From Chiloscyllium plagiosum (lineage: Eukaryota): a stretch of DNA of 64,000 nt. Positions 1 to 64,000 of the stretch are shown in pieces. The DNA is taken from positions 8,906,221-8,970,220 of the forward strand of contig NC_057719.1 of assembly GCF_004010195.1 (NCBI RefSeq), read 5' to 3'. Numbering within the stretch: position 1 is the stretch's first letter; every line of letters starts with the position of its first letter. The notes beneath the pieces were generated by a model. The model was not told the origin of the DNA and did not search any database. It worked only from the letters and a program-made list of their open reading frames with translations. Made by a program: the position numbers and the translations under genes.

Positions 1-679
1 AAGGGCCTGTTCTGTGCTGTATTGTTCTATGTTCTATGTTCTATAAGAAGAATGTTGTCTTAGATTCTTTATCCAACCGCCTTAAATCCATCGCCTCTGA
101 CTATCGATTTTCAGCGACTGGAAACAGTTCCTTTATATTTACTCAAACTAAATCCTTTGTGGTTTTGAACAATCAAATCTTTCCCCTGGCCTTCTCTGAT
201 TCAAGAAGACCACTCCACAGTGTGTCCAGTTTTCTCACATGACTGTCATCTCTCATCTGAGATTCAGGGAAAGGTTTCAGAGAACCAACAATGGTCAAAA
301 CCATTTGTGAGATTGGCAACTCTCCAGGAATTGACGATTAATCTCCCAGACAATAATCTATCTTCTGGAGAACTCTGGGCGAAATATCATATTGGAGCAT
401 TGACAAAACAGTGATATTTATCTTTCATTTTCCTCAACATGCTTGTTTATTTGATAATGGTAATATCAGAAATGGAAATAGCCAAAGATCCAACTAGAAA
501 TAACAATGGCAGCAGATACATGGGAACTCCACACTGTCTGCAAGCTCCACTCCAACACTCAACATTCTGACTTGGAAATACATCGTCGCAAATAGAAAAA
601 GAAGGAACACATTTAAAAAATACACTTCTGAAGATCACATGGTGACCCGTTTATCAGAAATCAGTTTGTGTTCCTAATT

Positions 680-980
680 CATCACGGGATGAGGGGGCAC
701 TGACTTGGCCTGACATTTATTACTCATCCCTATCAGTTACTAAGAGTCAACGACATTGCTGTGGGTCTGGAGTCACAGGTCAGCCAAACCAAAAGTTTTC
801 TTTCCAAAAGAATGTCAGTAAGCCAGATAGGTTGTTTCAACAATTGATTCATGATCAGCTTAATGCCAGACTTTTTTTAAAAATTGAATTCAAATTCTAC
901 CAATTGCTGTAGCAGGATTTGAATCCAGGTCCCCAGAGTCAACAGTCAAGTGATAACACCACTAAGCCATCACCTCCCAT
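680..980 (-). mobile_element. tRNA-headed SINE (family with central aagagtcaaccacattgctgtgggtctggagtcac motif), decayed
   Basis: The same core recurs at about 5890-6230, 9575-9860, 24020-24365, 29110-29480 and 33680-34340. B-box-like ggattcaaatcc lies near the 5' end on the minus strand. Confidence 0.6.
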
Positions 981-1029
981 TCCAGTAAAATGAGCTGGAA
1001 CCAAAACAATTTTGGAAAGAAACTAAATA

Positions 1030-1205
1030 AAACCTGAAAGAACTCTATACACTGTAAATCAGAAATGAAAACAGAAGTTGCTGGAAATACACAGCAGGTC
1101 TGGCAGCATCTGTGAAGAGAAATCAGAGTAAACGTTTTGGATCAGGTGACTGGATAGGTGCTGCCAGGCCTGCTGAGCTTTTCCAGCAATTTCTGTTTTT
1201 GTGTT
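1030..1205. mobile_element. Penelope-derived pLTR-like non-autonomous repeat, partly palindromic
   Basis: gctggaaatacacagcaggtctggcagcatctgtg...gctgccaggcctgctgagcttttccagc forms inverted arms. Same family as 3245-3440, 10950-11050, 48385-48575 and 58268-58425. Confidence 0.65.
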
Positions 1206-1384
1206 GGACAGAAGCTGTTGTACACAGACTGTCCCTTTTGAGCTACCAAGTTTTAAGATGTGGAACTTGGTAATGACATTTCCAAAGCTGTAGGCATAAG
1301 GTGGATGTGGGGTTGTCAACTGTGGTAGGAGGTTCCTCGAGGTTCACATGTGACCTAACTGGCCCATTGGGCAATCTTTAAAAT

Positions 1385-1750
1385 CATTATTTCATGGGAA
1401 GTGGGTGTCACTGGCTGGCTCAGCATTCATTGCCCATCCCTACTTGCCTTTGAAATGGCAGCGATGAGTCAATTTCTTGAACTGCTACAGTCCAAGTGGT
1501 GTTGGAGTGCCACAGTGCTGCTAGGGAGGGAAATCCAGGATTTCGACCCAGCAACACTCAAGGAACAGTGGTGATCCATCTCCAAATCGGGATGCTGAGT
1601 GAGCATTTTCAGATGGTGGATGTCCCATTCTTCTGCTGTCCTTCTGGACTGTAGAGGTTACAGGTTTGGAAGGAGCTGCCTATGGAACCCGAGTCTATTG
1701 CTGCTCTGCATCTTGTAAACACACTGCTGATACTGTGCATGGGTGATCAA
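1385..1750 (-). mobile_element. 3' fragment of a second CR1-group LINE family
   Basis: Aligns by eye with the 3' UTR of copies at 22650-23135 and 56530-57330. Confidence 0.6.
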
Positions 1751-2425
1751 TGGAACCCAGCTTTGTGAAAGAGAAAAGACTTCATATTTTGAAGAACAAG
1801 AAGCAAACTCAGCCAAAAAAGGTTAAAAAAAACACTATTATTGATAGCACTGACTGCGTGGCAGGTAAGATGTCAAACCTTCCAACACTGTATGCCTCCC
1901 GGGAGGCATATTTATCAGATTTAATGAGCTGTTGGAGATGCCACATTGTAACATTAGCCTCCCTGTAGTGTACTGATTAGAACAAAAAGCTTATTTTACT
2001 ATTTTGCCTCCACATATGGCAAGCTTTTAGGATCCAGGATGTAGGAGCAGTAACTGAATACGTGTAGTTTGTGGAACTGGCAGGTATTTATAGGGTAACA
2101 TTCAATTTGGTTCTCTACGTTCGCACAGCCAATGAGAAAAATGGTGAGATTCTTGCTGTGACTGGGGAAAACTCGTAAAGTCTCCCAGAGACTTTACTCA
2201 GCCTCAGCTTGTACTGCACCATATCCTCTCCCTGAATCATCTCAGCATTGTTCGGTATTGACTATTACATTTTCAATGAAACACACTGGGAGAGTTGGCC
2301 ACTCAGCTCCAGAATTCAACCTGCCATTAAATGAGACAATGGTTGATCAGAGTCATAAATGCTGCAATGGCTCCATAGTCCTTAACACTGTTAAAAAAAT
2401 CATTGCTGTCAGATTTGCAATGACT

Positions 2426-2745
2426 CACAGAGAGAGAGAGAGAGAGAATGAGAAGCAGAGAGATGCAGAGAGATGCAAAGAGAGAGAGAGAAAGGCAGAG
2501 AGAAAGAGTGAAAGAGAGACAGACAGAGAAATGCAGCAGGAGAGAAGGGCAGCAAGATGCAGAAAGAGAGAGGGAGAGAGAAAGAGAAGCAGAGAGGTGT
2601 AGACAGAGAGAGAGGCAGAAAGAGAGAGAGAGTGAGAAAGTGGCAGAGAAATGCTGAGAGATGCGGAGAGAGAGAAAGGCAGAGAAAGAAAAGCAGAGAG
2701 AGAGACAGGGAGACAGCGAGAGAGAGAGAGAGGCAGAGAGAGAGC
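2426..2745. repeat. (AG)n/AGAGAC-rich degenerate microsatellite
   Basis: Purine-rich simple repeat; it explains the ER-rich and SL-rich ORFs. Confidence 0.95.
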
Positions 2746-2909
2746 GACAAAGTACGATTGTCCTACCACAGATTGTTTGAAGAGATGTTTCCTAAATGAC
2801 CTGATTTTAAGATTGGGTCCTCTTGTATTACATGTCTCAAATTTGCAGTAGAAGTTTATGTCTCTCTTCAAAATCCTAAAATTTCACAGACATGTCACAC
2901 TAGAATCAG

Positions 2910-3137
2910 AGGATGAGATCTCAAGCTGAGGCCCCATCAGTCTGGTCAGTTTGGATGTGAACAATCCCAAAGGAACTCTTTCGAATAAGAGCAAAGAAGG
3001 TCTCCAGTATCCCAGCCAATAGATCTCTCTCAATCAGCAGCACAATAAAACTGATGACCCACTCATGATGGGAACGCTGTTGCTTGCTGCGTGTAAACTA
3101 ATTGCCACCTTTTCTACATTACAACAGTGGCTACACT
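2910..3137 (+). mobile_element. Deu-domain SINE remnant (SacSINE1/AmnSINE1-like)
   Basis: gatgagat...gaggcccc...ggatgtgaacaatccc...gaataagagca...ttctacattacaacagtggctacact matches my recollection of the Deu core. Related minus-strand copies lie at about 4820-5085 and 34495-34880. Confidence 0.6.
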
Positions 3138-3622
3138 GGTGTAGGGGTTGGTGGAGAAGTTCTTAATTAGGAATAAAATGCTTTGCGACTTCGTGGATTG
3201 TGAAAAGCATAAAAGCAAGAGTTTCATCATCCCCTATAATAAAAACAAAGAATTGCAGACCCTGGAGATCAGAAACAAACAAACTTAGAAATTGCTGGAG
3301 AAACTCTGAGAGCATCTCTGGACAGAGAAACAGAGTGAAAATGTTAGGTCCAGTGACCCTTCTTCTGTTCTGAACAAGGGGGTCACTGGGCTCAAACTGC
3401 ACTCTCGGAGTTTTTCCAGAAATGTCTGTTTCTATTTCTTGTGTTTTCCCATTCGATCACAGAGCCAGCCCAGTGCGCTGCTTCAGATCATGTTCTCAAT
3501 AACCCAGCTCAAGACTAACCAGCTCCCACTCTCCAAATTCATGCTGTCATTTATCTAATGGTTCAGAATCAATTCATTGCTGTATGGATTTAAATTAAAA
3601 TTGCGCCAATCTCTTTCCTCCT

Positions 3623-3950
3623 CGATACACACACGCATATACATATATACATACACAGACATACACATAGATGCATACAGATACAAATACACTTAAACAG
3701 GTGCAGACACTGACACACACACAGACAGAAACAGATAGAAGCACACACAGACGCACACGCTGACACACACACAGAAACACACAGATACAAATGTACACAC
3801 ACAGATCCACACAGATAGAAATAGGCAGAAGCACACACATACACAGATACACACAGATGCACACACTAACACACACACAGACAAATACACAGGCATGCAC
3901 ACATACACATATACACATACATAAACACACACAAGCAAACACACATACAA
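3623..3950. repeat. (CA)n/CAGATA-rich degenerate microsatellite
   Basis: Simple repeat; source of the CV-rich ORFs. Confidence 0.95.
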
Positions 3951-6461
3951 GCGATGGAAATTTTTCGAACTTATTCTCCAATTTGGGGAGCGAGACTAAA
4001 TGATTCGGTGCAGTGATGGCATTCCCTCTCTCACTCACTGTTCTCTGACAGACAATGTTCAGTTTATAGATAAGAACAGGATTAAGCTATGTTATCACCA
4101 AGAACAGACTCAGCAACCTGCCCTGCTGAGTTGTGGTTTGCAAGAGAAGATTTGCAACGTGGTTTGGGCTGAGGCCCAATTCTCTTCATAAGAACAAACA
4201 CAGAAACTAGGGAGCAGGAGCACAGGCCATTTGGCCCCTTTGTTCTTTGATTTTCATTCTTTAGTTTTTCTGTCAGTAGCATGTCGCTCCCCTTTCCCAG
4301 GAAATCCGTCCTACCACCAGGTTTTTCCCTCATTTCAAAGCCTGCATTGAATACATTCCTGAACATTGAAAGCCCATCTCTCTCACAGCCTCGGAGAACT
4401 GTTACCATATCAACAAGATTACCCCAGCAAATCCAGAAATCACAGGGCACCACTGTCAGCAACGCCAGGACAAACACAGATAAAAATGGTGTGGGGAGGA
4501 GAAAGAAAATACTTGTTTTCTTCAGTTTCAGCAGAAGGCCACACTGACTGGCACTCCACGGTTTCTGCCAGCCAGCCAATCCTCTATCCATACTGGTGGT
4601 AGCTTGCCCCTGCCACCATGGGCTCTTACCTTTTTTGGTAGCCTCCTGCGAGGCATTTTGTCAAAGACCTTCTGGAAATACACGTGACTCCAGACCCACA
4701 GCAACTTGACTTTCTCAGAAATGGCTCAAGGGCACAACTAGGGATTGGGCAACAAATTCGGGCCTTGCCAGCAACGCCCAGAACCCATGAAAGAATCAAT
4801 AAAAATCACCTCAGGATGATACAAAGCCAACTTTACTACTCGCACAGAACTATCACTGCTGTTCAGCAGCAGCCAATTTCCACAAATCTCAGAAACAGCA
4901 ATTGGATCAAGGCCAGATCACCGTCTTAGGTGCTGATTGATGGATCTGAAATCTTTTGCTCCCATCCCGGCATCCAGGGAGGAAGGAAGTCTAATGTCCA
5001 TCTTTAAGACAGCACCTTTGACTGAATGTGGGGTTTAAATCCATAAGCTCTGACTCAGAGGTGGGAGAGCTGTCAACCCAACCACTGCCAACTCGAGGAT
5101 GATGGTCTTTGGCACTGGGGCAGAAGACCGGGCCTAGGGATCCAAAGTCTCAAGTGGTTTGGTGACTTCGGGAGATCATGAGAAAAAAAGGAGTGAAAAA
5201 TATGCATCTCTACATCATGTGGTATTTTCAGACAGGATGCTTGTACACTTTCAACAAGCAAAATGCTTTATAGGCAGCATCACGCCGTGAGATTTTACAT
5301 TCTACAAATGTCAACAATCCTAAAGCTGCAGGGATCCCTGTATCTTAAAAGAGGGAAATATAACTTATTCGGATGCAAGGAAAATGAAATGGCAAAGCTG
5401 ATAAGGCAACAGGTCACTGGTATCCTGTGGCTTACTGTCTGAATCCATAATGCCATCCTCATGTTTCCATCATCCACCATGGTGTTGTGAGCTGTGATAA
5501 CATCACATTCAATAATGTAACATAAAATGTGGTACAAACAGGAGAGAAAAAAAAAACAAGTGAAAAAAACTTGAAGAATGAAAAGTAAAACCACGCAGAC
5601 TGCTGGAACAAGAAGATCAGTGAACTTCAAGTGCAACTGCATAAATACTGCAGTTCAATCCTGTTTCCAAGATCTCAAGTTATTTCTTTTCGTGCTGCTC
5701 CACCTTCTAGTGAGGTTCAGGCCAAATTTGCTGCAATTTTGACAGAAAATACTAAGCAGCCACTCTCCAAAACCAGAGATCACTTTTGTCATGAACAATA
5801 TATCCCCATTCAACCTCTCTAACATCATGAAACATCGTGAAGTGCTTTTTAAAAAAAACGTTTTTCTCAGAAAGCTTTTTTAAAAGAAACTCGTTCATTG
5901 AGATGTGACTGGCTCAGCCCATTTACTGCCCATCGCTAATTGCTCAACTTAGCATCAATCTCACTCCTGTCAGACTGGAGTCACATGTAGGCCAAGACTG
6001 ATTAAAGGTAGCAGACTTCCTTCCCTTAACGACATTAGTGATCCAATGTGCCTCTATGACAATCGAGTGGTTACATGTCCATGGTGAAGTCCATACTTTT
6101 AATGTCTATTTATTTTTTTAAAAATGGAATTCAGCTTTCGCCATCTATTGTGGTGGGATTTGAAACTATGTCCCCCAAACATTAGCCTGAGACTCTAAAG
6201 TACTCATCCAGTAACATGGACACATCACCCACCCTTCCTCCACAGGGACTTTGTCAAAGAACATTTGGCACCAAGACACACAGGGAGTAGCCAGGACACA
6301 TTAACTATTCTCACTACAAAGGGGAGTCATAGCAGATTCAAAACATTGACTACTGTTTCTCTCTCCACAGATGTTATCAGATCTGTCGCGTTACTCCAGC
6401 AGTTTTTATTGCATGTAACCAGACACATGATTAAAGGGTTAGATTATAAGCAGGGGACATG

Positions 6462-6570
6462 AGGGCACCTGTGGTGCAGTGGTAGTGTCCCTACCTCTGA
6501 GGTAGGAGGCCTGGGTTCAAGCCCCACCTGCTCCAGTGGTGTCCCATAACAACCCAGAACAGGTTACCTA
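6462..6570 (+). mobile_element. tRNA-derived SINE head
   Basis: A-box-like tggtgcagtgg and B-box-like ggttcaagccc. Related copies at about 10580-10665 (-) and 43180-43240 (+). Confidence 0.55.
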
Positions 6571-6829
6571 TAAAGCAGTGTCTCAAATTTGGAGGGGCAG
6601 AGAGAGAGAGAAGTAATTTCAGGTTTTAGAGCCTGAACAGCTGAAGGAGCAACCATCAACAGTGTGACTGGGGAATGCTCAAGCAGCCAGGCTTGGAGGA
6701 GGCAGAAATCTCAGAGCAATGTAAGGCCAGAGCAGGTTATATAGCAATGGAGGACCAAGGGTATAGATAGATTCAAATAGGTGGTTCAGATTTTACAATG
6801 GCAGGCGCGGATTGACGAGGAGTTTAGAT

Positions 6830-7170
6830 CAGAGTGATGCTGGAAAAGCACAGCAGCATCCGAGGAGCAGGAAAATCGACGATTCGGGTAAAAGCCCTTC
6901 ATCGGGAATTGAGCTTTTTTTTTGAAGGAGGTAGAATCAGGCGATGCGGGGTTCCCAGATTACGAGGTTGGAAGCTGTGGGTGGGAGATCTCCTGAGGTG
7001 ATGAGGTTCTGTATGGTCTGGGAGATGATGGCTTGGTGATGGGGAGTGGGGTCAAGGTCGAGGGGGCGGTAGGAGGAGGTATCTTCGAGTTGGCACCTGG
7101 CTTCAGCGGTGTAGAGGTCAGTGCGCCAAACCACCACTGCACCCCCTTTATCTGCTGGTTTGATGGTGAT
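6830..7170 (-). mobile_element. Penelope-like element fragment: RT N-terminal region followed by pLTR with a degenerate hammerhead
   Basis: Minus strand reads ITIKPADKGGAVVVWRTDLYTAEARCQLEDTSSY..., containing the ADKG motif typical of PLE ORFs. The pLTR repeat at 6830-6910 has the same orientation. Confidence 0.85.
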
Positions 7171-8139
7171 TGACCAGGAGCCCAGATGTGTCAGTTAGTA
7201 GATGGGATGATGGATGAACGAGACTTGGAGCAAGTTATTTTACTGGTATGAATTTTTAACGAGGGCCAGTTTACGGAGGTTATGAAGTGGGACATCGGAC
7301 CGGAGAGGTCAGTCCCTCATATCGAATCAGTGGATAGAGATTGTGATGGCCCAGGCAATGCAACACAATCCTGAGAGAATTCCCAACCAACAGGCTGGAT
7401 CTAACTTAAAGCCCGAAAGAAATGCATCAAGAGATGGGAGAAGTCGAGCACAGAATGGTGGCCCATCCAGACTCTGCTGTTGATGTTTTTCTCCACCAGT
7501 CCGATACCCATCAACTGGGTGTTTCTCTCTGAAAGTGACAATTTAAATGATTCACTTCACCGATGATTAGTGCTGTAATTTGCCACTTTATGACCATCCT
7601 CAACAAGGACACAGTAATTGACTTTATCCCTTTCAGGCTGAGCAATGTTCTTCACCTTCAAACAACCTCATAGTCATATTTGCAAAAATTCTTTGGTGGG
7701 CGTCTCTGGCTGGGATTCCTTGCCCATTGCTAACTGGCCATGAGCAGGTGGTGGCAATGGTTGAAACCTCTTGAACCCACAGCAGTCTGCCTGGTGGAGG
7801 TAGAGCCAGTGTGTTAATTAGGAGGGAAATGGTTGCATGGAGGCTCAGAATCTTATTACGTTTCATTTGCACAAGGTAGAATAATGGGAGAAAATTCCAT
7901 CCTCAGGATGCCAATTTTTAAATTTTGGTTTAAGGATCCACAAACTAAATTGCAAAACTGTGTCAAGTCCTGATGTTGTGTGCAAGCGTCTGATATGAAA
8001 ACATTCTCACTGTTTTATTTTCCTTCAATCAAATAGTGTACTATCTCCCTAGGAGAGGAATGTCAGAAATACCAGCAATAGTTTGATTCCAGCAAGCTCA
8101 TGAATATTGCAACTGTATCAATCTTTTCCTGATATCACT

Positions 8140-8260
8140 CCCTCACTCACAGACACACACACTCACACCCACAGACACACTCACAGACACACACACAGAC
8201 ACATACAGACACACACACAGACATACACACACAGACACAGACACACAGACACCCACATAT
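8140..8260. repeat. (CA)n/CAGA microsatellite
   Basis: Simple repeat. Confidence 0.9.
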
Positions 8261-9009
8261 GCTGGCAGAGATTACTATCTGCATAGAACCGCAAGTAGAA
8301 ACAGAATCTCAGGAAGTGTAGCGCAGTGAGCTAATGACAAACAACAGAAGGAGGCTTGATACTTAGTAAATTACAGCCTGTAGGATGGTAATTGAAAGCA
8401 AAGGCAAGAGAAAGGTTGCTCGTAGATTGTTTGGGTCAGTGGTGGCCTGGCAATCAACAGTGCGCTTAATAGCTTTGTACCTTGTCATTTTCATTGTCAA
8501 CCATCACCCACAGCAAAGAAAAAACCTTGTCTCCCCTGCTGTGCTTTTCTCTCCCTTGTGCTGCACTGGACTGTCAAAACTGGGGACATTGGTGGCTTGA
8601 GGTCTTCAGTAGCTGAAGTGGGATATGTGTAGGATGAACTAAACAACAGATTTTAAACCTCTTTTAGCAGAGACAGGTCAACCAGGTCTTGTTCCCAGTT
8701 GGGAAGCTGATGGGATTGGGTGCATCGTTGCTTTTACACATCAACCCATTTTACTCTCAGTTAAAGGCCACAGTTAACATTGGATGTTTATTCCATACTT
8801 AATCAACAATCAGGTAAGTATACATAAAGCTTCAATAAAATCATTTTTAAAGGAATAATGCCTTTGGGGTTTATGCCTGTGTTAATTGGAGTTGCTTTTC
8901 AATATTTTGACACAATTAATTCTCTTTGGTAATGGTTAGTTGTAGAATACTTTCTGTAAGGAAGAATAACTATACAAGCCAGTTCAAAGCTAAGGTTATG
9001 GACTGAAAG

Positions 9010-9425
9010 GTTATAGAGAATGGAAACAGACCATTCAGTCCAACTTGTCCATGCTGATGAAACATCCCTATCTGATCTAGTCCCATTTACCAGCACTTGG
9101 CCCATATTCCTCTCAACTCTTCCTATTCATATACTCATCCTTTTAAATGTTGTAATTGTACCAGGCTCCACCATTTCTTCTGGCAGCTCATTCCATACAT
9201 GCACCACCCTCAGGTGCCTTCACCTGAAACCTATGCCTTCGAGTTTTGGACTCCCCCACTCCAGGGAAAAGCCCTTGGATATTTACCCAATCCATACCCC
9301 TCATAATTTTATAAACCTCTATAAGGTCACCCCTCAGCCTCCGATGCTCCAGGGAAAAAAACCCCAGTCTATTCAGCCTAACCCTATTCCTCAAACCCAC
9401 CAGACCCGGTAACATCCTTGCAATG
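9010..9425 (-). mobile_element. CR1 (HER1-type) LINE 3' fragment
   Basis: MLPGL..RLNRLGFFSLEHRRLRGDLIEVYKIMRG is the CR1 ORF2 C-terminus, followed by 3' UTR. Confidence 0.9.
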
Positions 9426-9989
9426 GTTTTATGACTGTGTTTCTGGCTCAGGCTAATATAAACTTAGGCTGACAAATGTGAAAATACTTGAAGTAAAAAG
9501 CCACAAGGAGACAACTATTTTTAAAAATGATTTAGATTTGCATGTAACTAGGTTGTGTATATTTGTTCTTTGTTAATTCATGGGATGTGGGGGCTACTGA
9601 CAAGGTCAGCATTTATTGGTAATCCCTAATTGACCAGCGAGCATTTATCGGTCAACCACATTGCTGTGGGCCTGAGGTCGCATGGAGGCCAGCCCAGGTA
9701 AGGATGGCAATTTCCTTCACATGAGTGAACCAGGTGGGCTCTGACAGCATAAATTTCATGGTCTTCATTAGACTCAGTACAAGAACTTTATTGAATTCAA
9801 ATTCCATCATCTGGCAGAATGGGACTTGAACCCATGATTCCAGAACATTTCCTGGAGTAGAGAACTTCAAAGAAGATGAGGGCAGGTGAAGGGAAAGTGT
9901 GAGCAGGGGTGGCACAGGAGCAAGTCAAGCGAGATCTTTTTTTGGACACTAATTCGTTCTTACAGCAAGTCAATGCACAAAGAAGAGCA

Positions 9990-12240
9990 GCTCTCACATC
10001 TCCTTTAAACTTACTCCCTTTTACCTTAAACCTATGTCCCTTGACATTTCTATCCTGGGGAAAGGTCTCTGCCTCTCCATTTTATCTGTGCCTCTCAGAA
10101 TAGTTGTAAACGTCTATCAGGCTGCCCTGACTCTTTCAAGTGAAAACAAGCCACAATCTTGCTTCATAGCTAATACCCTCCAAACCAGGCAACATCCTGT
10201 TAAATCAATTCTATAATCTCTTCAAAGCCTCCACATTCTTCTGGTCACACGATGACCAGAACTGTGCACAATATTCCAAATGTGGCCGAACCCAAGTTCT
10301 GCACAACAGCACCATCATTTGCCAATGTTTATACTCAATGCCCCAGCCGATGAAGGCAAGCATACCATATGTCTTCTTCACCATCTTATCCACTTGTGGT
10401 GCTGTTTTCAGGCAACTGTGGACTTGTACACTCAGATTCCTCCATATGTTGATGCCAGTAAGGGTTCTGCCATTTGCTGTACACTTCTCTCCTGCATTAG
10501 ACCTTCCCAAAATGGATCACCTCGTATTTCTCTGCCATTTCTCTGCCCAACACTCCAGCCTATTTTTTGAATCAACCTGTTCAGAGCTGGTATTACACAC
10601 CTCTGGAGCAGGTGGATCTTGAACCTGGGCCTCCTGACCCAGGGGTAGGGACACTACCCAGTGCAACACAAGACACATAGTTCCAATGACCTGCTGTATC
10701 CTCTGGCAATCCTCCTCACTATTCGCAACTCCCCCAATTTTTGTGTTGTCCGCAAACTTACTAATCAGACCACCTACATTCTCCTCCAGATCATTTATAT
10801 ATTCTATAAAGAATGGGGTCCCAGCACTGTTCCCTGTGGGATACCACTGGTCACAAATCTCCAGTCAGAAAAATAATTTCACTGCTACTCTTTGTCTTCT
10901 ATGACCAAGTCAGTTCTCTATCCATCTTACCAGCTCACCACAGACCCCATTACAGTTCTGAGGAAGGGTCACTCGACCCACAACGTTAACTCTGATTTCT
11001 CTCCACAGATGCTGCCAGATCTGCTGAGCTTTCCCAGTGATTTTTGCTCCCATGTGACTTCACCATTTCTACCAGCCTACCATGAGGGTTCTTGTCAAAG
11101 GCCTTGCTAAAGTCCATGTAGACAACATCCACCACTCTGCCCTTAATCATCTTTGTCACTTCCTCAAAAAACTCAATCAGTTTGTGACACACAATCTCCC
11201 CTACACAATGCCATGCTGCCCATACTTTTTCAAATGTGACTAAATCTTGCCCCTGAGAATTTTCTCCAATAATTTTCCTGTGACTGATGTAAGGCTCACT
11301 GGCCTCCAATTGCCTGGATTATCCTTGCTGCTCTTCTTAAGCGAAGAAGCAACATTGGCAAATCTCCAATCCTCTAGGGCCTCTCCTGTGACTAAAGAGG
11401 ATACAATGATTTCACACAACGTCCCACCAATTTCCTGACCCGCCTCCCTCAGCATTCTGGGATAGATTCCATCAGGTCCTGGGGACTTGTCTACCTTCAT
11501 GCTTTTCAGAACACCCAACACCTCCTCCTTTTCTTCATTGACATGTTCCAAAATATCAACATACCCTTCCTATGACTCACCATCCATTATGCCATTCTCC
11601 AAAACAAGGTTTTGTTACAGACCTCACCCACTTCCTCTGGGTCCCTGCAAAAATCCCCTCTTTGCCTCTGACTGGATCGACCCTTTCCTTAGCTACCATC
11701 TTGCTCCTTATGCATGTATAAAAAAACCTTGGGATTTTCCTTAATGCTATATACCAAAGACATTTCATGGCTCCATTTCGCTCCCCTAATACCTTGCTTG
11801 AGTTATTTCCTAACATTTTCCTACCTTCAAGGGCTCTGTCCGTCTTCAGCTTCCTAAACCCTTGTATGTCTCCTCTTTCTTCTTGACGAAGCTCATAGTT
11901 TCTCTTGTCATCCAAGGTTCCTGAATCTTGCCATCTTTATCCTTCATTTTCACAGGAAGATCCTGGCCCTGAACTCTAATGAATTGGCCTTTTAAAGATC
12001 CCCATTTGCCAGATGTGGATTTACCCAAAACAACCAACCCCGAATCTACATTCCCCAGTTCCTGCCAAATATTGTCACAGTTAGCCTCTCCCCAGTTTAG
12101 TACATTCACCCGACTTATCCACTCTTATCTATAAGTGACCTAAAACTTAGGAAATTATGGCCACTGTTCCTGAAATGCTTCCCCATTGAAATTTCAATCT
12201 CCTGGCCAGGATCATTTCCCAGTATCAGATTTAATGTGAC
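9990..12240 (-). mobile_element. Decayed CR1 LINE ORF2 (linker, RT, C-terminus) interrupted by smaller insertions
   Basis: Frameshifted motifs KSPGPDGIYPRML, DNPGNWRPVSLTSV, VDVVYMDFSKAFDK and VRPHLEYCAQFWS. Confidence 0.9.
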
Positions 12241-12242
12241 TC

Positions 12243-12815
12243 TTTTTTTTGTGAGACACAGTGAGAGACACAAGGTGCACAAATCTTTATTCAATTTCCA
12301 CCACCAGGAAGAAAGGAAACACCCAAGTGGCCAGTGACAAGCAGTGCCCTTCACATCAAAGGGCAGTGCTGTGTGATCAAACAGTGAAGGGGAGGGCAGG
12401 GGTTAAATCAAAATAGAGTTGGAGGGGGAAATAAAACACTCCACTCCCTGCGGTGCCCACGTCTCCCTGAACAGCTCGAGGGAGTTGGTGGACACCGCGT
12501 GCTCCTTCTCCAGGGACACCCAGGCTTGGACGTAACCGCGGAACAGGGACAGGCAATCGGCCCTAACGACCCCCTCCATAGCCCGCTGCCTTGTTTATGG
12601 CCAATTTGACCAGGCCCAGGAGCAGACCCATGAGGAGATCCTCGGGCCTACCCTCCCCCCTCCAAACCGGGTGCCCAAAGATCATGAGAGTGAGACTGAA
12701 GTGCAGCCAAAAACAGAGGAGAAGGTTCTCTAGAAAACTAAAAAGGGAGTGCAAACGCTCACATCCCATATACACATGGTCCACGGACTCCACTGCATCA
12801 CAGAACAAGCAGTTA
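12243..12815 (-). mobile_element. L1/Tx1-clade retrotransposon 3' fragment (ORF2 zinc-knuckle C-terminus, 3' UTR, poly-A)
   Basis: CLFCDAVESVDHVYMGC...IFGH...LLLGLVKLAI. AATAAA on the minus strand near 12290 and an A-tail at 12244-12250. GC/CpG-rich relative to its flanks. Confidence 0.8.
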
Positions 12816-12874
12816 GTGAGACTCCTTACCTAGATGGACTACATGTAATTGAATGCAACAAAAGTTCCATCCAC

Positions 12875-13090
12875 AAGGTGTTAGGTTCTTTACTCAGAGA
12901 GTAGTAAGGGTGTGGAATGCCCTTCCTGCAACAGTAGTGGTGTCGCCAACATTAAGGGCATATAAATGGTCATTGGATAAATATATGGATGAAAATGGAA
13001 AAGTGTGGGTTAGATGGGATTCAGATTGGTTTCACAGGTCAGTGCACCATCGAGGGCCGAAGGGCCTGTGTGTGCTATACTGTTCTAACT
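12875..13090 (+). mobile_element. CR1 LINE extreme 3' end
   Basis: FFTQRVVRVWNALP motif and tail gagggccgaagggcctgt...tgttcta. Confidence 0.9.
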
Positions 13091-13094
13091 ATTG

Positions 13095-14565
13095 TATAAC
13101 AAATTTCCCGAGACTGCCTTTAACAAACCATTCCCATCTTCTCTCCATGCAAACTCCCATTTTGCAGCGAGAACAACCATTGGAATGTGGTGAGGGCACA
13201 GGATCACACCAGTTACTGTCATTCACTGTAATTCCACACTGTAATCCGACAAGTCCACTGGGGCTGGTCCATCCCTCGTTGAAAAGACATCCACTAGTGG
13301 CGGGGTTATTAGAATTGGCGGATGCTCAAGCAGCCAGGGCTAGGGGAGTGTAGGAACCAAAGAGCTGGAAGACCCAAGGGCAGAGAAAGATTCAAAGACA
13401 TGGGTGAGATTTTACAAGAGGATGTGTTGATCGACCAGGACCCCACATACGTCAATGCGTGGATGGGGGCAATGGATGAACTTGACTTGGTTCTCCATGC
13501 AAACTCCCATTTTGCAGCGAGAACAACCATTGGAATGTGGTGAGGGCACAGGATCACACCAGTTACTGTCATTCACTGTAATTCCACACTGTAATCCGAC
13601 AAGTCCACTGAGGCTGGTCCATCCCTCGTTGAAAAGACATCCACGAGTGGCGGGGTTATTAGAATTGGTGGATGCTCAAGCGGCCAGGGCTAGGGGAGTA
13701 TAGAAACCACAAGAGCTGGAAGACCCAAGGGCAGAGAAAGATTCAAAGACATGGGTGAGATTTCACAAGAGGATGTGTTGATCGACCAGGACCCCACATA
13801 CGTCAATGCATGGATGGGGGCAATGGATGAACTTGACTTGATGCGAGTTCCTTTATAGGTAACAGGATTTTCAATGAGCTCAAGCTTACGGACATGATAA
13901 AGTGGGACACAGCCTGGACAGTACAGTCTCTCATTAGAATCAGCTGGTAGAGACTGTGTTGGCAATACATTACCATCTTCAAAACAAAACTTCCAACTCA
14001 CAGTCTCTTCGAAGAGACCATTCATTTTTGGCATGTCGATTTTCAACATGGCACAAGGGCATAGGACGGACACCGCAGATTGCACACGCATTACGCCAGC
14101 TGTGACCTCTGACCCATGCCCCCACCACCCACAATTCCCATTACCACTGGTTTCAATTCTATTTCGGTGGCAGTGAGCAAATCGTCCCCCGTCCCATGTC
14201 TGCGCTGACTGTACACTGAGAGAATAATCCTCCACCCCTTCCTAACTGCAACACAAGCTTCAGCATCTATTTTCTTAAAGTCATCCTTGTAAAACAACAG
14301 CAATGTTTCTTCTGCAGACAATCTCCAATGAAAATCAACAAACTGAACCTGATTGAGGCTAGGAGCCAGGGCTGGGGTGGGAAGGGATTGCAACCCAAGG
14401 AAATCCCAATGTTTTTTTTTAAGCCAGTCCGATTTGCTGACCCGATCTTTGAAGTATTTTGACGCACAAGTCCTGAAGGTAGGAAAACTGCCAAATCCCG
14501 AGCAACCCATTTCTGGGACTGCTAGTTGAAAACACCAAGCTCGCTACAGACAGGACTTGGGGTGT
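13095..14565 (-). pseudogene. Degraded coding-like insert of unknown origin; candidate endogenous viral element
   Basis: Non-repetitive segment with overlapping minus-strand ORFs (14091-14510 and 13690-14235) and a further Cys-rich frame. N-glycosylation sequons are present and there is no intron structure. See findings. Confidence 0.4.
13142..13840. repeat. Tandem duplication, 2 x ~350 bp
   Basis: 13142-13489 and 13492-13840 are near-identical, with scattered substitutions and a net 1-bp indel. Confidence 0.97.
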
Positions 14566-14579
14566 TGTGGGAGCAATTT

Positions 14580-14780
14580 CCTGCAGATGCTGGAATTTGT
14601 ACTGAAAACAGAAAATGCTGGAGATCACAGCGGGTCAGGCAGCATCTGTGGAGAGTGAGAAAGCTAATGTTTCAAGTCGAAGCTTATGGCTTCAAGTCAG
14701 CCCTGATGAAGCGTCATCGAGACTCGAAACGTTAGCTTGCTCTCTCTTTCCATGGATACTGCCCCACCTCCTTGGGGAAT
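14580..14780. mobile_element. Penelope pLTR-derived repeat with a hammerhead-like core at 14703-14735 (+)
   Basis: ctgatga-agcgtc-atcga-gactc-gaaac-gttagc. Confidence 0.7.
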
Positions 14781-15391
14781 TTTACTTCTCTTTGGCAAGG
14801 TGTGGGGAGGTGAAAAAGAAGCTGTATTTTATTTCACTGAACAACTCAGAAAAGACAATGTTTTGTTCATTTTTAATTTAACACCAAGTTGCTCCTCTTC
14901 CACTATATTAACATCAACAGTGACTGAATGAATTGAATTGGCTTAATCACAAGGGACTGGAGATATTTGTTTCTTTAACTGGTGTTCAGGGATCACAATA
15001 CAATATTTCTCGCCCATTCTCCCCAGGAGAATCCAGACCCGACAGAATCACTCGAGACAATCAATCACTTGAGCTGACGAGGAGAGGTTTTGAGACCTTA
15101 TATCTCCTAACACTAGTGGTCCAGCAATATTGCTGATGATGAAACCAGCACAATTAGATTGGGCTGTTGCTAAACAAGATTTGTTCCATTCATCACCAAG
15201 TCTTGTCAGTAGCGAGCGAGGGACATGAAAGTTAATTTCTGTGCAACTTCCAAATCAGAGCAGGCCGACCCACGATCGTTCTGTCAGGTCGGAAACGAGT
15301 TGGCCTGCAGTAATTTTTTTGAGGAATGGATTGAAAAGACCATGAAAGAGGTGGTGACAACATGTTACTGACTGCCATCAGGGTTACTCAC

Positions 15392-15573
15392 TATGTGAAG
15401 CTGAAGGAAGTCTCCCAGACCAGGAGCGCTATCCACTCGCACCAGGATTGCATCTTTCACTGATGTGCTGAATCCAACAGCTAGGCGGTCGGTCCTTGTG
15501 CTGGGTCTGTCGTTGGCCGGCCATGTGTAGGTAATGACCCCGCCTCCTCGGCCAAATATGTATGTAGTACCAG
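15392..15573 (-). CDS. NRXN3: Internal coding exon of a neurexin (start of LNS6/laminin-G domain shared by alpha and beta neurexins), most similar to neurexin-3
   Basis: Translates as (x)[60 protein letters not shown]. Acceptor is cttccAG (AG at 15575-15574) and donor GTGAGT starts at 15391. Length is 182 bp with a phase-1 start and phase-0 end. [13 protein letters not shown] and [12 protein letters not shown] are NRXN3-like. The neurexin call is firmer than the paralog assignment. Confidence 0.93.
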
Positions 15574-15612
15574 CTGGAAGACAATAGGATATTCTATCAG
15601 CACTGTGCTTGG

Positions 15613-15906
15613 CACAGGTATCACAGATCACAGTATCCCAATTCACATGTATCCCAATTCACAGTTATCTTAGTTCACAGGTATCACAGATCACAGTATC
15701 CCAATTCACATGTATCCCAATTCACAGTTATCTTAGTTCACAGGTATCACAGATCACACTATCCCAATTCACAGGTTCCCAGTTCACAGTTATCTTAGTT
15801 CACAGGTATCACAGATCACACTATCCCATTTCATACGTATTCCAGTTCACAGGTATCACAGGTTACAGGTTTCCCAGTTCACAGTTACCATAGATCACAG
15901 TTACCA
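15613..15906. repeat. 63-bp-unit minisatellite built of ~16-bp subunits
   Basis: Unit starts (cacaggtatcacagatcaca) at 15613, 15676, 15739 and 15801, then the array decays. Confidence 0.92.
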
Positions 15907-16780
15907 GAGTCGTATTGTAATCTCACCACCAAAGCTCAATGCCTTCACCTCAAAATTAAAAGGGAAACACTTTGCTCGCGATTTCCTCAAGATGCTTCCC
16001 GATTGGCCTTTTGTACCCGTTTCTGCTGATACAGCCATTGGTTTAAAATTTGGGGGGGGGTGGGGTTTTAAATCCCAAATTTTTAACAAAATTACGCCAA
16101 CCAATCAGGAGGACAGCCTGAGGAAATTCCCAGACATTGCTCAGGAATGGACAACACAGCCCGCGGAAACCTGGAACAAGGGTTGGCTATTCAGCCCATC
16201 AGGTCTGCTGTACTATTCAACATAATGGAGGCTGACCTTCTGTCTCAGTGACACACGCACATTTTCTCTCCCCATACCCCTTGACAATAAATGTTCAAAT
16301 TTGAGACTTCCCCACTGGCCTGTGCTGATGTTTAAGTTTCAAATGAATCACCTCCCATTCCCTTTCATCCCAACCTGAGTATCCATTTGAAAATAAAGTC
16401 GCCATTTTAAAAGAAGTGTTGAATATTTTTACCTGCTTTGACCGAACATGTTAACTTTGATTGTACCTTTGGAGGTTTATGGCATGACCTCTAACTTCCA
16501 GTTGCATCCTTCCCCTGACCTCTTGCCTCCAGTTGCACCCTTCCCCTGACCTCTCACCTCCAATTGCACCCTTTCGTCCATCCCATCCTTTCCCTGGTCA
16601 CCTGATTTGTTTGTCCTCACAGCACACTCTGTCTCTCTTCCCTGTCCAGCTGGGTGTGAAGCCTGGTGATTTCTTACCACAGTGAAAGACCCAAGACTTG
16701 CCCAAATAAACAGGAAAGAAATTCAGAAAACAAAAACACACGCCTTTCATGAAACAAATTACTGCAAGTTGCAGCAGTGG

Positions 16781-17100
16781 TATAGAATCAGAGAATCCCT
16801 ACAGTGCAATAAGAGGCTATTCAGCCCATCGATTTTGCACTGTCCCTCCGAAGAGCATCCCACCCAGAACCCCCCCCCCCCCCCACCTTATCTCAGTAAC
16901 CCTGCATTTCCCACGGATAACCCACCTTGCCTGCACATCCCTGGAATCTATGGGCAATTTAGCATGGCCGATCCAACTAATCTGCACGCCTTTGGGAGGA
17001 AAACGGAGCACATGGAGGAAATCCAAACAGACACAGGGAGAACGTGCAAACTTCACACTGACAGTCACCTGAGGGTGGAATTGAACCCAGGTTCCTGGCA
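16781..17100 (-). mobile_element. HE1-type V-SINE, older subfamily
   Basis: Reverse complement of the HE1 core (gggcaatttagcatggcc...tgcaaacttcacac). Confidence 0.8.
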
Positions 17101-17380
17101 CCATTTCCTTTTTAATGGCTTTAATCGATTGCATATTGACCTCCGAAAACTCAAATTCTTACTTCAGAATGTACTCGAGATACTTGATATGAATCCCAGC
17201 TATTATGTTAAAGACATTCCAATAAATAAAATTAAATCTTTACTGCTCTTCAAGATCGTTTCCTTTGTGTGTGTTATGCTCTCAGTTATTAACGGCTCCA
17301 TTGAAAACAAAACAAAACAGGGGAGACCATCTCCGACTTCAGTGAATAGCTGCAGTGAAATGTGGAACACCACCAACACC

Positions 17381-17703
17381 GTGGGTGGCACGGTGGCACA
17401 GTGGTTAGCACTGCTGCCTCACAGCGCCAGAGACCCGGGTTCAATTCCCGCCTCAGGCGACTGACTGTGTGGAGTTTGCACGTTCTCCCCGTGTCTGCGT
17501 GGGTTTCCTCCGGGTGCTCCGGTTTCCTCCCACAGTCCAAAGATGTGCAGGGTCAGGTGAATTGGCCATACTAAATTGCCCATAGTGTTAGGTAAGGGGT
17601 AAATGTAGGGGTATGGGTGGGTTTCGCTTCGGCGGGTCGGTGTGGACTTGTTGGGCCGAAGGGCCTGTTTCCACACTGTAATCTAATCTAATCTAATCTA
17701 ATC
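17381..17703 (+). mobile_element. Full-length HE1-type V-SINE, young
   Basis: tRNA-like head with A box (tggcacagtgg) and B box (ggttcaattcc), V-domain core, CR1-like 3' end and (TAATC)n tail; CpGs intact. Confidence 0.92.
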
Positions 17704-17754
17704 AGAGAGTATGGACAATGAGAAAGTTCAAGACAGCAATTAAAAAAGTAAAGA

Positions 17755-17875
17755 TTAGAATGGTGCTGGAAAAGCACAGCAGGTCAGGCAGCATCCGAGG
17801 AGCAGGAAAATCGACGTTTCGGGCAAAATCCCTTATTCAGGACTCTGATCTTTAGCAGTCCTCACTTTCACCTAG
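17755..17875 (-). mobile_element. Penelope pLTR-derived repeat with a degenerate hammerhead core
   Basis: gctggaaaagcacagcaggtcaggcagcatccgagg family; the CUGAUGA box is mutated. Confidence 0.75.
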
Positions 17876-19139
17876 CAACAAAAAAAGCCTGACTGTCTTG
17901 GTACAGCTGGGTATCGAAGTCTCAGTTGAGGAGTTTAGCAAAGCTGTTCACTCACCTGTCGTGGTCAAACGTCCAGGTATTGATGCTTTACTGTCTGAAC
18001 TTATCAAGTATGAAAACCAGCTCTCTTGCTGGTCAGACTGAAAACCTAAATCCACATTCCCATTTACCCCAGATAAGTTTGCACCCCTTTGCTTACCAAG
18101 TATCTAAACACCCTCACCATAAAAGTATACCAGGGCCATGTTTTCAAATCCTTTCACAAACAGAGTTCAAACTTGAACAGAGAAAAATTAATCACCTTGT
18201 CTCTCAGGTGGCACGGTAGGTCTGTGGTTATCGCTGCTGCCTCACAGCACCGGGGACCCAGGTTTGATTCCAGCCTCAGGCGACTGCCTATGTGGGATGT
18301 TGCTGCCAAGTCTTAGTGGGGAAAGGCCTCTGAAGTTAAATTGGGGGTCTGTTCAGTTATTGGACCCTCCTAATGCCTTAAATGTATTTAAACATTGTAT
18401 GTGTAAGAGGGTTTTTTGGATAGAGTCAAACTCCAATGATTTGTTCTGAAAACCATAAATGCTGGAGATCAGAGCGGGTCAGGCAGCATCCATGCAGAGA
18501 GAGCAAGCTAATGTGTTGAGTCGAGATGATACCTCATCATGTTTTGTTTGTTTTCTTGATTTGAAACTGTACAGAATGGAACTGCCTGTCTGCATAGATA
18601 TATATGCAATTTTTTTAATGAATCAAGTATATTTTTGAAAAAAAACAAGGACTGTCTGTATGGAGTTTGTGCGTTCTCCCCATGTCTGTGTGGGTTTCCT
18701 CCGGGTGCTCTGGTTTCCTCCCCCAGACCAAAGATGTGCAGGTTTGATGGATTGGCAATGCTAAAATGCCCATAGTGGTCAGGGTAGGTGGATTAGCCAT
18801 GGGAAATGCAGGGTTATGGGGATAGGGCAGGGACTGGGTCTGGACAGGATGCTTTTTGAAGGGTAGCTGTGGATGACTGGTGTCCTTCCAAACAGTAGGG
18901 ATTCTATTTTAAATTGGCAGCTCTCAGTTATAATCTGTCACCCTTAAAAATTGGGATTCTTCCATAATAGGAAACATCCTCTTCCCATCTATCCTGTCAA
19001 AAGTTCGCAGAATCTAATATATTTTATTCAGACTACAAGCCGAAACTGTCCAACATTTCCTCGTGAGTAATCCCATCCCATTTCAGGTAAAACTTCTCGG
19101 AACTGCTTCCAATGGTTTTCACCATTCCATTACTTGCAA

Positions 19140-21010
19140 CATAGAGTCAGAGATAAACAACATGGAAACAGAGCCTTAGGTCCAACCTGTCCATGCCAAC
19201 CACAGATCTGAAATAAATCTAGCCCCATTTGCCAGCACTTGGCCAATATCCCTCTAAGGATATGGGCCCTCCTTCGACTGACCGAACTGGTCCTCACCCT
19301 GAAACTCAAAGCACTCCGCTTCTTCCTTTCCCGCCGTACCACCCAGTACCCTTCCACCGACACCCTCCTTCGACTGACCGAACTGGTCCTCACCCTGAAC
19401 ATGTAATTGTATCAGCTTCCACCACTTCCTCTGGCAACTCATTCCATACATGCACCACCCTCTGCGTGAAAATGTTGCCCCTTTGGTCCCTTTTAAACCT
19501 TACCCTTTTCACCTGAAATCTATGCCCTTTAGTTTTGGACTCTCTTACTCTGGGGAAATAACTTGTCTATTTATCCTATCCATGCCCCTCATGACTTTAT
19601 AAACCTCCATAAGGTCACCCCTCAGCCTCTTACGCTCCAGGGAAACAACCCCAGCCTATTCAGCCTCTCTTTATCGCTCAAACCCTCCAAGCTTGTAACA
19701 TCTTTGTTAATCTTTTCTGAATCCTTTCAAGTTTCACAACATCCTTCCTGTAGCTTGGAGACCAGAACTGAACTCAGTATTCCAAAAGTGGCTTAACCAG
19801 CGTCCTGTACAGCCGTAACATGACCTCCCAACTCCTGTACGCAATGTACTGACAAATAAAGGAAAGCATACCAAATGCTTTCTTCACTATCCAATTGACC
19901 TGTGACTCCATTTTCAGGAAACTATGAACCTGCATTCCTCAGCAATACAGCCCAGGACCTCACCATCAAGTGTGTAAGTCCTGCTCTGATTTACCTTTCC
20001 AAAATGCAGCACCTCGGATTTATCTAAACTAAACTGCATCTGCCACTTCTCAGCCCGTTGGCCCATCTGATCAAGATCCGTCGTAATCTGTCCATTACAC
20101 CTCCAATTTTGGTGTCATCTGCAAATTTAGTAACCATACTTCCTACCTTCACATCCAAATCACTTATATAAATTATGAAATGAAGGAGACCAATACTGCA
20201 CACAATACTCCTGATGTGTTCTTAACATTGCCCTGTGTAACTGAAGCACAATTTCTCTATTTTTGTGTTCAATTGCCCTCATGATAAATGATGACATCCT
20301 ATTCGCTTTCCAAGCAACTTGCAGCACCTGTGTACTAGCCATTTGTGTTTCATGCACCAGGAGACACAGATCCCTCTGCATTGCAGAGTTCTGTAATTTC
20401 TCACCATTTAGCCAATATAATTCTTGTTTATTCTTTCTGTCAAAATGGATAATTTCACATTTTTCCACTTTATACTCCATCTTTGCTATTTACATTTGGC
20501 TTGAAGGGCTGAATGGCCTACTCCTGCACCTATTTTCCATGTTTCTACGTTAGCCTATCAATAAATTTTGCAGCTTTGTTGTGTTCTCTTTACAACTTAC
20601 TTTCTGGCCTACCTCAGTATCATTGGCAAATCTGACAACCACACCTTCTGCCCCTTCAGTTGAGTCATTTGTGTAAATTGTAAGCAGTTGAGCTCCCAGC
20701 ACACCATTCATTTAATCTTACTAACCTGAAAGGGACCGGATTATGCCCATTCTCCAGTTCCTCAGCTAATCTCCTATCCATGCCACTATGCTAACTCATC
20801 AGCTTTTATTTTGCACGGTGATTTTTGATGTGGCACCTTACCAAATGCCTTTAGAAGCACAGTACATCCACCAATTCCCCTTCATTCACTGCAAATGTTA
20901 CTTCCTCAGAGAACTCCAATAGATTGGTCAGACATGATGGCCCTATCACAAAGTCATTTTGACTCTGGTTGAATGAATTGAACTGATTCAAGTGTCGCTA
21001 TAACTTCTTT
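19140..21010 (-). mobile_element. Cluster of decayed CR1 LINE fragments from at least two subfamilies
   Basis: CR1 3' UTR at 19140-19260 and ORF2 motifs KCEIIHF, QRDL..LVHE and EYCVQYWSP. Confidence 0.85.
19267..19400 (+). mobile_element. Penelope RT micro-fragment with an internal 37-bp duplication, embedded in CR1
   Basis: Reads LKALRFFLSRRTTQYPSTDTLLRLTELVLTLN (PLE RT). ccctccttcgactgaccgaactggtcctcaccctgaa occurs twice. Confidence 0.7.
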
Positions 21011-21034
21011 CATACTCGCTCTGAACAGGCATTT

Positions 21035-21655
21035 AACACGCTTGCCTTCAGTCCTTTCGGTGCAGGAGTTGGGAAGTCATATTAAGTTTGTACAGCACAT
21101 TGGTGAGGCGTCTACTGGAGTACTTGTCCAGTTCTGGTCTCCCAGTTATAGGAAGGATGTTATTAAGCTGGAGAGGGTTCAGAAGAGATTTACCAGGATG
21201 TTGCCAGGTATGGAAGGCTTGAGTTACAAAGAAAGGCTAGATGGACTGGGACCTTTTTTTCACTTGGAGCATAGGAGGTTGACAGGTGGCCTCATCGAGG
21301 TTTACGAAAACATGAGAGGTATAGATAGGATTAATGGCAAGTGTCTTTTCCCTGGGATGGGGGATATCATGATGAGGGTATATATTTTTAAGGTGAGAGG
21401 AGAGAGATTTGAAAAAGACATGAGAAGCAAATTATTTCCACAGAGCGTTTGCATGCATGTAGAATAAATTTCCTGAGGAAGTGGTGGGTGCGGGCACAGT
21501 TACAATGTTAACCAACACTTAGATAAGTACATGAATAGTAAAGACTTGGAGAGATATGGGTCAGGAGCAGGCAGGTGGGACTAGTTTAGTTTGGGATTAT
21601 GTTCGGCAGGGATTGGTTGGACCAAAGAGTCTGTTTCCATGCTGTATGACTCTAT
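21035..21655 (+). mobile_element. CR1 LINE 3' fragment
   Basis: QFWSPSYRKDVIKLERVQKRFTRMLPG, 3' UTR and tatgactc tail. Confidence 0.92.
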
Positions 21656-22148
21656 ACCTCCAGGACTATTGTTGAGCTAACCAGCCTATAGTTTCCTTCT
21701 CTCCGTCTCCCTCCCTTTTTGAATAAAGGAACAATATTCATTATCCTTCAATGGGACTTTCCCTGGAGGAAGGGACGAGGCGAATTAAAATCAGTGCACA
21801 GTTCCACTCTTTTTTTTTGAGTATTCATATGAACTCTTATTTTTAAAAATATGTTTGGCCAACTTTCTTTCAGACTCAAGCCTTTTTAAAAAAATTTTTC
21901 TCTGTTTTATTTACATTCTGTCCAACCTTTTAATCTGCCATCTGTCTTGGCACAATTATATGCTTTCTAAAAAGGTTTGAGACGACCTGTGACAGCTGCG
22001 AAACATACATATTGTGTATTCTGAAACATCCCCTTAAATTTGCTGCTGCATCTCTAATGGTCCATTGTTTAACCTACTTTATCAATTCACTTTTGCCAGG
22101 ACTGCATTCATGCTCCTATAATTGTCCTTAGTTAAATCTTTAAAAATA

Positions 22149-22468
22149 ATGCAATTCTGGTCTCCTTCCTATCAGAAAGATGTGAAACTTGAAAGGGTTC
22201 AGAAAAGATTTACAAGGATGTTGCCAGGATTGGAGGATTTGAGCTATAGGGAGAGACTGAACAGGCTGGCGCTGTTTCCCCTGGAGCGTCGGAGGCTGAG
22301 GGGTGACCTTATAGAGGTTTACAAAATTATGAGGTGAATAGGAAGGGTTTGGAGGGATATGGGCTGGGTGCTGGCAGGTGGGACTAGATTGGGTTGGGAT
22401 ATCTGGTCGGCATGGACGGGTGGACAGAAGGGTCTGTTTCCATGCTGTACATCTCTATGACTCCATGA
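22149..22468 (+). mobile_element. CR1 LINE 3' fragment with an internal deletion
   Basis: ERVQKRFTRMLPG...RGDLIEVYKIMR joined directly to the 3' UTR. Confidence 0.9.
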
Positions 22469-22649
22469 CCTACCCCTTTATTTCTGAAAGTGAATGCAAA
22501 ACGCATCTAGCAACATCTTCACTACAGGATCATTAAGTAGCCTTATTTTATTGCCCAGTACTAGGTCTGTATATCCTGCTCTTTGGTTGACTCTCGAGCA
22601 TGTTGTTCAAAGAAATTATCCCAAACACATTCCATGAATTTCCTATTTT

Positions 22650-23135
22650 TTAAATATTCATTGATGGGATGTGAACATCGCTGCCTGGACCAGCATTTAT
22701 TGCCCGAGCCTGGTTGCCCCCTTGAGAAGGTGGTGGTGAGCTGCCTTCTTGAACCGTTGCAACCCATCTTCTGTGGGTTGATCCACAATGCCATTAACGA
22801 GGGAATTCCAGGATTTTGACCCAGCGACAGTGAAGGAACGGCGATATATTTCCAAGTCAGGATGGTGAGTGGCTTAGGGGGGAATTTGCAGGTGGTGGTG
22901 TCCCAAGTACCTGCTGCCCTTGTCCTTCTAGATGGAAGTGGTCATGAGTTTGGAGGGTGCTGTCTGAGGATTATTGGTGAATTTCTGCCGTGCATCTTGT
23001 AGATAGTACACCCTGCTGCTACTGAGCATCAGTGGTGGAGGGAGTGGATGCGTGTGGGTGTAGTGCCAACCAAGCGGGCTGCTTTGTCCTGGATAGTGTC
23101 AAGCTTCTTGAGTGTTGTTGGAGCTGCACCCACCC
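22650..23135 (-). mobile_element. Second CR1-group LINE family, 3' end
   Basis: Same family as 38370-38670, 56530-57330 and 62365-62905 (KLDTIQDKAARL motif). Confidence 0.8.
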
Positions 23136-26100
23136 AGTCTATCTTTTCCCATTTTATCATTTCATTTAAAATCTCCCATGACTATCACTGTGACTTTTTG
23201 ATTAGCTTATATTAATTCTTCCTTATGCTCCTCCCTACCATGTAGTAACTGATGGGACCCTGTACACCACGCTGTCTTCATGAGTTCATCCTTTATCATC
23301 TCTATCTGAACTGTCTCAATATGTGGATTTCTTGAACTTAGGTCATCCCTCTCTGTTGTTCTGATAACATAAATAACCAACACAGATAATATCACTAGGC
23401 CATCAGTTCCCCGAGATGCACCGTTTATTCCTGCTCCTATTTGTTATGTTTCTTACTCGATGACCCAGCTTCTTGTTCTTCTCAAATGTCTTGCACCCTT
23501 CAAAGTGCAAGTCACAATCCATCTCATCCTGCATCCATGTACCTACATTGAGTCCTAGACCATACTTATCCATTTCTATGTGTGATCTCCATTAATCTGG
23601 CTTTCGTTGAGTGCTGCACACACTCAAATAGCATCTTTTGTCTCAGTCTTTAGCTCTTTTTGTAATTGCTAGTCTTATCTGATACATTAGACCATAAGTC
23701 CAAAAGACATTAGGCCATTCAGCCCATTGAGTCTGCTCTGCTATTCCATGAGATCATGGTTGATCCAATAATCTTCAACTCCACTTAGTTGCCTTTTCCC
23801 TACAACTATGGATTGAAAGTCTGTCTCCATGTCGAAAGGCCTCAGCAGAAAGGGGTTAAGGCCAAAACAGCGAATGCTTTCAAGAAAGAGTTAGGTGTAG
23901 TTTTTATGGCTAAATGGATCGAGGGATATGAGGAGAAAGTGGGAACAGGGTGCTGAATTGGATGATCACCGATGATCACATTGATCAGTGGAGCGGGCTG
24001 GAAAGGCCGAATATTGTTAAATCATTCACAGGATGAGGGCATCGTTAGCTAGGCCAGCATTTATTGTCCACTTCTAACTGCCCAGAAGATAGTTAAAAGT
24101 CAACCACATTGCTGTGGCTCTGGAGTTATATATAGTCCAGACCGGGTAAGGATGACAGTTTCCTTCACCAAACGACATTTGTGAACCAGATGTGTTTTTC
24201 CCGACAATGGCTTTCATGGTCATTATTAGACTCTTAATTCTGGACTCGCTTTTTAAAATTGATTTCAAATTCCACCATCTGCCACAGCAGGATTCTGGAT
24301 CCCCAGCACATTACCTGGGTCCCTGGATTAATAGTTCAGTGATAATATCACTTGGCCATCAGTTCCCCTCGCTGCACCGTTTCTTCCTGCTCCTATTTGC
24401 TATGTATCTCACTCGATGACCCAGCCTCGACAGCCCTCTACGGTAAAGTAGACCGCAGATTTGCTTCTTATATTTGCATTCTGTCATGGTCTGTTTATCA
24501 TTTCGCACATTAATACCTTTCTCTTTGGCCGTGGTTCTACATTTTTGATTTACCGCAATGCAGGTTCCTTCTTTGTGTTGTCCTCCCACCTCAAACCAAA
24601 GCATCCATTAAGCACCTGTTTATTTCGCTGAGATGAACCAATTAACTGCAAGTGAATCAGTGGAATGGCAGCCACCTTACTCCTGCACTCATTTACACAA
24701 GATTAACAAGTTAACTATAGTACTGTATTCCTGCAAAGCGATAGTATTTCAAACCAGCGCCACACTTAGTACACAACCTCATTAAAACCTGCTGCAGATG
24801 CCTTGGCTGAGGGAGGATTATTAGTACCCTGAACCTCTCAGTTCAACTTTGCATTCTCTTATGAACCTAACTCTGTCACACAAAATAAAAACACCGTTCA
24901 CTCCTGGTTTATCCCTGGCCAAAGCCCCTCATGTCTCAGAAAGCACATCCTCAATCTGACAATCTGCATTAACTTGGAAGAGGTAATCTGAAGGACAGAT
25001 GCTATCGTACAAAAAGGGAAGCAGAAGGTAATAGAGCCAGCTGTCTCTGTTACAAACTGCGTTTGTGAGAAACAACAGCAAATAAAGACAGGACGTTTCA
25101 GCCTCCAGCTCTGTTTTAGCTACAGCAGCAAAAATGGATGATACAACAACAACCCACACCGTCATAGCACCTCTGGTATAGTGAGACATTTCAAGGTTCT
25201 CCCCAGGAATGAAGTCAGATCGAGCATTGACACCAAGGAAGATACTAAGAAGGGTGAAGGTCAAAATGTTGTTCAGAGAAAGGCTTTAAGGAGCATCTGA
25301 AAGGGGAAGCGAGAGATGCAGAGAGGTGTTAAGGAGGTTATTCACAGCTTCAGGATTAGATTGTCAAAACCGATGAAGGGAGCCTGGGATTGACAAGAGG
25401 GAGGAGTTGGAGGTTAGAGCTGGATAAAGGAGGGGTAAGGCCATGGAAGAACTTGAGCTTAAGAAGGAGAATTTGAGAATCTAAAGAACTGGATTCAGTT
25501 CATCTGGGTTGGGTGGGGTGGTGGGGTGAGGAAAATGTCAGTTAGACCCCAATCTTGCTGTACAGTGACACCTTACATCAAGCAAGTCCAACAGAAATGT
25601 TAAAATGATCAGATAACTTTAACATCGCAGCACAATAACAACCTATATTTATAAAACTCCTTTAATGTAATGAAGCATTGTAAGGCTTTCCACTGGGGAG
25701 GTGTGAAAGAGAATTTGACATTGAACCACATGAGATGACGTTAGAGCAGGAGTCAAAGGTTTAGTCCAGAGGACATCTTAAATGGGCAAAGAGAAATAAA
25801 GATCAGGGAGGTACTGAACTGGGATTTCCAAAGCTTGGCAGGTGAGCAGCTGAAGGTATGCCACCAATGGTGGGGAAACGAGGTCAATGTTCAAGCAGTG
25901 CAGGTATCTTGCTGGGTTAGAATTACAGACAGCTACTGAGATGGGGAAGGCAAAGGTGGAGGAATTTGAAAAGCACTCATATCCCATGGATTATTTTGAT
26001 GTGTTCTGATTTGTTACGTGAGCAAATAGACCAGCTAGTCTGTGCTCACAGCTCTCACACAGAGATGTCTGGCCAATTTATCTGGTTTTGGTTGTGGTGG

Positions 26101-26690
26101 AACTGTTGGCAAGGACACAGGGAACCTTCCGTCAAGGACAGCAAGATCAGACGTAGCGACAGAACCCCTTTGGGACAGGGGACTCTTTGGTGTGGCCCAC
26201 TCAGGTAAATAACATAACACACCAGCAAGAGGAGGCTATACAAATCCTCAAGTGTGTTCTGTCATACATTAGATCATGGTTGATCCTTGTCTTTCTGAGA
26301 TCCATTGACCTCATGTAGTTCCTTGACCCTGAATGGCATTGTAAGGGACATCCGGAATGAGCACATTTTCATGTCTGTTTATTTAGTCATTTATTTCAAC
26401 TGTTCTGAGACTTCAGCACAATTTTCCCATTATGTTTCTTTCATTTCCTAACTCCAGCTTCAAGTCCACTTTGCACCATTGATAGGAATACATTCCCAAT
26501 TCCTTTCAATCTTTTCAGCATTTGCTAAACATTGATTGGAAAGAAACTATTAATTTTCCCTTCATGGAGTTAGGTTATCTTTCTTGAATTTACAATTGAT
26601 GCTGATGTTTTGTTTCAATTTTAAGCTTATTCATCCCTGCCCTGGACTTTACAATGGTGGACTTTCTTAATAGGAATAGGCATTTCTTAA

Positions 26691-27677
26691 TACTATAAAC
26701 CGACCGACTCCCACAGCTACCTAGACTTCACCTCCTCCCACCCTGCCCCCTGTAAAAACGCCATCCCATATTCCCAATTCCTTCGTCTCCGCTGCATCTG
26801 CTCCCAGGGGGACCAGTTACAATACCGTACAACCCAGATGGCCTCCTTCTTCAAAGACCATAATTTCCCCCCCAGANNNNNNNNNNNNNNNNNNNNNNNN
26901 NNNNNNNNNNNNNNNNNNNNNNNNNNNNNNNNNNNNNNNNNNNNNNNNNNNNNNNNNNNNNNNNNNNNNNNNNNNNNNNNNNNNNNNNNNNNNNNNNNNN
27001 NNNNNNNNNNNNNNNNNNNNNNNNNNNNNNNNNNNNNNNNNNNNNNNNNNNNNNNNNNNNNNNNNNNNNNNNNNNNNNNNNNNNNNNNNNNNNNNNNNNN
27101 NNNNNNNNNNNNNNNNNNNNNNNNNNNNNNNNNNNNNNNNNNNNNNNNNNNNNNNNNNNNNNNNNNNNNNNNNNNNNNNNNNNNNNNNNNNNNNNNNNNN
27201 NNNNNNNNNNNNNNNNNNNNNNNNNNNNNNNNNNNNNNNNNNNNNNNNNNNNNNNNNNNNNNNNNNNNNNNNNNNNNNNNNNNNNNNNNNNNNNNNNNNN
27301 NNNNNNNNNNNNNNNNNNNNNNNNNNNNNNNNNNNNNNNNNNNNNNNNNNNNNNNNNNNNNNNNNNNNNNNNNNNNNNNNNNNNNNNNNNNNNNNNNNNN
27401 NNNNNNNNNNNNNNNNNNNNNNNNNNNNNNNNNNNNNNNNNNNNNNNNNNNNNNNNNNNNNNNNNNNNNNNNNNNNNNNNNNNNNNNNNNNNNNNNNNNN
27501 NNNNACCTATCACATTTCCAACGCCCCTCCCCCAAGTCCCTCCTCCCTACCTTTTATCTTAGCCTGCTGGACACACTTTCCTCATTTCTGAAGAAGGGCT
27601 CATGCCCGAAATGTCGATTCTCCTGCTCCTTGGATGCTGCCTGACCTGCTGCACTTTTCCAGCAACACATTTTCAGT
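26691..27677 (+). mobile_element. Penelope-like retroelement (RT C-terminal region, gap, 3' pLTR with hammerhead core)
   Basis: YKPTDSHSYLDFTSSHPAPCKNAIPYSQFLRLRRICS precedes the gap. After the gap, ctgaaga-agggc-tcat-gccc-gaaa lies at about 27588-27612. Continuity across the gap is assumed. Confidence 0.85.
26877..27504. other. Assembly gap
   Basis: Run of N. Confidence 1.
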
Positions 27678-29649
27678 GCTGGACTTTCTTAATACCCGAG
27701 CAAACACAATGGATCTTGGCCATTGGCTCGCCTGAATGTTTCCCTACCCTCCTACAAGGACACTGAAGTCATTTATAGAGCATAACTGGAGACTAACTCA
27801 GCAAGAAAGCCTTCACAATGGTGGCCATCTTGGATGATCACCTTGGCATTGGCAAAACACATTCCATTTATAGTAACACTCATAAAAGGCAATCGGGTAA
27901 AGTTTTCTGATTTGTATTGGTCAGTTTTACACTGAGCAACCTCAGCGTCTGGTTAACAAAACTATATTTCATTTGCCTTAACAACAAGCTATGATACCAA
28001 ATAATTAGAACAGTTATTGGTGCACGCCTGATCATCAGACACCAGGGCACATACAGGGGAGTGTGCACACTCTAACCAACAGAATGTCTCTGCTCCTTGG
28101 AGAAAGAAGTTGACCAAAGTAAGTAAATGCCATTGCAAAAGAGCAGGAAATAAAGCATTAAGTCCACAGCTTCCCCAGGCAACCTACTCTCTAATGGTGT
28201 TCTGTTTATCCTGGTAAGCTCCCAAGGGAAGGTGTTAAAGTCTGTGTTTATTGCCAATATCATCTCTTAGTGTCGAGCTAAATGTCCATGGACAGAGACA
28301 CATCTTTGCAGTAAAATGTCTAAGTGATGACTCACTGAAATGAAAACATTCCAGTATGGCAGAATTCTAAAGAATCCTATCCCAACATTTTAAAAGGCAA
28401 GGAGGAGGAGGTTTAAAAGGGATTGGAGCAGATTTTGTTTTCACCCAGTGGTTTTTGGGCATCTGTAATTTGACAGAGGCAGGACTCCTCAAGACATTGA
28501 AGAACTAGTTAGATGAACAATTAAATGCCATAGCATACAAGGCAATGGGCCAAATGATGCAAATGGGATGAGAATAGTTGATGACTGGTGTGATGTGAAC
28601 ATGATGGGCCAAAGAGCCTCTTTCTGTGGTGCGACATCTCTATGACTAATTGATTTATTGACGAGAATTCATTAAATTTCCAGCACTGTGCTGTTCCAGC
28701 ATTCATACAAGATCTGCTCCTGAAATATAGCACACTCAGGAAGAAGGGGCAGATTGTACAGTCAATGGTGAAGGGTAACAGTGGCTAGCAATGGGTAGGG
28801 AACAATGGCAAGCAATGATGGTGAGGGGGTTAATAGTGGCTATGGCAGTGCCACCCTCTATGCTTTCATAGGCATGTGGGGTAGATGACTACAATGGCAG
28901 CCATCTTGGATGGCCACCATGACTTAGGCAAGACTCATTCCATCTATAGAAACACTTTATGATTCGCAAAAAGCAATCGGGTACAGTTTTTAACCAATGT
29001 CACCCTGTTCTGTTCTGTTGAAATCCACAGAAATCATTCTTTATCGCCATCCACTGCAGTAATACAGGACCACTGTGTCTCATATGAACAGAAGCCTGAA
29101 GAAATAGAGACATATTGGCACTGTCACTAGACTAGTCATTCAGAGGTGAGGTTAAAGTAATAATGTTTTGGCTTCAAATTCCATTGTATCAGTTTGAATT
29201 GAGTGAATAAAATTTGAAAGTAAAAGCTCATCCCAACTACAATGACTGGGAACCAACAGTGTTAGTCATTAAAGCCCATCTGGTTCACTAGTCACTTTTT
29301 TAGAGAAGGAAATCTGCTGTCTTTATTTGGACAGGCCTTCAAGTGACTCCAGGCCCACACCAATGTGTTTAACCTCTAACTGCCCTCTAAAATGGCCCAG
29401 GCAGCCAATCAGTTCAAAGGCAATAAGGGATCAGTCACAATTTCTGCCCTTGCCAGTCATATTGATGCCCATGAAAGGAGAGAAGGAATGTAATTTGTGT
29501 CCCCTTTCTGTAAGCACCATGTTCTTTGAGAACACATGTTGGCAAGAGAAAGTACAGAAAAGGAATTGGAGAAAGGAGTGCCAACGATCTCAAAGCCAAG
29601 GGACCAATTCCATCTCCCAGAAACACCGAACAAATGTGCAGAGATGTGG

Positions 29650-29745
29650 GGAATTCCTGATGAAGGACTCTGGCCCGAAACGTTGATTCTCCTTCTTCTT
29701 GGATGCTGCCTGACCTGCTGTGCTTTTCTAGCAACACACTCTCAA
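29650..29745 (+). mobile_element. Penelope pLTR-derived repeat with hammerhead-like core
   Basis: ctgatga-aggac-tctg-gccc-gaaac-gttgattc. Confidence 0.75.
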
Positions 29746-30205
29746 CACGAGGTTAGGGTCAACTCCTTGCTCTGGCAGGCCAACAAGTCTCGGGCAGACC
29801 AAACAGCATCTTTCACCAAGGTTGATAGTCCTTTTCTGGGTTATTAATTCCCGTTATGGTGTCCTCTAAGTCAAATGACCAACAGGAGTCTTGAACCTTC
29901 AGGTCTCTCAACATTTCCCTTTCAGGGAAAGGGATTTGATCTCGGGCTATATCTCCTATTATAAAGTGGAACCCCAAGTTCTGAAATCCCTGTTGTCACT
30001 TGGGTTTCAAACCCTCAAGCAAACACATCAATGATCTTCCAAACAGACCATTTGTTAGATTATATTTACAATATAATATGCGCTGTGCTGAAGGTGATTT
30101 GCAAGTTGGAATAATTTGTTTCAACTACAACTCACATGCCCTCGAGCTGTAGCTGAGCTTTAATTGGCTTTGTTAAAGGCATTGTCATCTTCACCAGAAA
30201 CATTT

Positions 30206-30445
30206 GGGGGGGTAGGTATAGGACAGATGTTAGGGGTAGGTTCTTTACTCAGCGAGTCGTGAGTTCATGGAATGCCCTGCCAGTAGCAGTGGTGGACTCT
30301 CCCTCATTATGGGCATTTAAGCGGGCATTGGATAGGCATATGGAGGATAGTGGACTAGTGTAGGTTAGGTGGGCTTGGATCGGGGCAACATCGAGGGCCG
30401 AAGGGCCTGTACTGCGCTGTATTCTTCTATGTTCTATGTTCTATG
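30206..30445 (+). mobile_element. Young CR1 3' end, 5'-truncated, (TTCTATG)n tail
   Basis: Nearly identical to 32186-32420 and 39657-39900. Confidence 0.93.
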
Positions 30446-30989
30446 TACACCGATCGACCTTTAAACAAAAAAAACACAACCCAAACCTCAACACATTCAT
30501 TCTCTGTTTATCAAACATCAGTGCCCCTGGTCAAGCCAGTCTTGATTTTAAAATTCCCCTCTCTGTTTCCAAATCCCTCCAACGCCCTTGTACCATCTTC
30601 CTACCCCAGCTCTGAAATCTCCTCCAGTCTCACAATCCTCCAAGAGCCTTGTGTATTCACAACTGGTGCATTCCTTAATTGCCTCAACCCTGGGCTCAAA
30701 GTTGATCTGTCTACATGTCGCCATCTCTGATTTAGATTTAATGTTATCACTTGTACCTTGGATCACCTTTAGGACTCCTCACAGTCAACCTCATTGGCCA
30801 AGATTGGCCACCTGACCTCATACCTCTTTCTGTTTCATTAGAGATCACAATTTGCTTTATCCTGCTCCTATGAAACACCTCCATTACATTAAATACACTA
30901 CATCAGTATCATCTGTTGTTGACCTTTAAGTGTATAGGACAGCAATGGAGGGCCGTTGAGTCTATTCGATGTTGAGAAAGTCAGTTTTT

Positions 30990-31135
30990 TTTTATTCAGG
31001 AATTCCTGATGAAGGGCTTTTGCCTGAAACATCGATTTTCCTGTTCCTTGGATGCTGCTTGACCTGCTGTGCTTTTCCAGCACTATTCTAATCTTGACTC
31101 TAATCTCTAGCATCAGCAGAACCCACTTCCACCTC
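30990..31135 (+). mobile_element. Penelope pLTR-derived repeat with hammerhead-like core
   Basis: ctgatga-agggc-tttt-gcct-gaaac-atcgat. Confidence 0.8.
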
Positions 31136-32185
31136 GTTTTTTTTTGTTAATGAGGGAATCAAGGCTATGGAGAAAAGGCAGGAAAGTGCAGTTAAGGATT
31201 ATCAAATCAGCCATGCTCTCATTCAATGGCAGAACAGACTTGATGGGCCGAATGGCCTATTTCCGCTCCTACATTTTACGGTTTGTCCCCCAGAGTGGGA
31301 TAGAAGTCAATGATGAAAGCTTGTCCAATTGCCTCAGTACATCTTGCCCATTTAGGAAACAACTGCTTCTGAGAAAAAAAGCAAATATTGTGGATTCTGG
31401 AAATTTGACATTTATCAGGTATTGGTAAGAAATTTGGGGTGTTTGGAGTTTCGAGAAGTCCTGCTGAATGTAAACCTGCACCACCGCCTTGAGTGTGGGT
31501 GGTCTCCATTTTTGTTGTTGACCACAGGAGATAGGTTATGTGTTGGTATGTCTCCAACTCCAATACAAAATCTCTCTAGCTGGATCCCTTACTCCCAGTT
31601 ATAAGTTGTAGTTTTAGGAAACAAAAAAAAAACATTATGGGGTGCATTGTTGAGGCTAACAAAATCAAGTACAGCATGTCACGACTGGAAAAAGAAGGGG
31701 AAGTCGACTTTTAAAGTGATCGCTTTTTGGGAGGGGGTTAGTCTGTAAAAATGGGGTTTCCCATTGACCTGAATCAATTTATAAGCCACAATCTGCAGCA
31801 AAAATGCAGATAGAAGGTTCTGGAAACAGTCAGCTGGTCAGGCGGCATCTCAGGAGTGAGAAATCTGTTTCTCTCTCTCTCTCTCTCTCTCCTCTGACAC
31901 TGATGTGGCGTTTCTTGTTCACTTTCTTAATAGATGTCTTGACTATGCTCCCCAGCAATCTATCCCAACTGACCAATCTATCCCTTGTGCGAAGGCAGAG
32001 TTCCTGTTATTCAAAAATCAGGAGATATCCCTTCTTCTGACTCTGTTTTAATATGATGGCAAGGTCTAGACACAAATCACTTCAGGTTCATAGAATCGTA
32101 GAATCGCTACAATGCAGAAAGAGGCCATTTGGCCCACTGGGTCTGCACTGACCCTCCAAAGAACGTGAATAGAGAGTTGTCACTT

Positions 32186-33410
32186 AGAACATAGAACATA
32201 GAAGAATACAGCGCAGTACAGGCCCTTCGGCCCTCGATGTTGCGCCGATCCAAGCCCACCTAACCTACATTAGCCCACTATCCTCCATATGCCTATCCAA
32301 TGCCCGCTTAAATGCCCATAATGAGGGAGAGTCCACCACTGCTACTGGCAGGGCATTCCATGAACTCACGACTCGCTGAGTAAAGAACCTACCCCTAACA
32401 TCTGTCCTATACCTACCCCCGCTTAATTTAAAGCTATGCCCCCTTGTAATAACTGACTCCATACGTGGAAAAAGATTCTCACTGTCGACCCTACCTAAAC
32501 CNNNNNNNNNNNNNNNNNNNNNNNNNNNNNNNNNNNNNNNNNNNNNNNNNNNNNNNNNNNNNNNNNNNNNNNNNNNNNNNNNNNNNNNNNNNNNNNNNNN
32601 NNNNNNNNNNNNNNNNNNNNNNNNNNNNNNNNNNNNNNNNNNNNNNNNNNNNNNNNNNNNNNNNNNNNNNNNNNNNNNNNNNNNNNNNNNNNNNNNNNNN
32701 NNNNNNNNNNNNNNNNNNNNNNNNNNNNNNNNNNNNNNNNNNNNNNNNNNNNNNNNNNNNNNNNNNNNNNNNNNNNNNNNNNNNNNNNNNNNNNNNNNNN
32801 NNNNNNNNNNNNNNNNNNNNNNNNNNNNNNNNNNNNNNNNNNNNNNNNNNNNNNNNNNNNNNNNNNNNNNNNNNNNNNNNNNNNNNNNNNNNNNNNNNNN
32901 NNNNNNNNNNNNNNNNNNNNNNNNNNNNNNNNNNNNNNNNNNNNNNNNNNNNNNNNNNNNNNNNNNNNNNNNNNNNNNNNNNNNNNNNNNNNNNNNNNNN
33001 NNNNNNNNNNNNNNNNNNNNNNNNNNNNNNNNNNNNNNNNNNNNNNNNNNNNNNNNNNNNNNNNNNNNNNNNNNNNNNNNNNNNNNNNNNNNNNNNNNNN
33101 NNNNNNNNNNNNNNNNNNNNNNNNNNNNNNNNNNNNACCTCCTTCGTCACCTTCTCAAAGAATTCAATAATGTTTGTGAGGCACGACCTGCCCTTCACAA
33201 AACTATGCTGACTATCCTTGATCACATTATTCCTATCCAGATGTTCATAAATCCTATCCCTTACAATTCTCTCTAAGATTTTGCCCACAACAGAAGTGAG
33301 ACTCACCTGCCTGTAGTTACTAGGGTTATCCCTACTCCCCTTCTTGAACAAGAGAACCACATTTGCTAGCCTCCAATCTTCTGGCACTACTCCTGTAGAC
33401 AACGAGGACA
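32186..33410 (-). mobile_element. Young CR1 LINE spanning an assembly gap
   Basis: GVVPEDWRLANV...QHSFVKGRSCLTN on one side of the gap; ORF2 C-terminus and tail on the other. Confidence 0.9.
32502..33136. other. Assembly gap
   Basis: Run of N. Confidence 1.
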
Positions 33411-33679
33411 TCCTTGGCCAGTCTAAGGGCTTTGCAGGACTCTGTGGTGAAGGATTAGCCACAAATAGGTTTCAGAAGAAGAGGCTGCATTCATAAGTAA
33501 CACGGTCAGGTTTATTACACCTTAGTAACTACAGATATTTCCAAACCAACCTGTTTAGCAACGTTACCACATACACTAATAATCGTCGGATCTGAATTAC
33601 TGCTGCACTTCAAGATCTCCTTCGTAATATTATACATATTACATCATACTTATAGTAACATGAGGAGTATAACACATAG

Positions 33680-34342
33680 GGAGGTGATGGCCTAGTGGCA
33701 TTATCATTGGAATATTAACCCAAAGACCCAGGCGATGTTCTAGCGACCTGGGTTTGAATCCTGTCATGGTGGGGTTTGAATTCAATAAAAAATCGTTGGC
33801 TTTAAGAGTTTCCAGATAACCATGAAATCACTGAGAATTGTTGTAAAAACGCATCTTTTAAAAATTCATTCACAGCATGAGAGCATTGAATCCCTTGAAT
33901 GAATTTTGAAAAAGAGTTTTTAGAACAATTTATTGCCCATTCCTAAATGCTCAGAGGGCAGTTAAGAGTCAACCATGTTGGTGTGGCTCTGGAGTCACAT
34001 GTAAGGATGGTAGATTCCTTCCCTCAAGGAAACAAGTGATCCAGATAGGTCTTCCAACAATCAACAATGGATTCATGGTCATCATTAGACTCTAACTTCC
34101 AAGTTACACCACCTGTCGTGGCAGGGTTTGAACCCAGGTGCCCAGAACATTAGCTGGGTCTCTGGGTTAACAGTCTTTGGGTCAATAATGTCCTTTAGGG
34201 AAGGAAATCTGCTATCCTTACCTGGTCTAGCCTTCATGTGACTCCAGACCCACAGTGATGTGGTTGATCCTTAACTGCCCTCTGGGCAATAAATGATGGC
34301 TGAGCCAGCAATGCCTCCATCCTGTGCATGAATAAAATAAAA
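33680..34342. mobile_element. tRNA-headed SINE (+) containing an opposite-orientation copy of the same family
   Basis: Plus-strand head at 33680-33855, inverted segment at about 33860-34170, plus-strand tail at 34175-34342. Confidence 0.6.
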
Positions 34343-35435
34343 ATGTCTGTCCGTCTCCAACTACAACTGTCCAGAAACCCCGGAAAACTGTTTGATGCAC
34401 CACTCAGTGACTGTGTTATGTATCAGAGCTCGTATTAACCCTTTAGTATCCATTTCCTGAAACAACACATTATTTCAATCTAGTTTCCCGACTGTAAGAA
34501 AGACTCGCACTTTTCTAAGCACTTTTCACAACTGTTTCAAAGCACTTTGGAAACAATGATGTCATGTGTTGTAGGAAAATTGATGACCAGTCTGCACACT
34601 GCCAAGCTCCTACAAATAGAAATGTGATAATGATCAAGTAGATTGAGCATTAAATGTTGACTGGGACTCTGGGAAAATCTCCACCAACCCACCCCCAACT
34701 CCCTCTGTCAATCACACCCCTTCACCGTCCTCCCAAACACCTCATCTGAAAGAAGGTACCTCTGACAGGGCTGTACTCTCAAACTCCACTGAAGTATCGA
34801 CTTGGATAGTTAGGCTCATATCTCAGAGCGGGATCTGGAACCTCGTAACTCGAAGGTAAAGAATGCTATCAACATAACCTCAGCTGGCATTCCGCATGAC
34901 TCATGCCTTTCAAAGTGCTGAGCCTTCCTATCTCCCTGAAAAACTCACAGCTTTGCTTCACGGAGCGAAACTGTGAATGAAATGTTTGCCTTAAGAATAC
35001 TGACTCACTCGGGTTTGTCAAGTTGTACACAATTCCCTCAATGAAAACTAGACAGCCAGGCTCCCTCTTGGCACAACCTAACAACAAGGGCCCAGGCTGG
35101 ATGCCAGTTCTTCACTCATTCTGCTGTTCTTAGCTGGGGGACTGGCAGGAATGATGTGATTAGTCTATGGAGTAGGTCTGAATCTTTGTACTAGGAATGG
35201 GAAACTGGTATCTCTGCTTAGGCCAGCCACCTGAGCATAAGGCAAAGACTAAACATGGGAATTTCCTGCTCTACATGACTTGACGCTCGGGGAAGTAATG
35301 AAATTAGCCATAGTCATTCCTCTCCATGACAGAGAAAAGTTTATTTGTATATAGCTTGAGGGGTACCAGTCTATCAGTGTGGGCCATGGCAAGGATGCAG
35401 GATCTCAGCCCACATTGAGGGAAACATCTCAGCTC

Positions 35436-35880
35436 GTTGGCACAGTGGTTAGCACTACTGCCTCACAGCGCCAGAGACCCAGGTTCAATTCTAGCCTTGA
35501 GTAACTGGGTCGAGTTTGCACATTCTCCCCATGTCTGTGTGGGTTTCCTCCGGGTGCTCCAGTTTCCTCCCACATTCTAAAGATGTGCAGGTTAGGTGGA
35601 TTAGCCATGCTAAATTGCCCATAGTGCCCAGGGATGTGCGCCTTAGGTGGATTAGCCATGCTAAATTGCCCATAGTGCCCAGGGATGTGCACCTTAGGTG
35701 GATTAGCCATGCTAAATTGCCCATAGTGCCCAGGGATGTGCAGGCTAGGTGGATTAGCTATGTTAACCGTGGGGTTATGGGGATAGGGTTGAGGGCTGGG
35801 TCTGCGTGGGTTGCTCTTCACAGGGTCAGTGCAGACTCAATGGGCCGAATTGCCTCTTTCCAAGCTATAAGGATTCAATG
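35436..35880 (+). mobile_element. HE1-type SINE with a triplicated 52-bp internal unit
   Basis: ggtggattagccatgctaaattgcccatagtgcccagggatgtgc occurs three times in 35583-35760. Confidence 0.9.
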
Positions 35881-37319
35881 ATTCTGTGAAATCAAAACCA
35901 TGCTATTGGCAACACACATGGACCATCTGCCCATCTCAGCTAACCAACCCCTAACCAACCCCAGCTTGCAAGATATCCCGGGAGGAATTAGAGGTGGGGT
36001 AGATAGTCCAATATTGATGTGCTTTGTTTTAAAAAGATAAAATGCAATTTTGACGCAAAAACAAAATAAAAGGGTTTTCACATCAATTATGCCCCCCCCA
36101 GATTTAGATGAACCGAGGAACGTCTGAACTGAGAGGGTGTCAATCAGCCTGTGAATGTTGAACACTGGCAGTGTTGAGATCGTAAGGATACCAATAATAC
36201 GTCTCCAACTGAATACACGCTCCGACCCATGTTCCTGAGTGGTGAACCAAGGGATGATTTCACCTCTAGCTGCTCCCTCTATCCCAGATCCAAGCAGACT
36301 CAAAAGTACTGCCTGTGATAATCAGAAATACCCGGAGATAGCCTGGAACAGAGAGTTCTCAAGTGTTTAGAGAGATATGGGTAAGTGCTGGAAAATGGGA
36401 CGAGATTAATTTAGGATAACTGGTTGGCATGGACAAGTTGGACCGAAGGGTCTAATTCCATGCTGTACAGCTCTATAACTCTATGACTTTATGGCAGCAT
36501 GGTTCAAACAACCAGTATTTCTACTTTCAACATCTTTTTCTGGGACTTTGGGAGACTCAGAGTCCACTCATTGCAAACTAAGAAACTGATGCCATTGTCT
36601 TCAAACAGAAATACCTTGCACTTTCTCCTCATTAGAATAATCTCAGCCTTTCTTTGACCTTTAACAATCAAACAATCCAGGCTTACTCTCACACAGGCTT
36701 CTAAAAATATCACGTGAATCGTCCCCCTCAGCTTCATTTTAACTTATATTTAAAGACGCCATTCCAAGCATTAGAAGCCTTATGATTACAATACCTCCTG
36801 AATATTTTGTCTCTCCATTCTCATTCTGAAGCAGTGCTGATTAATCCACTTTTAGTTACATTTTTTCCCCTTTCAGTGGAAGTCCCTCAAGTCTGCAGCA
36901 TTCTAAGTTGTTCAGGTGCAATACCTCTCTGTAGTGTTACACCACACTCCTGAAATGCCTATAAACCAATGCAGAAAACCTCCATCAGTAAGATTTGCAC
37001 TAATACTCAGCTGGTGCCAGAACTAAACCCTTGCAGAAGTAGAGCAAAGGTTATACCTAAATGGCTGAAATCAGGTTTCAAGTGCCCTGGTCAAATCTGT
37101 AGGCAGCTATTGCCTATGAGAACTAATGAGCCATCAGGTTAATCTGCAGCTCAGACAATAGACAATAGGCGCAGGAGTAGGCCATTCTGCCCTTTGAGCC
37201 TGCACCACCATTCATTATGATCATGGCTGATCATCCTCAATCAGTAAGCTTTGGATTGTTGAATCAAACTGAAAACTACCTTCAATTCTACTTGATGAAG
37301 ATTGACATAGAGCTTCAAG

Positions 37320-37450
37320 TTTCTGAAGAAAGGCTTATGCCCGAAACATCGATTCTCCTGCTCCTTGGATGTTGCCTGACCTGCTGTGCTTTTCCAACAA
37401 CACATTTTTAAGCTCTGATCTCCAGCATCTGCAGTCCTCACTTTCTCCTA
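37320..37450 (+). mobile_element. Penelope pLTR-derived repeat with hammerhead-like core
   Basis: ctgaaga-aaggc-ttat-gccc-gaaac-atcgat-tc. Confidence 0.78.
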
Positions 37451-37698
37451 TACAGCTTCAAGTCACCAGCAGCATTTTTCAGATAATGCATTGGCACAAA
37501 AGAGCATTAATTTTAGGAAAGACGACTGAGGAATGGCTTGTTTAAGGCCTCAAAGGTTATGGAAGGTAGAGTTCACAAAAAAACTGCTGTGTTACAAGTC
37601 CAGTAACACAAACACCCATATTAATGATCCAAAGGAGACCAGTTCCAATCCTAGCCTGGCACTTTGAGAATTTAAGTTCCAACCAACCAAGACTACAA

Positions 37699-38009
37699 TT
37701 GATTAGATTCCCTACAGTATGGAAACAGGCCCTTCAGCCAAACAAGTCCATACCGACCTTTCGAAGAGTAACCCACACAGACCCAATCCCCATATTCACC
37801 ACTGACTATGGGCAACTTAGTATGACCAATTCACCTAACCTGCACATCTTTGGATTGTGGGAGGAAACCGGAACACCCAGAGGAAACCTACGCAGACACA
37901 GGGAAATTGTGCAAACTCCACACAGTCAGTTACCCAAGGCAGGAATTGAATCTGGGTCCCTAGTGCTGTGAGGCAGCAGTGCTAACCACTGAGCCACCGT
38001 GCCACCCAC
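37699..38009 (-). mobile_element. Full-length HE1-type SINE (3' partner of the U6 chimera)
   Basis: Minus strand starts gtgggtggcacggtggctcagtgg and ends gggaatctaatc. Confidence 0.9.
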
Positions 38010-38010
38010 T

Positions 38011-38112
38011 AAAATATGGAATGCTTCACGAATTTGCTTGTCATCCTTGTGCAGGGGCCATGCTAATTTTCTCTGTATTGTTCCAATTTTAGTATAAGTG
38101 CTGCCGAAGCAA
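38011..38112 (-). pseudogene. RNU6: U6 snRNA retrocopy, missing about the first 4-6 nt
   Basis: Minus strand GCTTCGGCAGCACTTATACTAAAATTGGAACAATACAGAGAAAATTAGCATGGCCCCTGCACAAGGATGACAAGCAAATTCGTGAAGCATTCCATATTTT. ACAGAGA box present; about 6 substitutions versus vertebrate U6, several at CpG sites. Confidence 0.95.
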
Positions 38113-38369
38113 TTCTAAATTCAGTAACGTGGCTGAGCAAACTACTCAGTCATATTCAAGAAGGTGACTCACCACTGCTGTCTCAAGGGCAATTAGGGAC
38201 GGGCCAGAAATGAAGGATTTGCCATTCTTGCCCACAAGCCCTGAATGTATTCAAGCAGACGTCAATCTATCACACAAGCCTCCTACTTACAAAGACTATA
38301 TGCCATCCCCCATGACTTGGGTTCCACTTGAAAGGCCTAAAATATGTCACTACCCACTTCCAAGATAAA

Positions 38370-38670
38370 TCGTGTTCAAAGTCTGTCCATCATCTACAAG
38401 GCACAAGTCAGGAGTGTGGTGGAATACTCCCCACTTGCCTGGATGGGTGCGGCCCTAATACCACTTCAGAAGCTTGACATCTTCCAGGACAAAGCAGCCC
38501 ACTTGATTGGCACCACATCCACAAGCATCCACTCCCTCCATCATTCACACTCAGTAGCAGCAGTACGTACTACCTACAAGATGCGCTACAGTAGCTCACC
38601 GAGGTCCCTTTGTTAGCACCTTTCAAACCCACGAGCTCTACTACCTAGAAGGGCAAGGACAGCAGAAAGC
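38370..38670 (+). mobile_element. Second CR1-group LINE family, ORF2 C-terminal fragment
   Basis: IYKAQVRSVVEYSPLAWMGAA...KLDIFQDKAAHLIG. Confidence 0.8.
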
Positions 38671-39656
38671 CTTCCATCAATACATAGCCCAGTTATTGTT
38701 GGCTTTCTTAGCTCTGCTGATAGAAAGCTAATTTTGCTCTTTAACCGTCCTTCACTGGTTGACACCACACCATTTTATTAGGTTACGTCTGGTGCTGACA
38801 GACCTAATGGCACTCTTTATTGGACCAGGCTCGGAGCACTGGGTTTGATGGTAACAGCAGAGTGAGGATCTGTCAGTCTATGAGGATACAGACTGTGGCA
38901 GAATACAATTCAGTGCATCTGATGGCTAATAGCACCTTGTTGATGCCCAGTTTTGGGGTGCTGGATCTCTTTGTGCCTATCCTATTCAGCGTGGTGGGCG
39001 TGCCACACAAACTGATGGTAGGTCAGCCTGAAGACACGATGCTGTGTGTGTAATTCCAGTGAAATGACGGCAAATGCCAACAAACTCATCAATACGTCAC
39101 AGGCTTTCCAGTCAATCACTGCTTTGGTGCACGATGCCTCACTGCCTCATCTCGAACGGTCCTAACTGTTGCCAATGCTCCAGACGTGACATGGCCATGT
39201 CTAAAGGTTAAGGGTGTTTGCTAAGAACTCATTTTGCAAGTATGCTTATCACATTCACACAGCAGAGTCCATTAAAATCAAACAGCAGAAGCATATCAAG
39301 GCTGCCATCTATTTCCAAGAGCTCTCATTATTTGGATTGAATAAACATGTTTTTGACCTGATGGCCTTTAAGGTCCTAACTGTGTCAAAATGGAGAGTGT
39401 TGCCACTTCTGAGTCAAAGCATAAGAACACAAGAACATTGAGAACTGAAGGAGGCCACTTTCCCTCGCTGTACCTCTACAATTAATCCCCCCCCCCGGTC
39501 TTTCAAAACCTATCATATTCACTGGGTGATCATCTGCAGCTCTCTGAGGGGTGTCATTGCAAAGATTCACAATGAGGGGCAACAGAAGGTGAACAGCCAA
39601 TGTCTTTTCTCCCAGGGTGGGGGAGTCCAAAAATAAAGGGCACTGGTTTAAGGTGA

Positions 39657-40311
39657 GAGAACATAGAACATAGAACATAGAAGAATACAGCGCAGTACAG
39701 ACCCTTTGGCCCTCGATGTTGCGCCGATCCAAGCCCACCTAACCTACACTAGCCCACTATCCTCCATATGCCTATCCAATGCACGTTTAAATGCCCATAA
39801 TGAAGGAGAGTCCACCACTGCTACTGGCAGGGCATTCCATGAACTCACGACTCGCTGAGTAAAGAATCTACCCCTAACATCTGTCCTATACCTACCCCCC
39901 CTTAATTTAAAGCTATGCCCCCTTGTAATAGCTGACTCCATACGAGGAAAAAGATTCTCACTGTCGACCCTATCTAAACCCCTAATCATCTTGTACACCT
40001 CTATCAAGTCACCCCTAAACCTTCTTTTCTCCAATGAAAACAGCCCCAAGTGCCTCAGCCTTTCCTCATACGATCTTTCTACCATACCAGGCAACATCCT
40101 GGTAAACCTCCTCTGCACCCGTTCCAGTGCCTCCACATCCTTCCTATAGTATGGGGACCAAAACTGCACACAATACTCCAGATGCGGCCGCACCAGAGTC
40201 TTATACAACTGCAACATGACCTCAGTACTCCGGAACTCAATTCCTCTACCAATAAAAGCCAGTACGCTATATGCCTTCTTCACCGCACTATTTACCTGGG
40301 TGGCAACTTTC
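39657..40311 (-). mobile_element. Young 5'-truncated CR1 with an uninterrupted ORF2 C-terminus, nested in an older plus-strand CR1 (39590-40577)
   Basis: Open frame from LKVATQV...VRPHLEYCVQFWSP to the stop at 39744. The host element is split at gtgaga|ggggaaag. Confidence 0.93.
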
Positions 40312-40804
40312 AAGGGGAAAGATTTAAAAAGGACACGAGGAATAAGCATAAGCTCTTTCACGCAGAGGGTGGTGTGTGTGTGAAATGAGCTGCCAGAACA
40401 AGTGGTAGAGGTGGCTGTAACTACAACATTTAAAAAATATTTGACCGGGTACATGAATAGCAAGGGTTTAGAGAAATATGGGTCAAACACAGCCAAATGG
40501 GATTACTTTAGTTTCGGATACCTGGACGAGTTGGACAGAAGGGTCCTGGTTCCTTGCTGTATGAATCTATGACTCTAAAATTGACTTGAGTGAAGAATGG
40601 TTTCTTAAAATTATCCAGTCCTAAATGACCAATCTTTTCTTCCAAGACCACAATCCTAGCCACAGGTGTCCTCCAAGCAGTGAACAGTTTCTCAGCATTT
40701 ACCAAGTCAAGCCCTTTAAGAATTTTATATGTTTCAACAAGGTCAGCACACATTTCCAATCTCCAGGGAAGTCATCTTGTTGATACAATGTCATCTCATA
40801 GGAT

Positions 40805-40955
40805 GTCATGATTTGGAGGTGCCAGTGTTGGATTGAGGTGTACAAAGTTACGAATCACACAACACCTTCATCACCTGATGAAGGAGCAGCCCTCTGAAAA
40901 CTAGTGCTTCCAGTTACACCTGTTGGACTATAGCCTGGTGTTGTGTGATTTGTAA
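40805..40955. mobile_element. Palindromic PLE-derived repeat (same family as 42464-42680), decayed
   Basis: ctgatgaaggagcagccctctgaaaactagtgcttcc core plus inverted arms. Confidence 0.75.
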
Positions 40956-41417
40956 TCTCATAGAACAATCCCCTCATTCCAGGAACTGTTCTAATGGTCC
41001 ATCAAAGATCTCGGGCAAAGATATCTTTCTTTAGATGAGGAGATTAAACCCACACACAGCATTCCCAGGTGAAGTCTCACCAAAGCCCTGTACACCCTTT
41101 AAAACCTAACCCTTTAAGGACCATTAGAAAGGATCCTGAATTAGGGGATTGTGCTATGAAATGGTTTCAAAGGGTCATTAAAGGAGAGAGTTGTGGAATG
41201 GTGATGAGGTGAAAGGCAGAAAACCCAGACAGAGGAAACAACACATGTCAGGTGTATAACTCATGACCATAACTTTGGGGACATCTAATCAGGGATGTGG
41301 GGCATGGTGGATTTTTTTGAGAGGTGGGTCTTGGATGATCTATGAGCAAGACTTCCAACTGAGAGTTCAAATGTATGGTCAATTATGCACTACAGTATAG
41401 AAAAGGAATCATGATTT

Positions 41418-42145
41418 CATAGAATCCCTACAGTCCAGAAAGAGGCCATTGAGTCTGTACCAACCCTACAAACAGCATCCCACCCAGACCTAACCCTGTA
41501 ACCCTACATTTCCCATGGCTAATCCACCACACCTGCACAACCCTGGATACTATGGGATAATTTAGCAAGGCCAATCCACCTAGCCTGCACATCCCTGGAC
41601 ACTATGGGGCAACTTAGCATGGCCATTCCACCTAGCCTGCACAACCCTGGACACTATGGGGCAATTTAGCATGACCAATCCACCTTGCCTGCACATCCCT
41701 GGACACTATGGGGCAATTTAGCTTGGTCAATCCACCTAGCTTGCATATCCCTGGACACTATGGGGCAATTTAGCATGGCCAATCCACCTAGCTTGCATAT
41801 CCCTGAACATTATGGGTCAATTTAGCATGGCCCATCCACCTAACCAGCACATCCCTGGACACTGTGGGGTATTTTAGCATGGCCCATCCACCCTAACCTA
41901 CACATCCCTGGACACGATGGGATGATTTACATGGCCCATTCATCCTAACCTACACATCCCTGGACACATGGGGTAATTTACATGTCCCATCCACCCTAAC
42001 CTGCACATCTTTAGATGTGCAAGGAAACCAGAGGAAACCCCTCGCAGACACAGGGCGAATGTACAAGCTCTATGCAGACGGTCACCCATGCGAGGAGTTG
42101 AACCCCAGAGTCCCTGGCACTGTGAAGCAGCAGGGCTGACCACTG
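41418..42145 (-). mobile_element. HE1-type SINE with a ~9-10-copy 52-bp internal minisatellite
   Basis: Unit cctgcacatccctggacactatggggcaatttagcatggccaatccacctag starts at 41532, 41584, 41636, 41688, 41740, 41792, 41844 and further downstream. Confidence 0.92.
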
Positions 42146-42463
42146 CAAAGGAACAATGATGCCGACTTGTAGCAAATGCAAAAGTCAAGGGCCAAATGAG
42201 GAGGAAAGAGAAGATCGACCTGAGCACAATTCCGAACAAAACTGCAGTGGGGATGGTGTGGGGGAGCAATCAGAAAGAAAATGGGGTTGATTGAGTCCTT
42301 TTGACTCACATATTTCATGCTTGAAATAGCATCGGGTTTCTGAAAGAATGGTATCTGAGTCAATAGAAGTACTGAATGTAAAATAGGACCAAATCATCGA
42401 CTCACAGCATGGGCCACAACCTCGAACTGAGTACCATTTAGAACCTTAAGTGTACTACTTAGA

Positions 42464-42680
42464 TAAAGTTAAAAATCACACAACACCAGGTTATAGTCCA
42501 ACAGGTTTAATTGGAAGCACACTAGCTTTCGGAGTGACGCTCCTTCATCAGGTAACTATCACCTGATGAAGGAGCGTCGCTCCGAAAGCTAGTGCTTCCA
42601 ATTAAACCTGTTGGACTATGTTGTGTGATTTTTAACTTTGTACACCCCAGTCCAACACTGGCATCTCCAAATCATGACGA
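42464..42680. mobile_element. Palindromic PLE-derived element with a hammerhead-like core on each strand
   Basis: Inverted arms of about 90 bp around aactatc. Plus-strand core ctgatga-aggagc-gtc-gctcc-gaaa at 42563-42587; mirror core at about 42526-42551. Confidence 0.8.
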
Positions 42681-44857
42681 CTTAGATAAGGTCTCAACGC
42701 TCGCCACACATTCCTAAATGTGTGAAGGTTTTACTGCACTAAGTGGGAGACGCACATGTGGGGTGGAACAGTAGTATAGTGGTTAGCCTCACAGTGCCCT
42801 CTAGAAGGACAAGGGCAGCAGATACATGGGAACACCACCACCTTTATGTTCCCCTCCAAGCCACTCACCATCTTTACTTGGAAATGTATCGCTGTTTCTT
42901 CACTGTTGCTGGGTCAACATCCTGGAATTCCTTTCCTAAGGGCATTGTGGGTCAACCTACAGCACTCGGACTGAGGTGGTTCAAGAAGGCAGTTCACCCC
43001 CATCTTCCCAAGGGTCAGGCAATAAATGCTGGCTTAGCCAGAGACAGCTTAGTCCCATGTTGAATAAATAAATAAATAAATCATTAAAGGGCTAATATGA
43101 TGCAAGGGAAACCACAGCTGAGCTCTCCCATCCTCCTTATTCATCCCCTAATTGCTCAATATTGGTTACCCACTAGGGATCATGTCATGCAGTGGTAGTG
43201 TCCCTAACTGTGTGCCAGTAAATCCCATGTTTAAGTCCTGCTTGCCTCCCTGCTAATTATATTTCTGAACAGTTCAATTAGAATTAGAATCCCCTTCTGT
43301 GCAGCTCGCTGGTGTGCTTGTTCCTATGTTTTTAGCTGAACATGTTGAAGCATGACTCCCTGAACTTCAGTCATGTCCCTCATGTCACTTCAGAACTTGG
43401 TGGGTACAGGAGGACTTCACCCTGCATATGATGTCGTCAAATTAAACTTGGGTTTGGCATGGACTATTCTTTGCTGGAAGATCTCTGCTTTTTTCAGAAT
43501 GAATACACTTGAACTGAATGGCTAAAAAAAAACTTCAATGTCTCTATTTCTAGCAAGGGGCAATTATGATGTATGAATTGAGTTTGCGTGTAATTGATGG
43601 AAAGGTTCCTTCAAAGATCAGGCACAGGTAGGACATAGTGATATATTAAGACTGATATGTGGTTAATGACAGTGTTGAGCTTGATGTTATTCTTATCTAC
43701 CCAATTTAACATTCAATTCAAAGTGACATTTAATTCACCCACCTAATGGTTCACTCTTGACGACTTTTTTTTTTCATATGACTCTTTCCCGTGAAATGTG
43801 TGATTGGGTTTTATTGTGAAAGTCCTGTCACATTTCCCAAGCATAAAGGATGGTGAGATATGAACGATTTGGAAAGTTGGAGGAATGGAAGACCTTAACA
43901 TTGGTGAGTAAAGAGGGAAAGATTTTGCTTCATGACTCTACGACTAACGTTTGGTTATTTATGGAGGGATATACAGGGAAGGAGAGTGACCAGTTTGCAT
44001 GGACACCCATCAGCAACTGAGTGGAAACTTCACCACGACTCATTCAGAAATCTGCATGGTTACAAGTTGTGTTTGACACATGTGAAATGCACGCTCCCAG
44101 CTCAAAGGGATCCACTCCCAAGAACGTAAGGAGTAGGAGCAAGATGAGAGTTATCTGTCCTGTCGAGGCTGCTCCATCACTCGATGTGATCTTTCACTTC
44201 AACTCCACTTCCCTGCCCACTCCTAATATCCTTTGATTCCCTAAGAGACCACAAATCTGTCTACAAGCGTTAGCTATACTCAACGGTGAAGCACCCACAA
44301 CCGTCAAAACATCACAAACTGTTCAGCAGAATAATTTCTCATCATCTCAGTTGTAAATGACTGGCTCCTTTTCCTGAGACTGTGCTCCCCATGTTTTAGA
44401 TTCCCCGACCAGAGGAGACAATCATTTGGAGCCCAATACTATCAAGCTCCTCCAGAATCCTGTAACTTTCAATCAGACCACTTCCTCATTCTGCAAGATC
44501 CCCAAGATTTACTAAAGTTTTCACCATAGCACTAAGCCTCCCATTTCGGGACTAATCTAGTGAATGTTCATCACACTGACTCCAATGTGAGTACACCTTC
44601 CCTTCAGTACAGAGGCCAAAACTGCACACAATATTCCAGAGGTAGTCTCTCCAAAGTCAATATGTCTGCTGGGAGCTGATGGGGATGAGCGAGGGTGAGA
44701 CAGAGAGATACACAGGACAGAAACAGACTCTTTGGTTGAACTCATCCATGCTGAAAAGATATCTTATATCAATCTAGTCCCATTTGCCAGCACTTGGCCC
44801 ATTTCCCTCCAAACCCTTCCTTTTCATATACCCATCCAGATGCCTTTTAAATGTTGT

Positions 44858-45945
44858 ACATAGAACATAGAACATAACAGCGCAGTACAGCCCTTTGGCC
44901 CTCGTTGTTGCGCCGACCTGTCATACCAATCTGAAGCCCATCTAACCTACACTATTCCATGTTCGCCCGTATGCTTGTCCAATGATGACTTAAATGTACT
45001 TAAAGTTAGCGAATCTACTACTGTTGGAGGCAAAGCATTCCATACCCTTACTACTCTCTGAGTAAAGAAACTACCTATGACATCTGTCCTATATCTGTCA
45101 CCCCTCAATTTAAAGCTATGCACCCTCGTGCTCACTGTCACCATTCTTGGAAAAAGGCTCTTCCTGTTCACCCCAGCTAACCCTCTGATTATCTTATATG
45201 TCTCAATTAAGTCACCTCTCAACCTTCTTCTCTCCAACAAAAACAGCCTCAAGTCCCTCAGCCTTTCCTCGTAAGACCTTCCCTCCATACCAGGCAACAT
45301 CCTAGTAAATCTCCTCTGCACCCTTTCCAAAGCTTCCACATCCTTCTTATAATGTGGTGACCAGAACTGTACACAATACTCCAAGTACAGCTGTAGCATA
45401 ACCTCATGGTTCTGGAACTCGATCCCTCTATTAATAAAAGCTAAAACACTGTATGCCTTCTTAACAACCCTGTCAACCTCGGTACCTGGATACCGAGATC
45501 TCTCTGCTCATCTACACTATCAAGAATAGCCCATTAGCCCAGTACTTTGCATTCCGGTTACTCCGACCAAAGTGAATCACCTCACACTTGTCCGCATTAA
45601 TCTCCATTTGCCACCTCTTAGCCCAGCTCTGCAGCTTATCTATGTCTCTCTATAACCTACAACATCCTTCATCACTACCCACAGTTCCACCGACCTTAGT
45701 GTCGTCTGCAAAGTTACTAACCCACCCTTCTACGCCCTCATCCAGGTCATTTATAAAAATGACGAACAGCAGTGGACACCGGTTTACTCTCATCTACCTG
45801 TTTGGTCACCTTCTCAAAGAACTCAATAAGGTTTGTGAGGCATGACCTACCCTTCACAAAACCATGCTGACTATCCCTAATCAAATTATTCTTTTCTGGA
45901 TGATTATAAATCCTATCTCTTATAACCTTTTCCAACACTTTACCA
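44858..45945 (-). mobile_element. 5'-truncated CR1 LINE with internal deletions, nested in an older CR1 3' end (44735-47095)
   Basis: SQHGFVKGRSCLTNLIEFFE, EYCVQFWSPHYKKDVEALERVQRRFTR and (TTCTATG)n tail. Confidence 0.92.
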
Positions 45946-46102
45946 ACATTGTACCAGCCTCTACCACTTCCTCTGGCAGCTCATTCCAAACATACACCAC
46001 CCTTTGCATGAAAACGTTGCCTCTTAGGTCCCTTTTATATCTTTCCCCTGTCACCCTAAACCTATGCCCTCTAGTTCTGGACTCCCCTACATCAGGGAAA
46101 AG

Positions 46103-47054
46103 GGGTTGGTGACAATTCGCCACGGCAGATTCGCAGCCGATGACTAGCCACTGCAAGTTCTCCACCAGCGTTTCTCCACTGGGGTCGTTTGACCTCTGTA
46201 GACTATTTGCCACCGGAAATATATGTACGTACTGATTGTTTTCCCTCCCGCCTGTTCTTTCATATTTCTCATTCCCCTTTATTTATACAACTACATACTA
46301 CATATTGATTAAAAAAAAGTAAAATAAATATCATTTTATTGGTTTATATATAAAAATGAGTTACAAACTTTAACCAGAAAAAGAAAAATATTTTAAAAAT
46401 CTTTATAATGGCAGTAAAATCTCACATTAATATTAAACAATGAAATTTTAGTTCATTTGATAGTTATGCACTATTCCTCTAAGATATTCCAAACAATCTC
46501 TTTCACCGTATTCAAGAACAATTTTTTGTTATCTATCATCTGTGCCTCCTATCATTCCTCTTTCATCAAATTATTTTCTTCATGCTGCTTGTCCTTGGTA
46601 AAGATGCTAGGACTGACTGAGAGACATCAGCTACATATTCGTTAATAAGAACACTATAAAAACACAATCGCCAAAACTTAATACTTGAATCACTCTTGGA
46701 CAGTTTATCAAAAACATATATAAAACTATCGTGGTAAAACATCTTATTTTCACGTTTACTAATAATTGTTGTTTCCATTTTGAAGACTTGAGGGTAAATG
46801 AAAAAAAAATACAAGCTTAAAAAAACTCTCCAGTAACGAAAATAAGTTGTTACTGAAACAACGCAAACACTACCTTAACCAATATAATGACAATTTTATA
46901 TAGTTTAGATATGCTTGTTCTCTAACATTTTAAACTTATTTGCAGTGGCGAATTGTCGTCAGTGGCTAATGGGCAGTGGCTAAGTGTCCTCAGTGGTCAA
47001 AGGGCAGTGGCTAATCATCAGGGGCGAATCTGCTGTGGCGAATGGTGCCATCCC
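46103..47054 (-). mobile_element. Non-autonomous Mutator-like (MULE, FLYWCH-type) DNA transposon, internal deletion derivative
   Basis: Perfect 9-bp TSD agggaaaag (46094-46102 and 47055-47063). Imperfect ~50-bp TIRs starting GGG. FLYWCH-like N-terminus (SKRENKMFYHDSFIYVFDK...KFWR) and C-terminal IVLEY...EYLRGIVHN remnant. Confidence 0.85.
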
Positions 47055-47734
47055 AGGGAAAAGACCTGATTTATTTACCTTATCCATGCCCCTCTCAAAC
47101 TCTCAATGTGCAATCCAACAGCATATGCAGGAGTTGAAAACCTTAATGAAGTTTTGTCCTCTTCAAAGCGAGACTTTCAGATTCTGCAGTTCTTATCACC
47201 TTAAAAATGGCAATTGGCTTTTATGGGATAGTGTGTCATAGAGCTGAACAGTTTGGAAACAGAACCATCGGTCCAGCTCATCCATGCCGACAAGATATCC
47301 TAAATTAATCTAGTCCCATTTGCCAGCATTTGGCCCATATCCCTCTAAACTCTCCCTATTCATATACCCATCCTGATGCCTTTTAAATGTAATTGCACCA
47401 GCCTTCATCACCTTCCTCTGGCAGCTGATTCCATGAACACATCACCCTCTGCATGAAAAAGTTGCTCCTTAGGTCCATTTTACATCTTTCCCCTCTCACC
47501 TTAAATCTATGCCTTCTGGTTTTGGACTCCCCTACTCTGATAGAGATTTTAAACCAGGCCCTTTCTCAACTCAGTACTTGGGTTGGGTGAGTAACATCGG
47601 GGCTGTTGCTTCAGATACTGAACACTTTGTATTGGACTAGAACAATAACAGATAGCTCTGTGCATTGCCAAACAACTAACAACTGTTTGTCAACCAGTCA
47701 AAGCTTATCAGTCTCTGCTGTGTGTTTGATCTTG

Positions 47735-48030
47735 TTTGATGGGCATCGAGGCTCCCAGGAGCTTAAGCTTTGGAATATATAGTGGAGATTGTTCCTCAAT
47801 ATAATTCATTCAGCTTTCCTGTGATGTTGAATTTGTCATGTATGACACTGTTTTGGGAAGTCTGTGAAAGATAGTTGTCCGAAAGCCTCACAGGTTATTG
47901 AACTGTGGAGGATATATACTCTCACTTGTACTTTGGGAATTCACTTTAGCCTTACTGTTTCTGCGTTTAGTTCTACTGGAAAATAAATCAATTAGTTTGG
48001 ACTGACACCCATTGGCAGGGCTGACAGGTG
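47735..48030. repeat. Left arm of a ~290-bp inverted duplication of unique sequence
   Basis: Reverse complement of 49408-49701. Confidence 0.93.
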
Positions 48031-48845
48031 AACATTTATTACCTTCAAGAAAAGATAGAAGATTGAGGAGATGCACAGTACAAAGATGGAGGGAGATAAC
48101 CCGACTTTTAACAGGGCCTTTTCACTTTGGGATGGGAGCTATTGTATTTGAACCATAAGATTGTAACAGTAAACTCTGCCTCTTTACTGGTTCCCCAGAT
48201 TTCCTGTTGCTTTTGAACAGGGTAAACAGAACTGCCATGCCTCCCAGTTCAGTCAATATCCCCATAGCTGGGTATAGTGCCTCTCCTGTCTATATGGGGC
48301 CACAGATGAATAGTTCTATTTTAATTCTTCCGTAGATGTGGACATTGCTGGGAAGGCCAGTGCTCACTGCCCATGCTGGCAATCTCAAATAAAAGCAGAA
48401 AGTGCCGGAGGGACTCAGCAGGTCTGGCAGCATCTGTACAGAGTGGAACCGAGTTAAAAGACTTCTTCAGAACTGAGAGTTCTGAACAGGAACTCCATAC
48501 TGGACCTGAAACTTTAACTTGCTTTCTCTCTCCTTGGATGCTGTCAGACCTGTTGAGTTTCTCCAGCATTTTCCCTGCTTTTATTCATTGTCACCCCAGA
48601 TTGTGCACGGGTTCAGTGCTTTGCCAGGGCTATTTCAAAGGGCAGTTAAGATTCAACCACATTGTTGCAGATTTCCGTCCCTCAAGACTTCAATGAACTA
48701 GATGGATTTTTACAGAGTTACAGAGTCATACAGCATTGAAGCACACTATTCGGTCCACCTAGTCCATGACAAACAAGTTTCCCAAACTAAACTAGTCCCA
48801 CTTGCCTGCATTTGAACCATATCTGTCTCAACTTTTCCTATTCAT

Positions 48846-48940
48846 GTTGAGGGTGTGGTGCTGGAAAAGCACAGCAGGTCAGGCAACATCCAAGGAGCAA
48901 GAGAATTGACGTTTCGGGCACAAGCCCTTCATCAGGAATT
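48846..48940 (-). mobile_element. Penelope pLTR-derived repeat with an intact hammerhead core
   Basis: Minus strand ctgatga-agggc-ttgt-gccc-gaaac-gtcaattc. Confidence 0.82.
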
Positions 48941-49169
48941 CCACATTCTTACTACTTCCTCATTCCACATACAAACTACCCTCTATATGAAAAAGTTGCC
49001 TTCAGGTTCCTTTTAAATAGAATTACAGAGCTGTACAGCACGGAAACAGACCCTTCAGTCCAACTCGTCCATCCTAACTTAATCTAGTCCCATTTGCCAG
49101 CACTTGGCCCATATCCTTCTCAGCCTTTCCTTTTCATATACGCATCCAGATGCCTTTTAAATGTTGGTC

Positions 49170-49262
49170 AAAGAATGTGGTGCTGGAAAAGTGCAGCTGA
49201 TCAGGCAGCATCCGAGGAGCAGGAGAGTCGACGTTTTGGGCACAAGCCCCTCATCAGGAATG
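49170..49262 (-). mobile_element. Penelope pLTR-derived repeat; hammerhead core with GAAA changed to AAAA
   Basis: Minus strand ctgatga-ggggc-ttgt-gccc-aaaac-gtcgac, inserted in a CR1 3' fragment. Confidence 0.8.
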
Positions 49263-49407
49263 TTGCAATTGTACCAGCCTCCACCACTTCCTCTGGCAGT
49301 TCATTCCATACAAGCACCACCCTCTACAAGAAAAGGTTGCCCTTTAGGTCCCTTTTAAATCTTTCCCCCTCACCCTAAACAATATGCCCTCTGGTTTTGA
49401 ACTCCCA

Positions 49408-49701
49408 CACCTTTGTCCTGCCAATGAGTGTCAGCTGAAACTAACTGATTTATTTTCCAGTAGAACTAAGCACAGAAACAGTAAGGCTAAAGTGAATTCC
49501 CAAAGTACAAGTGAGAGTATATATCTTCCACAGTTCAATAACCTGTGAGGCTTTCGGACAACTGTCTTTCACAGACTTCCCAAAACAGTGTCATATGTGA
49601 CAAATTTAACATTATAGGAAAGCGGAATGAATTATATTGAGGAAAAATCTCCACTATATATTCCAAAGCTTAAGCTCCTGAGAGTCAAGATGCCCATCAA
49701 A
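49408..49701. repeat. Right arm of the inverted duplication, embedded in a CR1 fragment
   Basis: Reverse complement of 47735-48030; CR1 sequence resumes on both sides. Confidence 0.93.
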
Positions 49702-50194
49702 AAAGTCCCAGCCTATCCATCCTTTCTTTATAACTCAAACCCTCCATTCCTGGCCACACCCTGATGAATCTTTTCTGAACCCTCTCGAGCTTAATAATAT
49801 CCTTATTGGTTCCATAGGTCGTTGCAACATCAAGGGCTGAAAGGCTTGTACTGAGCTGTAATGTTCTATGTTCTATTCTTCCTGTAGCAGAGAGACAATC
49901 TATCCACGGTCACTGTTACTGAGACGAGCTTTCAGTTCTCAATGGAATAATTGAATTTAAATTCCACCAGTCATCATGGTGAGGTTCAAGGTCATGTCCC
50001 CAGAGGATCAGTCTGAACAGCTGGATTAATAATCCACTGCCATATCACCACCCCTCCCTCTAGTTGAAAGATATGGGGTGCTAACAATTATTTGAACAAT
50101 CACTGGAGAAAACATGCTAAGAAACATTTATTTCAAAAAGCCACAAAGAATCATTCTCGAAATGCATACACATTCATGGAAACCCAAAAGCACT

Positions 50195-50635
50195 TGCACA
50201 CGCACGCTCGCACACACACACACCAGTCACACTCACACTCACACAATAACGCACACACATTCTCATACTTACACACAAAGGGACATATGCTCAGTCACAC
50301 TCATACATTCAAACACATCATGTTTTCACACACACGCACACACTCTCATGTATACACACATATATACATATTGACACACACAGATACACTCACATTCTCT
50401 TGTACACTCACATACACAAATGCACACTCTAGTACACATATACACAAACTCACACATATTCTTGTACACTTGCACACACACGCACACACTTCTATATTTA
50501 CATACAAACACATTCTCACACATATACATTTTCATACTCACATACATTCTCATACACAACACACACTCTTGTACACACACACATTTGTACTCACAGGCAT
50601 ACTCTCTTAAACACAGACACACACGTGCACACGCA
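50195..50635. repeat. (CA)n-rich degenerate microsatellite
   Basis: Simple repeat; source of the HT-rich ORFs. Confidence 0.93.
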
Positions 50636-51723
50636 TATTGCGCTACACAGTTGAACTCTGTTCGGGTATTGCTGCAGCCTCACATCTTTCAGCGCTTTAA
50701 ACGCATCAATTTAATTGCTTTCAGCATCAATTACTCCAAGTTCTGTTTTCTTTAAACTTCAATATCTCCCCACAGTAAGGTCCTGACTACACCTGTCAAT
50801 AAGAATTTTGCATGGCTGCCCATGGACATTTGGAGATCCCACTCGGCCGATTATGGAATTATCTTGATTGATTTATTTCCTTTTTTGTCCTTGAATTAGC
50901 ATATCGTTTAATGCAGATAGGTAATTGAAATTGTGAAATAAACCCCTGGGGAACCCAGAAGTGGTTAACAGATGGATGGTTGTAAAATATACCCAGCAAT
51001 AAGGATGAAAATGTGCAATTTTGTTCAGTGAGCTGAGATATATACTAACGATACTATCAACAAGGTATTGGAAGAATGAGGTGTCCTTATACCAATTCCC
51101 CTCTGCTTCTGAACAGGATAACGTACCACAGGTGCTAGGCAACCTTAACACTGGAACCCAAATGGTCACAGGCTGGAGATTTGGCTTGGCCTATTTGTAG
51201 ACTTAAATTTGTAGCATTTGAAAACTCAGTTTAACTTGTAAATGACGTGAACTTGCGTGACCCATCTTGTTGACCTGAAAGTGGAATTCCAGTTCAGGTC
51301 ATTACATTCATGTCTCAGTTTGATTTGTTTTTTAAAACTGCTTCGTTTCTTCCTGTTTGTTAGGCCATAGCTCTCTCCAGTCAAACAACAGAGGCGGTGT
51401 GATGGCTCCTCTGAGACCAATTCCAGTCAGGGGCAGTGTTGGGTCAGTCCTGGGAAAGTTAACGGTAAAGTCGCCATAGTCTTAATGGACCACAGTGTTG
51501 CTCTCTCATTAGAGAGAGACAACTGGTGATGGTTTTACCTCAGGCAAGGACAGAGATGGAGAAGGAGAGTCCTTCATGGTAACCTCAGCTGATATGGGAA
51601 TCGAACCCACTCTGTTAGGCTCACTGTCCATTGCCAACCAGCTATCCAGCCAACTGACCCCTGACATTCAGCCCATTGAGTCTGCTCTGCCATTCAATTA
51701 GGTCATGGGTGATCTGATTGTCA

Positions 51724-51963
51724 GTCAGGCGACTGACTCTGTGGAGTTTGCACGTTCTCCCCATGTCTGTGTGGGTTTCCTCCGGGTGCTCCGGTTTCCT
51801 CCCACAGTCCAAAAATGTGCAGGTTAGGTGAATTGGCCATGCTAAATTGCCCGTAGTGTTAGGTGTAGGGGAATGGATCTGGGTGGGTGTGCTTCGGTGG
51901 GTCGGTGTGGACTTGTTGGGCTGAAGGGCCTGTTTCCACACTGTATGTAATCTAATCTAATCT
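51724..51963 (+). mobile_element. 5'-truncated HE1-type SINE
   Basis: HE1 core and (TAATC)n tail. Confidence 0.9.
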
Positions 51964-53119
51964 GATAATCCTCAATACCACTTTCCTGCCTTTTCTCCAA
52001 TAACCCTTGATTCCCTGATTGATTAAAACTCTGTCTATCTCAGCCTTGAACATACTTAATGACCCAATCTTCTACAGCCTGCTAAGGAGTTGCACATTCA
52101 CTATCCTCTGAGAGAAGAAACTCCTCCTCATCTCTGTTTTAAACGTGTGGCTCCATTTTCTGAAATGATTCCCTCTGGCTCTACATTCTCTCACAAAGGG
52201 GAAACATCCTTGACCTTGTCAAGCCCTTTAAGCATCATTCATGTTTCAGTAAGATTGTCTGTCACTTTTTGAATGATTCCAAGCCCAAATCACTCCAATT
52301 CTCCTCATACAGAAATCACTCTGTACCCAGAATCAACCGAGTGACTGGACTATCTCCAATTCTCCTTTGACAGCATGATCAACACTGTTCAATGTATTTC
52401 AGCTCTGTTTGACCTTGTGTCTCACATAGTTTTATCAAGGCCTCCTTATTTTTTATATTTCATTAAAATAAAAGCCAAAAATTTATTTGCCTTCCCTATT
52501 ATTTGCTGAAGGCGGAGACTAACTTTTCATGATTAATAGACAAGGATCCCCAAATCCCTCTGCTCTGTAACTTTTCCCAGTTAAACAATATTTAGCTCCT
52601 CTATTCTCCCTGCCAACGTGCATAACCACTCATTTTTCCACATCTGCCAAGTTTTGGCTCACTTTCTTAAATTGTCTACATCTCCCTTCAGGCTCAGTCA
52701 TCCTCAGAATGTATCTTCCCACGTGTTTTTGTGTGATTCACAACCCTGAATGTGGCAAATTCACTTGCCTTACCCCAAGTCATTAATATGACTTGTAAAT
52801 AATTGTGGCCCCAGCACTGATCACTGTGACACGTCACTAGTTACAGATTGCCATCCCAGAGGTGCCCCATCTATCCCAAATCTCTGTTTTCTACTGGTTA
52901 GCCAATCCTCTATCCCATACGAACACCATGGGCTGTTCTCTGAATAAATAGCCTTATGTGTAGTACCTTCTGAAATTTCCTTTTGGAAATATATTAATAT
53001 GTTATATTTACAGATTTCACTTGATTCTACTTGCTCCCTTCTCAAGAATTCTAAGAAGTTTGTCAGGCATGATTTTTCTTCATGATACCATGCTGATTCT
53101 GCTTGACTCTACTATATAT

Positions 53120-53283
53120 TTATCTCTCCACCCTGGAGGCTCCCTGCCTCCATTCCTGATGAAGGGCATTTGCCCGAAACATCAATTTTCCTGCTCCTCA
53201 GATGCTGCCTGACCGGCTGTGCTTTTCCAGCACTACTCTAATCCAGACTCTGATTTTCAGCATCTGCAGTCCTCACTTTTGCT
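53120..53283 (+). mobile_element. Penelope pLTR-derived repeat with an intact hammerhead core (53156-53180)
   Basis: ctgatga-agggc-attt-gccc-gaaac-atcaattttc. Confidence 0.82.
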
Positions 53284-53844
53284 TATATATTTCTAAATAC
53301 TACATGCTCTATAACAGACTCCAACATTTTCCAATGATGCTGACTGTTTCTGTTTGTCTCTTCTCCTTTTGAATTAAGAAACAAATGTATTTAATCAGAG
53401 GAAATCAGTGCGTCTCCAGCAAGAAGATCTCGGAGCAGTGAGAGACGGTGTCTTGTTTGAGACAGGTGGTGTAAGAGAAGAATTTTTAAAAATGTCCAGA
53501 TGTGTTGTTTTGATGAGGACCTTATCCTCGAGGAATCAACAAGAAAAGCCTCCTTCCGTCATCAGCTCCATTTCTAAGAAGCTTCCTTATACGGAATGTC
53601 CCACTGTGTAGAGCATCACATGATCAAGCACATGCCATTCACAGTTTCTTTCCAATTACCGCGAGTCACTGGACACTGCTGAGGATTGACGATTGTCTCC
53701 TCCCTATGCTGGGAGTATCAACAATCATTACAGACCTGACAATATGATCCAATGAAACCTCCAGTCCCGAACTTTTAATCAAAGGCTTCTTCTGCTCATT
53801 CCTGTCACTGCATCCAGAGACTGAAGCTTAGGCATTTCTGCCTA

Positions 53845-54945
53845 TCCCAGCTCTCTCCCCAGGGATTGAAACTGAGATATTCCCAGTCTATCCCAGCCCT
53901 GTTCCCAGGGATTGAAGCGGAGAAATTCCTAGTCTCCTCCAACCCTGCACCCCAGAGATTGGAGCTGAGATATTCCCAATATATCCCAGTGCAGTTCTGA
54001 GGGATTGTAGCTGAGATATACCCAGTTTATCATAGCTCTATTCCCAGGGAATGAAACTGAGATATTCCCAGTCTGTCCCAGCTCTATTCCTAGAGATTGA
54101 AGCTGAGACATTCCCAATTTATCCCAGCACTGTTCTGAGGGGTTGTAGCTGAGATATTCCCAATTTATCCCAGCACTGTTCTGAGGCATTGTAGCTGAGA
54201 TATTCCCAATTTATCCCAGCACTGTTCTGAGGGATTGTAGCTGAGATATTCCCAATTCACCCCAGCGGGTGTCTGAGGAATTGTGGCTGAGATATTCCCA
54301 GTCTATCATAGCTCTATTCCCAGAGTTTGTAGCTGGGACATTCCTAGTGTCGAGAGTGTGGTGCTGGAAAAGCACAGCAAGTCAGGCAGCAACCGAGGAA
54401 CAGGAGAGTTAATGCTTCGGTCAAAAGCCGTTCATCCTGCTCCTCGGATGCAGTCCTCACTTTCACTGGGATATTCCTAGTCTATCCCAGCTATAGTACC
54501 AGGCATTGAAACTTGGATATTCCTCATCGTGTGGGCAGCACGGTGGCACAGTGGTTAGCACTGCTGCCTCACAGCGCCATGAGACCCGGGTTCAATTCCC
54601 GACTCAGGCGACTGACTGTGTGGAGTTTGCACATTCTCCCCGTGTCTGCGTGGGTTTCCTCCGGGTGCTCCGGTTTCCTCCCACAGTCCAAAGATGTGCA
54701 GGTCAGGTGAATTGGCCATGCTAAATTGCCAGTAGTGTTAGGTAAGGGGTAAATGTCGGGGTATGGGTGGGTTTCGCTTCGGCAGGTCGGTGTGGACTTG
54801 TTGGGCCGAAGGGCCTGTTTCCACACTGTAAGTAATCTAATCTAATCTAATCTATTTTAGCTCTATCCCCAAGGATTGAAACTGGGATATTCCCAGCCTA
54901 CCCGAGCTCTATTCTGGGGAACTGGAGCTGGGATATTCTCAATGT
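53845..54945. repeat. 46-bp-unit minisatellite interrupted by a PLE repeat (54348-54465) and an HE1 SINE
   Basis: Unit ctgagatattcccaatttatcccagcactgttctgagggattgtag and variants. Confidence 0.9.
54531..54854 (+). mobile_element. Full-length HE1-type V-SINE, young
   Basis: Nearly identical to 17381-17703. Confidence 0.92.
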
Positions 54946-56243
54946 GTTGTCACTGAGGATCATAGCAGTGGGTGCAGCTACCCACTGAGCCTTTGGTGGC
55001 GAGGGGGCAGTGGCAGGGGTAGAGACAAGGGCAGGCCTCAAGAACTAGGCCTTCAGTCTGCCCTTCCTTCAGGGGAAAGAGCCAGTCCAGTCAAATCTGA
55101 TTGGTTGCGAGACCAATATGAAAATCGCCTGACTTCTGTGTGGGAGCAGTCACCAGGAATGGGTGCAGTCACGGGTGCATGAACTCAGCTGAATTCCAGT
55201 GAGATAATTCGAGGCTCTCGAGAATTGGAATAATCCTATCTGAAGGGGACTGACAGCGTGAGGTGAAACTTTTAACTTGATGTGAGGTGAGTTTCCATAG
55301 CCACAGAGCTAAGGCCAACCTTAATAAAGACCCAGCCATCCAGGGGAATGTGTAAGGCTCCCCTGAAATCCATTTCAAGCTGTTGTCGATGCAACAGAAT
55401 GCAAATTTTCAGTGTTTTATATACTGTGACATTTAGACAACAGACTGTCATTCCCATTCCATTAAATAAACACAAATTTGCTGCATGCACTTAAAAGAAT
55501 TGAGGCATGATTTTATGGCTTACATTAAAGAGGCCTGAAGAGTCAAGAGACATTAATTGAACTTCAGTTCCTCCTTCTATAATATACCCACACACTCCCG
55601 ATTGAAATAGCCACTAAAAATATTGTCACTCTTCCAAAACACCTCAGCGTCTGGTAAATTCTACTGGAAAAGTATGAAGGAGAGTGGATTTTATTTGTAA
55701 AGGTGTGCCTGATCCTGATGATAGTCTCTCAGCTGTTTGTCTGTCAGTGATGGAAGGACACTCACAGTCATAGAGACGTAGAGATATACAGCACGGAAAC
55801 AGACCCTTCAGTCCAACTCATCCATGCCGATCAGATATCCTAATCTAATCTCGTCCCATTTGCCAGCAGTTGACCCATGTCCCTCTAAACCCATCATATA
55901 CCCATCCAGAAGTATTTGTCATACCACGGCATTTCTCACAGCCTCAACACGCTCCTGAACATTTTCACAACGATAGAAATCCTTCCGGAACGAGAGAGCT
56001 GTGTGGGGAAGGTGGGGAACAAATTACCTGATCTCAGCTGGGGGCAGCATTCTATTTGACCTGGGAAAAGGGAGAACTTACAGAAACATAGGAAAGGTGG
56101 TAGGCCAATGAGCCACTTGAACCGGTTTCACCATTCAATGGTATCATGGCTAATCTATGGCTTAACCCCATTTACCTGCCTTTGGTTCATATCCTTTATT
56201 ACCTTTGCTTAACAAAAAAAAAGTATATGTCTCAGATTTAAAA

Positions 56244-56432
56244 TGGGAGAAAGTGAGGACTGCAGATGCTGGAGATCAGAGTTGAGAGTGTATTGCTGGA
56301 AAAGCACAGCAGGTCAGGCAGCATCCGAGCAGCAGGAAAATCAATGTTTTGGGCGTAAGCCTGAAACATCGATTCTCCTGCTCCTCAGACGCCGTCTGAC
56401 ATGCTGCACTTTTCCAGCACCACACTCTCAAA
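56244..56432. mobile_element. Fold-back (head-to-head) PLE pLTR-derived repeat
   Basis: Inverted arms gctggaaaagcacagcaggtcagg... and ...cttttccagcaccacactctcaa joined at the stem-II position. Confidence 0.78.
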
Positions 56433-56529
56433 TCAGATTTAAAATGAGCAACTGATCTACTGTTTGTCGAACAGAGTTCCAAATCTCAACCACCGTTGTG
56501 CTTCAATAAGCCATCTCTTTTTAACTTTT

Positions 56530-57330
56530 GTATTTACTCATGGGACATGGGCATTGCTGCCTGGCCAGTAGTTATTACCCATCCCTAGTTGCCCTTGAGA
56601 AAGTGGGGGTGAGCTGCCTTCTTGAACCACTGCAGTCCATCTGTTGCAGGTTGACCCACAATGCCATTAACTAGGAAATTCCAAGATTTTGACCCACCCT
56701 CAGTGAAGGAATGGTGATATATTTCTGGTGAGTGACTTAGAGGGGAACTTGGAGGTAGTGTTGCTCCCTTACATCTACTGCCCTTGTCATTCTAGATGGA
56801 AGTGGTCAGGGGTTTGGAAGGTGCTGTCTGTGAACCTCTGGTGAATTTCTGCTGTGCACCTTGTAGATAGTGCACACTGCTGCTAACAAATTGGCAATGC
56901 TGGGGAGAGTGGATGCTTGCAGATGAGGTGCTGATCAAGCGGGCTACTTTGTCCCGGATGGTGTCAAGCTTCTTGCGTGTTGTTGGGGCTGCACCCATCC
57001 AGGCAAGTGGAGAGTATTCCATCACACTCCTGATTGGAGATGGTGAACAGGTTTTGGGGAGTCAGGATGTGAGTTATTTGCTGCAGGATTCTTGATCTCT
57101 GACCTGCTCTTGAGGCCACTGTAATCATATGGCTAGTCCAGTTCAATTTCTGGTCAATGGTAACTCCAAGAATGCTGACAGTGGGGTTTGGGTTCAGTGA
57201 TGGTCACTTATTGAAGATGGTCATTGCCTGATATTTGTATGGTGTGAATGTTACTTGCTAATTTTCAGTCCAAGCCAAGATATTGTCCAGATTTTGTTGC
57301 ATTTGGACATGGACTGCTCCAGACCATTCT
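56530..57330 (-). mobile_element. Second CR1-group LINE family, 3' fragment
   Basis: MEYSPLAWMGAAPTTRKKLDTIRDKVARLI plus 3' UTR. Confidence 0.82.
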
Positions 57331-57455
57331 AGTAACTTTGGCTGACGGATAAAGAAGGGACATGACTCAGCTATGATGCCCTCCAAGTGTGAATAGCCAA
57401 CTGATGTTCATTAATGCCACTCACAATCTGCAAATTCTCAAATGAGGAGGCCCAG

Positions 57456-58085
57456 TGTTATGATCCAGACCAAACCAACCACCATAAAATATATTAAAAA
57501 GATAGTCTATATGTTAACATGTTGCTATTTTAAAGTTAAAGGCAAGGTGTTGCACTTCAGGTGCAATTCGATTTGTCAAATTACTTGACTTAAACACACT
57601 TTATTTTTACACTACAGTTAAACTACAGACAAAATGAAAAGAAAAGAATTGGCTTAATTGTAACTGTATCAAAATGCTTAACAAAATAATAGATATATAT
57701 TAACTAAACTGTTCCAATATAGTAACATCTCATAAATACACCCTGGGCAAAGGCAAATTCAGTAAAATAGATTGTTTCACATGCAGTTTCTAGCAGCAGG
57801 ATGAGAACCCCAGCTTTTAGCTGTGACAGAGAGAGGAATAATAGTTTCCACATCCATCTTTAAGATCCCAGCAACTGGTGAAAGCTAAACATTCCTGGTT
57901 CTGTGGGAGCTTGACTCCCACCCATTCAGGCTACTTCTATTGTTCCACTTTTTAAAAAAATTCCCCAAGGCCTCACAAGCTGTTTACTTTATTGGCTTTG
58001 GAACAGATTGCTCTCCACCTCTGTATCAATATTTCTTCATAAAAAAAGAACAAAATATACCTCTTAAAACCATTGTACCATCACA
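57456..58085 (-). mobile_element. Probable solo LTR (~630 bp)
   Basis: TGTTATG...CATCACA termini, 4-bp flanks ccag/ctag (one mismatch), and AATAAA on the minus strand near 57600. Confidence 0.5.
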
Positions 58086-58267
58086 CTAGGTATAAACTGG
58101 GCAAGAGAGACATGTAACAAACATAAAAACAGTACACATTAGCAGAATTTAAATGTCTTCATGGGAGACATCTTTAAGTGGAGCTCTCAAATGGCCAACT
58201 TAGATGCCTTCAATAAATACACCACAAAAGTTGTCCAAAGCTCCAGACAAACTGCTCTATTTCTTTA

Positions 58268-58425
58268 AAAACTGAAAGAACTGCAGATGTAGTGAATCTG
58301 AAACAAAAATAGAAATTGCTGAACAGTTCTGAGGAAGTGTCACCGGACCCGAAACGTTAACTCTGACTTCTCTCCACAGATGCTGCCAGGAATGCTGAGC
58401 TTTTCCAGCAATTTCTGTTTTTGTT
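58268..58425. mobile_element. PLE pLTR-derived repeat with a hammerhead-like core at about 58329-58365 (+)
   Basis: ctgagga-agtgtc-accg-gaccc-gaaac-gttaac-tc. Confidence 0.75.
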
Positions 58426-59429
58426 GTTGCTGCTGATGTTTTATTTATTTTCCTACCAGGTGTTCGCAACACTCCAGCCTTAAATGGCAAACCTCCTTGA
58501 ACTAGTCCCTTTGGCAATGAAAAGCTGTTACCATGCCTTTCTCAATATGCAGTAATCAAGAGCATTCAGGAGAGAAGCAGCACAGACGTATTTAAGGAAA
58601 ATACAAATAACTTCGGAAAACAGGAACTATGTCCCTTTAAGACAGTAGAAAGATAAGAATACCATTCAAACGAAAGGACCCTCTTTAAAGTTCTGCAGTA
58701 CCAAGTGTACCATTTTAATTACCGAAAGTTGGATTTAGGAGGTCAGTTCACTTGATAATTCTTGTATTTTGCCACTCTCGAAGATAATGTTAACATCATT
58801 CACCACTCTTGAAGATAATGTTAACATCAATCCTGCCAAGGATGGACTCCAAACTTGTCTCAAGCAAGTGTGCAGTTTCTAGTGACTCAGTTGTTGCTAT
58901 AGTTACGTCCTGCCGTCCTCTTGTTTAAAAAAAAATGAGGAAGTCTCCTGGGTGAATGGTCTAAACTTGATGATCACAAGGATTTGGGTTCTTGATCCTG
59001 CTGACACGTTGTGTCAACTCCTGCACATGTCCTCAGGCCTAACGCAAAGGGCTGTTCGTTCACTGCCTCCAACCTGTCTCAGCTCATTTGTCAACCTTTC
59101 GCAAAGGTTCCCTTGCCTGCAAAGCTGTCTTTGCCTGGCAAAGGTTACACTGCTCCAACGCTGGGCATGGAGCAGGAAATCAATGAGGTGCACTACTGTG
59201 CCAGACTCTCCAGTGTGGCACACACTCCCCCCCCCCCCCCCCCCCCCCGGGTACAAAGGAGCAGGCTGAGGACAGGGTAACAAATAATTCTTTCAAGAGA
59301 GTATTCACTGAAGGTGGCTGAGCTCTGGACACTGGAATTATTAAAGAAACAGCAGGCAGTATAATAGGGAAGGGAAGGTGGACGTTTGAGAGCTGTAAGG
59401 TGGCAAATAATATTTTACTTTGAATGTTC

Positions 59430-59870
59430 TATCTCTCCCCAAGTTATCACTTTCTTTCTCTCCCCCTTGCTCTTCCTCACCATCTGTTCTCTCTCTGTCT
59501 TTCTCTGCCTTTCCTATTACTCCCTCCCAACTCAGTTCTCTTTTGCTACCTATCCTCCTTTCTCTCTCTCTTGCTGTTCACCTCCCTCTCCCTCCACAAG
59601 CTTTCTCCCTTTTTCTGTCCCTTTCACTTTCTCAGTTCTCTCTCCCCCTTTCTCTTTCACTTCCCAAGTTTTCTCTCTCTCTCTCCCACTTTCTTTTTCA
59701 CTTCTCTCTGGCTCTCCACTTCTCCCCATCTCCTTCTCTCTCATTTCCCCAGTTCTCTCTCACTTTTGCCCCCCATCTTTTCTTTTTCTCTTCCCCATTT
59801 CTCTGTCTTTCTCTCCGTCTCATTCTCAATCTTCTTTCTCTTTTGTTCACTCTCTCTCTGTCTCTGTGAT
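59430..59870. repeat. CT-rich low-complexity polypyrimidine tract
   Basis: Source of the SLF-rich ORFs. Confidence 0.93.
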
Positions 59871-60534
59871 GTTTAGATTTTGTAAAGAGGCGTTCTGTAG
59901 GTGTGTAATATTTATGAGATTTTTCAATAAACTAAATTTGATTTGTGCGATGCTCATCTTAATTATTTTTTCTTCTTGTATTTCTGTTCTTCCCAAAATC
60001 ATTTGAGACACAACATCAGTCAGGATCTCTTTCAGATTCTGTATTAGTTTTTTCTACAATTGATGTGCAAGGTACTCCCAAATGAGATTATGATGTGTTG
60101 GTTATATTTCCCTTTCATAAGTTAGACTGAACAGGCAATAATCTGTGTCAGCCATTTCATCCGGGAAAATGCCAACCAGGTTTGATCAGTGTTGACCGTT
60201 TCGGATTGGGGAACGGTCAACTGACTACAACCGTGATTGGCCATTGCCAATTGGTCCCATATCTCAACTGGCGATGGGTTCAACCTGCTCTGGTTGAACC
60301 GTGTCTTGTCCTGGGTTAATGGGTGAGAAGCCACAGTGTGATGATGTGGCAGGCAACAAGGCACAGTCACAACAGGGTCAACTAGGTCCCATTTGGTGCT
60401 GTACTGCTCTTGGGGGAGCTATGGATTTCAGTGGTGTTAACATGAACCGGCAGAGATTGAAGGTCAAACAATTTCCAACCGAGTGTGAGGGAAGGCAATG
60501 GGAGAATACACATCCAAGCCATTCCCTGGCAATA

Positions 60535-60810
60535 GGGCGGCATGGTGGCTCAGTGGTTAGCACTGCTCCCTCACAGCGCCGGGGACCTAGGTTCGGTTTC
60601 ATCCTCAGGTAACTATCTATGTGGAGTCTGCGCGGCTTTCTGCCCAGTGCTCAGGTTTTCTCCCACAATCCAAAGGTATGCAGGTTAAGTTGGCTGGCCA
60701 TGCTGAATTGCCCCATGGTATCCAGAGATACACAGGCTAGATGGACTAGCCATGGGAAAGGCAGAGTTAGGGGGATGGATTGGGGGGTATTCCACAATGT
60801 AGGGATTCTA
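60535..60810 (+). mobile_element. HE1-type SINE, diverged
   Basis: ggtggctcagtggttagcactgct head and V-domain core. Confidence 0.8.
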
Positions 60811-60914
60811 TGTGCTTCTTATATCAGTTGGCATTCAATAGCACAGTGGCAGAAAGCTGGAGTAAAAAACAGTCCCCAATGTTGATTTGTATGTCACAGC
60901 AATTATGTAACAAA

Positions 60915-61360
60915 TGAGGGGGTTATCCTCTGAGGAGAGGTTAAGCCACCTGGGACTATACTTGCTAGAATTTAGAAGAGAGGGGATCTTAAAGAAACAT
61001 ATACAAGGTGTTGAAAGGGATAGATAAGATAGAGGCAGGCAAATTGTTTCGACTGGTGGGTGAGACTAGGACGAGGGGATATGGCATCAAGATTATGAGG
61101 AGTAGAGTTTGGACAGAAATGAGGAGGAACTGTTTTTCACAAAGATTAGTGAACCTATGGAATGCTCTGCCCAAGGAGGCAGTAGAGGCAGCTTCATTAA
61201 AATTATTCAAAACACGGTTGGATGGGAAGGCAAATTAATGGTTGTCGGGATAGTGCAAGTAGGAGGAGCTGAGACAATGGATAGATCAGCTATGATCTTA
61301 ATAAATGGTGGAGCAGGCTTGATGGGCCAAATGGCCTCCTCCTGCTTCTATCACTATGAA
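60915..61360 (+). mobile_element. CR1 LINE 3' fragment
   Basis: KGIDKIEAGKLF...FSQRLVNLWNALPKEAVEA plus 3' UTR. Confidence 0.88.
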
Positions 61361-61554
61361 ACCTTGATGCCCTGAAGTTCCATGTTCAGGATATCATCAA
61401 AGTAATATGGGATGTGACCTGACGCATTGAAGGTCTCAGCCTCCACCTTACTGTGACCACTTGCAGCATGACACATTGAGGGAAGTGTGCTGGAGAGTTT
61501 GGAACCAAATAGCTCCATACAAACCCAAACATGGCAGTGCCTTTGTTTGGAATA

Positions 61555-61750
61555 CAAAGGGTCCCCAATTTTTGAACGCTCGTAGTTACAAACGTGATCC
61601 TCTACCAGATATAATTTTAAAGACCTGATATACGAATACTTACTGTTCTTATGAATGGCTCCTTTATATTGTTCTTCATTTTATCTGCATACAACTCAAC
61701 TTGTGAACAGACTTGAGAACAGAACCTGTTTGCAAACTGGGGAACAGCTG
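61555..61750. mobile_element. Possible Tc1/mariner (Tigger-like) MITE remnant
   Basis: TA flanks. Degenerate TIRs caaagggtccccaatttttgaac versus cagctgttccccagtttgcaaac (reverse complement of the right end). Confidence 0.4.
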
Positions 61751-62364
61751 TATGTAGAGATAGCAGGAGCCATATTGAAAGCCTTTTGAATCTTCCATTT
61801 CTTTATAACTCAGGTACAACTCTTATATTACGTAGTACCACTTCATCAGGTATAATGCTGAGTATTAGATAAAAGAGTACGAAGAGGCCATTCAGCCCTT
61901 CTAGCCTGCTTCAACATTCTATACGGTCTTAGCTGATCTTCTCCAGGCCTTAAGTCTTCTTTCGAGGCAACTCCTCCTAGGCCTCAATTCCTTCAAAAAT
62001 CTATCTACCTCTTCTTTAAGTACTTTCAGTAATCTCGCCTCCATCATTCTCTGGGATAGAGAATTCCAGACATTCAGTAACCCCCGGGAGAAGAAATTCC
62101 TTTGTGTCTCAGTTTCAAATGAGTGACTTTGTTGCCGAGTTCAAGATTCCCAACACCTCAACATCTACCTTGACTAGATCCCCTCGAATCCTCAATATTT
62201 TATAAAGGTCACCTGCCATTCTTTTAAACTCTAAAGAATAAAGACCAGGCCTGTCTAGACATTCTCAATAGGTCAACCCCTTCATCCTTGGAATAAGCCC
62301 CATGCATCTCTTTTGAACTGCCTCCAACATCAGTGCACCATTTCTTAAACTGAAGGTGACACCG

Positions 62365-62905
62365 CCTGACTCCCCAAAGCTGTCCACCATCAACAAGGCA
62401 CAAGGTCAGGTGTGTGATGGAATACTCCCCACTTGCTTGGATTGTTACGAAGTTCCAATAACACTTAAGATGGTCAACACCACCCAGGACAAAGCAGCCC
62501 ACTTGATTGGCACCACATCCACAAGCATGCGCTCCCTCCACCACTGATGCTTAGGAATAGCACTGAGTATTATCTACAAGATGCATTGTGGAAATTCACC
62601 AAAGGTTTTTCCAAAGCACCTTCCAAACCCCTGACACGTCCACCCAGAAGGACAAGGGCAGCAGATAAATGGGAACACCACCTACCTGCAAGTTCACTCT
62701 GAAGCTAGTCACCATCCTAACTTAGAAATTGATTGCCGTCCCTTCATTGTCAACATCCTGGAATTCCTTCCTTAAAAGCATTGTGGGTCAGCAGGTGGAC
62801 TGCAGCAGTTCAAGAAGGCAGCTCACCACCACTTTCTCAAGGGGCAACTAGGGACCGACAATAAATGCTGCACAGCCAGCCACATCCCACAAATAAATTT
62901 TTAAA
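62365..62905 (+). mobile_element. Second CR1-group LINE family, 3' end
   Basis: LSTINKAQ...TQDKAAHLIGTTSTS plus 3' UTR ending caataaatgctg...cacatccca. Confidence 0.82.
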
Positions 62906-64000
62906 AAAGCTCATCACTGCATCCACGATAGATTGTGAGGGCTATTCAGATCTGGGTTGACTACAGTAGCTGTTGTTAGATTCCCAGATACCCACCAATA
63001 TCACATCGTTCAACACCTTCTGCGTTGCAAATGGTAGAGATGCCTTTTTCAGAGAAGGAAAGAAAAATCAATGCTATTGACCTGATTTCTCTTTAACATT
63101 GGTGCACTGGCCATCTCAGAACAGGATCATGCTGATATGCAGCTGAGGTTTACATGTTTACTGTTGAACCTGAGCTTTTACAAAACTAAGCTTCCCGTTT
63201 GCAGAACATTGTAAGAATGCCCAGTCCAGATTTGGCTGGCTGAAGAAAGCCTCAACCAGCTTCCCAACACAGCGCAGGCTCGATGAAAATCATAAAGCTG
63301 ATGTCCCATGCCAGTGTGTGTGATGCTTCAATACATAAGAAACAGGAGCAGGAGTAAGCCAACAAGATCTATACTGTTTAATACAATCTCACCGAGTCAC
63401 AGAGTCACAGAGATGTACAGCACAGAAACAGACCCTTCGGTCCAACTCGCCCATGCCAACCAGATATCCTAACATAATCTAGTTCCATTTGCCAGCACGT
63501 GGCCCATTTCCATGGAGGGTCAATGTGGACTTGTTGGGCCAAATGGCCTGGTTCCAGACTATAGGGATTCTATTCTATTAGCAATCGTCCTCTCTTTGCT
63601 AAAGAATTTCAATCAGCTCAGTTTACGAAATGTGATACTTTGAACTGAGATGTCAGCATGAGGAACGTGTGAAACATAAGACATTTTACATGTTACACTA
63701 AACAGAAGGGGCCGAATATCTTTGGACGGCTGGTTTGTGATGCAGACTGATCCCGACAGTGTGGGTTCAATTCCTGCTGAGGTTACCAAGAAGGTCCCTT
63801 CACAATCTCTCCCCTCACCTGAGGTGACCCTTTGTTTAACCAGGTGTCTCTCTCTGACGAGAAAGTCGGATCTTAACCTCTAAGTTGTACAAAAGAGGCC
63901 ATTTGGGTGTATGCTGGTAATTATACTCAACATTGGACTCCTCCCATCTGATTTATTTAATCCATCCAACATATTAATTATCAATATAAAATAATTCCAT

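Follow-up and report, generated by a model that had tools for sequence, protein, structure and literature searches.

Minimal hammerhead motifs in a carpet-shark-like genomic window as probable short insertions of endonuclease-bearing Penelope-like elements

Hammerhead-like cores are scattered over the 64-kb stretch of DNA analysed here (the window), which raises the question of whether they constitute a mobile system of their own or are by-products of another element. The first-pass annotation had read them both as minimal type I hammerheads of Penelope-like elements (PLEs) and as a high-copy, retrozyme-like non-autonomous system. The first reading stands: the motifs are very probably minimal type I hammerheads belonging to the pseudo-LTR of endonuclease-bearing PLEs, and the short units that carry them (stubs) are probably short insertions made by the PLE protein that have decayed neutrally. 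The second is not supported, as the window contains no tandem units, no arm clearly begins at the cut site, intact motifs are limited to 2 of the 19 scored copies (17 have a defect), and cores decay like their neighbours. The host genome is carpet-shark-like and this kind of sequence has already been described in many animals. Globally, the system is a dense, well-preserved case of a described class and not a separate retrozyme system.

All 12 strict and three degenerate motifs listed beforehand are present at their place and on their strand, with two corrections: the motif at 49257 (minus strand) displays AAAA instead of GAAA, and the core of the degenerate motif placed at 6900 is in fact at 6905 (minus strand). 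The core at 17840 also lies on the minus strand. One listed core is found per 4.3 kb, in agreement with the announced density of about one per 4–5 kb. A full descriptor of the minimal type I hammerhead (core, 4-bp stem II after one unpaired base, palindromic 15.2/16.2, NUH and 2-bp stem I) retrieves, with at most two defects, 14 sites in the window, all from this list, versus a mean of 0.64 and a maximum of 3 in 25 third-order Markov controls. With at most one defect, nine sites are retrieved versus none in the 25 controls, and with no defect two versus none. The descriptor fits, within two defects, 14 of the 15 listed motifs; the remaining one (core 6905) has three. The list itself was incomplete, since profile HMMs, which detect no arm in the reversed window, reveal 29 arms grouped in 22 units.

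Other searches were negative. An Rfam search up to E 10 returned no hammerhead family among its 14 window matches, as expected of minimal motifs, so that this is not evidence against them. No canonical type I hammerhead with loop 1–loop 2 contacts was recognised (no Rfam match; stem I of 2–4 bp). By free-energy folding, a hammerhead dimer was the best structure in none of the four copies tried, and the exact degenerate pattern of family A (see below) had no match in metagenome contigs or in viral contigs.

The NUH triplet is found in all 19 scored copies, whereas the core is complete in 11, the palindrome in 9 and the four pairs of stem II in 9. The first two pairs of stem I are present in 13 copies; the 10.1–11.1 pair is G-C in 13 and G-U in three more. 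Stem I of family A is weak (two pairs, a U-U mismatch and one pair). The majority motif of the family is intact, and the family consensus forms both stem I and an NUH site; failure to do so, together with lack of cleavage as monomer or dimer, had been named beforehand as what would overturn the first-pass reading. The palindrome of stem III is ACGU (families A, C and D) or AGCU (family B), as proposed, and overlaps the final A of GAAA. Two other palindromes proposed after GAAA are to be read differently: AUCGAU is a CpG-decayed form in which the palindrome is broken, and GUUAAC spans the cut site.

The proposal of at least four subfamilies with covarying stem II is borne out by four families (A–D), which differ from one another through compensatory changes in all three stems. 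Pair 2.1–1.1 is C-G in A and B versus U-A in C; pair 2.2–1.2 is U-A in A and C, A-U in B and C-G in D. Between families, the third pair of stem II is G-C or A-U, the fourth C-G, G-C or U-A, and stem III C-G or G-C. The arms of stem I form 2.4 of four pairs within a family versus 1.4 of four across families. In GcGUC/GACUC at 14703, however, which had been given as pairing, pair 2 of stem II is a mismatch. Families C and D resemble A in sequence. An ORF start within the module was considered and set aside, as subfamilies differ at that place by a 5-base indel. From one DNA run, 41,994 contigs align to one 241-bp family A copy; their common letters restore G1.1, and G16.2 is restored in about one-third of the depth.

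Two copies had been described as attached to PLE reverse transcriptase (RT) sequence. The attachment is direct at 6830–7170, but that at 26691–27677 exists only across a 628-N gap, which separates the RT thumb (26691–26876) from motif 27588. The RT piece at 6919–7173 derives from the region just before the RT core and includes the DKG region and one in-frame stop; about 1.5 kb of coding sequence is skipped where it joins the module. Identity to PLE proteins of the bamboo shark Chiloscyllium punctatum is 86% and 83% for RT pieces and 78% for the thumb; the two short RT pieces alone gave no Pfam match. One C. punctatum protein, which matches the top hit at 91% identity along half of its length, has CX2-5CxxC followed by a GIY-YIG-like motif. 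Of 177 relatives retrieved, 81 have the GIY-YIG-like motif, and 78 of these display the same succession. The CX2-5CxxC linker is given as a mark of Neptune and Nematis in the consulted part of Craig 2021 (PMC8557442). The DKG motif lies within the window, and the linker and endonuclease are seen only in close relatives; the source elements are thus probably endonuclease-bearing PLEs of Neptune type, a label that covers Neptune and Nematis without separation by a tree. The 64-kb window contains no full-length element with both pseudo-LTRs. Of the four families, A alone has a connection to RT: its motif lies downstream of RT in two copies, once through a chimeric joint and once across the N gap. 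Families B, C and D are putatively assigned to PLEs through their common anatomy, C and D also through their likeness to A.

Table 1. Insertion units and related sequences in the window (coordinates from its first base)
Feature	Position	Strand	Details
Family C head-to-head pair	1050..1205		Without full core
Decayed family C head-to-head pair	3255..3437		Absent from earlier list
Decayed C-like arm	6330..6408	+	Begins in stem II
Family A unit	6817..7167	-	PLE RT piece fused directly to hammerhead module; core 6905 (position of C3), 3 defects; 7-bp flanking duplication
Family C module	10952..11045	+	Core 10958; G12 and A13 changed; no duplication detected
Family D head-to-head unit	14585..14765		Core 14703 on plus arm; other arm (minus) begins in stem II, bears tail
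Family A module	17749..17880	-	Core 17840; inverted tail before it; 7-bp A-rich duplication
Decayed family D module	18450..18540	-	Absent from earlier list
Third PLE RT scrap	19281..19400	+	Internal 37-bp duplication; no hammerhead attached
Longest copy, family A	26691..27677	+	RT thumb, 628-N gap, 83 bp pyrimidine-rich natural upstream, core 27588, tail absent
Family A module	29652..29745	+	Core 29657; short fold-back at 5' edge
Family A module + tail	30994..31135	+	Core 31006; 14-bp palindrome at 5' edge; 10-bp T-rich duplication
Weak arm	31812..31863	-	Without motif
Family A module + tail	37321..37453	+	Core 37323; start 2 bases before core; 10-bp duplication
Family B unit	40802..40954		Inverted tail arm + direct arm with core 40875; 9-bp duplication
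Family B head-to-head pair	42467..42679		Both motifs intact (no others are), cores 42551 (-) and 42563 (+); one arm bears tail; 10-bp duplication
Decayed family C head-to-head pair	48367..48576		Cores 48470 (-), 48482 (+); absent from earlier list
Family A module	48848..48941	-	Core 48935; within LINE 3' fragment
Family A module	49167..49258	-	Core 49257, G12 changed; 7-bp duplication; within second LINE 3' fragment
Family A module + tail	53122..53283	+	Core 53156; 34 bp natural upstream; 9-bp duplication; reference for read alignment
Family A module	54349..54472	-	Start inside core; inverted tail + body piece before it; 9-bp duplication
Family A head-to-head pair	56246..56432		Stem II is inversion centre; tail on one arm; 14-bp duplication
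Family C module	58283..58430	+	Core 58329; inverted 3' end + tail before it

The 22 insertion units (Table 1) are built of short modules, about 90–95 bp with the motif at the head, optionally followed by a tail of 35–40 bp; stubs total 2,980 bp, i.e. 4.7% of the called bases of the window. The end of the family A tail (pyrimidines then AG) was considered as a splice acceptor, a reading rejected as B and C tails end otherwise. An inverted partner is found in 10 of the 22 units, the tail being on one arm. Target-site duplications of 7–14 bp flank 10 of the 18 units tested (at least 7 bp in 10 of 18 versus 8–10% in controls; at least 9 bp in 7 of 18 versus 1–2%); this search detected none at the four family C units, the single family D unit and two family A units tested. 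Same-strand neighbouring motifs are 322 bp to 24 kb apart. The closest two, 48935 and 49257, were considered as a retrozyme dimer, a candidate discarded because each is an insert in its own LINE 3' fragment, and these fragments are only 68% alike.

The 5' ends pile up 0–6 bases before the catalytic core. Fold-backs of at least 4 bases are found at 7 of 18 5' edges (control mean 2.0, p = 0.003), a count that includes two inverted-pair junctions and in which three core positions are one base off. DNA depth rises 2.6-fold at 53152 over the preceding bin, which fits the pile-up but is not counted as proof, because other subfamilies differ in upstream sequence and confound the comparison. Copies span the cleavage site rather than end there. 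Once inserted, cores decay as fast as neighbouring bases (6 of 100 in the core versus 12 of 170 downstream, p = 0.81; 18 of 80 at CpG).

These features can be joined into a mechanism in which the PLE protein would nick AT-rich DNA, nicking being taken from published work on other PLEs. Reverse transcription would start from two internal sites, about 60–65 or about 100 bases past the cut site, giving 3' ends without or with the tail. An uncleaved template would be copied back through the hammerhead, with a usual stop at its 5' edge, and the cDNA end would be joined through fold-back or microhomology, or else through a second cDNA primed in the opposite direction, the last producing head-to-head pairs. 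Inserted copies would then decay neutrally, and cleavage would probably be confined to the RNA of the full-length element. Motif anatomy, family covariation, unit boundaries, duplications, inversions, the one-arm tail, the Neptune-type RT link and decay are read directly from the data, whereas nicking, internal initiation, the use of uncleaved RNA, and dimer or protein-assisted cleavage come from the literature on other PLEs. A dimer result was reportedly obtained by Luense et al., according to a review. By analogy, we infer that the same insertion steps may be at work in the shark family.

The pile-up could also mark the true 5' end of the element RNA. Transcription would in that case begin at the 5' arm of stem I, on a sequence resembling a Pol II initiator (CAUU in family A, UCAC in B, CAGU in C and UCAG in D); in Drosophila virilis, by contrast, the start lies far upstream, by about 120 bases. 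The PLE protein would then initiate at the internal site of the 5' pseudo-LTR, not of the 3' one, stubs would be run-off cDNAs, and the hammerhead, by cutting about 33 bases downstream, would decap the element's own mRNA as a switch. This proposal is tentative and the balance lies against it; if true, it would explain the excess of solo minimal hammerheads over full elements and give PLE hammerheads a testable job.

Less likely still, some inserted short units might act, like SINEs, as uncleaved linear masters founding stub lineages apart from full-length elements. Indeed, 27 arms are stubs versus two longer copies, the same GGAAUUC 5' junction is found in three family A copies, and PLE cis sequences are described as mobilisable in trans in the available part of Arkhipova 2013 (PMC3846280). 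However, the simplest fold-back that the first bases of the module can form also yields this junction, the other 5' junctions vary (fold-back, inverted tail, RT chimera, direct start) as for independent truncations, and no foreign flank common to different copies was seen.

That the stubs, like retrozymes, are transcribed, cleave themselves as dimers, form circles and are then put back into the genome by PLE proteins is improbable. High copy number, uniform short length and their own target-site duplications would suit such a system, a few contig joints lead from a 3' end back to 53150–53154, and a 2026 preprint, as far as its accessible text goes, derives animal retrozymes from PLE pseudo-LTRs (Li 2026, 10.64898/2026.07.22.740005). 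However, none of the 35 Tandem Repeats Finder rows for the window is a tandem array with the motif; units are single or head-to-head inserts with their own target-site duplications, and no arm clearly begins at the cut site. Both intact copies are locked in the pair at 42467..42679, which folds into one long hairpin (−137.5 kcal/mol), and RNA reads lie on both strands, 99% continuing into unrelated flanks. No common read start or end was listed in one poly(A) RNA run, a weak test as such a library is blind to small circles. Finally, host-retained regulatory ribozymes are scarcely credible: family reads do occur in RNA (1,770 of 12,955,460 records of one run), but cores are kept no better than neighbouring bases, nearly all scored copies are defective and no host exon was recognised nearby by eye.

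Short PLE insertions thus remain the preferred reading, and the stubs, which may form a sizeable share of carpet-shark repeat content, offer a rich natural archive of how PLEs insert step by step. The role of the hammerhead in endonuclease-bearing PLEs is stated as unclear in the part of Craig 2021 (PMC8557442) available to us; if the 5' pile-up is a transcript start, this question becomes directly testable with the shark copies.

The motifs resemble the min-HHRs of Cervera and de la Pena 2014 (PMC4209133), as presented in the sections consulted: type I without loop 3, palindromic 15.2–16.2, short stem I, one unpaired base before stem II and G10.1–C11.1. As there, several consensus families coexist in one genome, mostly as single copies with some opposite-strand pairs, and min-HHRs are known from fish Neptune, Poseidon and Xena. 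Stem II is, however, 4–5 bp in the shark window versus 7–8 bp in Schistosoma, and the density of the window is far above the 2,000–9,000 per genome given in those sections, where sharks go unnamed.

The insertions resemble those of endonuclease-bearing PLEs (Arkhipova 2013, PMC3846280; Craig 2021, PMC8557442; consulted in part) in their heavy 5' truncation, inverted 5' copy, palindromes at the inverted junction, solo pseudo-LTRs, 30–40 bp tail on one end and 8–10 bp duplications. The pile-up of truncation points at the 5' edge of the hammerhead, displayed by the shark stubs, is unreported in the consulted parts of both papers; a literature search on truncation at the hammerhead found no title. 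The anole Poseidon PAc (Frangieh 2024, PMC11167929, in the portion available) likewise displays two alternative 3' ends that define the tail, and AT-rich targets. Internal initiation, the tail and an uncleaved hammerhead template are demonstrated for PAc, but PAc is a Poseidon, whereas the shark elements, described here from sequence, are of Neptune type.

With animal non-LTR retrozymes (Cervera and de la Pena 2020, PMC7229834; Li 2026; both seen in part), the stubs share their non-coding nature, a type I hammerhead and kinship to PLE pseudo-LTRs; retrozymes and solo monomers are found in vertebrates including one cartilaginous fish (Li 2026). However, as these sources describe them, retrozymes are head-to-tail tandems of 150–450 bp units, each of which has a hammerhead, mostly canonical, and they are expressed as circular RNAs, whereas the shark stubs are solo or head-to-head and carry minimal motifs.

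All of the hammerhead motifs listed in the first-pass annotation were found in the 64 kb window (GC 43%, two N gaps), in which SINE-like and LINE-like repeats are plentiful. A descriptor of the minimal type I hammerhead (min-HHR) of Penelope-like elements (PLEs) matched it at 2 sites without defect, 9 with at most one and 14 with at most two, whereas 25 Markov sequences gave 0, 0 and 0.64 sites. All 14 sites were already listed, and the 15th listed motif (core 6905, minus strand) has three defects; an Rfam search of the window matched no hammerhead model. Family profiles detected 29 module copies (arms) in the window and none in the reversed window, which junction reading resolves into 22 insertion units, one per 2.9 kb.

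Nineteen copies, read in a hand-set register, display in all families the same order: a short 5' arm leading into CUGANGA, then a single unpaired purine and stem II, then GAAA, 2 bases, U, H and a 3' arm. The four families are set apart by two-sided changes, which affect pairs 1-3 of stem I, pairs 3-4 of stem II and the pair of stem III; this bears out the earlier claim of at least four subfamilies with covarying stem II. As the copies fall into four families, this covariation represents a handful of events, not 19. Within a family, 5' and 3' arms pair at 2.4 of 4 positions (110 comparisons), versus 1.4 of 4 between families (232 comparisons).

Hammerhead families of the window
Family	Copies	Stem II	Palindrome	Predicted cut after	Stem I
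A	10	GGGC/GCCC	ACGU	GUC	UC/GA, then U-U, then A-U
B	3	GGAGC/GCUCC	AGCU	CUA	CAC/GUG
C	4	GGGUC/GACCC	ACGU	GUU	AGUU/AACU
D	2	ending GACUC	ACGU	GUU	with AGCU

Positions of reverse transcriptase (RT) pieces and other features in the window
Position	Strand	Feature	Remark
6937-7170		RT piece	matched span of the piece in the next row; identity 86% and 83% (proteins of Chiloscyllium punctatum) and 71% (Stegostoma); protein matches put the window close to bamboo sharks
6919-7173		RT piece	joins family A module directly; ~1.5 kb of coding sequence skipped; within 7-bp duplication
26691-26876		RT piece	upstream of 27588 motif, correct order, 628-N gap between
56246-56432		head-to-head pair	inversion centre is stem II hairpin, which suggests a strand switch using stem II complementarity
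48714-49420		two adjacent LINE 3' fragments	hammerhead module at near-identical position in each; this LINE may contain a favoured AT-rich target
53842-54348		minisatellite	46 bp, 11 copies
54349-54472		module	inserted at end of this minisatellite
15613-15885		minisatellite	16/47/63 bp period
38010-38112	-	U6 snRNA copy	almost full-length, 100 bits, several changes, clipped 5' end; abuts SINE head, same strand
37690-38009	-	tRNA-like SINE	family presumably HE1/V-SINE
37690-38112	-	U6 plus SINE	may be chimeric retrocopy or two neighbouring inserts; no clear duplication seen at this junction
41514-42009		tandem array	51-52 bp unit (middle portion of this SINE family), 9.5 copies
35592-35766		tandem array	same unit, 3.4 copies
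30206-30446		young LINE 3' end	these four up to 96-98% alike; frames presumably CR1-like RT C-terminal
32182-32501		young LINE 3' end	
39661-40301		young LINE 3' end	
44858-45483		young LINE 3' end	
13142-13840		direct tandem duplication	349 bp, 97% identity; recent event or assembly artefact

Variation inside families is decay. Only 2 of the 19 copies pass all hammerhead tests and, among ten family A copies, departures from the majority affect 6/100 non-CpG core positions and 12/170 downstream positions (p = 0.81), with 18/80 at CpG positions. The only intact motifs lie face to face, at 42551 and 42563, and are predicted to fold into a single hairpin (-137.5 kcal/mol) that would hide both. 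In DNA-run contigs matched to the 53156 copy (n=41,994, at 88% likeness), G makes up 82% of depth at 1.1 and 36% at 16.2, and RNA reads on this copy carry G16.2 in 203/277 and 141/242 cases. The family sequence is therefore an intact motif, whereas the majority of copies in the window are defective.

Three RT pieces are present in the window. Of the two copies said earlier to be attached to PLE RT, one is indeed directly joined, by a template jump or a deletion, but the other is linked only across an N gap; families B-D have no RT attachment in the window. Relatives combine RT and GIY-YIG, a C. punctatum relative carrying a CX2-5CxxC linker and a GIY-YIG-like motif, and this linker occurs in 78 of the 81 proteins bearing such a motif (177 fetched). 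In the excerpts available, the linker is a mark of Neptune and Nematis (PMC8557442) and the linker-bearing clade recorded from vertebrates is Neptune (PMC4209133; Li 2026 preprint 10.64898/2026.07.22.740005), hence the provisional name Neptune.

The modules end ~90-95 bases past C3 (the core position) or after an additional tail of 35-40 bases; for the anole element (Poseidon element PAc), such a tail is accounted for by two internal RT start sites (PMC11167929, in part). Inverted structures make up 10 of the 22 units: seven head-to-head pairs, with the tail on a single arm, and three units led by an inverted tail. Among the 18 units examined for duplications (four were omitted, one beside an N gap and three overly decayed), 10 share a flank word of at least 7 bp and 7 one of at least 9 bp. 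The control rates were 7.8% and 1.0% among cross-unit pairs (n=306), and 9.9% and 2.0% among random pairs (n=3,000). All ten duplication-bearing units belong to families A and B, and two of the duplications are homopolymer-rich. These target-site duplications therefore indicate that the stubs inserted in stub form.

Judged by eye, 19 of the 29 arms start at -6 to +4 of C3, 5 in stem II and 3 further downstream (a class that three short inverted tails outside the 29 would enlarge), and two reach upstream, by 34 and at least 83 bases; for families C and D, starts are estimated from inverted partners and divergence among copies. None of the 29 clearly starts at the cut site, and therefore the templates were uncleaved or religated. 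Short fold-backs occur at 7/18 5' edges versus 2.0 by chance (including two inverted-pair junctions). Four of the 12 listed contig joints with inserted letters fall at 53150-53154. This 5' pile-up may have any of three causes. The end may be picked by fold-back or by annealing to ATT at the nick; the anole enzyme favours ATT (PMC11167929, in part), and at 49257 ATT is common to duplication and module. It is also conceivable, if rather doubtful, that the pile-up marks the transcript start of the element, the stubs being run-off products. Initiator-like words stand at the 5' edge in 4/4 families, although B and D fit the initiator consensus less well, and TCACT and ACATT are given as initiator-like for a rotifer PLE (PMC3846280, in part). 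However, the D. virilis start lies 46 bases upstream of a 75-base intron ending at helix I (PMC4209133, in part), and RNA reads on the 53156 copy (one poly(A) run) showed no common start. Finally, the enzyme or a bound protein may halt there.

In one poly(A) single-cell run with the same species label, 1,770 of 12,955,460 reads match, on both strands; 99% of them run on into other flanks, and no site where many molecules start or stop was seen. A second run yielded no matching reads and carries no weight. The pattern is consistent with passive read-through from scattered copies, in a library that small circles could escape.

The first-pass annotation had proposed a retrozyme-like, non-autonomous system. 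Animal retrozymes, as described in the excerpts available, are tandem repeats with one hammerhead per unit and a circular RNA (PMC7229834; Li 2026 preprint 10.64898/2026.07.22.740005). By contrast, none of the 35 tandem-repeat rows of the window contains the motif, and the nearest same-strand pair (322 bp apart) consists of two separate inserts; the neighbouring LINE 3' fragments that contain them are only 68% alike, and one insert has a duplication of its own. It is well supported that the window motifs belong to the minimal-hammerhead class of PLEs, already known in kind: they match the min-HHR of these elements, fish Neptune elements included (PMC4209133), inversion, single-arm tail and duplication are all on record for PLEs (PMC8557442; PMC3846280), and the anole element also uses an uncleaved or religated template in vitro (PMC11167929), according to the portions of these sources consulted.

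Follow-up and report, generated by a model that had tools for sequence, protein, structure and literature searches.

Pestivirus-derived endogenous viral elements (EVEs) of Crocidura shrews give clear BLAST matches (E = 3e-35), NS2/NS3 included, and one piece comes from the envelope glycoprotein E2; in the part of that report considered here (Li et al. 2022, PMC9550988), the elements were not seen in the transcriptomic reads screened. The locus that we describe would also be envelope-like, but it has neither such matches nor an NS2/NS3 piece; in contrast to the shrew elements, nothing in it represents a polymerase, a helicase or a protease. Flavivirid EVEs of ray-finned fish, from the tamanavirus and X2 lineages (Bamford 2022, PMC9752770, in part; PMC11089739, Table 3), are low-copy fossils of positive-strand RNA viruses, as our locus would be on the reading given below; in the same portion of PMC9752770 they were detected by similarity to known flavivirid proteins, whereas our locus has no such similarity. 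Such fossils are very rare in vertebrates: Table 3 of PMC11089739 gives eight flavivirid elements in vertebrates and none in cartilaginous fish.

Cartilaginous fish do carry other non-retroviral EVEs, namely one paramyxovirus-like, one hepadnavirus-like and three parvovirus-like elements (PMC11089739), and a benyvirus-like RdRp is described in the great white shark (PMC11521997, excerpt). Non-retroviral viruses, RNA viruses included, therefore do enter shark germlines. A reading made earlier from the sequence alone (the sequence-only reading) held that an RNA-virus fossil in a cartilaginous fish would be notable in itself; paramyxovirus-like and benyvirus-like ones are already published, and only a flavivirid one would be new, as far as the titles and abstract openings that we screened show; they contain no flavivirid element in cartilaginous fish. 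The known elements of this group are recognizable proteins of other families, whereas the one described here is an orphan.

The window, a 64,000-nucleotide stretch of Chiloscyllium plagiosum DNA, contains the island in a neurexin intron at 13088-14562, on the minus strand, which is the sense strand of the neurexin gene. The island and its neighbours are given here; A, B and C are three related organisms represented in sequencing runs.

9900..12245, minus strand: old, 5'-truncated CR1-type LINE (Pfam RVT_1, E = 4e-5; about 73% identity to paralogues; endonuclease profile 48.7 bits)
12880..13087, plus strand: 3' end of a CR1-type LINE, its tail adjoining the 3' end of the insert; common to A, B and C
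13088..14562, minus strand: unique island, single copy, zero repeat coverage, coding score above 200 of 200 shuffles, present in organisms A, B and C
14563..14760, no strand assigned: high-copy repeat with internal inverted arms, on the 5' side of the insert (depth 1e4-1e5)
15392..15573, minus strand: neurexin exon, start of LNS6 (PDB neurexin chains, best 3mw4_A, E = 3.6e-32)

Judged from 28 host loci, repeat coverage of 13088-14562 is nil, with 9000-13090 and 14560-14760 almost fully covered, and both ends of the insert adjoin other repeats. The exon at 15392-15573 is bounded by AG and GT, as read from the sequence, and the island sits in the intron that follows. A rightward extension of the insert was considered and dropped; 14780-15590 is unique, yet it is the neurexin exon and the start of its intron. 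That the island is integrated in a chromosome is seen from its position within a 95.8-Mb contig and from contigs running from flank into island in all three organisms. The CR1 tail has very high read depth, and bridging contigs lead from it into the island in four of four runs.

The sequence-only reading took the retroelement ends on both sides as fitting retrotransposon-assisted capture. As evidence of capture these ends are weak, the intron being mostly repeats and the adjoining CR1 tail being oriented opposite to the insert, tail-to-tail. This orientation excludes the tail, which we take to be CR1 from its peptide FFTQRVVRVWN, as a partner for template switching. The insert is co-oriented with the old CR1, with about 840 bp of other repeats in between. 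The repeat at 14563-14760, previously read as a PLE, has no Rfam match at E<=1, and Rfam over 12000-15700 gave a chance miRNA only (E = 0.46).

Some other features of the neighbourhood are recorded here in their own right. Inside the right-hand repeat, 14690-14740 has a CTGATGA...GAAA core within inverted arms, presumably hammerhead-like, with nothing in Rfam at E<=1. On the minus strand, the 3' end of another LINE (12250-12850), assumed here to be Tx1-like, is flanked by the old CR1 on one side and the plus-strand CR1 tail on the other. A 22-nt inverted repeat (91%) connects 14539-14560, at the insert's 5' end, with 15196-15217, in unique intron DNA near the neurexin donor, and the two arms could pair in the neurexin pre-mRNA. 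A tandem array of 16-, 47- and 63-nt units (15589-15910) lies immediately upstream of the neurexin exon's splice acceptor. Runs of N at 26877-27504 and 32502-33136 both fall inside retroelement coding sequence.

The island is decayed, intronless coding DNA on the minus strand. Coding character was scored with a three-periodic Markov model that allows frameshifts and was trained on viral coding sequences, in four models. The minus strand scores -18 to -25, a level that includes stop penalties and so is not independent of frame length; none of 200 shuffles that keep the trinucleotide make-up reached it in any model (averages -62 to -71), and 4-5 of 229 host chunks did (averages -69 to -76). Intact viral coding sequences score far above the island (+26 to +42). 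The plus strand was considered as the coding strand, from a likeness to polymerase motifs, and was rejected: it has no Pfam or PDB match and its score, -52 to -64, is that of background. The minus-strand features are these.

14091..14543, minus strand: upstream open frame of 150 codons containing WRLSAEE; best codon-model frame for about 14450-14110
13690..14241, minus strand: main open frame of 183 codons; 4.4% Cys, sequons NTS and NLS
14101..14172, minus strand: fusion-loop-like motif C-x12-C-G-W-W-G-H-G-S-E-V-T; best local match to flavivirus E profiles
13492..13689, minus strand: continuation past the ILP stop in two largely open frames (codon models)

The peptides quoted in the sequence-only reading are present on the minus strand, its pattern C-x12-C-G-x-x-G-x-G-S-x-V-T is as stated, and its remark that splice architecture is absent agrees with an insert that reads as intronless coding DNA. 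Of its three sequons, two (NTS and NLS) fall within the 183-codon frame, but NDS belongs to a different frame. The 150- and 183-codon frames overlap by about 150 nt, and there are further minus-strand frames of 87 codons (13412-13675) and 78 codons (13089-13325). The codon-model path takes the 150-codon frame first and the 183-codon frame next and, in three of the four models, continues past the ILP stop; beyond that stop three models keep the 183-codon frame and the fourth switches to the third frame of the earlier reading. In the 90-nt block around the loop, an overlapping Gly-rich frame has the better codon-model score (4.0 versus -4.8 bits), and organism B has an indel inside the overlap of the loop frame and this Gly-rich frame. 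The 183-codon frame has no clear transmembrane segment.

One could imagine that the island never coded for anything and is unique, TpA-poor intron DNA in which long frames and motif look-alikes arose by chance. A frame as long as 183 codons appears in 2.2% of 2000 shuffles, and one of at least that length in 10 of 229 host chunks; moreover, the region was picked for its odd look and has no homologue. Against such an origin, two long frames abut on one strand, the coding score exceeds that of 200 of 200 trinucleotide-preserving shuffles, and one of the three organisms is free of breaks seen in the window. We consider it improbable that the island was never coding.

The composition is distinctive as well. 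Observed/expected TpA is 0.48 and CpG 0.42; TpA this low occurs in two of 229 host chunks, the two values together in none. Chunk averages for TpA and CpG are 0.52 and 0.58 in orthoflaviviruses, 0.89 and 0.39 in pestiviruses, and 0.77 and 0.71 in hepaciviruses. Low TpA and CpG would also be in keeping with vertebrate mRNA. A classifier using all dinucleotides plus base make-up gave the minus strand 0.14, unlike the Flaviviridae sampled, with 70 of 458 host chunks above the island and 6 of 811 virus chunks below it.

A genome-wide count of copies, suggested as a check in the earlier reading, returned a single copy by DNA and by protein, in an assembly that is fragmented (101,977 contigs) and possibly incomplete. 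By DNA, the island matches only itself in the 3.56-Gb assembly (one candidate). The same search with the neighbouring old LINE gave 12,608 candidates, with matches at 70-84% identity, so diverged paralogues are within its reach. By protein, searches with the two long frames gave no credible match elsewhere in the genome; one at E = 0.012 looks on reading like intron start plus CR1 sequence.

Part of the island appears twice in the window.

13142..13489, no strand assigned: second copy of 13492-13840, at 97-98% identity; half-depth bubble in organism A

In two organism A samples, 13231-13389 is covered by two contigs, each near one of the copies and at about half depth (7.3+7.0 versus 13.5-14; 6.3+4.0 versus 8.5-8.6), and single contigs cross the duplication in B, C and a third A run. 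From the half-depth bubble and the single contigs, it is likely that the 350-bp duplication represents two alleles of one locus that the assembly put in tandem. The island is repeat-free, as was first described, but its unique length is about 1.1 kb rather than about 1.45 kb, 350 bp having been counted twice. The two A alleles differ by 8 bases and one indel in about 350 (2.6%), an unusually deep allelic divergence here, and each has some states in common with organisms B and C.

Island or part-island sequence is carried by 20 of the 24 sequencing runs listed, from three organisms and seven studies. In A, contigs reach from 13492 to 14607 with 10 other letters; in B they cover that interval with 41 other letters and 14 gap letters, and in C they cover 13492-14370 with 41 and 22, respectively. 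The three organisms carry the island at about 95-99% identity. Each organism is covered by single contigs, and at 80% likeness there are no paralogous contigs of any length. In C, within 14370-14780, the stretch 14407-14528 is left uncovered by the contigs of one run, which may be a deletion, an insertion or a data gap. Because contigs run from flank to island in all three organisms, the insertion predates the split of A, B and C; the look-up for an empty site in relatives found the insert present in every one of them.

The island differs from the window at 41 of about 1116 positions in B (3.7%) and 41 of about 879 in C (4.7%), and the right flank at 14 of 588 (about 2.4%) and about 18 of 520 (about 3.5%), respectively. 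Frame-breaking indels vary among the organisms, B being free of some of the window's breaks and having others of its own. In the subset of 36 differences used, 14 are synonymous in the main frame, compared with 10.8 expected (P = 0.15); for the same 36, the other two frames give 15 and 9. The island decays neutrally, with no significant signal of selection. Mutation is very slow in sharks, at 7e-10 per base per generation (PMC10587355), and for this reason the insertion, being older than the split of A, B and C, is likely tens of millions of years old. No RNA run is listed among those that carry the island, and a poly-A single-cell run gave no island reads in the 2% of it that was read, which is weak evidence. 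There is no sign of a host function, with frames broken and decay neutral, and the insert most likely does nothing today.

These results bear on a host source, in which a fast-evolving host gene would have left the island behind as a processed pseudogene or a lost exon, or a low-copy mobile element would have contributed one of its genes, the source being missing from the assembly or extinct. The low TpA and moderate CpG would fit vertebrate mRNA, island and host transcript have the same sense, the composition classifier does not rate it flavivirid-like, and a fragmented assembly might hide a parent. Yet no parent is found in the assembly by DNA or protein, no paralogous contig of any length exists in the three organisms, and the 183-codon frame has no homologue in the protein collections described below. 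A LINE endonuclease was tried as the source with a 30-sequence profile of the genome's own LINEs (positive control 48.7 bits, 0 of 100 shuffles) and rejected, at 15.0 bits versus a null of 15.4 with 54 of 100 shuffles as good, and nhmmer E = 2. Four of eight alignments suggested that the endonuclease of a neighbouring CR1 runs into the island; none beat shuffles, and the profile rejected the idea. A host source is, in our view, unlikely. The expectation of a decayed insert with neither host parent nor transposon family was borne out by the single copy, the missing parent and the neutral decay.

Searches made without assuming a family were uniformly negative within their scope. There were no Pfam families for six frames, no NCBIfam or PHROGs matches for three frames and only chance matches to PDB sequences; the 150-codon frame matches nothing in Pfam or PDB. 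A word-based protein search (targets of 322-2000 residues) and motif-based scans of viral and metagenome contigs returned nothing. Among 1.84 billion protein representatives, the 183-codon frame has no credible homologue; the sole match (E = 2e-14) is a summed-repeat artefact over 13 stretches of a tandem-repeat protein, the best of them 29% identical over 62 residues. Two single-sequence structure models had low confidence (pLDDT 35 and 33), and Foldseek of the first of them against BFVD gave no match at E<=0.001. No significant similarity to a viral protein was found, local profiles reaching a nominal p of 0.01 at best, and tblastn against 80 flavivirus loci gave a best E of 0.028, on an antisense frame. 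The sequence-only reading had named the lack of any profile or structure match, together with neutral substitution, as speaking against a viral origin. Formally this is the outcome; a dead fossil of an unsampled virus, however, would look no different.

The resemblance put first in the sequence-only reading was to the class II fusion loop of flavivirus E. We built E profiles from 42 and from 63 sequences and aligned them to the island in a frameshift-tolerant way; the flavivirid sets compared are without the E proteins of cartilaginous-fish pestivirus-like, large-genome and tamana-like viruses. The profiles match the 14-residue loop only, at 23-24 bits (equalled by 2 and 3 of 100 shuffles, respectively), and in each E profile run no other local match scored higher. 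With cheap gaps the match is equalled by 1-7 of 100 shuffles, for a nominal p of 0.01-0.07 on a hypothesis picked after seeing the sequence; among host chunks, 7 of 229 reach it. The frameshift-aware alignment spans 14-19 residues, with no collinearity over domains I-III, and hmmsearch with the E profile gave -1.9 bits (E = 0.18). Nine residues are invariant in E, each in 63 of 63 rows; four are kept (C92, C105, G109 and G111), in exact E spacing together with S-x-V-T, and five are missing in register (C74, R99, G100, W101, which is the fusion-loop Trp, and C116). A loose version of the loop motif, defined after the fact, has no occurrence in 596,812 host codons. No E alignment picked up LP*PW, which had been likened to the LPLPW of E. 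With one 14-residue segment at p 0.01-0.07 and five of nine invariant residues missing, an assignment to flavivirus E is not supported, and we would not class the island as orthoflavivirus E because defining residues were looked for and five of them are missing.

A more distant E is another matter. A flavivirid might have supplied the island, which would then correspond to the N-terminal half of an E-type (class II) fusion glycoprotein; one possible source is the basal pestivirus-like viruses known from cartilaginous fish, reported to have E in place of E1E2. Pestivirus-like viruses, cartilaginous-fish ones included, are reported to encode E homologues that have fusion loops, and pestivirus ancestors are proposed to have swapped an E-type fusogen for E1E2 (Mifsud 2024, PMC11410658, in the text available). 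Cartilaginous-fish pestivirus-like viruses, named in PMC12942856 and in part of PMC9854234, are the natural candidates. The predicted product may have worked like a class II ectodomain of an unsampled lineage. Favouring this are the exact spacing of C92, C105, G109, G111 and S-x-V-T, the place of the loop as top local match in all E profiles, and a dinucleotide pattern that fits orthoflaviviruses. On the other side stand an alignment of 14 residues only, equalled by some shuffles and host chunks and chosen post hoc, and the five residues missing in register with an hmmsearch E of 0.18. We hold an E-type origin to be a tentative, minority possibility, and it is counted within the viral reading preferred below, of which it would be the less probable, more specific part.

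Other viral families did no better: the pestivirus E2, hepacivirus and phlebovirus profiles all fail to improve on flavivirus E. A pestivirus-type E2 fragment draws on two weak matches that a 12-sequence profile finds in E2 order, one at LCPC with an equally spaced Lys-x-Asn and one at a downstream W-T..W-C..G-x-C block. But 17-77 of 100 shuffles do as well, the signal fades with a 40-sequence profile, the pestivirus TpA average (0.89) is far from the island's 0.48, and the best BLASTP E against 63 polyproteins is 0.17. E2 was rejected as a candidate on the shuffles and the larger profile; we rate such a fragment as very improbable, with the classical pestiviruses largely refuted. The likeness of WRLSAEE to WRVSAEE of hepacivirus NS5A did not hold up either, a nine-genome profile giving 19.4 bits at another place, equalled by 24 of 40 shuffles, and the minus strand shows no similarity to the hepacivirus polyprotein (NS5A, E1 and E2). 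One phlebovirus glycoprotein was equalled by 2 of 100 shuffles; its best match ends at residue 136 of an 813-aa frame, off its loop motif.

In the course of these comparisons, a 15.1-kb Logan contig was seen to encode a divergent pestivirus-like polyprotein of 4802 aa, its NS5B 50% identical to that of atypical porcine pestivirus. Its N-terminal part is very long, the envelope region contains what look like three repeated Cys-rich modules, and an E2 domain is missing from its precomputed Pfam annotation.

We think that the insert is probably a dead non-retroviral viral fossil of unassigned family. A foreign origin is favoured because a host parent, given a likeness of about 95% across species, should have been found, and a viral one because there is no homologue anywhere, TpA and CpG are low as in vertebrate-adapted RNA, and introns are absent; the missing homologues are best explained by a fast-evolving viral gene. 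An endogenous viral element, as first proposed, is the best remaining reading, but assignment to any family is unsupported. Against the viral reading stand the lack of any positive viral match, a coding score far below that of intact viral sequences, the outcome of the composition classifier, TpA and CpG values that would suit vertebrate mRNA too, the codon model's choice of the Gly-rich frame in the loop block, and the fragmented assembly. Its 4.4% Cys, its sequons and the loop suggest an envelope ectodomain. We imagine that a fragment of a gene for a Cys-rich, glycosylated, envelope-like ectodomain would have been copied into the germline from a non-retroviral virus, likely by the reverse transcriptase of a host LINE. 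Reverse transcription by CR1 LINEs is the usual route of capture, and by analogy with this established mechanism LINE-mediated insertion would be plausible. Junction evidence is absent here, with no poly-A tail, target-site duplication or empty site shown.

Similarity screens miss the fossils of fast-evolving envelope genes, and an orphan insert recognized independently of homology shows an overlooked class. As it stands, the island is a datable, neutrally decaying orphan. It is possible, although we would not bet on it, that it is the first flavivirid fossil in cartilaginous fish and preserves a portion of a class II E whose lineage is unsampled, for instance that of E-bearing viruses basal to the pestiviruses. 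If so, its orthology in three species would show how old, at the least, this E-type fusogen with its divergent fusion loop is among flavivirids that infect vertebrates, and would date the fusogen proposed to have been exchanged for E1E2 by pestivirus ancestors.

Compared with orthoflavivirus E, the island is without Cys74, Arg99, Gly100, Trp101 and Cys116 in register and aligns nowhere outside the loop, with domain III, stem and transmembrane anchor not seen. It has in common with that protein the Cys92-Cys105 spacing, Gly109, Gly111, S-x-V-T and two aromatics after the second Cys. With the Crocidura pestivirus elements, as described in the portion of PMC9550988 considered here, it shares a single-locus, fragmented and intronless state with changes of frame, and orthology across related species.
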